64,000 nucleotides of DNA from Chiloscyllium plagiosum (GCF_004010195.1 NC_057718.1:97405644-97469643); one strand, 5' to 3'; positions 1 to 64,000 are shown, numbered from the stretch's first letter. Program-made: numbers and translations. Notes: generated from the sequence alone by a model not told the origin.

Positions 1-364
1 TCCAGACTAATTCACTGATGGAAATGCCACTAAATGTCAGAGATAGGGTTGAACTTCTGTCCCCAGTGAAGCAGACTGGGAGTTAGGCTTCTAATCTGGT
101 GTGCATGACCACTATGCTACCATCTCAGCACTGAGTTGTAGTTGTTCTTGCTAACCTTCTTGGTTAGAAACAAGTAGATAACACTCTCTGCTTGAAATTA
201 AGGCATGTTTTCCCGTGAGTGGGTCTGGTAAGGTCACATATTAAATTTGAATCTCTAAGTATTGGCAAACTCACATAGCATAAAAATTGAAACGCTATTG
301 TCACTATATCCTCTCCCAGAGCCCCCATCATCAGCATAAATGTCACCTATCCCCAGTTATTTTC

Positions 365-490
365 AGTTCCAACAAAGGGTCATTGGATTCGAAATGTTAC
401 CTCTACTCCTCAGGTGCAGCCAGGCCAGCTGAATTTCTCTAGCACTTTCTATTTGTGTTTCAGATTTTCTGCATCCACAGTCCTTTTGTT
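365..490 (+). mobile_element. Degenerate Penelope-like element terminal fragment
   Basis: aaagggtcattggattcgaaatgttac...tgtttcagattttctgcatccacag resembles the terminal sequences at 6620-6815 and 30805-31010. Confidence 0.5.
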
Positions 491-574
491 TTATTACACA
501 CTTTCAAATTACCTATTCAGTGTTAGCACATCGGTCCATTTTCCATGGTGAATTTATCTACTACTTTGCAACTT

Positions 575-915
575 GAGTTAAAAATCACACAACACCAGGT
601 TTATTTGGAAGTACTAGCTTTCGGAGCACTGCTACTTCATCAGGTAGCTGTGGAACAGGATCATAAGACACAGAATTTATAACAAAAGATTACAGTGTCA
701 TGCAACTGAAATGATATATTGAACAAACCCAGATTGCTGTTAAGTCTTTCAGCTTTTAGAATGGGTTGCAGGTTTCAGTTCATTAATATGTAAATCCCAG
801 GTCTTCTTTTAAGTCACATTCTAGGGATAACTTAAGGTTTTATAAAAAAAAGTGACATCTCAGCTCAGACAATGCATTAAAGGTGTGAGTTTAGAGTCCA
901 ACTGTATCCCAGACA
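575..915 (-). mobile_element. Penelope-like element terminal fragment (GGAGC/GCTCC family)
   Basis: aaaaatcacacaacaccagg...tagctttcggagcactgctacttcatcagg is shared with copies at 53683-53867 and 58615-58780. Assigned to Penelope by the hammerhead motif, not by coding sequence. Confidence 0.6.
612..646 (-). ncRNA. Minimal type I hammerhead ribozyme motif
   Basis: Minus strand reads tac-CUGAUGA-A-GUAGC-agu-GCUCC-GAAA-GC-UA-gua: conserved core, helix II with one mismatch, palindromic AGCU helix III, 3-bp helix I. Confidence 0.55.
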
Positions 916-1164
916 TCTTTGCAACATTAAACATTCATTGTGGCTGCTGGTCCATTGTTTACCAACATTTCCTATAATTGTTCCTATCCAATCTTCCCTG
1001 CCATTGTGACAAAGGGCACAATCAAATCTAACTTCGCTCTGTGCGCAGGGGGACATGGGTAGCCTGGCTGATACATCTCTACCTGCTCAGAATTTTAGTG
1101 GTAACAGCCCTATCCCGGGTGAGTTCACCTACTTCAGCACCGAACATTGATCCAACCGCAATGT

Positions 1165-1330
1165 TTCTGAAAACAAAAAAAATGCTGGAGATCACAGCAT
1201 CTGTGGAGAGAGACCAAGCTAATGTTTCCAGTCTAAACTCGAAACATTAGCTTGCTTTCTCTCCATGGACGCTGTCTGACCTGCTGTGATTCAGTACAGA
1301 TTCCAGCATCTGTAGTAATTTGCTCCTACA
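1165..1330. mobile_element. Fold-back (inverted) Penelope-like terminal fragment
   Basis: gagagagaccaagctaatgtttc ... gaaacattagcttgctttctctc inverted arms; core deleted. Confidence 0.5.
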
Positions 1331-1966
1331 TTGTAGAATCTTCCTGATATTTGTGCCTAATTTTCTTGTAAAGAAAAATTATTACAGTAATTTATTATCA
1401 TATTTGCAGCATTGCTCTGATTCAACTGCACCTGTTATAATCATTACTTTGCCAGTTATTAGCTTTCGCTAATAAAGTTGTGTTTGTCTCCCTTAATATC
1501 TGCTAAGCTGTTGAACTTCAGAAACTGATTTAAGTGCCACCCTTAAATTTCTTCCTGGATAATAAATTCACTGAGCTTTATTCTGCTTTTTCAAAGCTAT
1601 ATTTGAATTATACTTTCAGATTTATTCTTCTCCTCTTTAAAATCAGAATGCTCCTTCCTTAGTGTCTAACCAGCTGAAAGTCTGGTGAAGGGCTTTTGCC
1701 CGAAACGTCGATTCTCCTGCTCCTCAGGTGCTGCCTGACCTGCTGTGCATTTCCAGCACTATACTCTCAACTCTCCCACCCTGCCCCCTGTAAAAACACG
1801 ATCCCATATTCCCAATTCCTTCGCCTCCGCCGCATCTGCTCCCAGGAGGACCAATTCCAATAACGAACAACCCAGATGGCCTCCTTCTTCAAAGACCGCA
1901 ATTTCCCCTCAGACGTGGTTGATGATGCTCTCCACCGCATCTCCTCCACTTCCTGCTCCTCCGTCC

Positions 1967-2364
1967 NNNNNNNNNNNNNNNNNNNNNNNNNNNNNNNNNN
2001 NNNNNNNNNNNNNNNNNNNNNNNNNNNNNNNNNNNNNNNNNNNNNNNNNNNNNNNNNNNNNNNNNNNNNNNNNNNNNNNNNNNNNNNNNNNNNNNNNNNN
2101 NNNNNNNNNNNNNNNNNNNNNNNNNNNNNNNNNNNNNNNNNNNNNNNNNNNNNNNNNNNNNNNNNNNNNNNNNNNNNNNNNNNNNNNNNNNNNNNNNNNN
2201 NNNNNNNNNNNNNNNNNNNNNNNNNNNNNNNNNNNNNNNNNNNNNNNNNNNNNNNNNNNNNNNNNNNNNNNNNNNNNNNNNNNNNNNNNNNNNNNNNNNN
2301 NNNNNNNNNNNNNNNNNNNNNNNNNNNNNNNNNNNNNNNNNNNNNNNNNNNNNNNNNNNNNNNN
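1967..2364. other. Assembly gap (N run)
   Basis: Run of n inside the Penelope-like element. Confidence 1.
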
Positions 2365-2520
2365 TTGACCTGCAATCTTCTTCCCGGCCTCTCCGCCCCC
2401 ACCCCCTCTCCGGCCTATTACCCTCACCTTAACCTCCTTCCACCCATCGCATTCCCAACGCCCCTCCCCCAAGTCCCTCCTCCCTACCTTTTATCTTAGC
2501 CTACTTGGCACACCATCCTC

Positions 2521-2556
2521 ATTCCTGAAGAAGGGCTTATGCCCGAAACGTCGATT
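2521..2556 (+). ncRNA. Minimal type I hammerhead ribozyme motif
   Basis: attc-CUGAAGA-A-GGGC-uuau-GCCC-GAAA-C-GUC-gatt: intact core, 4-bp helix II, palindromic ACGU, weak helix I. Confidence 0.6.
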
Positions 2557-4567
2557 CTCCTGCTCCTTGGATGCTGCCTGACCTGCTGCGCTTTTCCAGC
2601 AACATATTTTTCAGCTCTGATCTCCAGCATCTGCAGTCCTCACTTTCTCAACTCTATAGTCTGGTTGAGAACACAGTGTTTGGACAAACTCAAACTGGCG
2701 AGTGTGGAAGATGGAAAATTAGCCAGGGGAGTAGTTGAGTGTGGATATGACAGAAGTGTGGGTGAGATTTACCACAGTGGGTAGGTTGTATCGAGAGGTT
2801 GGGAATGGTACTGTATTGGAGAAATTATTCATTTCCTACACCATTTTAATTCATTTAAAAGCAGAATGGGACAATTATCACTCAACTTCCAGTGCTTTAT
2901 TTTCTCTGATGCATTTTTATTAACTATCATTTGTTCTCCAGTTGCAGTTTCACCCCCAGTTTGAAAACAAAAAAAGATGCAGTCATTTGGATCATGGAGA
3001 AAGCATGTTCAGATCATGCTGAGTTTCAGCATCAGACTTGTCGTCTGCTATTTATTTAGCCATATGTTTGGTTTTTAAACTATTTTTAAAAGCAAAAACT
3101 GCAATATTGTCATTTTTCCAAACTCTTGTAATTACCTACAATTATGTAGATAGATGTGTTGATGAACCAAATTAATCATGATTAATTTTAATCATGTTTT
3201 TCATTGGAAATTGTTTAATTTTTTTACAATGACTCCATGAAATATTTAGTGTTTTATATGAAACTTATTTATACAATTAGACATAATTGTGAGCATCGCA
3301 TGTTATCAATTATTTATAGTATTAGTTAAAAAGTAGCTTATTTTTGAACAAAACTGCTTATTCAACATAACAGGGGACGAGAGTGGATGAATAATTAATT
3401 CTGTTACATAATGATGTGGGTGAGAGCCACAGATTGAGTTATTGCTAAATGTGTTCGTGGGAACAGAGTGCCCGAAGGGAAACAAATCTATATATTTATG
3501 TATGTGCTGAGTTATTTTTATTTCTGTGCGTTCTTGAGCGCTGCCCACAGACTGCTATTAAATATAACACAGCTCCTTTAGCCTGGCATTCAATGCCTAT
3601 CTTCTGCACTCTGTGATTTTAGACACAATTGTCAGACACCTTGATTTTGTTTTTTGATTGGACAATCAGAATGGTTTCGGCAGAAGCAACTTTCGAAATG
3701 GAATTTAACCAGGGCAGTGATGAACCCTCTTTGAGCAGCTACCATGACTAATCCCACATCTCTCTGCCATGCAGTCAACAAGTAAGGCCATTGCTTTTTC
3801 AATGTTGACGCCCACCTCCTCTCCACACCACCACACCACCCCCCCCCCCCAACCCCCACCACCATTGCTGCATTCCAATCTTGAGTATTTCCCAACTCCA
3901 ACCCTCATCCCCAGTGAGCTCCGTTACCTTGCTCAGAATTGAGCACATAGTGCAAAGCACCAATTGCAATCCAGGTTCCCAGCTGCTTGGAATCCTCACA
4001 GCCAACAGCCTGACAGGAGGCCATTGTACCTGTGCCATTGCTTGTTCCCACTCACTCCCTCTTGTAATCCTGTGTCTTTGTCATCCTAAAGTGCCTAACC
4101 AACTCCCTGTCAACATTATTTGTGGAACCAGTTTCCATCACTTTTTCAGAAGATCTTGACAACTCAGGAGTGTGTTAAAATGTTAGATTAATTAGCATTG
4201 TTAAATGCATAAACTTATAATTTTCATGGTTAAACAAAGACATATCCTGGTTAAACCACTCTCCCATTTCTTCTGGTGGTTTGTACATCACATCTCACTA
4301 TGTTAAATGTGTTCACATTAAACGCTTTTGATTTCTCAATGTTAAATGTAGCAGCTTGTCCTGATATAGTTTTTTTTTATTAAATGTTGCTGTCATGTAT
4401 TCATGGTTTTGTATTAGGTGTTAACAGCATCTCATTTGCCATGAATCCTTCTGCCCTAAATCACCAGAAGTAACAGAGATAATTTATAAGAATACAATTT
4501 TGGATAGGATTGAGGAAGTACAAAATAAGCACCCAAAGAGACAAACCATTCAGAAAATAATAACAGA

Positions 4568-5108
4568 ATCATAGAGCTGTATAGCACGGAAATAGGCCCT
4601 TCGGTCCAACTCATCCAGACATCTTAAATAAATCTAGTCACATTTGCAAGCCTGGCCCATATCCCTCTAAACACTTCCTATTCATGTCCCCATCCAGATG
4701 CCTTTTAAATGTTGTAATTGTACCAGCCTCCATCGCTTCCTCTGGCAGCTCATTCCATACACGCACCACCCTCTGTGTGAAAACGTTGCCCCTTAGGTCC
4801 CTTAAATCTTTCTCCTCTCACCCTAAACCTATGCCCTCTAGTTCTGGACTCCCCCACCCCGGGGAAAAGACCGTGGCTATTTACCCTATCCATGCCCCTC
4901 ATAATTTTATAAACTTCTATACGGTCACCCCTCAGCCTCCGACGCTCCAGGGAAAACAGCCCCAGCCTGTTCAGCCTCTCCCTGTAGCTCAGATCCTCCA
5001 ACCCTGGCAACATCCTTGTAAATCTTTTCCGAACACTTTCAAGTTTCACAACATCTTTCCGATAGCAGGGAGACCAGAATTGCAAGCAGTTTTGCAAAAG
5101 TGGCCTAA
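4568..5108 (-). mobile_element. CR1-type LINE (HER1-like) 3' fragment
   Basis: ORF 4750..5145(-) QFWSPCYRKDVVKLESVRKRFTRMLPGLEDLSYRERLNRLGLFSLERRRLRGD is the CR1 ORF2 C-terminus, followed by the 3' UTR. Confidence 0.9.
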
Positions 5109-5361
5109 TCGATTTATCACTCCAACTGGACCCACCTTGAGGCACGTGAGATGAGATGAACAGCCTGAGGCATTCATGAGATTTACCTAGTTGTTGGGAG
5201 TCTTGAGACTTGCATTGCCAGGGCTTAAAGTTTGCATCAAAGTCTAACTCGGAGGTGATTTACTTGACAGTGCAGCTCACTGATCAGATATTCTGCCTGC
5301 TCCATCCCTCACTCTCAGTCAGGGATGACTCGGAGTCACAACCTGCTGGCTTCCAACTCCA

Positions 5362-5956
5362 AGGGTGGGATTTAATGGAGATGAGGAGGTCTCAGGCAGT
5401 GGCTGAAGAGCCCTCTGTTTGTGAGGACATCTCCCAAATCATGTGTCCATCAGGTCTTCAATTGGGCAGCAGCGATTTCACACACCTCCCTGCAAACACC
5501 CCCAGCATCATGGCCACCCTCGGGATGGAGGCTCACGCCAGCCAATCCGAGGGCATCAGCGTTTACGTTGCTCAGTGACACCACACAGGAAGTGGTGGCT
5601 GCTGCCAGTATTGCACCCACAAGAAGCCAGGTGTCACTGAGGGATCTCTGCAGGCACTGGCGGAAGGGCAATCAGTGCAGAAGTAACGGGGTTGGGAAGA
5701 GGTGTGAACATTGAGGAAGGAAAGGGGAGGCCTGCCACTGAAAGGTCCATTTTCTCAATGCCGTGCCCCTTGATCGAGGACGTAGAACCTTTGACCATAG
5801 GGTTTTGCTGGAAGCTTGCAGGGCTTCCCCGTTCAACTTCTGGGTGAATGAGGCTGTAAATGGGGCCACTAGTCAGAGGGCCTTCTGCCATGGATTTAAT
5901 CAGAGGTGGGAAATCAGAGGATGTTCCATCATCCTGCTGCCCAGTTAAATATTCCC
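5362..5956. repeat. Old GC-rich interspersed repeat, possibly a non-autonomous DNA transposon
   Basis: Ends gggtgggatttaat ... ttaaatattccc form an imperfect terminal inverted repeat; no coding signal. Confidence 0.25.
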
Positions 5957-5959
5957 ATC

Positions 5960-6470
5960 AGCAGCAAATGCACCCTGGGTGAGTGCGAAGGGTGCAGTGG
6001 ACATCAAATTTTGGGTGAGGTCTTCAGTATAAAAATCAGGGCTATCCTTCCAGTGCAGCAACAAGGGAAAGCTGCTCTGTTGAAGGTAGGCCAATTTTCT
6101 GAGTGCAGTATTGATCCAGGGTCTGTCTGCTGTCTCAGGTGAAATCCCACAGCAGCACCTTTGAGGAAGAAAAGGTGAGTGATCCCCCAGTGTTCTGATC
6201 ATTTTGGATTCCTCAATCAATATGGTCCAAAAAAAATACCTGATCATTCTCATTATCGCTGTCGATGGGTGCTTGTTGGGTGCAACTTGTTTGCCATATT
6301 ACATTGCCATAGCAACCTTTTTGGAGAAAAGCCTTTGTACAAGAAAGCTTTCAATTCAGTAGTCACTTTACACATCGCATGAAAGAGAGGACTTAGTTGG
6401 GTGCAAATTGCTTTGGGATGTCTGGTGGTTGTGAAAGGCGCTACATCAGTGCAAATCTTTTCTTTCGTTT
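5960..6470 (+). mobile_element. Deu-domain SINE (SacSINE1/AmnSINE1-like), decayed
   Basis: Central ...cctcaatcaatatgg...tgatcattctcattatcgctgtcgatgggtgcttg... and tail gctttgggatgtctggtggttgtgaaaggcgctacatcagtgcaaatctttt resemble recalled DeuSINE consensus. Confidence 0.65.
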
Positions 6471-6619
6471 AGATTGTTTGGATGGCATTCTTGGCTAAAC
6501 CTCAGTGGAAAATTCTTCAATTCTTTCCAAGTAACGCAGGCACCAAGGATGCACCAAGGAATGAATTAGCATACATTTCCTGTCTGCATTATTTTAACAG
6601 AACACTGCAAATTCACACT

Positions 6620-6815
6620 AAAAACCGAAAAACAGCAGATGCTGCAAATCAGAAACAAAAAGGAGTAATTGCTGGAAAAAGCTCAGCAGGTCTGGCAGCA
6701 TCTGTGGAGAGAAATCAGAGTTAATGTTTCCAGTCTGAGGAAGGGTTACCAGACCTGAATCATTTGCTTGGATTTCTCTTCACAGATGCTGCCAGACCTA
6801 CTGAGCTTTTACTTG
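6620..6815. mobile_element. Fold-back Penelope-like terminal fragment
   Basis: gctcagcaggtctggcagcatctgtggagagaaatc ... gatttctcttcacagatgctgccagacctactgagc inverted arms around a degenerate ctgaggaagggttaccagacctgaa core. Confidence 0.65.
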
Positions 6816-6889
6816 TAAATTCACAAACTTGTGTAAGGGAGCACACTGACAGAAACAGCAGTCTGTGGTTTGCATTACATAGCTTTTTA

Positions 6890-7370
6890 TGTTTTCTCAT
6901 CAACCTGTTAACTCTGCAGTAGGTGGGATTTGAACCTGGGTTTCCTCGGCCAGAGGTAGGAACACTGCCCTTGTGCCCCGAGACCACCCTCTGCATTGGG
7001 TTTTAGTTATTTTACAACCCATGTGTTTATGGAACTAGTGGAGTTTGAACCTTGACCTCCTGGCTCAGAGGTAAGGACACTACCACTGCACCACAAGCCC
7101 CCTCATACTGTTAATGACTATTCTCTGTTGAGCTGACCTTGAATGTTATGTTGTTGTGTCACCATAGTCTTACGTGACCATAGGGGCTGCTCTTTCATTA
7201 GGGAGAGAAGCAACTGATAGTAGTTTCACCTGAGGGCCACCAGACCTCAGACGAGGGAAAAAGCTGAGAAGGAGAGTCCTTCATGGTAACCACAAACTGG
7301 TGATGGGAATTGAACCCACACTGCTCCGTAAACCAACAATCCAGCCAACTGAGCTAAAACAATTCCCTGA
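6890..7370 (-). mobile_element. Cluster of short tRNA-derived SINE copies (two families)
   Basis: gaacctgg...cagaggtagg(g/a)acact motif recurs at 7940, 10400, 19860 and reversed at 11810, 11930, 41165. The second family (7160-7370) recurs at 8040-8200 and reversed at 33170-33380. Confidence 0.6.
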
Positions 7371-8479
7371 CCTTGAATATCCCTTTTCCTAATGTCATTG
7401 GTTGTCACTTGCAGCTGATATTGAGAGCTGCATTACCAGTGATGGTAATGATTGCACATCCACCTGATTTAGCTGGGATAAACCTGCCGGAGTATTTATT
7501 GAAAAGCACTTGGGTCCCAAATTAAATAAACCACAGAGTCAATGAGGCTGACATTCCTCGTCAATTATGTAGTCAATTCTTTTAAAAGTCAACCAGCTGC
7601 CTGGTCCTCTTTATAATATACACTGACCTAATGATTGATTCTCGATAAGCTTCCACTGACTGTGATACATCTGTTCTTGCTCAATGAGTTCATTACCATA
7701 TGGCATGAAACACTCTGCACTTACAGCATGTTCGGTGCTGGCTGCAAAGCAATCGGAAGACAGGGTCCTTTATGTGCTTTTACTTGCAATGGGATTTTTC
7801 TTCTTGAAATGGAGGCTGTTTATTTTTAGTTTGTGTCTGGATAGATCCTTTTAACCAATCAGACAAATGCTAATTTATGTGGAAGGTGACATTGTATAAT
7901 GTAGCTATTTATAATCCACCTGTTCTGTTTTATCGTCTGGATCTTGAACCCAGGTCTCCCAGCTCAGAGGTAAGGACACTACCACTGCAGCACACATTGT
8001 GTACTGTTAAAGTTGGAGTTGGCCATAATCTGGCTCACCCATTCAAGAGAGCTGATTGGTGGTGATTGAATCTGAGGGTCACCACGCCTCAGGTGAGGGG
8101 AGAGGTCGAGAAAGAGATTTCGTCATGGCAACCACTGTTACCATCACTTTGCAAATTGCAAACCAGCCATCCAGCCGACTGAGCTAACCAACCCCACATG
8201 TTGTTATTGAAGTGCATTTAGGGAAACCTCTCAGTTCAATTAATGTTTTATACAGGATTCTTATTAATATGAGGCGCTCCAATGTATCAACTCACCGATT
8301 GATGTTATGTAGAGAGTTCACTGTGTTGTTGAATTGCCAGTTTTCGGGATATTTCTGTGGGAAACTGCCAATAGAGGCGAGATACTTCCCTACAGGGACC
8401 ATTTCGTTCCCTAAGTAGACTGGTATTGATAGATTCTGATTTAGTGCTGAATGACAAGGTCCACCAGGGACTTTCTCAA

Positions 8480-9760
8480 CTCACCACAGCACCAGGGACC
8501 CAGGTTCAATTCCAGCCTCAGGTGACTATCTGTGTAGTGTTTGAACATTCTCCCCGTGTCTGCGTGGATTTCCTCCGGATGCTCCGGTTTTCTCCCACTG
8601 TGCAAAAATGTGCAGGTTAGGGTGGATTGGCCATGCCAAATTACACCATACTGTCCAAGGATGTGCAGGTTAGGGTGGATTGGCCATGCCAAATTACCCC
8701 ATATTGTCCAAGGATGTGCAGGTTAGGGTGGATTGGCCATGCCAAATTTTCTCCCACTGTGCAAAAATGTGTAGGTTAGGGTGGATTGGCCATGCCAAAT
8801 TACCCCATACTGTCCAAGGATGTGCAGGTTAGGTGGATTGGCCATGCCAAATTACCCCATACTATCCAAGGATGTGCAGGTTAGGTGGATTGGCCATGCC
8901 AAATTACCCCATACTGTCCAAGGATGTGCAGGTTAGGGTGGATTGGCCATGCCAAATTACCCCATACTGTCCAAGGATGTGCAGGTTAGGTGGATTGGCC
9001 TGCCAAATATTACCCCATACTGTCCAAGGATGTGCAGGTTAGAGTGGATTGGCCATGCCAAATTACCCCATACTGTCCAAGGATGTGCAGGTTAGGTGGA
9101 TTGGCCATGCCAAATTACCCCATACTGTCCAAAGATGTGCAGGTTAGGGTGGATTGGCCATGCCGTATTACCCCATACTGTCCAAGGATGTGCAGGTTAG
9201 GGTGGATTGGCCATGCCAAATTACCCCATATTGTCCAAGGATGTGCAGGTTAGGGTGGATTGGCCATGCCAAATTACCCCATACTGTCCAAGGATGTGCA
9301 GGTCAGGTGGATTGGCCATGCCAAATTACCCCATACTGTCCAAGGATGTGCAGGTCATGTGGATTGGCCATGCCAAATTACCCCATACTGTCCAAGGATG
9401 TGCAGGTTAGGTTGGATTGGCCATGCCAAATTACCCCATACTGTCCAAGGATGCGCAGGTCAGATGGATTGGTCATGCCAAATTACCCCATACTGTCCAA
9501 GGATGTGCAGGTTAGGGTGGATTGGCCATGCCAAATTACCCCATACTGTCCAAGGATGTGCAGGTTAGGTGGATTGGCCATGCCAAAATACCCCATACAG
9601 TCCAAGGATGTGCAGGTTAGCTGGGTTAGCCATGGGAAATGCAGGATTACATGGATAGAGTAGGGGCGGGGTCTGGGTGGGATACTGTTCCGAGGGACGG
9701 TGTGGACTCAGTGGGCTGAATGGCCTGCTTCCACCATTCTAGGATTCTGTGATTCTGTTC
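8480..9760 (+). mobile_element. HE1-type V-SINE with an expanded internal tandem array
   Basis: tRNA-like head (ggttcaattcc), V-domain ttctccccgtgtctgcgtggatttcctccggatgctccgg, tandem array, then CR1-like tail gggctgaatggcctgcttcc...gattctgtgattctg. Confidence 0.9.
8608..9640 (+). repeat. Minisatellite, about 20 copies of a 52-53 bp unit
   Basis: Unit atgtgcaggttag(g)gtggattggccatgccaaattaccccatactgtccaagg repeated head to tail. Confidence 0.95.
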
Positions 9761-10124
9761 TATAATATGAATGACAAAATCTTGGATCATGAGGCTCTTG
9801 TGATATTGTCCCCCCTCTGGACCAAAGGGATTCAAGTTCCACCTGCCTTATAGCTGTGTCTGAATAGATCAATTGTACGAACTATAATGAATCGGGATAG
9901 GAATATTTTCTTACAACAGTGTTATCCAACAGGAGAGTGGTTACAGTGACGCCAGTTTAGTTGCATACATGTATTAGGTTGAAAATGCCTCATTTATACT
10001 GAACATCATCCACAAAAAATGCAGAATAATATTAAAGTGTACATATGAATGACATGGAAAGTCAAATCACAACCCCGCCCTTCTTGTTAAGTTTTTATTT
10101 TTAAATTAAACTATTGTTCTGATC

Positions 10125-10340
10125 AGAGTCAAGATTAGAGTGGTGCTAGAAAAGCACAGCAGGTCAGGCAGCATTCGAGGAGCAGTACAATCGATGTTTC
10201 GGGCAAAAGCCCTTCATCAGGAAATGATGAAGGGCTTTTGCCCAAAACGTCGATTTTCCTGCTCCTCAGATGCTGCAGGGCCTGCTTTGCTTTTTCAGCA
10301 CCACTCTGATCTTCACCATCTGATGTCCTCACTTTAGCCT
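10125..10340. mobile_element. Fold-back Penelope-like terminal repeat pair
   Basis: About 90-bp inverted arms centred near 10221: ...cgggcaaaagcccttcatca-ggaaa-tgatgaagggcttttgccc... Confidence 0.8.
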
Positions 10341-10444
10341 ATTTTTCTGATCAACCTGTTCAGAGATGTTGTTATCCACTTCTGGAGCAGGTGGGACTTG
10401 AACCCAGGTTTCTCGGTCCAGAGGTAGGGTTCATGTTATCCACG

Positions 10445-10721
10445 AGGCCTCCTCTATATTGGGGAGACGGGCCGCCTACTTGCGGAGGAGGTCAGGCAGC
10501 ATCTAGGGAACAGGAGAATCGACGTCTCTGGCATTAGCCCTTCTTCAGGAATGAGGAAAGTTGGTCCAGCAGGCTAAGATAAAAGATAGGGAATATGGAA
10601 TATCTTAGTCTGCTGGACCAACTTTCCTCATTCCTGAAGGAGGGCTAATGCCCGAAACGTCGATTCTCCTGTTCCCTAGATGCTGCCTGACCTGCTGCGC
10701 TTTTCCAGCAACACATTTCCA
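10445..10721. mobile_element. Penelope-like mini-insertion: GIY-YIG fragment plus inverted terminal pair, 14-bp TSD
   Basis: tcatgttatccacg at 10431-10444 and 10722-10735. 10446-10487 encodes GLLYIGETGRLLAE (YIG motif). About 100-bp inverted arms follow. Confidence 0.9.
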
Positions 10722-13214
10722 TCATGTTATCCACGCCATTCTTACAAATGATACCCAATTGTGATGTCTACAGTTTCCTGCAGTCTGCTGGTCAATAAAT
10801 ACTCAGAAAGTGTGAGGTGGCAACAGAGCCACAAGGCTTTTCTCTCGCTTTTACTGGGATAATAACATTAGAATGTTTGAACTGTGGTGTACATTTTCAA
10901 GCGTATAGAAGGTACTTCTGCTAATCGTGTGATTGAAGACTGTACTTGGCATACTCCATTGTAAAAACTTGATGTTGCTCACTTACCTCATGTGATGGAG
11001 GTGGGATCAGGGGCATCAGATTAGAAATGATTCACTGGAAGTGAAGATTGAGCACATTTCCTCTCTTTTCAAAATATTGACAATCTGTCATCAAGGTGCT
11101 AAGACTTTCAAAGGCAGAATTTATTGAATTCTGACATTCAATTTCAAAAGGTCTGCATTTGTCCTTTTGTATGTCACCCATGAGTCAAAGGAGTATGTTG
11201 GGTGAATCAATTTTCCAGTCAATTTGCCCCAGTCTCCAGTAGTTTGAAGCGAGTTTATTCACGTCCTCTGCCCAATAAGAGATCTAATCAAATGTAATGA
11301 GAGAGACTGAAAGACAACTGAAGTTTCAAATGGAATTGAAGGTGACTCACAGGGATATTCTGATTTGGATTGTACAAAATGATTCAAACACTGTTAGATT
11401 GTCTCCAGAATACAACAAAGCCCATTTTGTTCTTTAACTATTTCATAACACATTGAAGAAAATGTTTTTTCAGCTTAAATGATTTAGTCATCAGTTAGGA
11501 TACTTTATGAGGCTCAAATGCAATCTTATTGCCTCATTCATCTCATATCAGGATTGGCACTTGGTTTCCACTTTCCTACCTGTTACTTGAAAGCTGTGCA
11601 GTGAATTTTGAGTTGCAGTCTCCTGAGAGGATATGTTTTTAAAAGTAAAGTGTTCAGTGTCAATGAAAAAAGGATTGTATGTGATAAATGATCTCAATCA
11701 TGGCTACACCGCCAATGTCTCATCTTCCACCTGAAGATTAGCAATTGCACTGGGATTCTGTGGAGCTGAGATCCCTGGTGAAATTGATTAGTGTGTGTAT
11801 TCTTGAGGAAGTGGGTAGTGTCGCTATGTTTGAGCTAGGAGCCCTGGGTTAAGTCCCACCTGCGCCAGGGATGTGGTCTAAAATCTCTGATCGGGTTGGT
11901 TCAGAAATATTTAGAAAAGAGGAGGAAAGGTGGCACGGTGGTTGTGTCCATACCTCTGATCAAGGAGACCTGGGTGCTAATTTCACCTGGTCTCGGTTTG
12001 TGTCATAACATTTGTGGTTTAACTTTGGCAAAAGTCCTTAACAAGTAATCTTACCATGGCAATTTGAACTCAGTGTTTTCAAAGAAAAAGAGGAGACTGT
12101 TTTTCTAAAAGAAGCATAGAAGGGTGAATAAGGGATGTGATATGTACATGAGACTGGTGGGAGTGAACAGAACATTATTATACATACATTTTGAACTAAA
12201 ATGGTTGAATGTGACTACAATAATTTTCAAGCCAGCATCCTCATCTAATTCTGAATGGACTGACTTTGAGATAACAGCAGTCCTGTGCATTTAATACTTT
12301 GGTTTTGCTTATCAGATCTTCACAGTGGCTGCAACCAGCCCTGTGCAGGTGAAAGGCAGCGAGATTGGTGTAATGGGAATTGTTAGAGTCCTCATTAAAG
12401 TCCAGTACAAAGGAGAGATGAATGGAAGAAATAGCTACAAAATGGTGTTCATGTCCACTTGACTGTAAAAGTTAGAATAACTGTGCGTATTTTGAGCGTG
12501 AGTCATCAGATTTTACTTTCCAGTACTAAGCTCGCAGCTGGAATTACAATTGGGCTTCTCATCCTGGAAGAGTTGAGATGAGAGAATTGTGTGTGGAGAG
12601 CTTCGTGTGTCTTTGTAGGAAGGAATTTCGGAATGAGAAAATGCAATTTAGTTAATTCAATCTGCTCTTCCATTGAGATTTTGACTTGATTGAGACTTCT
12701 CAGTCAAAACCTGCCCTTTGTATTGCCCCCACAGGAACCTGGCCTCTTCTGATATTGATTGGCCATGTTTGCTGGTCATTTGCTCCATAAAATTGAATAT
12801 AATCCATAAATCTCCTCAGAATATTTAACAAGGAAGAAAGAAAGAATATTTAACGAGGGACGAAGTTGTTGCAGGAGTTATAAAGGGCCATTGTGTGAGA
12901 AGAGGGGCACAGGTTGGCATAGTAATTTAACTTCATTCAGAGTAAGGAGGCAATGGTCCCAGTCCATTCCAAAGCTGTGGAAGGGAATTTAACATCCCTA
13001 CTGCAGCAATCTGATCATTCCCCAGTCTGTAAGCCCTGGATGGACTCAAATGAAATGTCTCATGATTTCAAAGTCACTGAACTCCAAAGAAGATTGTACC
13101 TTTGAAAAGGCGCTATGTCACACACTGTGAGGTGTAGCTGGAGGGGACAAAGAATAAGAGGGAATGAGCCAGTAAATTTACTGAGCAAAAAATGGATAGA
13201 TAATGGTAGCCTGA

Positions 13215-13520
13215 GGTCTGTGGCTCAGTAATTGCATTGTCACATCTGACTCAGGGAGACCCAGCAGAAGGGCTACACTGTCATGGATGCAGAATTTCAC
13301 CTTCTGTCCTCAGAATATGGGTGTAACAGATCTCCATTTTGAAACATTTGAAAGATGCAGAGGAGTTACTTCAAGGTGTCCAGGTTAATATTTACCCCTC
13401 AATTAACGTCACAAAGACAGGGAGTCTGGTCATCAACACTGCTGTTTGTGGGAATTTGCTGTGTGCAAATTGGCTATCCAGATTCCTCCATTTCAGCCAT
13501 CACTGTTTCACAAAAATGAC
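13215..13520 (+). mobile_element. Deu-domain SINE, decayed
   Basis: ggtgtccaggttaatatttacccctcaattaacgtcac...tctggtcatcaacactgctgtttgtgggaatttgctgtgtgcaaattggct matches the recalled Deu domain. Confidence 0.7.
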
Positions 13521-15587
13521 GAGCGGAATTTCCTTGTGACCTTTACACCAGCTACTTTTCCGTTCTTAGCTCCTTTAAAAGCGGTGTATTCGATCCGGGA
13601 TTTCCACCTGCAAGTCTTGTGCGCAGAGTCAGGATAATTCCTGGCTCTAACACCCCGACTTTTGAAATATGGCTGCCCCAAGATTGGGGTTTTGCCCTGG
13701 GGGAATGGGCTACTTTAGAAGTATGAGTGGGTGACCCTGAAGTGGGAACAGAGGAGGCCAGGAGTGGGAGTGAGTTGGGAGAAAGGTCTACCTCCACTCA
13801 CCCAGTGCTGATTTGAACTTGCACAAAAAAAAAGCCTTTGTCTCTTGCTGCTTATAACCTCACGTCCCACACTCCTCACTTGTGCCATTACATGCCACCT
13901 CATACCTCGACCCACCTGTGCCCCTTTTCTCACACAATGGCCCTTTATAACTTCTGCAACAACTTAGATCCAACTCATACTCACCCATGTTCCCATCTCC
14001 CGCCCTTTATCTTTCATCTGTCATTCCAACTCCTGGGCAGAGCTCGAAACTTGTGCAAAGATGAGAGGAAATAATTTCCCATAAATTAAAGTTCTGCGTG
14101 TCTACTGCAGACTTTATTACGTTGTAAAATACACTAACTCATAAAACAAAGCATTATTTACTATGTTTATATTCCTTTAATTACTTCATAACTTGTAAAG
14201 ACAAACATTTCATTTAAGTGCTTAATTCCTTGTAGCAACAAGCCTTGGAATTCATTTGTCATTCCAATTCAAAGAGGCTACAACCACTTAGATCTGGCAA
14301 TCAAACTGAAATGGCAGATCTCCCACTCTGATAATAGACGGTTGTTAAATCAGTCATTCAACACCAATCCAGCAAAGATAACCCTCTTTAACACTTGGGA
14401 TCTCCCTATCAAGGTTTCTGACAGATCTTCCTGACACTTTTGACAGATTCTATTCGTATTTTTGATAAATTGTCTTGATAGTAGCTCAAATCGTTTGACA
14501 CTTGTCCTTGACAAGTCTGTTGACAATTGACAGTGACATTGACAGTTCATGAATTTATGTACTTCCTACACACACATCCATGCCTACTTCAAAACCATTC
14601 AAGAAGTCACCTTGCCTTCCCCCTGAAGGGGTATCCTATAGGTCACCCGACTTTCACCAAAGGTGGTATGGCACAAACTCCAAAGGGGTATCTTATAGAA
14701 ATGCAGAAAGTTCTGACATGTTCTTAGCCCAGTCTATCCTCCATTATCCCTATTGACACGCATGTACAACAAGTTAACTTTTAGAATTTCCCTTGCTCCC
14801 GTAAGCAGTTTTCCTGTTTACGAACCAGCGTTTTCTGCAACAGTCAGAACGCCAACAGTGAGGAACTTCTGTGGAAAATGTAATTTCCCCTTAAATGCCT
14901 GCATTGAAAACGATATATTGTGTGAAAATGAAATTCTCCTAATGTGCTTGAGTACAATTCTCATGCTGTTAACAGATCTGAACTGTGGAGATTGTTTGCT
15001 GATAATTTAACTTTACTGCAGAGGGAGTTATCATGAAAAAACGGTTCATAAAATGGAACTGCTTTCTGTGAGTGGATAACAACCTTTCTGGCTACATTTT
15101 GAAAAAAGTGGGACCAGACTATTATTGGGTCGTTTTTAAAGCAGACAGAATAAATTCAGACAGCTGCAGTGTCTGCTTTGGCTCTTCAACCTTACAGCAA
15201 AGCATCCTTCAGAATAAGGTAGTTTGCAAGATAAATCAGCTGGTCAACATCATTATTAGATCCTAATGATGGTCATTCCGCTCCAAATAATGACGCAACA
15301 TCAGAGAGAGCAGTGTAATATGTCTACTTTAAATGGGGAGCATTGCAGGTCTTACCCCATTTAAATCATTCTGTCAGAGGTGTATTGCCTTTTTACAGCA
15401 AAACATTAAGAGGTTGTTGTTTCTTGTGAGGAATAATATGTTTCATTTAAAAATAAGTTATGTGGATCCATTAGTGCAGATGCAGAGCATTCATTTTTTG
15501 ATTTTGAGAGAATTAACCATCAGTGAGCAATAACAGTTGCTGAGAATTCACTTGGGTTGGTTCATGAGCATAAAGAAATTGCACAGT

Positions 15588-15861
15588 AGTCATAGAGATG
15601 TACAGCACGGAAACAGACCCTTCGGTCCAACCTGTCCATGCTGACCAGATATCCCAACCCAATCTAGTCCCACCTGCCAGCACCCGGCCCCTATCCCTCC
15701 AAACCCCTCCTATTCATATACCCATCCAAATGCCTCATAAATGTTGCAATTGTACTAGCCTCCACCACTTCCTCTGGCAGCTCATTCCATACCTGTACCA
15801 ACCTCTGTGTGAAATAATTGCCCTTTAGGTCTCTTTTATATCTTTCCCCTCTCACCCTAAA
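15588..15861 (-). mobile_element. CR1/HER1 3' end, first half of a split copy (continues at 17958-18020)
   Basis: Reverse complement of the 3' UTR at 17684-17957. The sequence ctcaccctaaa|(c)ctatgccctctagttctgg is split across the two pieces. Confidence 0.9.
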
Positions 15862-15998
15862 TGCAGGTAAAGGGACGGCTGGAATATGGGAAGCCTTCAG
15901 AAATGAGATAACAAGAATTCAGAGAAAGTATATTCCTGCCAGGGTGAAAGGGAAGGCTGGTAGGTATAGGGAATGCTGGATGACAAAAGAAATTGAGG

Positions 15999-16204
15999 TG
16001 AAAATGTGTTGCTGGAATAGCGCAGCAGGTCAGGCAGCATCCAGGGAACAGGAGAATCGACGTTTCGGGCATAAGCCCTTCTTCAGGTGCTTATGTCCGA
16101 AACGTCGATTCTCCTGTTCCCTGGATGCTGCCTGACCTGCTGCGCTTTTCCAGCAACACATTTTCAGCTCTGATCGCCAGCATCTGCAGACCTCACTTTC
16201 TTCC
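15999..16204. mobile_element. Fold-back Penelope-like mini-insertion inside CR1, 15-bp TSD
   Basis: caaaagaaattgagg at 15984-15998 and 16205-16219. Inverted arms; intact hammerhead core on the - strand at 16059-16086. Confidence 0.9.
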
Positions 16205-17102
16205 CAAAAGAAATTGAGGGTTTGGTTAAGAAAAAGAAGGAAGCATATGTCAGGTATAGACAGGATAGATCGAGTGAATCCTTCGAAGAGTATAAAGAAG
16301 GTAGGAGTATACTTAAGAGGGAAATCAGGAGGGCAAAACGGGGACATGAAATGGCTTTGGCAAATAGAATTAAGGAGAATCCAAAGGGTTTTTACAAATA
16401 TGTTAAGGACAAAAGGGTAACTAGGGAGAATAGGGCCCCTCAAAGATCAGCAAGGCGGCCTTTGTGTGGAGCCACAGAAAATGGGGGAGATACTAAATGA
16501 ATATTTTGCATCAGTATTTACTGTGGAAAAGGATATGGAAGATATAGACTGTAGGGAAATAGAAGGTGACATCTTGTAAAATGTCCAGATTACAGAGCAG
16601 GGAGTGCTGGATGTCTTGAAACAGTTAAAAGTGGATAAATCCCCAGGACCTGATCAGGTGTACCTGAGAACTCTGTGAGAAGCTAGAGAAGTGATTGCTA
16701 GGCCTATTGCTGAGATATTTGTATCATCGATAGTCACAGGTGAGGTGCCGGAAGACTGGAGGTTGGCTTACGTGTGCCCTGTTGAAGAAGGGTGGTAAAG
16801 ACAAGCCAGAGAACTATAGACCGGTGAGCCTGACCTCGGTGGTGGGCAAGTTGTTGGAGAGAATCCTGAGGGACAAGGTGTACATGTATTTGGAAAGGCA
16901 AGGACTGATTCGAGATAGTCAACATGGCTTTGTGCATGGAAAATCATGTCTCACAAACTTGAATGAGTTTTTTGAAGAAGTAACAAAGAAGATTGATGAG
17001 GGCAGAGAGGTAGATGTGATCTATATGGACTTCATTAAGGCGGTCGACAAGGTTCCCCATGAGAGACTGATTAGCAAGGTTAGATCTCATGGAATACAGG
17101 GA

Positions 17103-17683
17103 NNNNNNNNNNNNNNNNNNNNNNNNNNNNNNNNNNNNNNNNNNNNNNNNNNNNNNNNNNNNNNNNNNNNNNNNNNNNNNNNNNNNNNNNNNNNNNNNNN
17201 NNNNNNNNNNNNNNNNNNNNNNNNNNNNNNNNNNNNNNNNNNNNNNNNNNNNNNNNNNNNNNNNNNNNNNNNNNNNNNNNNNNNNNNNNNNNNNNNNNNN
17301 NNNNNNNNNNNNNNNNNNNNNNNNNNNNNNNNNNNNNNNNNNNNNNNNNNNNNNNNNNNNNNNNNNNNNNNNNNNNNNNNNNNNNNNNNNNNNNNNNNNN
17401 NNNNNNNNNNNNNNNNNNNNNNNNNNNNNNNNNNNNNNNNNNNNNNNNNNNNNNNNNNNNNNNNNNNNNNNNNNNNNNNNNNNNNNNNNNNNNNNNNNNN
17501 NNNNNNNNNNNNNNNNNNNNNNNNNNNNNNNNNNNNNNNNNNNNNNNNNNNNNNNNNNNNNNNNNNNNNNNNNNNNNNNNNNNNNNNNNNNNNNNNNNNN
17601 NNNNNNNNNNNNNNNNNNNNNNNNNNNNNNNNNNNNNNNNNNNNNNNNNNNNNNNNNNNNNNNNNNNNNNNNNNNNNNNNNNN
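17103..17683. other. Assembly gap (N run)
   Basis: Run of n inside the CR1 RT region. Confidence 1.
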
Positions 17684-18194
17684 GTGAGAGGGGAAAGATA
17701 TAAAAGAGACCTAAGGGGCAACTTTTTCACACAGAGGGTGGTACGTGTATGGAATGAGCTGCCAGAGGAAGTGGTGGAGGCTGGTACAATTGTAACATTT
17801 AAGAGGCATTTGGATGGTATATAAATAGGAAGGGTTTGGAGGGATATGGGCCGGGTGCTGGCAGGTGGGACTAGATTGGGTTGGGATATCTGGTCGGCAT
17901 GGACGGGTTGGACCGAAGGGTCTGTTTCTGTGCTGTACATCTCTATGACTCTATGACTCTATGCCCTCTAGTTCTGGACTCCCCGACCCCAGGGAAAAGA
18001 CTTTGCCTATTTACCCTAGTAACATCTTGGGACGTTTTGCTTTGCCAACAAAGCCACATCAATGCAAGTTGTTGTTGTGTCAAGATGCACCGATGATTTT
18101 TGGATGTTGTAAATGTCTTGTGTTTAGTCAAGGTGAAGTTGTGGTGCAGCCTCTCCCAACTGTAGGAGGCCTGAGCTTTATTTATTTGAAAGCT

Positions 18195-18318
18195 CAGAGA
18201 AAGTGAGGGCTGCAGATGCTGAAGATCAGAGAGACGAAAAGTGTTGCGCTGGAAAAGCACAGCAGCATCCGAGAGGCAGGGGAGTCAATGTGTCGGGCAT
18301 AAGTCCTTCCTCAGGAAC
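18195..18318 (-). mobile_element. Penelope-like terminal fragment
   Basis: gaaagtgagggctgcagatgctg...ctggaaaagcacagcagc...cgggcataagtccttcctcagg is the reverse complement of the 2520-2650 terminus. Confidence 0.7.
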
Positions 18319-18656
18319 TTGAAAATGACCTTGACCTGGCCTCTCAGTTGAAGTTTCTCTTGAGGTCATTAGGAATGTAAAAGATCATAAAATTGGCTGC
18401 TGAGTCATCACCATCACTCTGTTGTGTGATTAGTGGTCCATGGGCTGTTGTTCAGTTAGACCTTCCATCAACCATTCATCCAGACACAAGAATGCCAAAT
18501 TTCAAATGATCACAACAATGCAGGAGAAATGGGTGCCAATGGAATGGCAGGTCAACTCTGATTGGCTGATGTGTTACCATGGAAAGTGTCAGCTACCTTG
18601 TGGGACTTTGTCAGTGAACTGTCCTCAAATTTGCATAAAAATCAGCGATGAATTAG

Positions 18657-19425
18657 GTCATAAGACCATAAGGCACAGGAGCAGATATTAGGCCATTCAG
18701 CCCATCGAGCCTGCTCTGCCATTCAATCATCATTATTGAGTTTCTCAACCCCATTCTCCCACTTTCTGCCTGTAACCCTTGATCCCCTTGATACTCAAGA
18801 ACCTGTCTATCCCTGTCTTAAATATACTCAATGACCTGGCCTCCACAACCTTCTGTGGCAGTGAGTTCATTAGATTCCCCACTCTCTGACTGAAGAAGTT
18901 TCTCCTTATCTCCGTTCTAAAAGGTCTTCCCTTTACTCTAAGGCTGTGTCCTCGGGTCCTAGTCTCTCTTATCAATGGGAACATCTCATCCACTCTGTCC
19001 AGGCCATTCAGTATTCCGTATGTTTCAATTAGATTCCCCCCTCATCCTTCTAAACTCCATCAAGAATAGACCCAGAGTCCTCAAATGTTCCTCATAGGTT
19101 AAGCTTTTCATTCCTGGGACTTGCTCTTCACACCATTCGCGTGAACCTCCTCTGAACAGACTCCAGGGCTAGTGCCTCCTTCCTGAGATACCGGGTCCAA
19201 AACTGCACACAATACTCCAAATGTGTTCTGACCCGAGCCTTACAGAGTCTCAGAAGTACACCCCCGCTTTTATATTCAAGTCCTCTCAAAATAAGTCCCA
19301 TCATTGCATTTGCCTTCCTAACTACTGACTCAACCTGCAAGTTTACCTTGAGACAACCCTGGACTAAAACTCTCAAGTCTCTTTGCATTTGAGACTTCTG
19401 AATTTTCTCCCTATTCAGAAAATAA
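18657..19425 (-). mobile_element. CR1-type LINE 3' fragment (second subfamily)
   Basis: ORFs 19128..19388(-) RTHLEYCVQFW...QRRFTRM and 18745..18993(-) TRGHSLRVKGRPFRTEIRRNFFSQRV. Confidence 0.9.
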
Positions 19426-19984
19426 TCAGGTGGGTAAATGATTTACGGTGCTTTATTTGTGTTTCCGCAATGTGGATAGGGTTAAAATCCCCCCTTCTGC
19501 GGTATTCTCTTTCTGGTCATCCCCTTAAAGACGATTCATATTGAATCAAACTGTGTTGTGTGCTACCTTGGGAACTATCACAGATTGTAAATCCTATCTC
19601 ATGCTGTTAATCCATAACCAACACATCTTTCCCATCTTACACTGCACTTATTTAATGAAAGCTCACTTTGAGACTTTTACTGTGCGCACTTGAGGTAGCA
19701 GCTGAGGCCCCAAACTCCTACTGTGTATCCTAAGGCAACAATTCTTTATGCTCTACTCTCTAAACCATCTCCTCAGAAGATTTGAATTGTGTGTACTGGA
19801 CGAGATACACGCTGTAGGTATTTCTCACCAACCTGTTCAGACACATTTCCGGGGCAGGTGAGGCTTAAACCTAGACTTTCTGGTCCAGAATAGTAGGGAC
19901 AGTACCACTGCACCACAGGACACAGCAAACTCACTCTATATGAACACATCTTCCTTTATCATCAAGCCCTGGGGTGGGACTCAA

Positions 19985-20740
19985 AATATGAACAAGGAAC
20001 AAAGCTAGTCCATTCAGACCTTGGAGTGTACCCGACATTCAACTTAACTTCAATTCTACATTCCTGCATATCCCCAATAATCCTTCAGCCCCTTCATAAT
20101 CAAGACTCAACCTACCTCTCCCTTAAAGCTATTGAAAGAACCAGCCTCCCCTCCAGCATCCTGACTTGTAAATACATCACCATTCCTTCAGAGTCATTGG
20201 GTTAAGATCCAGGAATTCCCTCCCTTACCAACACGCTGGGTGTACCTTTCACCAAGTGGACTGCAGCGGTTCAAGAAGGCAGCTCACCAACCACCTTTTC
20301 AAGGGCAGTTAGAGAAATGGGAATAAATACAGCCAGCAATGCCCACATCCCATGATTAAAATCTACTGCCTTATGAGGTAGGGATTTCCAAAATCCTAAC
20401 ACCCCCCCGAAATAAAAATATTTTCTTCATCTCTGTTGTAAATGAGTGACCCCTTTGTTTTTAAATAGTGCTCCTAGTTCTAGACTCTCCAACAAATGGA
20501 AATATCCTTCCACTTTGCCTGGTAAGTCCCCACAGGACCTTATCTGTTTCAGTTAAGCCACCTCCGAATCTTCTAAACCTCCAGAGGATACTGGTCTAGG
20601 TTGTCCAGCCTTTCCGCGTAAGGCAGTCTGCACATTCCAGTGTATGTCTACACATCCAACTCACTGGCATCCTCCCCTAAGTATGGTCACCAGGATTGTG
20701 CACTGTACTCCAGGTGCAATCTCACCAATGTGCTATACTG
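19985..20740 (-). mobile_element. Old CR1 3' fragment interrupted by a + strand LINE tail (about 20150-20360)
   Basis: cctagttctagactctcc and cactgtactccaggtg are CR1 motifs. The insert carries ggactgcagcggttcaagaaggcagctcacc...gcccacatcccatga, a tail shared with SINEs elsewhere in the window. Confidence 0.65.
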
Positions 20741-20859
20741 CAGAACCTGAAGCTTCTGACAGAGGCTGGATCAGTACCCACTGCATCGGCTAAATGCTTG
20801 GCCCATCTGCTGCAGTATACCCCAGGCTGATCATTTGGTCATGTCTTGGGCAAGGTTCA

Positions 20860-21035
20860 CACGCTCATTAGTTTCACTAATGCCCTTCGGGGCAGGAAAC
20901 CGCCATGCTTACCTGATCTGGCGTACGTGTGACTAGTCCCAGAAAAGCGTGGTTGATTCTCAACTGGGTAATTAGGGATGGGCAGCAATATCTAACCAGC
21001 AATATCTTCATCCTGTGAATGAATGAAAAAAAGTT
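20860..21035 (+). mobile_element. SINE fragment with gggtaattagggatggg...tgaatgaa tail
   Basis: ttcactaatgcccttc...cttacctgatctggc...tggttgattctcaactg; same family at 22940-23280, 28480-28810(-), 31085-31385, 61820-62000. Confidence 0.65.
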
Positions 21036-21160
21036 TACATTCACAAATCCTGTCACGCACCACTGACCACTCACATCCCACCTTGTCTTTGGGCTCAAGT
21101 TTTCCCCATTGCTGCTGAGTGAAATCCAACATGAACTCTGGAAGCTCAGATCACTCGGAA

Positions 21161-21282
21161 TTTGCTTAATGGAGAAATTTCAGATTCCTTTCATTTGCAG
21201 TCCTCATTTTCTTGCTGCAGCTGCATACACACCTGTCACAAGATCCAGTTTTAGATGGTACGTAGTATAAATGGTACTGTTG
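21161..21282 (+). repeat. Copy 1 of a ~120-bp local direct duplication (copy 2 at 24375-24495)
   Basis: taatggagaaatttc...tcctcat.ttcttgctgcagctgcatacac...gtcacaagatccagtt occurs twice, 3.2 kb apart. Confidence 0.9.
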
Positions 21283-22939
21283 AAACTCTTGTAAAATGTC
21301 AAGGATTCAAATTGAAAGACCACAAAACTCTTTAAATATTATTGACAGTTTAATTAATCAGAATCCCCCTGAGCCAATAAGTGAAAATGGCAGGCTTCAA
21401 TCTTAATCATAATAATGTCTCATTTTACCCTGTCATTGATCACAGTGTTACAACCAGTGCTTGAATCTCCCTTCAGCACCATTTTTTTTGTGTACTATTT
21501 CACAGGCAGTTTTAAAATTCCAGTCTGTGCTATTTTAATGTGGTTGAACTGTTTAATTCAAATGGCTTAAGGCTTGGCATTAGAACAATATGTACAGAAT
21601 TTAACCTGAGCACATTAGCTCAGCTGCTGAAAATAGTGCAAAGAGCGAGTGAAAGCTTTTTAATCTATTAATTTAAATGAAATAGGATATATTGACTTTT
21701 TGCACGAACAGGTCTTTCAGTCTAAAATGCCGGAAGTCAGCAGAGAAATCCAAGTAACTTTTGTTTCGCACAGATTCTGTCTAACAACAAACTGGTGGTT
21801 GAATAATCTTGTTAATGGTTTTCTGGTATGTACCACAAATTTAATTTGCCGTTGACAGTCGTTCCCCCGTTCTTCTTCCTCCTCCTACTGATGAAACACC
21901 CACCTCACAAAACAGTGACTGTCAGCATGTCATTCCCTTCCCTCCTGCTTGTCATGTTAAAAAGCTACCGGGCTTGTCAGAATGTCTTGCAGCATCAGCG
22001 CAGGCATCAGACGAGACCCGTTAACCCTCTCGATTCAATGAGACCCTAGCTGTTCGATGACTTCTTTCCCTTCTGTACATAAGTATCGAGTGCACCTCCA
22101 TGTCCTTTAATGCCTTTTCGCTCACAAAAATCTTACAGCTGCAATTTATGATTGATCAAGGATCAATTGCCAGCGATAGATGAGATTTGTAATCTTCTGC
22201 CAACTCTTTGTCTGAAAATGTATTTCCTAGATTTCATTCCTGAAAGGCTGGGGTCCAATTGTTAGACTTAGTTCTAGAATCTCTCTACCCTGCCTTATTG
22301 TCTTGAAAACTTTAATTGAACCCTCTGTTAACCTTCTAAATTACAGAAAATACAACCCCAGTGTACATAATCTCTCCTCCTAAATTGGCCAAGTATCATA
22401 TATGAGGGCACACTTCCTCCGAGGCCTTTGTATCCTTCAACCTGAAAGGCGCTTGCTGTGAGTAACCCAGGAGAAAATTCAAAGGGGCGTGAAATAGAAA
22501 GCGCTTTCTTCCCGATTGACTTTGAACACTCTTTATCTTCAAATGTACATAAAAGAGCTGTTTGTTCTGCTCTGCCGCAGGGAGTGCAAATTACATCATA
22601 ACCAGCCCTGGCCAAGATTCTGCAGCAAGGCAGAGAACACATGAGAGCGGTGTAGGTCACCCCAGTCGGCAGCCTAAAACGGAAACTCTCTGGTGTCAGA
22701 TAGATTCCTCACCGCTATTGGGATGGCAATAGGTTCTTTGCAAGAACAATTTGATCTTCAAGTATTATGCAAGCCAAGAATTTAAAGAACTGTTGTTATT
22801 TTACCTGTTCCATTACCACCTGCTGTTTTCTTACACCTACAATCTCTTTTGTTACTTAATCGCTCCTACCTTCCTCTCCATAACCATCCAGCCCTTTTAT
22901 TCTTTCATCCTTCCTCTCTAACCCCTGAACAGTTCCAAG

Positions 22940-23280
22940 AGGAGGTGATGGACCAGTGCCAGACTATTAATCCAGAAAGCCAAGTGATTGTCTGGGGACT
23001 CAGGATCAAGTCCTGCCGTGTAGAATTTTACATCAATAGACGTCTGGTGTGAAGAGTCTAATGGTGACTGCAGAACCATTATTGAGCAGGGGAAACCTCC
23101 TCTGGTTCATTAATGCCCTTTAGAGAGGGAAATCTGTCATCTTTACTTGGTCTGGCCCGCATGCGCCTCCAGACTCTCAGTAATGTGATTGACTCTTAAC
23201 TGCGCTCGGGGTCAGTTAGGGAAGGATAATAAACACGGGCCTCTCCAGTGAAACCCACATCCTATGAATGAATAAGAGGG
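22940..23280 (+). mobile_element. tRNA-derived SINE (tail-sharing family)
   Basis: cagactattaatccagaaagccaag...tctggttcattaatgccctttagagagggaaatctgtcatc...gactcttaactg...cccacatcctatgaatgaat. Confidence 0.7.
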
Positions 23281-24074
23281 TAAAAATAACCTTCTTTGAA
23301 CCCTTGATTTAAAGGTTCTATCCTACATTAGCTTGGGGCCATGATAGCATGCCTGTATCAATGGGAAGGTCGCACAGGGACTGGGTTTGGGCTTCTTGAC
23401 TGTGATTAGGATGAATTCCTGGAGACTTTACTCACGGGACTGCCACCTCCAAACACACGAACTGGCTTACCTGCCTTCTGTTCTTCCCCTCCTGTCTCTA
23501 ATATTGTTCATGAAGGTGAAACAAAATGGGACAAGAAAGAAGGGGAGAAAGAAATAAACCAAAGTCTGTTGAGCTTAGAAGAGAAGTTAATAACATTGAC
23601 GAAGCCTGGCATCTTTCCCGCAGCTATAATTAATGTGTTTGTCACTGCAATGTTCCCATATTGTGCTGCAGAATGTGGTCACTCCGGTCTGCTCTGTCTT
23701 GCTGCTGCAGTATCTTGAACAGAGATTATCATGATGTGATTCTACTGCAGGCCCGGGAACAGCAGACTGTGTCTTCACTGTCATTCCGTTGAGGCATAAG
23801 TGTCATTCTATGAAGTGACTGTCGCTGCTAAGAAACAATTGTGGAATGTGGCACTGCCAGTTCACATTGATGGATTTATTTTGCTGTGGAATCACAGAGA
23901 GTAGCTCAGTATAAAAGGAGGCCATTTGGCCTGCCAAGTCCATGCTATCTCTTTCGATAAGCAGTCCAATCCCCTCAATACTTTCCTCATAATATTGCAG
24001 TTGTTGTTTCTGCTATTCTGTTCTGAATGCTACCTTCCATTTCAGGCTTAATGCAGATCGCAGGCAGTCATCAC

Positions 24075-24284
24075 TGAAACAACTCAGCAGAGGCTAGTAT
24101 CCCATCACCCAGCCACCCTATATTTGCACAGGCATAGTCCTTGACACTGATCCAGCTCCCTCAGAGCCAGCTCTCAGAGTGAACTGTACCTCTGACACTC
24201 CTGATTGGACCAGATTAACAGCCCCGATCTGGGAACTCAGATTCTGTAGGTTTCCTCCTGGCTGACCTTGTTACAATCACTATA
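24075..24284 (-). mobile_element. Gypsy LTR (apparently solo)
   Basis: tgaaacaactc...gacactgatccagctccctcagagccagctctcagagtg...gctgaccttgttacaatcactata is homologous to the LTRs at 44278-44484 and 46770-46947. Confidence 0.85.
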
Positions 24285-24374
24285 ATTATGTGAGCAAAGA
24301 TTCCCCTCGTCACTCTCTGGCTCTTTTGCCAATCGTTTTAAACCATTTATTCAGTATGAGTGATTTTTATTTAA

Positions 24375-24495
24375 TTTGTTTAATGGAGAAATTTCTGATT
24401 CCTTTCGTAGGAGTCCTCATATTCTTGCTGCAGCTGCATACACCCCAGTCACAAGATCCAGTTCGAGATGATACACAGTAGAAATGGTAGTGTTG
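24375..24495 (+). repeat. Copy 2 of the ~120-bp local direct duplication
   Basis: Aligns to 21161-21282 with scattered substitutions. Confidence 0.9.
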
Positions 24496-24544
24496 TTGCT
24501 TTGTAGATGACATTACTAGGGAAGAGCCTCCCTAATAGATCACA

Positions 24545-25800
24545 GGCTAATGGAATGTTGGCCTTTATTACAAAGGGGTTGGAGGAAAAAGAATAAAGGA
24601 GTCTTAGTGCAACTGTACAAGGTGCTGGTGAGACAACCTCTGGAATACTGTGAGCAGTTTCGGTCCCTTATTTCAGGAAAGATTTTATTTTATTAGAGGC
24701 AGTTCAGAGAAGGTTCACTAGGATGATCTCTGGCATTGATGGATTGTCTTAGGAGCAAAGTCTAAATGGATTGGGACTCCAGTCACTGGGTTTGGAAGGT
24801 TTGAGTTACAAAGGAAGGCTGGATAGGCGAGGACATTTTTCAATGGAGAGCAGAAGAATGAGAGGTGATCTCATTGAAACATATCGGACTCTTAAGGAGC
24901 TTGACAAGGTCAATGCTGAGAAGATGTTTCACCTCAAGGGAGAGTCCAGGACCAGAGGGCACAGTCTCAGAGTAAAGGGGAACCAATTTAAGACTGAGAT
25001 GAGGAGGAATTTCTTCTCACAGATGGTTGTGAGTCTTTGGAGCATCTTGTCACCAAGAGCTGCAGAGACAGGGTCGTTGTGTATATTTCAGACTGAGATA
25101 GATAGATTATTGATCAGTCGGGAAATCAAGGGTTATATAGAAAGGGCAGGAAAGTGGACATGAGGAATGTTGGATCAGCCATGATCCTATTGAATGGTGG
25201 AACAGGCTCAAGGGCCGAATGGCCTACTCTTCCTCCTATATCTTATGATCTTTATATGGCCTACCCGGATTTTGAAGGATATTATTAAGCTAGAGGGGTT
25301 TCAGAAAAAAAAACATTTACCAGGATGTCACTGGGTATGGAAGATTTGAGTTATAAAGGAAGGCTGGATAGGCTGGGAGTTTTTTCAATGGAGCATAGGA
25401 GGTTGAGAGGTGACCTTATCGAAGTTTATAAAATCGTGAAGAGTATAGATAAAGTTAATGGGAGAGATAGAGTTGTCTTTTCCCTTGGCAGGGTGATTTC
25501 AAGACTAGGGAGCACATTCTTAAGTTGAGAGGAGAGAGGTTTAAAAAAGACAGTAGAGACAATTTTTTTACAATGAGGGTGGTTCGTGTGTGGAATGAAC
25601 TTCCTGAGGAAGTGGTGGATGTTGGGTACATTTACAATGTTTAAAAGACATTTGGATAAGTACATGAACAGGAAAGGCTTGGAGGGATGTGGGCCAGGAG
25701 CAGGCAGGTGGGACTAGTTTAGTTTGGGACTGTGGTTGACATGGACTGGTTGGACCGAAGGGTCTGTTTACATGCTGAATGTATGACTATGACTCTATGA
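24545..25800 (+). mobile_element. Two tandem CR1 3' fragments (about 24545-25255 and 25270-25800)
   Basis: ORFs 24771..25163 and 25325..25528 (RRLRGDLIE, TRGH, NFFSQ); tails tcttatgatc and tatgactatgactctatg. Confidence 0.9.
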
Positions 25801-26544
25801 GGCTAAGTCAGTGACTTACCTCTGTTTGTGTGTCTGAAGAATAAGATCCCACAAGTAAGACATGAAAAGAAATTAGGAAGGAGCTGCTGATTGTGTGCTG
25901 TTGGGTCAAAGAGTGATGAACAGATTAAAATAGTAAATCTATTTTAAGCTGTACAACCATGTGCACATACAATGGGCCAAATTACCTCCTTCTCTGCCTG
26001 TGCAGCTGTGATCTGTTGCATCTTCCATCAGGATTCTTGAAACAAACCATTGTTAGAAAATATTGGTATTTCAGGCCTGTGCGTTTCATTCTGATCATTC
26101 AAGCTGAAAATAAACAATTGTAGCAAAACAACACCAGAACAACATGGGGATAGACAATTGCCAAAAATATTTTCTGCTCAGAATATAACTTTGATCAATG
26201 TTTCTGGCTTTAATGAAAGTGCTGGCAAAACTAGATAACCGACAGATGCATTAGCCAGTGACCATAAGATGTTTGAAATTCTTCTTGTATTAGATTTAGA
26301 GTTTGTTATTTGGAGTGGTATAAATGGAACTACTTTGATGCATTGATTTACTCTGAGCATTTCTGAAACTCATCATCTTCCTTGATTGGATCTTGCGGTG
26401 AAATTTTCTCTCATGTACACAGTGCCCGCCAGTAAATTCAAGCTTATTTCCCCTGCCAGTTGTTTCCCCTCCTCTGCCAGGCATGCCAGGATTAATAATA
26501 ATTTGCAAAGCCCGCACCCACCTGGTCATCTCACAGAGGTAACA

Positions 26545-27500
26545 GCATAAGATATAGGAGCAGAATTAGACCATTCGGCCCATCGAGTCTTCTCCACCAT
26601 GGCTGATATGTTTCTCAACCCGTTTCCCTGCCTCCTTCCTGTATCCTTTCTTCTCCTATCTATCCATCTTAAATACACACGGTGGCCTCCACAGTTGAGT
26701 TCCACAGATTCACCACCCTCTGGCTGAAGAAATTTGTCCTGATCTCAGTTCGAAAGGGTTGTTCCTTCACTCTGAAGCTGTATCACCTGGTCCTAGTCTC
26801 TCCTTCCTCGTGGGAACATCGTCTCCAAATCCACTCTGTCCAGGCCTCTCGGTCTTCTGTAAGTTTCAATCAGATCCCTCCTCATCCTTCTGACTCCATG
26901 ACGTACAGACCCAGAATCCTCAACTATTCTTCATAGACAAGCTCTTCATTCCCAGGATCATTCTTGTGAACCTCCTCTGGACCCCCTCCAAAGCCAGCAC
27001 ATCCTTCCTTAGATACAGGACCCAGAACTCCTCACAACATTCAAAATGTGGTCTGACCGGATCCTTATACAGCCTTAGCAGTACATCACTGCTCTTGTAT
27101 TCTAACCCTCTTGAAATGAATGCCAACACCACATTTGCCTTCCTAACTGCTAGCTAAACCTGCATACTAACATTAAGAAGATCCTGACCAGGACTGCCTT
27201 TGTGCTTTAGATTTCTGAAACGTTTCCCCATTTAGAAAACAGTCTATGCCTCCATTCTACTGACCAGGGTGCATAACCTCACACTTCCCCACATTGTATT
27301 CCATCTGCCAGTTATTTGCCCACTCTCCTAGCCTGTCCAAGTCTTTCTGCAGTCTCTTCACTTCCTCAACACTACCTGACCATCCACCTATCCTTGTCAT
27401 GTGCAAACTTAGCAATAATGCCCTCAGTTCCTTTGTCCAAATCATTAAGTCTATAACGTCCATAGCTGTGATCCCAACACTGACCCCCGCAGAACTCCAG
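26545..27500 (-). mobile_element. CR1 3' fragment
   Basis: ORFs 26920..27132(-) LYKDPVRPHFEC...VQRRFTRM and the end of 27257..27733(-) LQKDLDRLGEWANNWQMEYNVGKCEVMH. Confidence 0.9.
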
Positions 27501-28479
27501 TAGTCAGCTGAGACTGCTGTCCAGTCAGAGAGCTGGCAACTTAGCAGCGCCAACACTGGCACGTGGTGACAGGGCGGGGTGTGGGCGCACTCCATTTTGG
27601 GCGCTCCTTGACCCAGTCGTGGGACCATCCAGCAGCCCCAGCCATACCTTTCGCTCAGCCCGTGAGGCACTGTCTCACTGCAGCTGCGAGCCTCAGCTGT
27701 GACCCGCTGCCAGTGGAGGCGCTGCTGAGTCACCAGCTCTCTGATTGGACAGCAATCTCAGCTGCAGGTGTTTAATTGGCCATTGCCGGGGTTGTTAACC
27801 AACCGCTGGCTGAGGTGGAATCAGCTCCTGCTCTCCCCTCCCTGGCAACAGGACCTCAGCCACCATGGATAAAATTCAACCCATGCTCCCTAAACTGAGT
27901 TACTGATGCATGAACTTCCCATGCTGTGGCCTCAAACTGACCAGGAACTAGGTTGTGACTCATATTGTGATAAGGACATCTGAGATAGAGAAAGATGATA
28001 CACCAGATTCCACTCGTGAATTGGACTTAATGCAAAAGTTTTGTTGAAATCAATCACAAATCCCTAACGTCACTTCCATTTTCTCTTTTTCAAACCACAC
28101 ACACAGCTTTGATTAACAGCACAGATTGGAGAAAATAGTTAACACACACACGCAATCAAAACTTCGATCAATTGAGCAATACAACCATCGAAATTCATTC
28201 TATTTCAAACTCTTGCAGCCTGCACAAAACAGGTTTTTGATCCCGTTAGAGTTGATTTTCGTTCCCACTTATAAATGAGGTGGTTGTTGGGGGAGGTTTG
28301 CTAATGCTGTTGGGGTGGATTTAAACTAGCTTGTAGGGGTTGGGATCCAGGCATTTCAGAGGGGAGAGAAACTGAGATAGGCCTGAAAGTCATGAGATGA
28401 AGAAGGGATTCTGGAAGACGGACAAAATACAGGTTAAATAAGAAAGAAGTCTCTTGAGCAAGGCTACATTGAGTATATT

Positions 28480-28810
28480 TTTTAAATTCATTCACGGGAG
28501 GATGGTTACACTGGCTATACTAGCATTTATTACCCATCCCTATTTTGCTCGAGGACAGTTAAGAGTCAACCACATTATTGCAGGCCTGGAGTCACATGTA
28601 GTCCAGACCAGGTAAAGATGACGGTTCCCTTCCCTGAAGGACTTTACTGAACCAAATGGGGTTTTTCCGACAATCAATAATGGATTTGTGCTCATCATTA
28701 GAGTCTTAATTCCAGATTCCGCCATCTGCAGTGACGAAATTCGAACCCAGATCCCCGGAACGTTATTTGGGCCTCTGGAGTTACAGTCCAGTGATAATAC
28801 CATGAGACAA
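28480..28810 (-). mobile_element. tRNA-derived SINE (tail-sharing family)
   Basis: Reverse complement of the 22940-23280 family. Confidence 0.75.
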
Positions 28811-28859
28811 TCACTTCCCCTTTATTTGAAGCAAGAAGCTTTCAGAAGAAGATAGGTTT

Positions 28860-30800
28860 GTCACGAGCTCAAATAGAATTGGCAACTCAATATTCCTAGT
28901 TGCAGGGTATTCAGAAGAGATAGAGAGAACGATTGAGTCATCAATTGAGGATATCTTGGAAGGGTGTGTACTATAGGCTCCCAAACAGTCACAGAGAGTC
29001 AAAAGGTCAAATATGTCATCAAATTTCGGAGAAGTGTAAGAATATTAAGGAAGCAGTAGTAGAGGACTTTGCCCAAATATTAACTGGGATTGTTTTAGTG
29101 TATAGGGTAAAGAGAAAACAAAATCTTTAACTTTCATCCAGGAGAAAACTTTTGAGAAAGTCCAACAAGGAAGGGGGTCAGATGCAGACCTAACATTTGA
29201 CAGTGAGTCCTGGGCAGGTCAAAGGCATTTTAGTAGGAAAGCATTTTGGGAATAGTGACCATAACTTAGTTAGATTTAGAATAGCTATAGAAAATGATGG
29301 GTTGGGAGTAAGAGTCCTGTCTTGAGGAAAGGCAGGTTTTTATGAAGAAAAGGTACAATTTGGCCCAATGGACTGTCTCTTGTATGCAGTCACTTGCAGA
29401 TAAAATGGTGTCAGAGTGACAGGAAGCATTCAAGGAGGAACTAGCAAAGGTACACAGCAGATATATTCCAGTGAAGGCAAAGGATGGGACCAATACCAGA
29501 CAATCCTGGATGTTAAAGGTCACAGAGGTTAGGATTAGGTGAAAAAGAAGCTTATGTCAGATACTGAGGTGTCCACATGGCCAGGCCCTGGGAGGAAGTT
29601 ACAAAGAAATCAGAAAAGCAAAGAGAACGCATGAGAACGCATTGGTGGCTAAAATCAAGGAAAAGCCAAAAGGTGTGGTGCTGGAAAAGCACAGCAGGTC
29701 AGGCAGCATCCTAGGAGCAAAAGAATCAACATTTCGGGCATAAGCCCTTCATCAGGAATGTGGGGGCATTGGGGGCTGGGAGATAAATGGGAGTTGGGGT
29801 CGGGCTGGGGGTAATGTAGGTGGGATGGTGATAGGTAGATGCAGTGGGGCATGATTGTCATTGGTCGGGTGGGAGGATGGAGCGGATAGGTGGGATGGAA
29901 GATGGACAGTTCAAGAGGGCGATATCCGGTTGGAGGGTTGGATCTGGGATGAGGTGGGGGGAGGGGAAATGAGGAAACAGGTGAAGTCAACATTGAGGCC
30001 GTGTGGTTGGAGGGTCCCAAGGATTTTATTTAATATATAAAGAACAAGAGAATAATGAGGGAATGAATAGATCCCATTAAGGACCATGAAGATAATCAGT
30101 GTGTGTTCCAGGAAAATATGGGCATATCTTCAGTTCACATTTTTTTTTATAATGGAATAGGATGACACAGGTATGAATATCAGAGTGGAACTCTCTAAAA
30201 TATTAGAAGAAATTAACAGGGAGAGAGGAGATCCTAGGGGGTACAAGTGTTAGGAACTTGGAAAGGACTCAAGATCGGAGAGATCCTGGTTGAATAGCTA
30301 TAGATCCCTGGAGGTAATGGGGCAGGTAGATAAGGCAGGTCAGAAGGCATACAGGATATTTGCCTTTATTAGCTGAAGCATAGAATACAAGAGCAACAGA
30401 GAGGGTGCAGAGGAGATTCACCATGATGTTGAGTGGGCTGGAGGGCTATGAGGATAGATTGGAGAACCTGACGTTGTTTTCCTTAGCCTAGTGAAGGTAG
30501 AGACGCAACCCGACAGAGGTGTGTAGGATTATAAAAGGCATTGATAGGGCGGATAGGAAGGCGTTTTTTCTGTTATTAGAGGGGTCACTAACTGGGGGCA
30601 TAGATTTAAGGGAAGGGGTATAAAGTTAAGAGGAGAGTCAAGGAGAAATGTATTCACCCAGACGCTGGTGGGAGTTGGAACTTACTGCCTGAAAGGGCAA
30701 TTGAGTCAGGAACTCACAGAACATGAAATCATTATTTACATGTTCACTTTCATTGCCATATCGGCAGGGACTTTGGTCTGAACGCTAGACATTGGGATCA
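28860..30800 (+). mobile_element. Old, heavily deleted CR1 LINE (endonuclease to 3' end)
   Basis: gtgtactataggctcccaaacag (YRPP-like), gggaatagtgaccataac (GNSDHN), gagggtgcagaggagattcaccatgatg (QRRFTMM), ggggcatagatttaag. Confidence 0.7.
29672..30022 (-). mobile_element. Penelope-like 3' fragment inserted in the old CR1
   Basis: Minus strand encodes LGTLQPHGLNVDF (GIY-YIG C-terminus), followed by the terminal repeat with cctgatgaagggcttatgcccgaaatgtt. Confidence 0.85.
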
Positions 30801-30804
30801 GAAA

Positions 30805-31010
30805 TGTGCAAAATCAAGAAGTGGTGGAGAAACTCAGCAGATCTAGAGAGAGCAACAGAGTTAACATTTCAAATCCTGCTGATAGTTGCTCCCAGTTCTA
30901 ACGAAGGGTTAACTCTTTTCCCTCTCCGCAGATGCTACCATACCTGGCGAGTTTTGCCAGGACTTGCCATTTCTGTTTCAGATTTCCAGCATCCACAGCA
31001 CTTCGTGTTA
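30805..31010. mobile_element. Degenerate fold-back Penelope-like terminus
   Basis: gaaactcagcag...agagttaac ... gttaactct...cagatgctacc...tttcagatttccagcatccacag. Confidence 0.55.
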
Positions 31011-31393
31011 TTTTCATTGTCATCGGATCTTTGCTGAGTAGGGCAGACATGATGGGCCGAGTGGTCTCCTCCTGTGTTGAGCACTAATGATATCACAGGG
31101 CCAGTAACCCGGAGGGCCACAATAACCCTTTGTTAACAGGGCTTCAAATCCCACCACGGCAATTCCTGGAATTTGAGTTCAATTCTCGAATGCGATCCTG
31201 GTTTCAGGAAGGGCAAACATTAACTTCTCGTTGACTGCTGTAAATGCGATCTAGTTCATGACTGTCATTTTCAGGGAATGAGATCTGCCAACCTGACCTG
31301 GTCTGGCCTGTGTGTTGATGGCTCTTTATTACTCTCTGAAATAGCCCAGCAAGCCATTCAATTTAAGGATAATTCGGAATGGACAGCTCAGGC

Positions 31394-31795
31394 TGAAGTA
31401 ACTCTGCAGGGGCTGGTATCCCGTCATCAAGTCTCCCTTTATTCACACGTGGAGAGTCCTTAACACTGATCCAGCTCCCTCGGAGACAGCTCTCAGAGTG
31501 AACAGAACCCCTGACATTCCTGTTTCTATCTGTCAGCCTGGGCCCCCTGATTAAACCAGGTTAACAGCCCCAATCAGGGAACTCAGATTCTATGGGATCC
31601 ACCTGGTTGACCTCATTACAATCTCTACAGTCCTCCCCCTTTAAGTCTGGGGAAGTAGGCCGGTTCTTTCACTTGTAACCTCTCCTTGGGCATTTTCACA
31701 GCAGGTCCGGTTCCCCAAATTCTAGCTTGCATACAGGCAGCGTATCCCGGAACGTAGCTGCCTCATGTGCCCGGAGCAGCTCGGAAGAAAATTGA
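31394..31795 (-). mobile_element. Gypsy 3' LTR (31394-31629) with adjacent polypurine tract and internal fragment
   Basis: LTR tg...ca homologous to the other copies; 31630-31795 resembles 44485-44655. Confidence 0.85.
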
Positions 31796-32116
31796 AGAAA
31801 ATGGTTGGCTGCTGAAGTCTCTGAAAATGAGCTTACTTTAGGTTATATTATGAAACTGACCACATTTCCCTCACTCTCACTGTTAGGCACTGGAAGATAA
31901 TTGTTTTTGAACAGAATCCAAGTCTGCACCTTTAGTGAGAGCTTCATTTCGGTTAACCACGCTGCAGAAAACTTGCACCCCACTGATTCCTAGCTCCCTA
32001 TACTTATACAGCCAATTCACATCCAATTAACCCTTAAATCACCTATCCATTACCAGTATCCACATCCCATTAGGACTGAAAGATCCCTTCACACCTCATT
32101 CGGGCTGAATTGGATA

Positions 32117-32337
32117 CAGTCAGTTCTTCTATAAAACAATCATTGCCTTCTTGTGCAACCCCACGTTGTAGAAAAATCATGCTTTAGAAACAGTGCTTAA
32201 AGTGTTGGTGATGTAATCGGCTGACAGCCAGCACACGTTTTGAAAGTTCGCGCTTTGGAATCAGTGTCTCCCAGTTTCGTCGATTGCGTTACAGTAAATT
32301 CATGTTAACGAAACACGTGTTATATCAGAAGAATCTG
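32117..32337. mobile_element. Tc1/mariner (Tigger-like) MITE
   Basis: TA|CAGTCAGTTCTTCTATAA ... TTATATCAGAAGAATCTG|TA: TA flanks and imperfect terminal inverted repeats. Confidence 0.6.
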
Positions 32338-32514
32338 TATTTTATAAAACAATATTTAAGTCTGGGCTGGGTGGGAGTGGGTTAATTTATCTAAAATTCA
32401 GTTCCAGGCCCAAACCTGCCTCAGACCCACCTAGTTCTAGCTTCTACCTACTCCTGTCAAATGCAACTCTATAAAACAGAATACCAATAATGATTTAGCC
32501 TGTGCTGTAAATAA

Positions 32515-33031
32515 GGTAAAAAACCAAACCGCTCAGTGGCTCAACATTTCAACTCCCCCTCCCACTCTGCCGAGGATATGGAGGTGCTGGGCCTCCTCCA
32601 CCGCCGCTCCCTCACCACCAGACGCCTGGAGGAAGAACGCCTCATCTTCCGCCTCGGAACACTTCAACCCCAGGGCATCAATGTGGACTTCAACAGTTTA
32701 CTCATTTCCCCTTCCCCCACCTCATCCTAGCTTCTAACCTCCAGCAACTCGATCCCCTGACCTGTCCGGACTTGTCCGACCTGCCCAGCTCCTTTTCCAC
32801 CTATCCACTCCACCCTCTCCTCCCTGACCTATCACCTTCATCTCCTTCCCCACTGACCTATTGTACTCTATGCCACTCTCTCCCCACCCCCACCCTCCTC
32901 TAGCTTATCTCTCCACGCTTCAGGCTCTCTGCCTTTATTCCTGATGAAGGGCTTTTGCCCGAAACGTCGATTTTGCCTGTCCTCGGATGCTGCCTGAATT
33001 GCTGTGCTCTTCCAACACCACTGATCCAGAA
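32515..33031 (+). mobile_element. 5'-truncated Penelope-like element, 14-bp TSD
   Basis: tgtgctgtaaataa at 32501-32514 and 33032-33045. ORF 32536..32730 AQHFNSPSH...RRLEEERLIFRLGTLQPQGINVDF is a GIY-YIG C-terminus. Confidence 0.92.
32937..32972 (+). ncRNA. Minimal type I hammerhead ribozyme motif
   Basis: attc-CUGAUGA-A-GGGC-uuuu-GCCC-GAAA-C-GUC-gatt; predicted cleavage after 32968. Confidence 0.65.
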
Positions 33032-33169
33032 TGTGCTGTAAATAAATCTATTAAGAATCCTGTTGTAAGTCAGATGTTACCAACCTCAACAAAGCAATTC
33101 ATTTCATTCCAGGTGAATCTTTACTTCTTGAGTGTACTGATTGCATTTGATGTACTGTTACTTTTGCAG

Positions 33170-33380
33170 AAGGGGATTGGTTAGCTCAGTTGGCTGGATT
33201 TCTGGGTTGCAGTGTGGAGTCAATAGAATGGGTTCAATTCTGGCGCTGGCTGAGGTGACCATGAAGGAATTTCCTTCTTAACCTCTCCCTTTGTCTCAAG
33301 TGTGGTAACCCCCAGGTTAAACTGCCGCCTCCCCTGTAAGGGAAGAGGAGCCTGGAGGATGATGGTGAATTTACCTTGAT
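33170..33380 (+). mobile_element. tRNA-derived SINE
   Basis: A-box-like tagctcagttgg and B-box-like gggttcaattct; same family reversed at 7160-7370 and 8040-8200. Confidence 0.65.
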
Positions 33381-33594
33381 TTTTGCAAACAGTGGGGTCA
33401 CCAAGATTTACATAGCACGTAAATAAAAGCATGATGTCAGTGCAAATTGTCTATAACGTAAGCCCACATCAATTTTCGCTCATCCCCGTTTTAATAGATA
33501 CAGACATTCTGGGAAAGGTTGATACGTGAACCAACAATGAGTTTGTGTACACTCAACAGAGACTGCTCCAAAGCACTGCTGGCTGTCTTACATG

Positions 33595-33940
33595 AGACTA
33601 CGAATAGGCCATTCAGCCCCTTGAACCATTCAGAGCGATGGCATCTGATTTATGGCCAAACTCCAAATCCCTTAATACTTTTGCTTAACCATACAATTAT
33701 CTATCTCTAATTCTGCGTCAACTACCATTTGTGGAAGAGAGTTTTAAACCTCCGCCACCTCTTGTATGTCAAAGTGCTTCCTTACATCTCTCCTGATTGG
33801 TTTAGCTCTAATTTTCAGACAGTGCTGCCTAGTTCTGGAATCTCCAACCAGTGGAAATAGTTTATTTTTATCTACCCTGTCTTTTCCTGTTGAGATTGTG
33901 AAGACTTTGATCAGATCACCCCTTAACCTTCTAAATTCTT
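33595..33940 (-). mobile_element. CR1 3' fragment
   Basis: ORF 33744..33953(-) EFRRLRGDLIKVF...LFPLVGDSRTR. Confidence 0.85.
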
Positions 33941-34519
33941 CAGCAGTTTCCATTGCTGTCTGATTCAGACTGATTTAGCCAGCTTACGCCCAATCCTCAG
34001 ACACATATAATTAAAAGGGATGGTTTCACAGGGCCAGGTTCTTTCAAAGCAAAATAGGAGTTGACAAGAATTGTGATGAGCCTTAGATTTCTCTGTGTCT
34101 GCTGTCTGAAATTAAAGGAGAGATCTGACTTGTGTTGATTTATTAGCACAGCGCTGTCCTCTTCAAAGCAATGAAAAAGAAGGCGAAAGCCAAACAATCC
34201 TTTATGTGTCAGTGCCCTGCACTGAGCGAAGGAAAAAGCTTTTGCCTTTTATCTGCATCTTTAAACTCCACCAGTTCAATTTGTGAGATTTTTCTGGTGT
34301 TGACTCTGGGATTTTTTTGGCTGGTAAGCCGTGGATGCTTTAAGTTATTAGATTTCAATGGAAATGGAAACAACTAGTGAATACAAAGCCATGAGGATAA
34401 AAGTGAAATGGAAAGAACAGATAAAAGTTAAAACTCAATTCATGACCGCTTTACTGTATGAAGATAGCAATGTGGTGCCCGTGGACTTGTGAACCATTTA
34501 GATTTTTTATTGACACAGA

Positions 34520-34915
34520 AAGGTTTTGATTTATTATTGTCACGTGTACTGAGAAACAGTTAAAAGTATTACTGCGTGTGCTATCTCAGCAAATCATCCC
34601 TTATATAAGTCCATCAGGATAAGTGAACGGAGTGCAGAATATAATGTTACAGCTACATAGAAGGTGAGGAGAAAGATCAACTCTAATACATGAGAGATCC
34701 ATTCATAAGTCTGATAACAGCGGGGAAGAAGCTGTTCTTGAATCTGTTGGTATGTGTTTTCAAACTTTTGGATCTTTTGCCCGATGGGAGAGGGTGGAAG
34801 AGAGCATTACTGGGGTCGGAGGGGTGTTGGATTATGTTGATTGCTTTCCGGAAGGAGAGAGAAGTGAAGATGGAGTCGGTGGATGAAAGACTGGTTTTCG
34901 TGATGGACTGGCACC
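34520..34915 (-). mobile_element. Rex1/Babar-type LINE 3' fragment
   Basis: Minus strand encodes TNRFKNSFFPAVIRLMN, typical of the Rex1-type ORF C-terminus, and ends in an aataataaatc-type tail. Confidence 0.7.
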
Positions 34916-35854
34916 TTTAATTAAAGAATTACAGAGGAGGAGTTGGTTTGATTTGATCAGGGTTGATCAGTAATCTGTTGTGGTAGAACACAGAACTGTA
35001 CAGCACAGGAATGGGCTCTGCACCTCACATTGAAGTTCTCTGCGCAAAATTCAGTTTCCATTGCAGGTAGAGAAGGTAGTATTTCACGGGGGATCTCTTC
35101 CAAGCCAGCTTGTACATGAGCCGATTGTGTCGAACAGTTCTCAGAACGAAGGGACAGTTATAGAGACATACATTTGGAAACAGACCATTTGGTCCAACCG
35201 ATCCATGGCTACCTCATGATTGTTCCCTTGTTCAAGAGGGTCCACAGATAAGGTGCACACAGAATGAAATGGGGTGCAGCACTTCCATTTCAAACCAAGA
35301 CCACTTCACCCTTGAGTAAGTGCTCCGTTCGAAGGCACTAAAGGACGAGCACTGGCCTTGCCAGTGATCCTGACCTGAAAGAATTTAGCATTAATGTCAA
35401 GGACCAGTTCCTGCTCCCGACACCACGGGGACCTGGATGTGAGTCTGACAAAGAATGATCGAATAGAGCCTTCCTCGCTCTCCTGACTGAAAGAGTCCTT
35501 TGTAAACATATTTGAAGTTTGTGAAATCTCAGCTCCATTGCCAGGAGACCAAAGTGTACAGTTCAAAGCTGCACAGAGTTGCAACATAAATTGGTACCAA
35601 GCTGGCAATTTTGTTGAGAAAGATTGAATAGGTGAGCACTATACAGTTTGACTATAATTACAGAGGTAGTAGGAGGTATTCTTTCTCTGTGGGGACACAG
35701 ATGTGTTGTTAAGAATGACAGAAATGGCCTTAGTGTGTGTTTGATACAGGAATGACTATGCTTATATCAGAAGCAGCGAGTGCCCTCTCCCTCAGCATTG
35801 ACATCTCTAACATTGGTAGGCTGAAAAAGGATGAGTTTTTTTTTAAGGCATAAG

Positions 35855-36062
35855 GGTGGCACGGTGGCTCAGTGATTAGCACTGCTGCCTCACAGCGCCA
35901 GGAACCTGGGTTCGATTCCAGCCTCTGGGTGGAGTTTGCACATTCTCCCTGTGTCTGTGTGGGTTCACAATCCAAAGATGTGCAGGTTAGGTGGATTGGC
36001 CTTGCTAAATTGCCCCTAGTGTTCAAGGATGTGTGGTTAAGGCGTATTAGTCGGGGGGTAAA
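35855..36062 (+). mobile_element. HE1-type V-SINE (truncated)
   Basis: ggcacggtggctcagtgattagcactgctgcctcacagcgccagg...gtggagtttgcacattctcccc. Confidence 0.85.
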
Positions 36063-36067
36063 TAATT

Positions 36068-36495
36068 CAGCAGACATTTTATTATCCAGCACCTCTGGGA
36101 CCAGGAGTGTACCAGTTGCTCAACTATTTTGGATAATCAAGAAGTTCACAGAATCAATGTAAAAACACACACTAAGTAATAGAAACATTGTGCAGAGGGT
36201 ATACACATTGCTCTTATACTTTAGGTGACAGCATAAGTCACTTAAATAATAATAATGCAGCTTTGTCTGAAATAAAACTTACCTTAAGAGAGCCCTTACT
36301 CACACACCGTGGTAGATCACAGAATTTGAGGATAAATTGACTTGAAATTGAATCAACTATTGATTTTCCATTGGATTGAACAAGTATATCTATATTGAGG
36401 TAAATAAATTTAATTGGGACAGATTTTTCCCAGTTCACCAATGGTGCTGGTTGAAACAAAGTTTCCGGGGCAATGATTTTGATCATCTCCACTGC
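36068..36495. mobile_element. Possible old Tigger-like DNA transposon remnant just upstream of the PH exon
   Basis: cagcagacattttattatccagcacctctgggacc ... ctccactg resemble Tigger-type ends; highly decayed. Confidence 0.3.
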
Positions 36496-36563
36496 TTCTG
36501 AATAATGATTTACTGAAAATGGAGTGAAAGAGATAACCACCCACTTTATCTCTTCTCGCACAG

Positions 36564-36704
36564 GATGCCAAGCTCCGGGAGTTGTTGGATGTCGGAAATC
36601 AGGGAAGTCGCCTGGAGAACAGGATGGTCACCGTGGTTTATGGCCCGGATTTGGTTAATATTTCCTATCTCAACTTCATGGCCTTCCAGGAAGACGTAGC
36701 AAAG
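36564..36704 (+). CDS. PLCB1: Phospholipase C beta 1 coding exon (human exon 4 equivalent), PH domain
   Basis: Acceptor tttatctcttctcgcacag, donor AAG|gtacat, 141 nt, phase 0-0. Translates [47 protein letters not shown], matching recalled human PLCB1 [46 protein letters not shown]. Absent from the ORF track. Confidence 0.95.
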
Positions 36705-37074
36705 GTACATTAAGCATTCCCAAGTTCCCATGCTCCATTGGAGTCAAGTGTGTTCAGAATCCCAGTGTTAAGTTTCCTGAGAGTTCTATCTTGTATCTTT
36801 CAACCAGCTGGTCAGTACCTGCAATTGCATGGTCAATATTGCCTCAAAGTGAATTGAAAGACCGCGGAGCTAGCTTCACATCTCCATGACCTCAGTACGG
36901 TGCAGCCAAACTAGTTCCAAAATTGAAGTGTGCTTGTAGTTTAAAAATAAATAAGTAGCAGGTGTAAATCATATCCTTTTTTTTGTTTTCCATAATTATT
37001 TTCTTTTGGTTTTGTCTGGGTAACATAGTTATTTTCATCCAGAATTCCGCATCCAAAAATACCCCAAGACGCAG

Positions 37075-37630
37075 CAGAAAAAGGTCATCCAGCCTATTGA
37101 GTTAATTCTGCCATTCAATGAGGTCATGGCTGATCTGATAATCCATGACTCCACTCTCCTGCCTTTTCCCCTTAACCCTTGATTCCCCTACTGATTAAAA
37201 GTAACTCTATCTTAGCCTTGAATGTACTTAACCACCCAGCATTAACAGTCCACTGTGACCCTGCTGTTGAAAACTGGGCCCAGTATGTGGAAAGGCTACA
37301 ATTTTTTCTTCCCCCCCCCCCCCCCGGCAAAATGACATTGGCGCAGATGTAAAGCAGCGAGTAATCCATCTGACTGCTTGTGGACCCGCAGCATTTTTGG
37401 AGTAATCCATCTGACTGCTTGTGGACCCGCAGCATTTTTGGTTATAAGGGGCTTAACTTTCCCAGAGGCACCAGACACTTAACAAACAAAACAACCCCGT
37501 GGTAAAGTATTCCACAGATTGACTACCCTCAGAGAGAAGAAATTCTTCCTCAACTGTCTTAAATATCCAATGCCTTCATCAGATATTATGCCCTCTGGTT
37601 CCAGACTACCCCACAAAGGGATACAACCTG
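37075..37630 (-). mobile_element. CR1 3' fragment interrupted by a Gypsy gag fragment
   Basis: ctgccattcaatgaggtcatggctgatctg...taacccttgattcccc before the insert; gtggtaaagtattccacagatt...gagaagaaattcttcctc after it. Confidence 0.8.
37252..37479 (+). mobile_element. Isolated Gypsy gag N-terminal fragment with a perfect 41-bp tandem duplication (37359-37440)
   Basis: Encodes DPAVENWAQYVERLQFF..QNDIGADVKQRVIHLTACGPAAFL..VIRGLTFPEAPDT; aligns to the reverse complement of 46490-46660. Confidence 0.85.
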
Positions 37631-37934
37631 GTAAACTGATTCAAGAGTGTGGCTTTTGCAATTGCACAGGAGGATCAACTATGAAGTTCACTGTCATTCC
37701 TGCACTAAAACTGACAATGACTGTGGGAGTCTACATATGCACAGAGTAATGTGGAAATCCAGAAATTTGTACCATTAATTCTGCGCTCATCCTGAGAGTA
37801 TGTCGTTCAGGTCCCTCCTTATGGGAATCCTTAAAATAATCAATCAGCGAAAGGACAGAAAGGCCCACTTTCCCCGTCGTTAATCACGCTGTAAAAACCC
37901 TCGAAAAAATTATACCAAATTGAATAATATGAAA

Positions 37935-38030
37935 CTGTTGAGAGTGTGGTGCTGGAAAAGCACTGCAGGTCAGGCAGCATCAGAGGAGTAGGAGAATCGA
38001 CGTTTCGGGCATCTTGATAAAGGGCTTTTT
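37935..38030 (-). mobile_element. Penelope-like terminal fragment with short fold-back
   Basis: gtggtgctggaaaagcactgcaggtcaggcagc...gaatcgacgtttcgggc-atct-tgataaagggctttt. Confidence 0.75.
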
Positions 38031-38114
38031 GTATATGATAGTTATGCTTCTGTCTTAATCTGATCATGACTAATTAATTGATTTGGATTTGACCTGAACC
38101 CCAGCCCCACTGAA

Positions 38115-38620
38115 ATCTACAGCATTGAGTAAGGCCCTTTGGCCCATCGGGTCCACACCAGTCAAAAGTACCCACCTAACTATTCTGTTCTACTCCATTT
38201 ACCAACACTTGCTTCCCATAGCCTTGCATGTCTTGGCATCAAAAGTGCACATCCAAAATCTTCTTAGTTTTGCCTCTCCCACTCTCCCAGGCAGTGAATT
38301 CCAGATTGCCACCACCTTCTGGGTGAACATGTTATTCCTGACATCCCTCTAAACTTTCTGCTCCCTGCTCCCTGCTCCCTGGTCTTGATCCCTCCATCAA
38401 GAGGAACAGTCTCTTCCCACCTCCCTTATCTGAGTCCCTCATAATTTTATACCTCTCAATCATGCCCCTCTCAATCTCCCCTGCTGTCAGGAAAACAACC
38501 CTCGACTGTCCAATCTCTCTTCATAATGGAAGCTCTCCAGCCCAGGCAGCATCCTGGTAAATCTCCCCTGCACCCTCTCCAGTGTAACCATGTTCCTCCT
38601 GTAATACGCTCCCAGGTACT
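38115..38620 (-). mobile_element. CR1 3' fragment (older subfamily)
   Basis: ggcagtgaattccagattgccaccaccttctgggtgaa...ccctcataattttatacctc...ggcagcatcctggtaaatctcccctgcaccctctcc. Confidence 0.8.
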
Positions 38621-39464
38621 CACCCACAGGTGTCATGGGAAACTGGATAAGGACATCCCTTTATATTTTAATATAAAAGCTGTCAAAAGCTGCTCAAGGT
38701 TTGAATTGAACCTTCATCGGATCCTGTTCATTTTTGGTACCCGACCAGCCCATGTCTTGCACACATAATTGTGTTTCAGTACTCCATGGTTCACAGTCTC
38801 TGCATTGTCGGGATAAAAACAGACAATGCTGGAAATATTTTAGCTGGGCAGGCAGCAACTTTGAAGAGAGAAACAAGGCGTTTCAGATTGACAACTTGCT
38901 TGTCTGCCTGAGCTGCCCAATGCTTCTCTTGTTTTCTGTTTTGATTTCAGATTTCCAGCACCCGCAGTGTTCTGCCTGTCTGTTGCAGGGAACAGTTTAA
39001 CAATGGGTCTTGGTTTTATACATTTGGAACAATTGCATCTCTAGGTTTTCCCATGACCTCTTGTGGACAGATTTAGTGGTTACAGTAGGAATGTTTGCCA
39101 GGAAGACACGTAAACAAAACTTTCTGCAACATTCTTAAAAAGATTAGCTGGAAGCAATTTTCTGGAACACAATGTCAGTGGTGATTTATATCAGTAATGG
39201 TTTTAACTCCATTCATACTGATTTCAGCAAAGCACAAATTATACAGGGTAATGCAGTTTTATAAATCTCTTTTTATGCTTCCATGCAGTAATCTCTCATG
39301 CCAATGCACATATAACATTCTCAGTCCAAACTTTACGCTATCATTGCCACTATTAGACATCACTGTCTGGAGGTTGTACTCATTGATAAAACATATGAGC
39401 AGCATTACAGATTATAATACGAAAAACGGTAGTGAACAATATGTTTCCCAGCTACTGGAAGAAA

Positions 39465-39965
39465 TTGCAAAACTTGACAGTTCAGAAAAGATTTACAAGG
39501 ATGTTGCCAGGGTTGGAAGGTTTGAGCTATAGGAAGGGGCTGAGTAGGCTGGGGCTGTTTTCCCTGGTGCGTCGGAGGCTGACGGGTAACCTTATAGAGG
39601 TTTATAAAATCATGAGGGGCATGGATAGGGTAAATAGACAAGGTCTTTTCCCTGGGGTGGTGGAGTCAGAACTCGAGGGCATAAGTTTAGGGTGAGAAGG
39701 GAAAGATTGAAAAGAGATCTAAGGGGTAACTTTTTCACGCAGAGAGTGGTACGTGTATGGAATGAGCTGCCAGAGGAAGTGGTGGAGGCTGGTTCACTTA
39801 CAACATTTAAAAGGCATCTGGATGGGCACATGAATAGGAAAGGTTTAGAAGGATATGAGCCAAATGTTGGCAAACGGGCCTTGATTAATTTAAGATATCT
39901 GGTGGTCCTTGATGAGTTGGACTGAAGCATCTGTTTCCATGGTATACATCTCTGTGACTCTACAT
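39465..39965 (+). mobile_element. CR1/HER1 3' fragment
   Basis: ORFs 39432..39695 and 39692..39925 (VQKRFTRMLPGL, GNFFTQRVVRVWNELP). Confidence 0.92.
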
Positions 39966-41409
39966 GACTTGGGATTTATTCGATGCCTGTATTTGTAAAG
40001 CTAAATCTCCCATGTTTTTAAACAGCTTTATCAATTTATCCTGCTGCTTTTAAATATTTATTTATGCAAACCCTCAGGTCTCTCTGCTTTTCAGCCCCCT
40101 TTTAAATTTTACTGCTGAGTCTATTTGCCTTATTCCTTCCAAAACATGTCAGTTTGCTCACCACTCCACCTTAAACTGCGTGTGCCATTTGTCTGACCCT
40201 TATATCTGTCTACCTCTGATTTATCTGAAACTTGCTCACATCCCCCTGACTATCATCCACTTCACCATCATCTGTTTTCAACTTCTGCTTCAGAGATAAC
40301 TCTTGGCTGAATGTGTGTATGCAGATCAGTGCCATGGGATCTCTCAAATCTAAATGAGGTCCTTTAAGCCTGTGGTTGAAGGGCAGTGGCTCTGAGAGAG
40401 CAGGACTCTTTCAGCACTGCCAGGCAGAGCGAGTCAAGATTACATTCTCAAGTTGGGGGTGTGCGATGGAACTTCCCACTATCTTCTGCCTCAGGTTGGA
40501 ATGCAACCCCAATTCCCAGCAATGTTCGCCCCACTCCCTCCGATGTCCTTGAGGAGTTGAACATTTCAATCTTTGGCACTATCAGCAAACACGTGAATTC
40601 AGCAATAACAACACATTCTCAAAAGGGCCTGGGTGGACCAGTTGACATCTCAAGACTCTCTCTGCCTCCATTTACTGGCCTAATGAGAATTGGCTAATGC
40701 ATTTCTAGTATAAAGCGCCATGTTAATTGCATGCTAATTATATTTAATTGTAGGCAGATGGTGGCCATTAACTCCCCCTATAAATAATCTTTGCCTTGAG
40801 TTGTAGTTGCTGGGTCAGAAGGTGCTTACTTATAATCTGTGACTGCCTAAATAAATGTTTATTGTATGTAAAGATTGGCTCCAGTTGTACACTGGTTCAA
40901 CGGGGTCTCTGGAATGGAGTGTTGGACCTCGACTCAATGGATTAGCCTTAATGGAACATAAATATCACCATTATACAATCATTTCCATCATTTATTTCAA
41001 AAAGCAAGCCAGTTCTTCATTTGTCCTTGTGTTCAGATGAAAGCAGCTGGATAAAATCTTAGTCTTCATTAACCTCTGTCCGTCCTCTGTGCAGGGCGTG
41101 TTGATAATTAAGCAGGCCATCCCTGCTCCCACAAACACTTAACATTGATTGTGAAAAGGGCTCTTGTGATATGGTGGCAGTGTCCCGAGTTTTAGGTCAG
41201 GAGATACATGTTCAAGTCCCATCTGCTGCAGACCGTGTATAATAACATCTCTGAATATGGTGATTTAGAAAATGATACAATAAGGATTGTAAAAATAAGC
41301 GGCCTGTGCAAAAGTATTTAGCATTTGATACATACTTTTTTTTTAAAATGTATAAAAAACAAGGTTTGGAGAGAGTCATATGTGTTTAGTGGCGGGAGGG
41401 GTGGGGTGT

Positions 41410-41760
41410 GCAACATGGTGGCTCAGTGGTTAGCACTGCTGCCTCACAAATGCCAAGGACCCAGGTTCAATCCAGCCATGGGCAACTGTGTGGACATTCT
41501 CCCCATGCCTGTGTGGGTTTCCTCCAGGTGCTCCGGTTTCCTCCCACAGTCACAAAGATGTGCAGGTTAGGGTGGATTGGCCATGCTAAATTACCCATAG
41601 TGTCCAGGAATGTGTAGGGCGGATGAGCCATGATGATTGCAAGGTAACAGGGATGAGGTAAGGGGGTGGGGTCTGGATGGGATGCTTTTCGGAGGGTCAG
41701 TGTGCACTCGATGGGCCAAAGGGCCTGCTTCCACACTGTAAGGATTCGATTATTAGTTCT
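41410..41760 (+). mobile_element. HE1-type V-SINE
   Basis: tRNA-like head, V-domain and CR1-like tail. Confidence 0.88.
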
Positions 41761-41864
41761 CCATGGTTCCTTTGTGAGCAGTAATGGCTGCAACCATCAA
41801 AAGACCTAATGGAACCACCAATCCCCAGGCAACTATGTCATCAGCCAGGAATTTCACCCAAACT

Positions 41865-42493
41865 TAGATTTTAGATTAGATTCCCTACAGCGTGGAAACA
41901 GGCCCTTCAGCCCAACAAGTCCATACTGACCCTCCAAAGTGTAACCCACCCAGACCCATTTCCCTCTGACTAATGCACCGAACACTATGGGCAATTTAGA
42001 TTAGATTCGATTAGATTCCCTACAGTATGGAAACACGCCCTTCGGCCCAACAAGTCCACACCGACCCGCCGAAGCGTAACCCACCCAGACCCATTCTCCT
42101 ACATTTACCCCTTCACCTAACACTACAGGCAATTTAGCATGGCCAATTCACCTGACCTGCACATTTTTGGATTGTGGGAGGAAACCGGAGCACCCGGAGG
42201 ATATCCACGCAGACACGGGGAGAATGTACAAACTCCACACAGAGAGTCGCCTGAGACGGGAATTGAACCCGGGTCTCTGGCGCTGCGAGGCAGCAGTGCT
42301 AACCACTGTGCGACCATGCCGCCCACCATTTAACCAATTCACCTGACCTGCACATCTTTGGACTGTGGGAGAAAACCAGAGCAAACCCACACAGACACGG
42401 GGAGAACGTGCAAACTCCACACAGCCTGAGGGTTGGAATCGAACCCGGGACCCTGGTGCTGTGAGGCAGCAGTGCTAGCCACCGTGCCACCCT
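41865..42493 (-). mobile_element. Nested HE1-type SINEs: a younger copy (about 41999-42327) inside an older copy
   Basis: Outer copy split at ggcaatttag|...|ccaattcacctgacc. Inner copy is complete with an (attag)n tail and retains many CpGs. Confidence 0.88.
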
Positions 42494-42939
42494 AAACGTC
42501 TCACAAGAGTTTTTAAGCACTACCTTGAAAGTAAAGTCTTCAGCTGTAAGCAAGTGGCAGATTGGCAGAACTTCAGTATAGATTGGGAACTACTTACAAA
42601 TTGGAAATTGAAGACAACCAATACATAAAATGCAGGCTTGACATCTAGCATATGTTGGAGTGGTGAACTAAACCCTTCGCACCAAGCACAATGCTTTGAG
42701 CTCCTGCATTCAGCATTCTGCATTAGTTTATTGCAAAGCCATTCAACAGATTAAGTGTTGACAGTTGAGATCATGCAATTACTTACTTAATGTCATAATT
42801 GCTTAATCTTTCAGGGCAACAGACAGAACTCAAGAGGAATGTTGATGCTTTGTCATTAGCTCCCTAGCAAGTTATTTTGTAGCAATTCAGCTGTTCTGAA
42901 TTCAAGTAACTATCTTTGTAAAACCTCTATTGTTCGAAT

Positions 42940-43412
42940 AGAATGGAATCCCTATGTGTGGAAGCAGGCCACTTGGCCCATCGGGTCTACACTGACCCTT
43001 TGAAGAGCATCCTGCCCACACCCAGCTCCTACCCTATCCCCGTAACCTTGCATTTATCATGGCTAACCCAACTAGCCTACACATCCCTGGACACTATGGG
43101 GCAATTCAGCATGGCTAATCCACCTAGCCTGCACATCCTGGACACAAAGGGGCAACTTAGCACGGCTAATCCACCAACCCTCACATCCTGGACACTATGG
43201 GGCAATTCAGCACGGCTAATCCACCTAGCCTGCACATCCTGGATACTATGGGGCAATTTAGCACAGCTAATCCACCTAGCCTGCACAGCTTTGGATTGGA
43301 GGAGGATACCCGAGCACCCCAGGGAAACCCATGCAGACACGTGAAGAATGTGCAAACACCACAGTCGCCCGAGGCTGGAATTGAACCTGCGTTGTGAGGC
43401 AGCAGTGCTAAT
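42940..43412 (-). mobile_element. HE1-type V-SINE with 4-5 internal tandem units
   Basis: catcctggacactatggggcaattcagca.ggctaatccacctagcctgca repeated over about 43060-43290. Confidence 0.88.
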
Positions 43413-43479
43413 CACATGAAAATGTGTGCACATTCAGTTTTGCCAGTCATTTCTGTGTTTACTTTGTAAAATGGAAAAT

Positions 43480-43745
43480 AGAATCCGTAGAGCATGGAAG
43501 CAGGCTATTTGGCCTACTGAGTCCACACCGACCCTCCGAAGAGCATCCCACCCACCGCCCCACCCTGTAATCCTACATTCCTCATGGCTAACCCACCTAG
43601 CTTACACATCCCCATGACACAATGGAGGCAATTTAACATCAGCAAACCATCTAACCTGCACATTTTTGGGTTGTGGGAGGAAACCAGAGCTGACCCATGC
43701 AAACACAGGGAGAATGTGCAGACTCCACACAAACAGTCACCTGTC
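43480..43745 (-). mobile_element. HE1-type V-SINE (5' truncated)
   Basis: Tail and V-domain on the - strand. Confidence 0.8.
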
Positions 43746-44277
43746 AATTTGTCCACCTCCCTATCCCAGAGTCAATGCCTGACTACAGCCCAGTAAGAAT
43801 GGTCGATGAAGGGCCCTTGTTGTTATTGAAGGTGCAGGATGATGAGAGTTGTGCCACAAGCACCACTGACTTCAACCACTGTGCGTCCCCCACCCTGTTG
43901 GTACCTGATCTGAGATGAGCCACTTCAGTTCAGGCCAGTGAGGGAGCCAGTGGTGACCAGTGTTCCCTGGGGACTGGAGATGTGCCCAGTGCACCACTGA
44001 AGGAGCTGGTCATCTACAGTTTCGAAATCAAGAAAAGTTCCTTTCTTCTGATGGCTGGCACCATTGGTAAATGCACCATCAGTACAGAACAATTGAGTTT
44101 CAGGGTTAATCTGGCTTGCCTTAAATTGGCTAAGGAGTTCAAATCAACTGCAGTACTTAACTGAATACAGAAAGTAAGCCACCAGTATTGGAGTGACCCC
44201 TGCTGGCAAATGTGAAGATGCTTTTCAAGGATAGCACTGAACCCAGCTGTGATTTTTTTTAAAATGGGATTTCGTAC

Positions 44278-46947
44278 TGAACTAAGTCTACCAAGTCCAG
44301 TATCCCTGTATGTACACATGGAGAGTCCTTGATTCTGATACAGCTCCTACAGTGACGAGAACCTCTGACACCCCAGGTTATATCTGTCAGCCAGGGCTCC
44401 CTGTTTGGGGCTGTTAATCTGGTCCAATCAGGGAACTCATATTCTGTGACGTCCACCTGGCTGACCTTGTTAAAAATCACTGCACCCCTTCCCCTCTGAG
44501 TCCAAGGATGTAGGCGCAGTTCTTTTTTTTTAGTTGTCCCTCCCCGGGGCATTTTAGCACTGGGTCAGGTTCCTCAGATTCTGTCTCAGATAGAGGCAGT
44601 GTGTAACACACCGTAGCTCATCTCTTGTGCCCGGAGTGTTTCAGAAGAAATTCATTCTCTTCAGTCATCGAAGCATTGTCAGGCACCACGCCCATCACAA
44701 ATTGCGAGATATCCTCAATGCCTGACAGAGAGAGGGAACCCATGGGTCCCAGAACAGCTGTCGATGAGCTGAGCATGTTTTGCTCCCTCGCTTGGCTTGT
44801 GAGTTTGCAGCTTTCATATGCTCCATGCGCTTGTTCAGGACCATCACTGAACTTTACACATCACTGGATCCAACCTCGTGTCAACCATGTCCCTTACCCC
44901 CCATTCTCATAGTTCCTACACAAGACTTTGTCCTCTGAAGTTAACTGTCTCTCTCGCTGGTGTCCGGCATTGGTGTTTCTGATGCTGTTTCACCCCCCAC
45001 CCCCCCCCCCCCCCCCGAGACCTGCGACTCATCTCCCCAGTAGCGACTCTGCTAGAGCTATCCCTGTGGTTGCATGGGGGGGGGGCGGTCCTATAACGAA
45101 ATAGGAATCAGAAAGTTTGGTATCTAGTAAAGCTGCAGGCTGTTTCTTTAAACCTGCCTTCAAAGTTTGGACTGCTCTTTCTGCCAGGCCATTGGATGAT
45201 GGATGGAGTACAGCTGTCCTTATGTGTTGAATACCATTCGACTTCAGGAAATACTCAAGTTCCCTGCTGGTAAACAATGGCCCATTATATGTGACCAACA
45301 CTAATGGGAGTCAGTGTATTGCAAAAGACACAGGCGGCTTTTTGATCATCATCTCGTGTTTGACAAATGAACTCTCTGCATGTCCAGCCACTTTGAGTGG
45401 GCGGCCAATGACTAAGAACATTGACCCCATGAAAGGACTGGCATAGTCGATGTGTTACCGAGTCCAGGGTTTACCCAGCCATTCCAACAAATGTGGGGGA
45501 GATGCTGGCATTAATTTTTGTCCTTGTTTGCACTCTGGGCACTGCCCCATGAATGTGGCTGTTGGCATCCAATCCTGGCCACCAGACAACATCCTCACTT
45601 TGGAAATCCCTTGCTGTCCCTGGTGGAGGTGACCCACCATCTGGTGGTGACCTTTGCTCGGGACCCATCCCTCTTGCTCCCTGTAATAATACGCCATCCT
45701 CGACGGTGATCTGGTCTCTCCGGGTCTGAAAAGGTTTCAGTTCTGGCTGTGACCGCCCTTTGGTTTCCCCCATCACCACCCAGTGTTCCAGTTTTACCAG
45801 GACTGGATATTTCTGCATCCCCAAAGTCTGATGTAGTCAGCTGTGACTGGAAGTGTGCCCTGAAAATTTAAAACCCTAATGGTCTCTTCCAGTGGTGGCA
45901 CCACCGGTGTGGGCCTGCCAGTGGGAGGCGGCTCAATGTATCTGCATTTCTTCTTGGCCTCCCAGACAGTATACAGGCAGCAGCTGCAATGGCTTGCCAG
46001 TCCTGATCTTGAAGGAAACTTTAACCATTTGGCCAAGGCTTGGCTTTGTTTTCAGGTTTTGCTGTGGGCTGACCTGGAGTCCCTCTGATCAGGATATGTC
46101 CTGAGTGAGGCTTTTGTTAAAGTGGTGTTCCCCAAGCTCAGTTGGACTGGTGAGGGTATCCACTTCCGTTGGAATACCCTGTAGTTCTTATGCTCCAGTT
46201 GTTGCATTTTCTATTGGTAGAGCCTGTTTGAAGTGCAGTTGGGCTTCAGCTGGTAGCTGCTTTTGCATGGTTATATCATTAATCACATGTACCAAATGGT
46301 CTCTCAGCATCTCATTAAGGGTGAAACCAAAGTCACATACCTCTTCCTGTTGTCTTAACCCAGTCAAAAATCCCAATACGGATTCCCCAGTTCTTGAATT
46401 GCCGGATAAAAATGACAACGTCTCAGAATTAGGGGAGGCTTAGGGTCGTAATACTCCTTAACTAAATCTGTCAACCCTTGAAAGGTTTTGGTATCTGGTG
46501 CCTCAGGGAAAGTTAGGCTCCTAATAGCCAAAAAAGCTGCAGGTCCACAAGTTGTCAGGAGAATTACTCGAAGCTTTTCATCTGCCCCGATGTCATTTGC
46601 CCGGACAAAATAATACAGTCTTTCCATATGCTGGGGTCAGTCTTTGACAGCAGAATCAAATGAGTCAAGCTTCCCAAGTAATTGTATGATGCCAGAAATC
46701 CTTACCTCAATTCAAAGATGATTCTTGCAACCAGATTTCTTCTGGATCATGCTATTCTCTCACCATCACTGAAATCACCCCACAAAGGCTGGTATTCATC
46801 ACCAAGTCACCTTTTATTTACATGGAGAGTCCTCGACACTAATCCAGCTCCTCAGAGCCAACTCACATGTGAACCAGATTAACAGCCCCAGTCAGGGAAC
46901 TCCTATTCTGTGAGGTCTACCTGGCTGACCTCATTACAATCACGACA
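44278..46947 (-). mobile_element. Internally deleted Gypsy/Ty3 LTR retrotransposon (LTR-gag-integrase-PPT-LTR)
   Basis: LTRs at 46770-46947 and 44278-44484 (TG...CA); PPT at 44485-44497. gag ORFs 46364..46627 and 46188..46418 (ERLYYF...LRDHLV); integrase ORFs 45471..45824, 45455..45697 and 45029..45301 (WWPGLD, CPEC, NGPLFTS, HPSSNGLAERAVQTLK). Frameshifted. Confidence 0.92.
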
Positions 46948-47019
46948 GTTACCTCTCCCTAATTCTCTTCTCAAAATTGGTGGTGGGCTATCCCCTTGAA
47001 CTGTGCCAGTCAATACATA

Positions 47020-47370
47020 GATCATCATAGAATCTCTACAGTGTGGAAACAGGCCCTTCGGCCCAACAAGTCCACACTGACCTTCCGAAGACTAACCCAC
47101 TCAGATCCATTCCCCTACCCCATAACTCTACATTTACCCCTGACTAATGCACCGAACTTACGCATCCCTGAAAACTATGAGCAATTTAGTCAATTCACCT
47201 AAGCTGAACATTTTCGGACTGTGGGAGGAAACTGGAGCACCTGGAGGAAACCCGCTTAGACACAGGGGGATGTGCAAACTCCACACTGGCAGTCACCTGA
47301 GGCTGGAATTGAACCTTGGTCTCTAGCGCAGTGAGGCAGCAATGCCAATCACTGAGCTCCATGCCACCCC
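47020..47370 (-). mobile_element. HE1-type V-SINE
   Basis: Full-length reverse copy: tail, V-domain, tRNA-like head. Confidence 0.88.
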
Positions 47371-47419
47371 TTACGGTGTGGGGACACTCACAATTTTGTC
47401 AGGAAGCTTGGTGCTATAT

Positions 47420-47850
47420 TCTAACCCAGCAACACTGAAGGAATGGGGATGCCATTCCAAGTCAGGATGGCGAGTGGATTGGAGGGGAGCTCACAGGTGG
47501 CGATGTTCCCATTTATCTGTTGCCCTTGTGCTTTTAGATGGTAAAGGTCATGTGTTCAGAAGCTTGTGTTGAAGGAGCCTCGGTGGGTTGAAGCAGTGAA
47601 TCTTGTAGATGATTCACCCAGCTGTCGCTTCTCACCATTGGTGGAGAGCCATGAGGGTGCCAAATAAGCAGACTGCTTCTTCCTGAATGGTGGCAGACTT
47701 CTCAAGTGTTGTTGATCTGGGCAAGCGGGCAGCATTCCATCACATTCCTGGCATGGCTTGCAGGGAGTCTGGAGGCGGGTTACTCCCTGCACAGTTCTCA
47801 GTCCTCTTCTTCTAGCCAGAGTGTTCATGTGGCTGTTCCAGTTCCCATTT
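47420..47850 (-). mobile_element. Old LINE ORF2 3' fragment
   Basis: Minus strand accatctacaagattcactgcttcaacccaccgaggctccttcaac; its end (cctgacttggaatggcatccccattccttcagtg) matches the LINE tail at 20160-20200. Confidence 0.6.
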
Positions 47851-49291
47851 CTGGCCCATGGTTGTTGTGGAAGGGCTTCAGGACTCTGAAGCAGTCTTGT
47901 GGTGATGTCATGGAGCTGCTCCTCACTGGGCGTAAGTAACACAGGGTGGGCGGAGTTAAGAAAGAGCAGTGGAAAGAGAGAAACGTGGAACAGACCAATT
48001 AACATTAGGCGGTAGATATTTTTTGGAATTGTCTTTCATTGAATGGCTGTGAGATTATAGACTGGTATAAATCTGAATACCATGTGTTGCAGTATTTAGT
48101 CTCCATACTTAATGAACAGATTTACAAGAAGCGCATGCCAAAAGATTGCTCCTGACCTTACTCTCTGCTCAAGCAGTCTGTCTTGGATGTGGATATAAAA
48201 CCGTACAGTAAACAAATGGTAACTTCCCAAGAACATGAATTCTCCTGCACTCAAATAGTTAGCTCTTCAGAAGATGAGGGGAGAAAATTGGATGGAAAAT
48301 ACAGCCTAAAATTCATATAACTTTGATGGAAGACCATAATACCTCTCAAGAATAGCCTTTGATCTTGGCCAGACATGTGGGGAAGAGTGAGAGAGGAGTC
48401 GCATTTAAAGTTACCAGAAAAATGCATTGAGATAAAATGTAGTTTATTTTATTGTAAACAGTGAGACTGCTTGTTTATTATAATTGGAGAGAGACAAATG
48501 ACTGATTATACATTTGCTGAGTTGTTCGATCTTTAGAAAGGCTGTTAACCCAGAGAGCCAATAACCATCCTCCTGGCACTAAAATCAAAACAAACATGCT
48601 GGAAACACTCAGGAGGCCAGGCAGTATCTGAGAGAAAAGAGGGAATAAATGTTTGTCTGGATCATCCTTTCAAACTGATGAACAGCATGTATGAAGGAAC
48701 AGAACAAAGGGACAGAGGCACATATCCATACAAGCACATATCTGCAAAATACTTTTGTGGGAAGCGGGGAGAGTTCAACAGTTCAGGTTATGTTACCTTG
48801 ACTGATAACACAGGAAAGCACCTCAATTTCAGTTTAAACACACTTCGGTGGTTTGCTTTTAAGTATTGACTTTAATAGTTTTATAACTGCAATTTTCTCT
48901 TCAACAGGAAGCGTTGATGATGTGGGAAAGATGGCTACCTGTGGAAATTCTTTTGTGGGGTGGTGGGGAGTCAGGATGTAATGCCTGGGCAAGAACCATA
49001 TGTTGGGGGTGAAACCTACTTCTGCATCTCTCAGGAGACACTTTGCCACCGGACCCTGCTCAATTCCATCTTTGTTTTTGCCCTGCATTTCTACATGTCC
49101 CTGCATTCCCCCCCCCCCCACCATAATTATGTCAGCCATTCACACACCCTTCACTTTCTCCTATCATCTCATACAAATAACACTTATGCTACCCAACCAC
49201 TTAACCATCCCTGCTCTTCACTTAATACCCAAGGTGTTGGAGACTGAAGGGTCTACCCCAAATTCAATGGCAGCCTTCCTGAACACTCTTT

Positions 49292-49720
49292 GGGACGGTA
49301 CAGTGGCTCAGTGGTTAGAACTGCTGTCTCGCAGCACCAATGATCCAGGTTCGATTCCAGCCTCGGGTGACTGTGTGGAGTTTGCACATTCTCCCCGTGG
49401 TCTGCGTGGGTTTCCTCCCACAGTCCAAAGATGTCCAGGTTAGGTGGATTGGCCTTGCTAACTTGCCCCATAGTGTTCAGGGATGTGTAGGTTAGGTGCA
49501 TTAATCACGGGTGGGTTACTCTTCTGAGGCAGAAGTAGGTACTGGAGATTAGAGTCAAGATTAGAATGGTGCTGGAAAAGTACAGCACGTCAGGCAGCAT
49601 CCAAAGAGCAGGAAAATCGATGTTTCAGGCAAAAGCTTTACTCTTCTGAGAGTCAGTGTTGATTTGTTGGGCTGAAGGGCCTGTTTCCACACTCTAGGGA
49701 TTCCATGATTCCATTCTATG
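49292..49720 (+). mobile_element. HE1-type V-SINE containing a Penelope-like fragment (49529-49637, 13-bp TSD)
   Basis: ttactcttctgag at 49516-49528 and 49638-49650 flanks a minus-strand Penelope terminus. Confidence 0.88.
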
Positions 49721-49739
49721 ATTGATTCTCTCAGACCTG

Positions 49740-50090
49740 AAATATACAAGATTCTTAACTTGTAGATACAGAGAGGTTGTTTCCATTCATGAGAAGGTCC
49801 AGGACCAGTGGGCATCATCTCAAAGCAAGGTGGAGCCCACTTAAGACAGAGATGAGGAGGAATTTCTTCTCTCAAAGGGTAGTGAATCTGTGGAATTCTT
49901 CACTGCAGAGGGTTGATGAGGCTTGGGTCATCAAGTGTGTTTAAGGCTAAGATGGTCAGATATTAAATCAGTACAGGAACCAAGGGTTATGCGGGGAAAG
50001 GCAGAAAAGTGGAGTTGGAGATCGGCCATGATATATTTGAATGGTGGGGCAGGCTGAATGGCCTACTCTTGCTCCTATGTCTTATGGCCC
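49740..50090 (+). mobile_element. CR1 3' fragment
   Basis: aagacagagatgaggaggaatttcttctctcaaagggtagtgaatctgtggaattc...tggcctactcttgctcctatgtcttatgg. Confidence 0.85.
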
Positions 50091-50893
50091 AATGACAGCA
50101 TCCCTTCACCCTCATAACGTGGACTCTTTTCAAATCATGTAGCACCTCAATGACTCCCAGACAGAGAGAGTCTAGATAGACTGAATGATCTACTACCTCT
50201 TCTTCCATGTGTTATGGTCTTAATCTCCATTGCTGAGAGTAACTCTCAAATCCCACACTTGTTACAACATGACCTTGGATTCCGCCATCTTGTCCCCTGC
50301 ACCTCTAACACTCTTGTTTATGAACTTTAACAGATTGCTTCTCGCTCCAGCAACATTCTTTCTTCTTGCTGTTACCGATTTACTTTCTTCCCATTCTCAT
50401 TTTGTTTGCCACAGCCACTATTACCTCACATAAAGGTAAGCATCTAAGCTTCTTGATTACAGAGTGTTACTATTGTCATTGATCTCCCCGTGGCCCATGT
50501 GAAGAGATTATTGAGGAGCAAATGAAATCATATCAGTTAACTGGAACATAGTATATGTAGCACAGTCTGGCCATTTGGTCCATCAAGTCCGTGACAGCAT
50601 TCATGTATGATTTTAGCACCTCAGTGTCAGTTCTTCACTCCCATTTGCTTTATTTGTGCATTACAGAAATTCTTTGTTGTATTTGATACATAAAACAATG
50701 TGCCCTGGTCTCTATGTTAGTGGAGGTGGCTTATAGGTGCGATGCGTTCACGTTTGTGGGGCCAGTGTGGATTTTGAGTAGTTATTTGTCGGTGCAGGCT
50801 GGACTGTATGATTCTATGGTTCTGTCATCTTCTAAAGTTGGCCTGAGAGCTACTAACACTCGGAAAATACCCTCCCCTGTTTGTGTATTCCAG

Positions 50894-50973
50894 GAATGGA
50901 CTGATGCATTATTCAGCCTGGCAACTAACCTGTTAGCACAGAACAGATCAAGGGACACTCTGTTGCACAAAGT
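50894..50973 (+). CDS. PLCB1: Phospholipase C beta 1 coding exon (human exon 5 equivalent), PH C-terminal helix / linker
   Basis: Acceptor ctcccctgtttgtgtattccag, donor GT|gtaagt, 80 nt, phase 0-2. Translates [26 protein letters not shown](V), versus recalled human [26 protein letters not shown](A). Forms the tail of ORF 50714..50977. Confidence 0.95.
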
Positions 50974-51978
50974 GTAAGTTTTGATCACTGTCCTTTTTGT
51001 TCTATTGCTTATGTTTAACTGGTTTCAGTATTTCCTGAAACACTGACAACATCGCAACTGTAAACTTGCTGTAACTTTGTTCCGACAAGTGAATCAGTAC
51101 CGTGGGATTCAGAACTATCATCTCATGGACTGAATTCAGTATTGTAGAATTTGCCCTTGTGTGACAGCAAGAAGCATGTTGAAGGCCTGTACACTTCTGC
51201 TTTTCATTGACTTCAAGTTCGCCAATTTGCTGCCTTCCTTTCCTCAATTAGTGGCTGCTAGCTTCCTTTGACTGTGACTGCAATTAGGCTTTACCATCAG
51301 TACAATGAGGCCTAACTTGAATTGAATCATATACAAACCAAAAGAACACCGCATGTGCTGTAAATCAGAAACAAAAACAGAAATTGCTGGAAAAGCTCAG
51401 CAGGTCTGGCAGCATCCGTGGAGAGAAATCAGAGTTAGTGTTTCATGTCCATTGAGTTGAATTAGCTTTATTGTCACATGTACTCAAATGAGTGCAGTGA
51501 AAAGTTTACAAGTTACCACTTACAGCACCATACAATTACTGGAATACTTTGGAGGTCTGGCTAATTTGGACATTTGAAAGACAAGGCATTTTCCCCAGGG
51601 TGGGGGAGTCCAAAACTGGAGGACATAGGTTTAAGGTGAGAGGGGAAAGATTTAAAAGGGACTAGTGAGATTCCACAGGGTTCAGCTCTCAGGCCCTAAC
51701 TATTTACAATCCCTATTCATTATTTCTATGTTGGTAAGGTATGATATTCAGTCCCTTGCGCAGGAAAACCTAGAATCAGGGGATGTAGAGTCAGTATGGA
51801 TAGACCTGAGAAATTCTAAGGGTAAAAAGACCCTCATGGGAGTTATCTAGGCCCCCAAACAGTAGTCTGGATATAGGGTGTAAGTTGAATAAGGAGCTGA
51901 AATTGGCCTGTCGCAAAGATATTACTACAGTTGTTATGGGGGATTTCAACATGCAGGTAGACTGGGAGAATCAGGATG

Positions 51979-52899
51979 NNNNNNNNNNNNNNNNNNNNNN
52001 NNNNNNNNNNNNNNNNNNNNNNNNNNNNNNNNNNNNNNNNNNNNNNNNNNNNNNNNNNNNNNNNNNNNNNNNNNNNNNNNNNNNNNNNNNNNNNNNNNNN
52101 NNNNNNNNNNNNNNNNNNNNNNNNNNNNNNNNNNNNNNNNNNNNNNNNNNNNNNNNNNNNNNNNNNNNNNNNNNNNNNNNNNNNNNNNNNNNNNNNNNNN
52201 NNNNNNNNNNNNNNNNNNNNNNNNNNNNNNNNNNNNNNNNNNNNNNNNNNNNNNNNNNNNNNNNNNNNNNNNNNNNNNNNNNNNNNNNNNNNNNNNNNNN
52301 NNNNNNNNNNNNNNNNNNNNNNNNNNNNNNNNNNNNNNNNNNNNNNNNNNNNNNNNNNNNNNNNNNNNNNNNNNNNNNNNNNNNNNNNNNNNNNNNNNNN
52401 NNNNNNNNNNNNNNNNNNNNNNNNNNNNNNNNNNNNNNNNNNNNNNNNNNNNNNNNNNNNNNNNNNNNNNNNNNNNNNNNNNNNNNNNNNNNNNNNNNNN
52501 NNNNNNNNNNNNNNNNNNNNNNNNNNNNNNNNNNNNNNNNNNNNNNNNNNNNNNNNNNNNNNNNNNNNNNNNNNNNNNNNNNNNNNNNNNNNNNNNNNNN
52601 NNNNNNNNNNNNNNNNNNNNNNNNNNNNNNNNNNNNNNNNNNNNNNNNNNNNNNNNNNNNNNNNNNNNNNNNNNNNNNNNNNNNNNNNNNNNNNNNNNNN
52701 NNNNNNNNNNNNNNNNNNNNNNNNNNNNNNNNNNNNNNNNNNNNNNNNNNNNNNNNNNNNNNNNNNNNNNNNNNNNNNNNNNNNNNNNNNNNNNNNNNNN
52801 NNNNNNNNNNNNNNNNNNNNNNNNNNNNNNNNNNNNNNNNNNNNNNNNNNNNNNNNNNNNNNNNNNNNNNNNNNNNNNNNNNNNNNNNNNNNNNNNNNN
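51979..52899. other. Assembly gap (N run)
   Basis: Run of n inside CR1 ORF2. Confidence 1.
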
Positions 52900-53682
52900 T
52901 AATCTTCTGGAATTTTTTGAGGATGTAACTCTGAAGATGGACAAGGGAGATCCAGTGGATGTAGTGTACCTGGACTTTCAGAAAGCTTTTGATAAAGTCC
53001 CACATAGGAGATTAGTGAGCAAAATTAGGGCGCATGGTATTGGGGGAAAAATACTGACTTGGAAAGAAAGTTTGTTGGCTGATAGGAAACAAAGAGTAGT
53101 GATAAACAGCTCCATTTCGGAATGGCAGGCAGTGACCAGTGGGGTACCGCAGGGATCAGTGCTGGGACCGCAGCTTTTTACAATGTACATTAATGATATA
53201 GAAGATGGTATTAAAAGTAGTATTAGCAAATTTGCTGATGATACAATGCTGGGTGGCAGGGTGAAATGTGAGGAAGATATTAGGAGATTACAGGGTGACC
53301 TGGACAGGCTAGGTGAGCGGACAGATGCATGGCAGATGCAGTTTAATGTGGATAAATGTATGGTTATCCACTTTGGTGGCAAGAACAGGAAGGCAGCTTG
53401 CTACCTAAATGGAGTCAAATTAGGTAAAGGGGCAGTACAACGAGATCTAGGTGTTCTTGTACATCAGTCAATGAAAGCAAGCATGCAGGTACAGCAGGCA
53501 GTGAAGAAAGCTAATAGCGTGCTGGCCTTCATAACAAGAGCAATTGGGTGTAGAAGCAAAGAGGTTCTTCTGCAGTTGTATAGGGCCCTGGTGAGACCGC
53601 ACCTGGAATATTTTGTGCAGTTTTGGTCTCCAAATTTGAGGAAAGACATTCTGGCTATTGAGGGAGTGTAGCGTAGGTTCAC

Positions 53683-53867
53683 GTCCAACAGGATTAATTA
53701 GAAGCACACTAGCTTTCGGACCGATGCTCCTTCATCAGGTGACAGTCGATAGGAGCGTCGCTCCGAAAGCTAGTGTGCTTCCAATTAAACCTGTTGGACT
53801 ATTACCTGGTGTTGTGTGATTTTTAACTTTGTACACCCCAGTCCAACACCGGCATCTCCAAATCATG
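53683..53867. mobile_element. Fold-back Penelope-like insertion (GGAGC/GCTCC family) inside CR1
   Basis: Inverted arms 53683-53731 and 53751-53799. Hammerhead core on the - strand at 53707-53741: cac-CUGAUGA-A-GGAGC-auc-GGUCC-GAAA-GC-UA-gug. Confidence 0.8.
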
Positions 53868-54240
53868 AGTTTAGAAGGCTGAGAGGGGATCTGATTGAGA
53901 TATATCAGATTATGAAAGGATTGGACACTCTGGAGGCAGGAAGCATGTTTCCGCTGACGGGTGAGTCCCGAACCAGAGGGCACAGTTTAAAAATAAAGGA
54001 TAGGCCATTTAGAACAGAGATGAGGAGAAACTTCTTCACCCAGAGAGTGGTGGCTGTATGGAATGCTCTGCCCCAGAGGGCTCTGGAGGCCAAGTCTCTC
54101 GATACTTTCAAGAAAGAGTTGGATAGAGCTCTTAAGGATAGTGGAATCAAGGATTATGGGGATAAGGCAGGAACAGGATACTGATTGAGGATGATCAGCC
54201 ATGATCATATTGAATGGTGGTGCAGGCTCGAAGGGCAGAT

Positions 54241-55455
54241 TGGATTCGGGGGAAGAATGTGCTATCACCAAATTTGCAGATGGCACTAAAGTAAGTGGGA
54301 AAGTGAGTTAGATTAGATTAGTGGAAACAGGCCCTTCGACCCAACAAGTCCACACCACCCCGCCGAAGCGCAACCCGCCCAAACCCCTACATTTACCCCT
54401 TACCTAACACTACGGGCAATTTAGCATGGCCAATTCACCTGACCTGCACATCTTTGGACTGTGGGAGGAAACCGGAGCACCCGGAGGAAACCCACGCAGA
54501 CACTGAGAGAACGTGCAAACTCCACACAGTCAGTCGCCTGAGGCGGGAATTGAACCCGGGTCTCTGGCGCTGTGAGGCAGCAGTGCTAACCACTGGGCCA
54601 CCGTGCCGCCCACTAATGTTGCAATAAAGAAATAAGAAATTTAAAAATGGATATGGATCATTAGGTGAAAGAGCCAAAGTTTGGCAGATGAAATTAACAT
54701 GGATAGGTGTGGGGTTGTCTATTTTTGTCAGAGGAATAGAAAGGCGACTTATTATCTAAATGGAGAGAAACTTCAGAGTGCTTCAGTGCAGAGGGATCTG
54801 GGTATCCTTGTGCATGAAAAGTAGAAAGTTAGTATGCAAGGCAAATGGAACTTTGATACTTATCGCTAAAGGAATGGTGTGTAAAAGTAGGTAAGTGTTA
54901 CTTCAACTGTACAACGCATTAGTGAGACTGCACCTGGAGTATTGTGTACAACTTTGGTCCCCTTACTTGAGGAGGCATTGGAGGCAATTCAGAGGAGATA
55001 CTTTAGATTGTTTCGAGAGTTGAGGGATTTGTCTCATGAAGAGGGATTGAGCAGTTTAGGCCCATGTGCTCTGGAGTGTAGCAGAGTCGGAGGAGATCTG
55101 ATTGAGGTATGTAAGATGCTAAAGGGAATTGACAATGTCAGTGTAGGGAGGATGTTTCCTTGTGGGGAAATCTAGAACAAGAGGGCATAGTTTTAGGATA
55201 AATAGAGAGGAGGAGAATTTAAAGGGTCAAAGGCCTGCGAATCTGTGGAATTCATCATCCTCGAGTGTAGTGTATGCTGGGGCATTGAGTAAGTTTAAGG
55301 AGGAGATAGATTTTTAATTAGTACTCAGTTGAAGGGTTATGGGGAGCGGGTAGGCAAATGGAGTTGAGGTCAAGATGAGATCAGCCATGATGGTATTAAA
55401 TGGAGCAGGCTCGAGGGGCTGAATAACTCCTGTCTTCACTAGTTCTTGCATTCTT
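54241..55455 (+). mobile_element. Older CR1 3' portion with a young HE1-type SINE inserted at about 54308-54613 (-)
   Basis: aaatttgcagatggcactaaa (KFADGTK), cacctggagtattgtgtaca (HLEYCV), ggagatctgattgag (GDLIE). The SINE has an (attag)n tail and intact V-domain. Confidence 0.88.
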
Positions 55456-57344
55456 AAACTGTAGTTTGATCAGACTGGCAGACAGGAAGGTTAGGCTTGA
55501 CAAAGACAACCTTATTAAGAGACTCACTGTAAATTTATAATGACTATAGAATAATAAGGAGCAATTTACAGAACTTCTGAATGAATCCTTGATTCCAAAT
55601 CACTGCCAAACAAATGCAGGTAAAGGTAAGCAAAATCAATATGCTTGCGTTACAGTCATGTTAAGATCATAGTTTATGACTCAAAGTATTTCTGATGGCT
55701 CTGGATAAGAGTAGACAGGGCAGCCAGGAACAATGTCTGACTTTTCAAGACGAGGATATTTGAATCAGTGCAATCCTTCATAAAGTTTTCCCTTTAGGAA
55801 GAAGAAACAGATTCTGCCACTTGGCTGGGAAGTTGGATATCGTAAGCGCAAAACCTACAAGGAGGCAGGATCAGTGTTGTCTAACACAGACTAAACCTCC
55901 CCAAAACTTGGGGCTGCTGGATTCCTGTAAATTTACCTGCTTCTGCCTTTCTTCTCATCCGACTTGCAAAGTAATGATCTTAACTGCATCGCACATCAGG
56001 GGACATTGTAAAACCTGACCCGTAACTAAATAACAAACCCTTTGATTGGAGTGAGAAAATTGATATGTCAGTCTGTGTTGTCGAATCAAGCAGTACAGAA
56101 GAGGCCTATCAAGTCTGTACTGCCAAAAACACACCAAATTTACAGGAGTCCCACTTTCCAGCACCTATTAAGAGAATTCAAGTGCTCATTCTCGCATTTT
56201 CTCAAGGTTGCAAGGTTACCCGCCTCCCAGACAGTGCATTCCAAACCCCTACCAGTCTCTGGGTGAAAAGACTTTGTCTCAAGTCCCTTCTAAACCCTGT
56301 ATTCCCCTCTGCCTTGCCTTATGTAGTGTTGTCACACATATTAGGTTTGCAAGGTGACGTTAAAAACAATTGCCCCTACTCTGTACAGTCTGGACGAGCT
56401 TTTGCCAGCCTGCATTTGTTGAACCTTTCCCAGCGATACCTACGACAGCTGCACTACAGGAGTCACCGTGGAGCAATAGTTTAGAACACTGATTGATATT
56501 GCAATCCCATCAGAGGTTCTAGATGCTGATTAATAAATTGAGTCTTGCCAAGGCACAAGGCAATTGACATTGACAGGTATAATTAGCCCTGTTTATAGAC
56601 TGCTGTGAAAATATTTGATTCGAATTTGAAAGAAAAATAAGTGGAATGAAAATATTGTGAGATATGTGTCACTCAAGCTCTTAGTGTGTGTGGGACTCCT
56701 GTGGTGGGAACAACGATGATAAATTCAGCACTTACATTGTATTTTTGTTAGCGCACTTCATATTTGGCAACACTGCATTTGCAAATGCATTCAATTCCGA
56801 ATCGAACCAGCTATGCCCTTAATAAATCTCCGACCTCGACCATATTTTTTCTGAAATAAACTCCTATTAATTTTTCAGGCCAATTGCCAATTTGCTGTCC
56901 TCTAAATGGCTCGAATGCTCCAGTCACCTCTGGATCACTATCATAACTGGTTACCTACTTCCTCCATAGTATCACATTAAATGAAATTCCTACTGTTGTT
57001 TAGTCCCATTCAACCCACAGTTAGCTTCTGCTTGATGAGACTGCTGAAGTGTACCAGCCAACAATTCTTTACTGGCATAACCTGCTCTTGATTTCCTATG
57101 TGCCTCATTTTTAATCTGAAAGGGACCTTGGGGACATCATTCAGCGTCACCAAACAATGGAAGGCGCATTGGGTTCCACACTCGATCATGGAAATGCTGC
57201 ACTAATTATACATGAACTTCCACATACGTTGCATGAGAGATGCAAACGCAAGATGCTGAATGCATCCAAAGCACGTGTGGGATAGGAATTACAGAGCTCA
57301 CCATTTGGTAGCACAGAGTTGAGCACAGCTGAAGAAGTCACAGT

Positions 57345-57380
57345 TTGTCAAAGCTTTTTGTCTTGAACTCGTCAGGACAA
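57345..57380 (-). ncRNA. Decayed minimal hammerhead motif in a fold-back repeat (57340-57490)
   Basis: uuguc-CUGACGA-GU-ucaag-AC-aAAA-AGCUUu-gacaa: 5-bp helix I, palindromic AAGCUU; the GAAA core G is mutated to A. Confidence 0.45.
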
Positions 57381-57544
57381 TTTGCAACAATATCAATTCA
57401 AGGAGAAACGTAACATTTATACTGCATGACAGGAGAGTGTTTTAGTGTCGGGTTTCCCTTGAATTGGTATTGTTGCAAATTGCTTCATTGAAAAGATTTA
57501 GCAGGGTGTTGCTTGAAATGGAGGGTTTGTGATCTAGAAATAGC

Positions 57545-57950
57545 CTGAAAAAACTGGGACTTTCTTCACTGGAACACATGAGATTGAGGGTCACCTTTTT
57601 GAGGCTTATAAAATGATGATGGGCGTAGATAAACTGAATGACTAGGACTTTTTCCTGAGGGTGGGGAATTCAAAACGAGGGGGCTTATTTTTAAGGTGAG
57701 TGGAGAGAGAGTTAAAAAGGACATGAGGGACAATGTTTTTACACAGAGTGTGGTTTGTGTGTGGAATGAACTGCCAGAGAAAGTGATGGATGCAGGTACG
57801 GTTAAAAAACACTTGGGTAAGTTCATGAATAGGAAAGGTTTGGAGCGATATGGGCCAAGCGCACGCAGGTGGGACAAATCTAGTTTGGGATTATGTTTGA
57901 TGCGGACTGGTTGGACCGAAGGGTCTGGTTTCCCTGCTGTCGGATTCTAT
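57545..57950 (+). mobile_element. CR1 3' fragment
   Basis: ORF 57696..58031 FTQSVVCVWNELPEKV and HER1-type 3' UTR. Confidence 0.88.
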
Positions 57951-58614
57951 AAGTGCGGAATGACAAGCTTTGACAAATGTATTATTAAATGTGTCTTTAT
58001 TTCAGCAACTCTCAAATTGAGGAGTTATTAGGCATGTGATAATATGCTGAAAATGTGTCACTCTTTCAATGTTAAAGGCAGATGTTGATTGTATATTAGC
58101 TTAGAATGTGTAGTCAGTGCTTCTATTCATTTTGGGTATCTTAATCTGATGCAGAAATGCTCATGTATTCCCTGATAATGTAAGAATCTAGGATGTGGGT
58201 AATGTGGTATTGAACAATCCAGCAGCCTTTCCTTACAGCTCCTTAATATATGCAAATATTATATTCTCAAATATCTGGGGCAACATTCAGCCATTCACTT
58301 AGAAAGAAGAGAACGCTTTCATCAGCATGTCATGCTTCAAGAGGCCCAAGTAAGGATGGAGTCTGAGGCTTGTATACCCTCAGGTCACATGCTGTGATGT
58401 AGTGGTAATATCATCAACATGTCTTGGAAAGGGATAGTGACATGTTGGTCATGTGACCATAGCACAACGGAGCAGTTCTTACCATTTGCCTCACTTCAAG
58501 CTATCGACAAAAAGGAAATGCTGTTTTTTGAGTGCCAAATTACTCTAATATCCAATACCCAACGAGTATGGTGCCCCTACAGGGTGTCTGTGAGCAATTA
58601 CAACAATCTTCAGT

Positions 58615-58780
58615 CAAAGTCGGAAGTCACACAACACCAGGTTATAGTCCAACAGGTTTATTTAAAATCACGAGCTTTCGGAGCGCCGCTCCTTCATCAG
58701 GGGAAGTGGAGGGAGGTGCACAGGCACAGACTATGTGGAATATTTTCAATTCCAGTCCAACACCGGCATCTCCACATCAA
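58615..58780 (-). mobile_element. Penelope-like terminal fragment with hammerhead core at 58669-58703
   Basis: Minus strand CUGAUGA-A-GGAGC-ggc-GCUCC-GAAA-GC-UC with a perfect 5-bp helix II. Confidence 0.7.
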
Positions 58781-59714
58781 TCCTTAGTCAGCCAGATTGA
58801 AGAATCTTCACGGAGCCACACCGAGTTTAAAGCAGGAACTCGAAGTTCAGACTGAGACCATGGACTGAAAGCAAAGTAAAAATGAGAAAAATCAAAAGAG
58901 AAATATAAAAGCAACAGAGAGAAAAAGTACAAAAAATATTTTTTTAAACAGAAAATCACAAATACACTTTGAACAGTGAAAGAATAAAGGGTTATGGTGA
59001 GAAGGCGGGTAAGTGGACCTGAGTCCATGAAAAGATCAGCCATGATCTTATTGAATGGGAGGAGCAGGCTCAATGGGCCAGATGGCCTACTCCTAGTTCT
59101 TATATTTTTATATAAATATATAAACCTTTCATTGTTCCTTGCTGTCTCAAGGAAGTCATTTCAGATTCCAGTTTTGCGATGAGCTTTTGTTGTGAAAGTT
59201 CCTATCCTTGCTACTCTCCTGCGGCAGCTAATGGAAAGGCCATTGTGTTCAGGTTTATCCAAGTGGGGAAGAGGAGCTCCAATTGCTCCAAATTTTCCCA
59301 GTTCAGTCACCCTGTGATCACAATGCACCACATTGTGAAAATGTATATTGGGTTGATCTCAATTAGCAGATTATTGAGGTTGGTGCAATCCTGGAAAGTG
59401 CTTGGGGAGTAAGGTCACCTTTCTGTGAAAGTGGGAAATCAGCTGATTCTGTTTTTCACCTTAAGGATCTTGGGTGCTGTTTCTGTTCTGAGTGGTGCTG
59501 TGAGATAATGGGGCTTATCACAGGGCTGTCGAGAGGTTTGCTGAAGTGTATATTGCTGCAGTATACATTATGCTGTAGAAATTTAAATTAGCATCTCATG
59601 AAACCATTTATAGTAGAATTGATTGTTGTAAAAATGACAGTGGCAATGCTGAGGCGTTTTGAATATTAATGATTTCTCTGTGATATTAATAGAAGTAACT
59701 GAAGAAATACAGAA

Positions 59715-61120
59715 TGATACAGAACTGGCTCAAAGGTAGAAGACAGAGGGTGGTGGTGGAGGGTTGTTTTTCAGACTGGAGGCCTGTGCCACAAAGATTG
59801 GTGCTGGGTCCACTACTTTTCATCATTTATATAAATGATTTGGATGTGAGCATAAGAGGTATAGTTAGTAAGTTTGTAGATGACACCAAAATTGAAAGTA
59901 TATTGGACAGCGAAGAAGGTTACCTCAGATTGCAACGGGATCTTGATCAGATGGGCCAATGGACTGAGGAATGGCAGATGGAGTTTAATTCAGATAAATG
60001 CGAGGTGCTGCATTTTGGGAAAGCAACTCTTTACAGGACTTATGCACTTAATGGTAAGGTCCCAGGGAGTGTTGCTGAACAAAGAGATCTTGGACTGCAG
60101 GTTCATAGCTCCTTGAAAGTAGAGTCACAGGTAGATAGGATAGTGAAGAAGGTGTTTGTTATGATTTCCTTTGTTGGTAGAGTATTGAGTATAGGAGTTG
60201 GGAGGTCATGTTGCGGCTATACAAGACAGTGGTTAGGCCAGTTTTGGAATATTGCATGCAATTCTGGTCTCCTTCCTATCGGAAAGATGTTGTGAAACTT
60301 GAAAGGGTTCAGAAAAGATTTACAAGGATGTTGCCAGGGTTGGAGGATTTGAGCCAAAGTGAGAGGCTGAATAGATTAGATTACTTACAGTGTGGAAACA
60401 GGCCCTTTGGCCCAACAAGTCCACGCCGACCTGCCGAAGCGCAATCCACCCATACCCCTACATTTACCCCTTATCTAACACTACGGGCAATTTAGCATGG
60501 CCAATTCGCATGACCTGCACATCTTTGGACTGTGGGAGGAAAGCGGAGCACCCGGAGAAAACCCACGCAGACATGGGGAGAATGTGCAAACTCCACACAG
60601 TCAGTCACCTGAGGTGGGAATTGAACCCGGGTCTCTGGTGCTGTGAGGCAGCAGTGCTAACCACTGTGCCACCGTGCCGCCCATAGTGCCACCGTGCCAC
60701 CCACAGGCTGGGGCTGTTTTCCCTGGAGCATCAGAGGCTGCGAGGTGACCTTATAGAGGTTTATAAAATCATGAGGGGCATGGATAGGATAAATAGACAA
60801 AGGCTTTTCCCTGGGGTGGGGGAGTCCAGAACTAGAGGGCATAGGTTTAGGGGGAGAGGGGAAAGATATAAAAGAGACCTACGGAGCAACTTTTTCACGC
60901 AGAGGGTGCTACGTGTTGGGAATGAACTGCCAGAGGAAGTGATGGAGGCTGATACAATTGCAACGTTTAAGAAGCATTTGGATGGGTGTATGAATAGGAA
61001 GGGTTTGGAGGGATATGGGCCGGGTGCTGGCAGGTGGGACTAGATTGGGTTGGGATATCTGGACGGGTTGGACCGAAGGATCTGTTTCCGTGCTGTACAT
61101 CTCTGTGACTCTATGACTGT
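59715..61120 (+). mobile_element. CR1/HER1 LINE 3' half with an HE1-type SINE inserted at about 60372-60702 (-)
   Basis: ORFs 59714..60295 (RRQRVVVEG...LGPLLFIIYINDLD...KFVDDTK), 60208..60495 and 60771..61043. LINE sequence split at gctgaatag|aggctggggctg. Confidence 0.93.
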
Positions 61121-61289
61121 AAATGTGCTTTAATCTAAAAATTGAAACTCCGCAGGACATGTTGTTTTGCTAAAATTGCCACAATTCTTTCATTTCAATC
61201 AGATTAACTCCATTGAATATGCAACAGAAAGTGCATGTTGTCCACACCCCATTTATCAGAAAGTGGAAGTATTTCACAATGGTTTATGT

Positions 61290-61575
61290 ACGTCGGTTTG
61301 ATTCCACCCTTGCGTGACTGTCTGTGTGGAGTTTGCACATTCTCCCTGTGTCTGTGTGGGTTTCTTCCAGGTGCTCCAGTTTCCTCCCACAGTCCAAAAA
61401 TGAGCAGGTTAGGGTGGATTAGCCATGCTAAATTACCCATAATGTCCAGGGGTGAGTTAGCCATGGGAAGGGTGGGTTTATGAGGGTAGGGTGAGGGTGT
61501 GTGTCTGGGTGGGATGCTTTTTAGAGGGTCAGTGCGAATGGCCTGTTTCTGCATTTTAGGGATTCTGTGATCCAA
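61290..61575 (+). mobile_element. HE1-type V-SINE (5' truncated)
   Basis: V-domain and tail. Confidence 0.85.
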
Positions 61576-62044
61576 TAATTCTATGAATATGATAACAATA
61601 AAAGCAATTTAGCTGAATAAGAATGATTTTCGTTTTGAGGTAAAGCATATCGTGAATGAGGTCAAAGTCACAACAAGTCTCACTCCGTCACAGGATTTGC
61701 ACATTATTGGCAAGACCAACATCTATTGCTCCCCACTCCCCCCCTCCATAGCACTTGAGAAGATAGTGGTGAGTTCCTTCCTTGTCCTGCTGCAGTCCCT
61801 GTGTGTGTGTAAAGGTGCACGCCCAATGTTCCTAATGTCCTTCAGGGAAGAAAACTACCATCTTTATCCAGCCTGGCCTACATGTGACTCCAGACCAATA
61901 GCATTGTGGTTGACTCTTAACTGCCATCTGGGCAATTAGGGATGGACAATAAATGTTAGCCTAGCCAGTGACATCCACATCCTAGGGGTGAATCAAAAAA
62001 AGCTGTTTGTGGTTAAAAAGAATTAATCGCATTTTCTGAATTGG

Positions 62045-62360
62045 GGAAGCACAGTGGCACAGTGGTTAGCACTGCTGCCTCAGAACACCAGGGACCCTGG
62101 TTTGATTCCAGCCTTTGGCGACTGTGTGGAGTTTGCACATTCCCCCCCCCCCCCCTGCCGTGTCTGTGCAGGTTTCCTCCAGGTGCTCCAGTTCTTTCCC
62201 ACAGTCCAAAGATGTGCAGGTTAGGGTGAATTGGCCATGCTAAATTACCCGTAGTGTTAGGTGCATTAGTCAGAGGGAAATGGGTCTGGGTGGGTTACTC
62301 TTCAGAGGGTTGGTGTGGACTGGTTGGGCCAAATGGCCTGTTTCCACACTGTAGGGAATC
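62045..62360 (+). mobile_element. HE1-type V-SINE
   Basis: gtggcacagtggttagcactgctgcctcag...gtgtggagtttgcacattcc...tggcctgtttccacactgtaggga. Confidence 0.88.
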
Positions 62361-63520
62361 AAATTTTAAAAAATGTAGAGTCTCAGCAATCAAGTAGATG
62401 AACCCAGATTGCTCAGGACCAAGATGGAAGGAAATTGCATCACTAAAAGCGATTGTGAATCTTTGGAGTTCCCTCCCCAGAGTGCTGTGGATTCTCCATG
62501 TTGAATATGGGGTCCAGGTTTCTCAGGGTTAGAGATATTGGAAGCAAGTGAGCAGATAGAATTTAAACCCAAAATCAACTCTTGGTTAATGGAGCGATGG
62601 TCTACTTCTGTTCCTGTTTCTTATGTTCTAAGCTGTTGGGGGGAAACGCAAGGAAGAAAATCAGGGACAATTATGACTGCAGCAGATAAGACTGACTAGC
62701 GAAGGTCAACATCAGTATGGGGTGTCTAAAACACATTTGATAAAGATGATTAGGTGGGTGTTCAAGTTTATTGCATTCATGTGTTTTTTTTAAGTAAAAT
62801 GTTTCTGTTTCTCTCGACCACCTGAACATTTAGATTGTGACAAAGCCTCATTATTTCCTTTTAATTGTTGAGTTCCGGTTAAGGTGCACTTCTTGGAAAA
62901 TCACAAAGCAAGGCAAACTGTTAGGTGAAGCAGATAGTTTCAATACTAATTTAATGCAGACCCATCCAGTGCCATACTGTCTGTCGATTGTCTGTCTCTA
63001 TGTATTTAAATAACAGCTGCCTCACTCAAAGCTGGTAAAGAGGGAGTGAGTGACTGACCCAGTGACACTCTAACTGTAAATAAAGATCTTTGTGAAGAGA
63101 TCTGATTGTGTTTCACTTCGGTGAAACTCAAGGGTAAAACAACTCTTGACGACAATATACAAAATAAATAATGCATGCCATAATATTTGCCGTGCATTAC
63201 ATGGCCACTGTACACATCCCAGTGTCCAAGTTTGAATTTGTGTGTGATATATTGGCGTTATTACATATAACTGAATTCAGTATACATTTGGAAAGGCAAA
63301 TTCACCCAAGAACCCTTTATATAAGCCAATTCAGAAGTCAGTATTTGGATATAAAACTGAAAAATGTGGCAATACAAAATTAGTTCATTCTGCATTGTTT
63401 GTGGAATTCTGTCATGGATGGTTTTTGGATTTTATTTAATATATAGGTGTCAAAGAAATGTTTAGCACCAGCAGGAAGTAGATCCATTCTATCAAATAAC
63501 TGTTGCCCGTGTTTTTATAG

Positions 63521-63574
63521 GTACACCAAACTCAAGCTCCAGACAAACCAAGATACCCGGATCCCTGTTAAAAA
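63521..63574 (+). CDS. PLCB1: Phospholipase C beta 1 coding exon (human exon 6 equivalent), first EF-hand region
   Basis: Acceptor gtgtttttatag, donor AA|gtaagt, 54 nt, phase 2-2. Translates (V)YTKLKLQTNQDTRIPVK, versus recalled human AYTKLKLQVTPEGRIPLKN. Phase joins the previous exon (GT+G = Val). Confidence 0.93.
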
Positions 63575-63759
63575 GTAAGTGCTTTCTCATCATCGATGGA
63601 CCATTTTGTAATCCTACCATCTGCATCGACATTAGCGTAGCAGAAACTGGTCATTATGTTCACTCGTTTTTTCAGTTGGAATCATGAGACTGAGCAGGAA
63701 GATCCCAGGCTGCACTAGGCGACTGTTTACGGTCTGGTCAGACAGCAGGAAAGATTAGA

Positions 63760-64000
63760 GGCATATGGCCAAATGCAGGCAAATGGGACTAATTCTGTTT
63801 GGGAAATCTGGTCGGCATGGATGGGTTGGACCGAACGGTCTATTTCCGTGCTATGTGACTCTGTGTGATCACACTTGGCAGGAGATAAAGGGGTTTCATG
63901 AGGCTGTTAACTGGAATGGAAGTTTTAGCAATCACAAATATTTGGATCAGCTAAAGTTGCTTTCTTACTTTGGGGAGATCTAATGAAGATGTATAAAATA
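63760..64000 (+). mobile_element. CR1 3' fragments
   Basis: tatggccaaatgcaggcaaatgggacta...ggaccgaacggtctatttccgtgctatgtgactct tail, then ggggagatctaatgaagatgtataaaat (GDL..YK-like). Confidence 0.7.

Follow-up and report, generated by a model that had tools for sequence, protein, structure and literature searches.

PLCB1 introns and their hammerhead-bearing repeats

The window analysed here is a stretch of 64,000 nt from the bamboo shark (Chiloscyllium plagiosum) genome. An earlier note, made from the sequence alone, named PLCB1 as the host gene, and this was borne out by an exon whose peptide is identical at 47 of 47 residues to a Chiloscyllium punctatum protein named PLCB1, together with two further coding exons; all three lie on the + strand (Table 1). 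The same note described several families of minimal hammerhead ribozyme motifs. The sequences it described were present at every site that it named, and about 14 more hammerhead remnants were found in the window.

Table 1. Coding exons, hammerhead motifs and associated repeats in the window (strand ‘.’, copies on both strands)
Feature	Position	Strand	Details
Family D remnant, three core changes	364-480	+	C3 equivalent 369
Family B hammerhead	612-646	-	C3 643, A17 615; uac/gua in helix I; single mismatch in helix II; element end ~576
Family D fold-back remnant with truncation in helix II of each copy	1195-1290	.	
Family A hammerhead remnant	1682-1709	+	target DNA replaces 5′ core; intact helix II and GAAACGUC substrate half
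Family A partial-tandem PLE insertion	1687-2657	+	truncated pLTR, RT-thumb fragment, 3′ UTR, pLTR with tail
C-terminal (thumb) fragment of PLE RT with one stop	1774-1941	+	80% identical to P0001/P0003, E 3e-22
Family A hammerhead, intact core	2523-2554	+	C3 2525, C17 2552; 4-bp helix II, 2-bp helix I; sense
Family D fold-back insertion	6619-6810	.	plus copy C3 6735, A15.1>U; 9-bp direct repeat in flanks
Family A fold-back insertion	10121-10335	.	minus copy C3 10220, broken palindrome; plus copy G12>A, tail
GIY-YIG endonuclease fragment, LYIGET motif	10446-10505	+	85% identical to P0001 across 20 aa, E 4e-05
Family A fold-back insertion	10482-10718	.	minus copy A14>G; plus copy at 10634 A9>G
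Family A fold-back insertion within a LINE	16001-16201	.	15-bp target-site duplication; truncated plus copy with tail
Decayed solo pLTR end of family A (A14>C) with tail	18197-18317	-	
Family A 3′ end	29676-30022	-	endonuclease C-terminus 30021-29956, 3′ UTR, hammerhead C3 29755, helix III CpG-decayed
Weaker D-like remnant	30910-30991	+	
Family A 3′ end	32515-33031	+	endonuclease C-terminus 32521-32706, 3′ UTR, pLTR; 14-bp target-site duplication
Family A hammerhead, intact core	32939-32970	+	C3 32941, C17 32968; sense to PLCB1
PLCB1 coding exon, PH domain	36564-36704	+	aa 83-129 of P0006; Pfam PH_14 E 1.5e-13; AG/GT borders
Family A solo copy, truncated within helix II	37946-38012	-	
Weaker D-like remnant	38815-38869	-	
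Weaker D-like remnant	48587-48637	-	
Solo family A copy with truncation at helix II	49542-49636	-	13-bp target-site duplication
PLCB1 coding exon, aa 130-156	50894-50973	+	tblastn, exact peptides, splice borders
Solo family D copy with truncation in helix II	51332-51449	-	
Family B fold-back insertion	53675-53865	.	minus full core C3 53738, A17 53710; helix I cac/gug
Family C hammerhead remnant	57345-57380	-	C3 57375, U17 57350; GU/AC helix II; AAGCUU palindrome; G12>A
Family C upstream sequence and inverted partner ending before core	57378-57482	.	73% identity over 109 nt
Family B insertion	58615-58779	.	minus copy C3 58700, C17 58672; pair 2 of helix I broken
PLCB1 coding exon, aa 157-174	63521-63574	+	tblastn, exact peptides, splice borders

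Hammerhead cores in the window

The full core (CUGANGA-N-helix II-GAAA-palindrome-UH) occurs six times, in families A (C3 at 2525+, 32941+ and 16086-) and B (C3 at 643-, 53738- and 58700-). A descriptor search recovered six full cores, with at most one match in 300 shuffled sequences. A strict descriptor with a helix I of at least 2 bp gave three matches when no helix II mismatch was tolerated and four when one was allowed, both against 0 in 300 dinucleotide shuffles; dropping the helix I requirement gave six, against 1 in 300. With one core mismatch, six matches were obtained, including the family C copy at 57375- (0 in 200 shuffles), all these figures coming from descriptors composed after the motifs were known and from same-family copies that are not independent. 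Two of the full cores are sense to PLCB1 and four antisense, with no significant bias (p = 0.69). Only 2525 and 32941 are at once intact, sense and outside any fold-back; the remnants are mostly broken, antisense or within fold-backs.

Several details of the earlier description were revised. For minus-strand motifs it had quoted the low coordinate instead of C3. The copies at 16086 and 58700 do contain the core, but helix I is only 1 bp in both. Helix II of family B, given as GGAGC/GCUCC, has a U-C mismatch at 643 and a G-G mismatch at 53738. The supposedly decayed copy at 1682 is a remnant, but one produced by 5′ truncation: its first five bases lie within an 8-bp target-site duplication. A degenerate fourth type (family D) is present, with three core changes at 370 and loss of A15.1 at 6735. 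In the family C copy G12 is replaced by A, so that its core is not intact.

An Rfam search of the window gave no hammerhead match above the gathering threshold, nor did Rfam report a hammerhead at E ≤ 10 for 2525, 57375 or the metagenome contig L002 described below. ViennaRNA favoured a double-hammerhead fold for no copy; thermodynamic folding missed the active fold, but was given little weight because it ignores the tertiary contacts of the core.

Family A adjoins Penelope-like coding sequence, and family B is probably linked to it

Family A has 13 copies in the window, with an ACGU palindrome, a 4-bp helix II and a 2-bp helix I. Its association with RT/GIY-YIG coding sequence, proposed earlier, held at four places, where it adjoins fragments of Penelope-like elements (PLEs). 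The family A motif lies in the pseudo-LTR (pLTR), 3′ of the ORF sequence. The tandem insertion at 1687-2657 is bounded by an 8-bp target-site duplication (1679-1686 and 2658-2665) and contains an assembly gap (1967-2364). The minus copy within 16001-16201, whose core is intact, has C3 at 16086 and C17 at 16059. Eight of the 13 copies begin within the motif or no more than about 5 nt upstream of its C3, and none begins at the cut site, a pattern that matches an uncut template. The Cys (Zn-finger-like) linker of Neptune/Nematis elements is present in L002 and in proteins P0001 and P0003, which are 73–85% identical to window fragments. The linker itself is absent from the window, and the clade was judged from this motif in the homologues and not from a tree.

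Family B has an AGCU palindrome and a helix I of 3 bp in the window and 5 bp in L002. The plus copy of its fold-back at 53675-53865 is truncated, running from 53751, with the tail at 53838-53865; in the insertion at 58615-58779 the plus-strand fragment consists of tail only (58752-58779). The PLE origin suggested earlier for this family gained structural support from the fold-back with a one-sided tail, and outside support from L002. The 25-base family B pattern ends this contig about 790 nt downstream of a GIY-YIG-like ORF on the same strand (E 1.3e-13 against P0001); the match between L002 and shark family B covers only 53 nt. In another contig, L001, the motif is joined to a fragment of RT in inverted orientation (E 2e-17). 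Pfam assigned the L002 endonuclease to no family, only its 54%-identical relative P0005 passing; a search with this endonuclease returned two proteins and no named shark protein, and the family B pattern had no match in viral contigs. The helix I difference between uac/gua and cac/gug, previously seen as possibly compensatory, is present, but since L002 also has cac/gug (in its 5-bp helix I) the change still counts as a single event.

Families C and D

In the window, tblastn with five PLE proteins revealed no coding link for B, C or D; copies of C and D are too short to extend into an ORF. Family D shares its 3′ tail with family A, and the minus copy of its fold-back at 6619-6810 is truncated, with a longer 3′ end.

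The family C copy has a 5-bp helix I and a 2-bp helix II with G10.1-C11.1, and lacks N9.1. Its relatives number hundreds in two organisms, similarity ending at the 3′ edge of the motif; the locus in the second organism shows 14 differences in 250 nt. Among family C contigs aligned to the A12 copy of the window, G12 accounts for 25% and 32% of the depth, values that are not taken as copy numbers, the alignment favouring copies that resemble this A12 copy. C11.1>U accounts for 36% and 40% and, together with A12, forms a decayed-CpG pattern. A drop in depth upstream of the family C core was considered as a sign of 5′ truncation and rejected, because the loose ends resemble diverged upstream sequence. 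Two raw RNA runs contained nine and zero reads of the family C stretch, with no pile-up of ends, too few for a test of expression or cleavage. A tentative reading of this family, a little short of even in our judgement, is as a natural, abundant and undescribed hammerhead whose helix I has 5 bp, helix II only 2 bp and palindrome 6 nt, with N9.1 missing. Family C presumably derives from a PLE.

Pairing changes, conservation and insertion structure

Two-sided pair changes between families, counted by hand over few lineages, were found at five positions: 15.2-16.2 (C-G in A, G-C in B, A-U in C), 10.2-11.2 (G-C, U-A in C), 10.3-11.3 (G-C, A-U in B), 10.4-11.4 (C-G, G-C and U-A across families) and 2.2-1.2 (U-A or A-U). 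A cross-family MAFFT alignment set B out of register and was left out of these counts. The earlier note regarded a core no more conserved than its flanks as evidence against a hammerhead. Among family A copies, non-CpG changes affected 4 of 111 core and 46 of 546 flank positions, a difference that was not significant (p = 0.11); the signal lies between families instead. The comparison is unsuited as a refutation, because copies decay once inserted and the signal is inter-familial.

Families A, B and D all show fold-back pairs, a tail at one end and 5′ truncation, and family C an inverted partner only. Direct repeats of 8–15 bp surround six of the 14 insertions tested. The fold-backs (A, B and D) have predicted energies of -94 to -195 kcal/mol, with the hammerhead motif buried.

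Origin of the motifs

The motifs in the window are confirmed as the already described minimal PLE hammerheads, left in truncated copies. The reading as minimal type I motifs with a palindromic helix III was right: consensus, G10.1-C11.1 pair and palindrome all fit. As an explanation of the whole set, the repeats are very probably the 3′ pLTR ends of several endonuclease-positive PLE lineages, each with its own minimal type I hammerhead. Against it stands family C, which, without N9.1 and with a 2-bp helix II, falls outside the published consensus and has G12 in only a minority of the aligned depth. Other points against it are the missing coding links of B, C and D in the window, the short match of L002 and the absence of a Pfam family for its endonuclease, and the negative Rfam and ViennaRNA results. 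The missing helix III would be supplied by pairing between the palindromes (ACGU, AGCU or AAGCUU) of two pLTRs carried in tandem on a single transcript of the parent element; a slow cut after H17, probably aided by the element's protein, would follow by analogy with published PLE hammerheads. Reverse transcription of uncut template may begin near the tail and often halt in or just before the hammerhead. Short copies would thereby be scattered into PLCB1 introns, with the target-site duplications and fold-back partners observed. Once inserted, copies decay mainly at CpG. Most are single or broken copies, lie antisense or are held in a long hairpin, and for these reasons are probably unable to cleave the PLCB1 pre-mRNA.

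Chance matches to a short motif might be suspected, given that the descriptors postdate the sites, but they are refuted by the nearly empty shuffles and by the family structure: the core is common to three separate families whose pairs change in a compensating manner, and the location at element ends agrees with the literature. Family C, and perhaps B or D, could instead be non-autonomous retrozyme- or SINE-like hammerhead elements borrowing PLE enzymes. The lack of a coding link for C or D in the window and the divergence among aligned contigs of the sequence beside the family C motif would fit, as would animal retrozymes, which are reported as non-autonomous derivatives of PLEs and to occur in one chondrichthyan genome. 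This is nonetheless unlikely, as D has the 3′ tail of A, the B motif terminates a coding element in L002, lengths vary through 5′ truncation instead of being unit-sized, and no family forms a head-to-tail array in the repeat listing, which covered 20 of 33 families.

It is rather improbable that the motif is retained in these lineages as an RNA fold that binds protein or as a reverse-transcription barrier, cleavage having been lost. The Anolis element needed protein to cut, could dispense with cleavage for insertion in vitro and showed no read ends in RNA-seq, eight of nine Xenopus dimers were uncut, helix I of family A is only 2 bp, and copy starts cluster around the motif and not at the cut site; yet all catalytic positions are kept across families with different helices, and the Anolis motif cuts, with C3-G8 rescue. 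Domestication of one or more copies as intronic ribozymes regulating PLCB1 pre-mRNA has precedent in the conserved intronic hammerheads of amniotes. Of the copies here, 2525 and 32941 combine an intact core with sense orientation, and 843 nt upstream of the former lies the 1682 copy, whose substrate half could pair with it in cis. Domestication is nevertheless highly improbable: both are ordinary members of a 13-copy family with target-site duplications and without the long helix I of canonical motifs, neither core conservation nor strand bias is significant, and the tandem contains the assembly gap.

Relation to known hammerheads and implications

The preferred reading, PLE pLTR ends, agrees with the published PLE consensus, NNN CUGANGAH G..C GAAAN Palind NU H NNN (Cervera and De la Pena 2014, PMC4209133). 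As there, the motifs are type I, with CUGANGA and an extra base before G10.1, G10.1-C11.1, GAAA, a palindromic 15.2/16.2 region and loop 3 and a short helix I (2–5 bp in that class), and they lie in pLTRs, in several families per genome and mostly as single truncated copies. Both the extra base 9/10.1 and the G10.1-C11.1 pair occur in A, B and D, while C has the pair only; helix II has 2 bp in C, against 4–5 bp in the other three families. Family A is close to the Acropora Neptune motif in Fig. S3 of that work, none of whose 56 motifs is chondrichthyan. With six full cores in 62.1 kb, the motifs are far denser here than in the genomes of coelacanth and Xenopus, for which counts of 4,000 and 9,000 were given.

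Like Neptune-type PLE insertions (Craig et al. 2021, PMC8557442), the copies show 5′ truncation, a partial tandem, adjacent inverted truncated copies, a 30–40 bp tail at one end and, in close homologues, RT followed by a C-terminal GIY-YIG with a Cys linker; unlike those units, no element in the window is full-length. Anolis Poseidon PAc (Frangieh et al. 2024, PMC11167929) also has a minimal hammerhead in the pLTR, an optional tail and copies from uncut RNA, but belongs to a different clade and its activity was measured, whereas the shark motifs are known from sequence alone. The non-LTR retrozymes of Li et al. (2026, bioRxiv 10.64898/2026.07.22.740005) are likewise type I, of PLE pLTR ancestry and reported in one chondrichthyan, but form head-to-tail arrays without coding sequence. 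Here the copies are dispersed, in fold-backs or joined to PLE sequence, and the sole tandem (1682/2525) has RT sequence and a truncated core instead of successive full hammerheads. Amniote intronic hammerheads (RECK and others, PMC6155905) are also type I and intronic, but canonical and at one conserved locus, whereas those described here are minimal, repetitive and decaying. Literature searches, with subscription journals mostly outside their scope, found no paper on shark PLE hammerheads.

Little is learned about PLCB1 itself from these remnants, but the minimal-hammerhead class of 2014 is extended to bamboo sharks. Several PLE lineages have independently redrawn the stems, which argues for selection on the ribozyme in the parent elements. 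What PLE hammerheads do has been called unclear in the literature, and to address this a copy-dense genome offers large alignments, 5′-end statistics and strand-bias tests. If the window were typical (about 100 full cores per Mb), shark introns would hold some 10^5 intact minimal hammerheads, and sense tandems such as 1687-2657, with the 2525 core and the 1682 substrate half in cis, might cut host pre-mRNA given PLE protein. This is distinctly improbable; if true, an active PLE lineage would be a genome-wide switch acting on nascent transcripts. The points of most remaining interest are the very high density, the 2-bp helix II of family C and the sense tandem at 1687-2657 as a candidate cis-dimer.

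The hammerhead motifs of the window

The shark motifs are real, additional examples of a hammerhead class already known: a 2014 paper (PMC4209133) set out its architecture and its scattering as truncated single copies. None of the 56 motifs in Fig. S3 of that paper is chondrichthyan, and our literature searches found no paper on hammerheads of shark Penelope-like elements (PLEs); type I hammerhead repeats have been reported in one chondrichthyan (bioRxiv 10.64898/2026.07.22.740005).

In the window 62,100 bases are called, and there are three assembly gaps. Three exons of PLCB1 were recognized (see the table), and all hammerhead motifs are intronic in this plus-strand gene. Every motif named in the earlier note was found at its site. 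A full core was present in six copies, named here by the position of C3 and the strand: 2525+, 32941+ and 16086- in family A, and 643-, 53738- and 58700- in family B. Helix I has 1 bp in 16086 and 58700, and helix II has one mismatch each in 643 and 53738. The proposed degenerate fourth type (family D) does occur near 370 and 6735, with three core changes in the former and A15.1 missing from the latter. The family C copy, thought to bear the core, has A in place of G12, and the 1682 copy of family A, listed as decayed, did not arise by point mutation: the five bases at its start are those of the 8-bp target-site duplication around 1687-2657, a sense, partial-tandem family A insertion with an assembly gap. 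Blast and alignment yielded 13 copies of A, four of B and one of C, the last with an inverted half that lacks the core. D has up to nine copies, including weak D-like ones. Element ends number about 27, one per 2.3 kb.

A hammerhead descriptor run on the window at three settings gave 3, 4 and 6 matches, against 0, 0 and 1 in 300 dinucleotide shuffles. With one core mismatch allowed there were six matches, family C among them, and none in 200 shuffles. Since the descriptors were designed with the sites already known, and copies of the same family are related, the fair count is three independent families against a near-zero background. An Rfam search did not detect the window's hammerheads.

Coding matches and host exons in the window
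Feature	Position	Strand	Details
PLE protein match	1774-1941		80% identity; joined to an A copy
PLE protein match	10446-10505		joined to an A copy
PLE protein match	30021-29956		joined to an A copy
PLE protein match	32521-32706		joined to an A copy
PLCB1 exon	36564-36704	+	Pfam PH_14; 47/47 identity to PLCB1 of Chiloscyllium punctatum (P0006)
PLCB1 exon	50894-50973	+	matched with P0006; AG/GT borders
PLCB1 exon	63521-63574	+	matched with P0006; AG/GT borders

Families A and B and Penelope-like elements

Judged by its sequence, family A is a Penelope-like element. Its proposed tie to Penelope RT/GIY-YIG coding sequence was upheld by four protein matches, all of them connected to copies of A. With the frame at 32515-32727, proteins with RT plus GIY-YIG named from Chiloscyllium were retrieved, with Pfam scores under the curated cut-offs, and these proteins gave the four matches. 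Homologues of family A contain a Cys linker, a hallmark of Neptune and Nematis elements (PMC8557442), by which family A may be placed with these. At 10434-10505, a short plus-strand GIY-YIG fragment is fused directly, with an overlapping junction, to the minus-strand pseudo-LTR of a fold-back insertion (one with two inverted copies).

Immediately beyond the cut site, the sequence of family D resembles a 3′ splice site, with a pyrimidine tract followed by CAG, at 6700-6730 (-), 1241-1270, 30910-30935 and 51420-51445 (-). The CAG immediately precedes the ATG opening the tail common to D and A, and several A copies have AG at the corresponding spot. This site could mark the end of a PLE 5′ intron and the start of the ORF.

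Two marine metagenome contigs, L001 (1-1050) and L002 (1-1470), contain all 25 fixed bases of the motif of B. Both carry one young PLE 3′ end (99.6% identity over 677 nt), and in each contig it has a truncated partner in inverted orientation. The B-type hammerhead of this end is intact, with a 5-bp helix I, and would suit an assay better than those of the shark. In L002, ∼790 nt separate the motif from an upstream, same-strand ORF resembling the A-family endonuclease (33%, E 1.3e-13); no Pfam family was assigned to this ORF, and P0005, a protein 54% identical to it, scored above the GIY-YIG Pfam cut-off. In L001 an RT fragment (40%, E 2e-17) adjoins this 3′ end in inverted orientation. Similarity between L002 and shark B covers 53 nt only, and L002 is thus a related lineage, not the shark B element. 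In the B fold-back pair at 53675-53865 just one of the copies bears a tail, and the B insertion at 58615-58779 has the same layout, one described for PLE insertions (PMC8557442). The helix I change within B (uac/gua versus cac/gug) was confirmed; since L002 also has cac/gug, plus two more pairs, it still counts as a single event.

LINE RT remnants lie at 15860-17100, 51800-54200 and 59700-61050 (Pfam RVT_1 at 16734 and 59699), and fold-backs of A (16001-16201) and B (53675-53865) are inserted in LINE sequence.

Family C

Family C has a helix II of 2 bp, no extra base after A9 and the palindrome AAGCUU. Engineered hammerheads can cleave with a helix II of 2 bp. Coding sequence linked to family C was looked for and none was found. 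When 251 nt of the C stretch were compared with two DNA runs, 904 and 794 contigs were placed. Their depth peaked over 57351-57386, and the best-supported 3′-side loose ends, among those listed, fell at 57340-57345, where the 5-bp helix I ends, which indicates that the relatives of C share mainly the motif. The insertion itself occurs in a second organism, with 14 differences. The relatives have U at N7 in 89% and 87% of the depth, and mostly G in loop II. G12, the general base of the hammerhead (PMC6155905), made up 25% and 32%, and C11.1>U 36% and 40%; these two changes, loss of G12 and C11.1>U, may be two faces of a decayed CpG. Because placement was biased to copies like the window's A12 copy, an ancestral G12 can only be inferred. 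Family C lies outside the >80% consensus of Fig. S3 of PMC4209133, though hammerheads whose helix III is small and palindromic are among the variants in that paper. Over the C stretch, raw RNA runs yielded 9 and 0 reads, too few to bear on expression or cleavage.

Conservation, insertion and cleavage

Among the 13 A copies, conservation of the core did not significantly exceed that of the 3′ flank (non-CpG changes at 4/111 core and 46/546 flank positions, p=0.11); CpG sites decayed faster. Between families, two-sided pair changes, counted by hand over three or four lineages, were seen at 15.2-16.2 (C-G, G-C, A-U), 10.2-11.2 (G-C, U-A), 10.3-11.3 (G-C, A-U), 10.4-11.4 (C-G, G-C, U-A) and 2.2-1.2 (U-A, A-U). 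Together these comparisons argue for selection acting between families, not among copies.

Minimal hammerheads are reported not to cleave as monomers and to cleave weakly as dimers (PMC4209133), a review concurs on dimers and low rates (PMC6765202), and one of nine Xenopus dimers was cut (bioRxiv 10.64898/2026.07.22.740005). The hammerhead of an Anolis element was cut only with its protein and was dispensable for insertion in vitro, the tail of that element marking two RT start sites (PMC11167929). Folding software favoured the active fold for no copy. Eight of the 13 A copies (1682-49636) have their 5′ end at or in the 5′ half of the hammerhead, no further than ∼5 nt upstream of C3; no A copy starts at the cut site. 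This count includes fold-back partners, which are not independent. Copy 53751 of B and four D copies likewise begin in helix II, and direct repeats of 8-15 bp flank six of the 14 insertions tested. Parent elements would form palindrome-paired double hammerheads on tandem transcripts, and insertion would proceed by copying of uncut RNA, often halted near the motif.

Within the PLCB1 transcript, four full cores out of six lie in antisense orientation, and fold-backs of -100 and -161 kcal/mol enclose two of these four. Only 2525 and 32941, 30 kb apart, are intact, sense and free. For pairing in cis, the sole plausible partners are 2525 and the substrate half at 1682, which lie on either side of the assembly gap.

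Density and other repeats

Six full cores in 62.1 kb correspond, from one window, to a density of ∼100 per Mb, with an approximate Poisson range of 35-210. The genome measures a few gigabases; if this density held throughout, it would contain some 10^5 cores.

At 8556-9656 a SINE-like repeat has given rise to a tandem array, with ∼20 units of 52-53 bp each; a shorter array occupies 43038-43333. A broken LTR-retrotransposon pol remnant at 44600-46700 (-) matches an integrase core (Pfam rve_3, E 7e-4), and an 84-nt repeat, unassigned to a family, occurs in two copies of 88% identity at 21199-21282 and 24412-24495.
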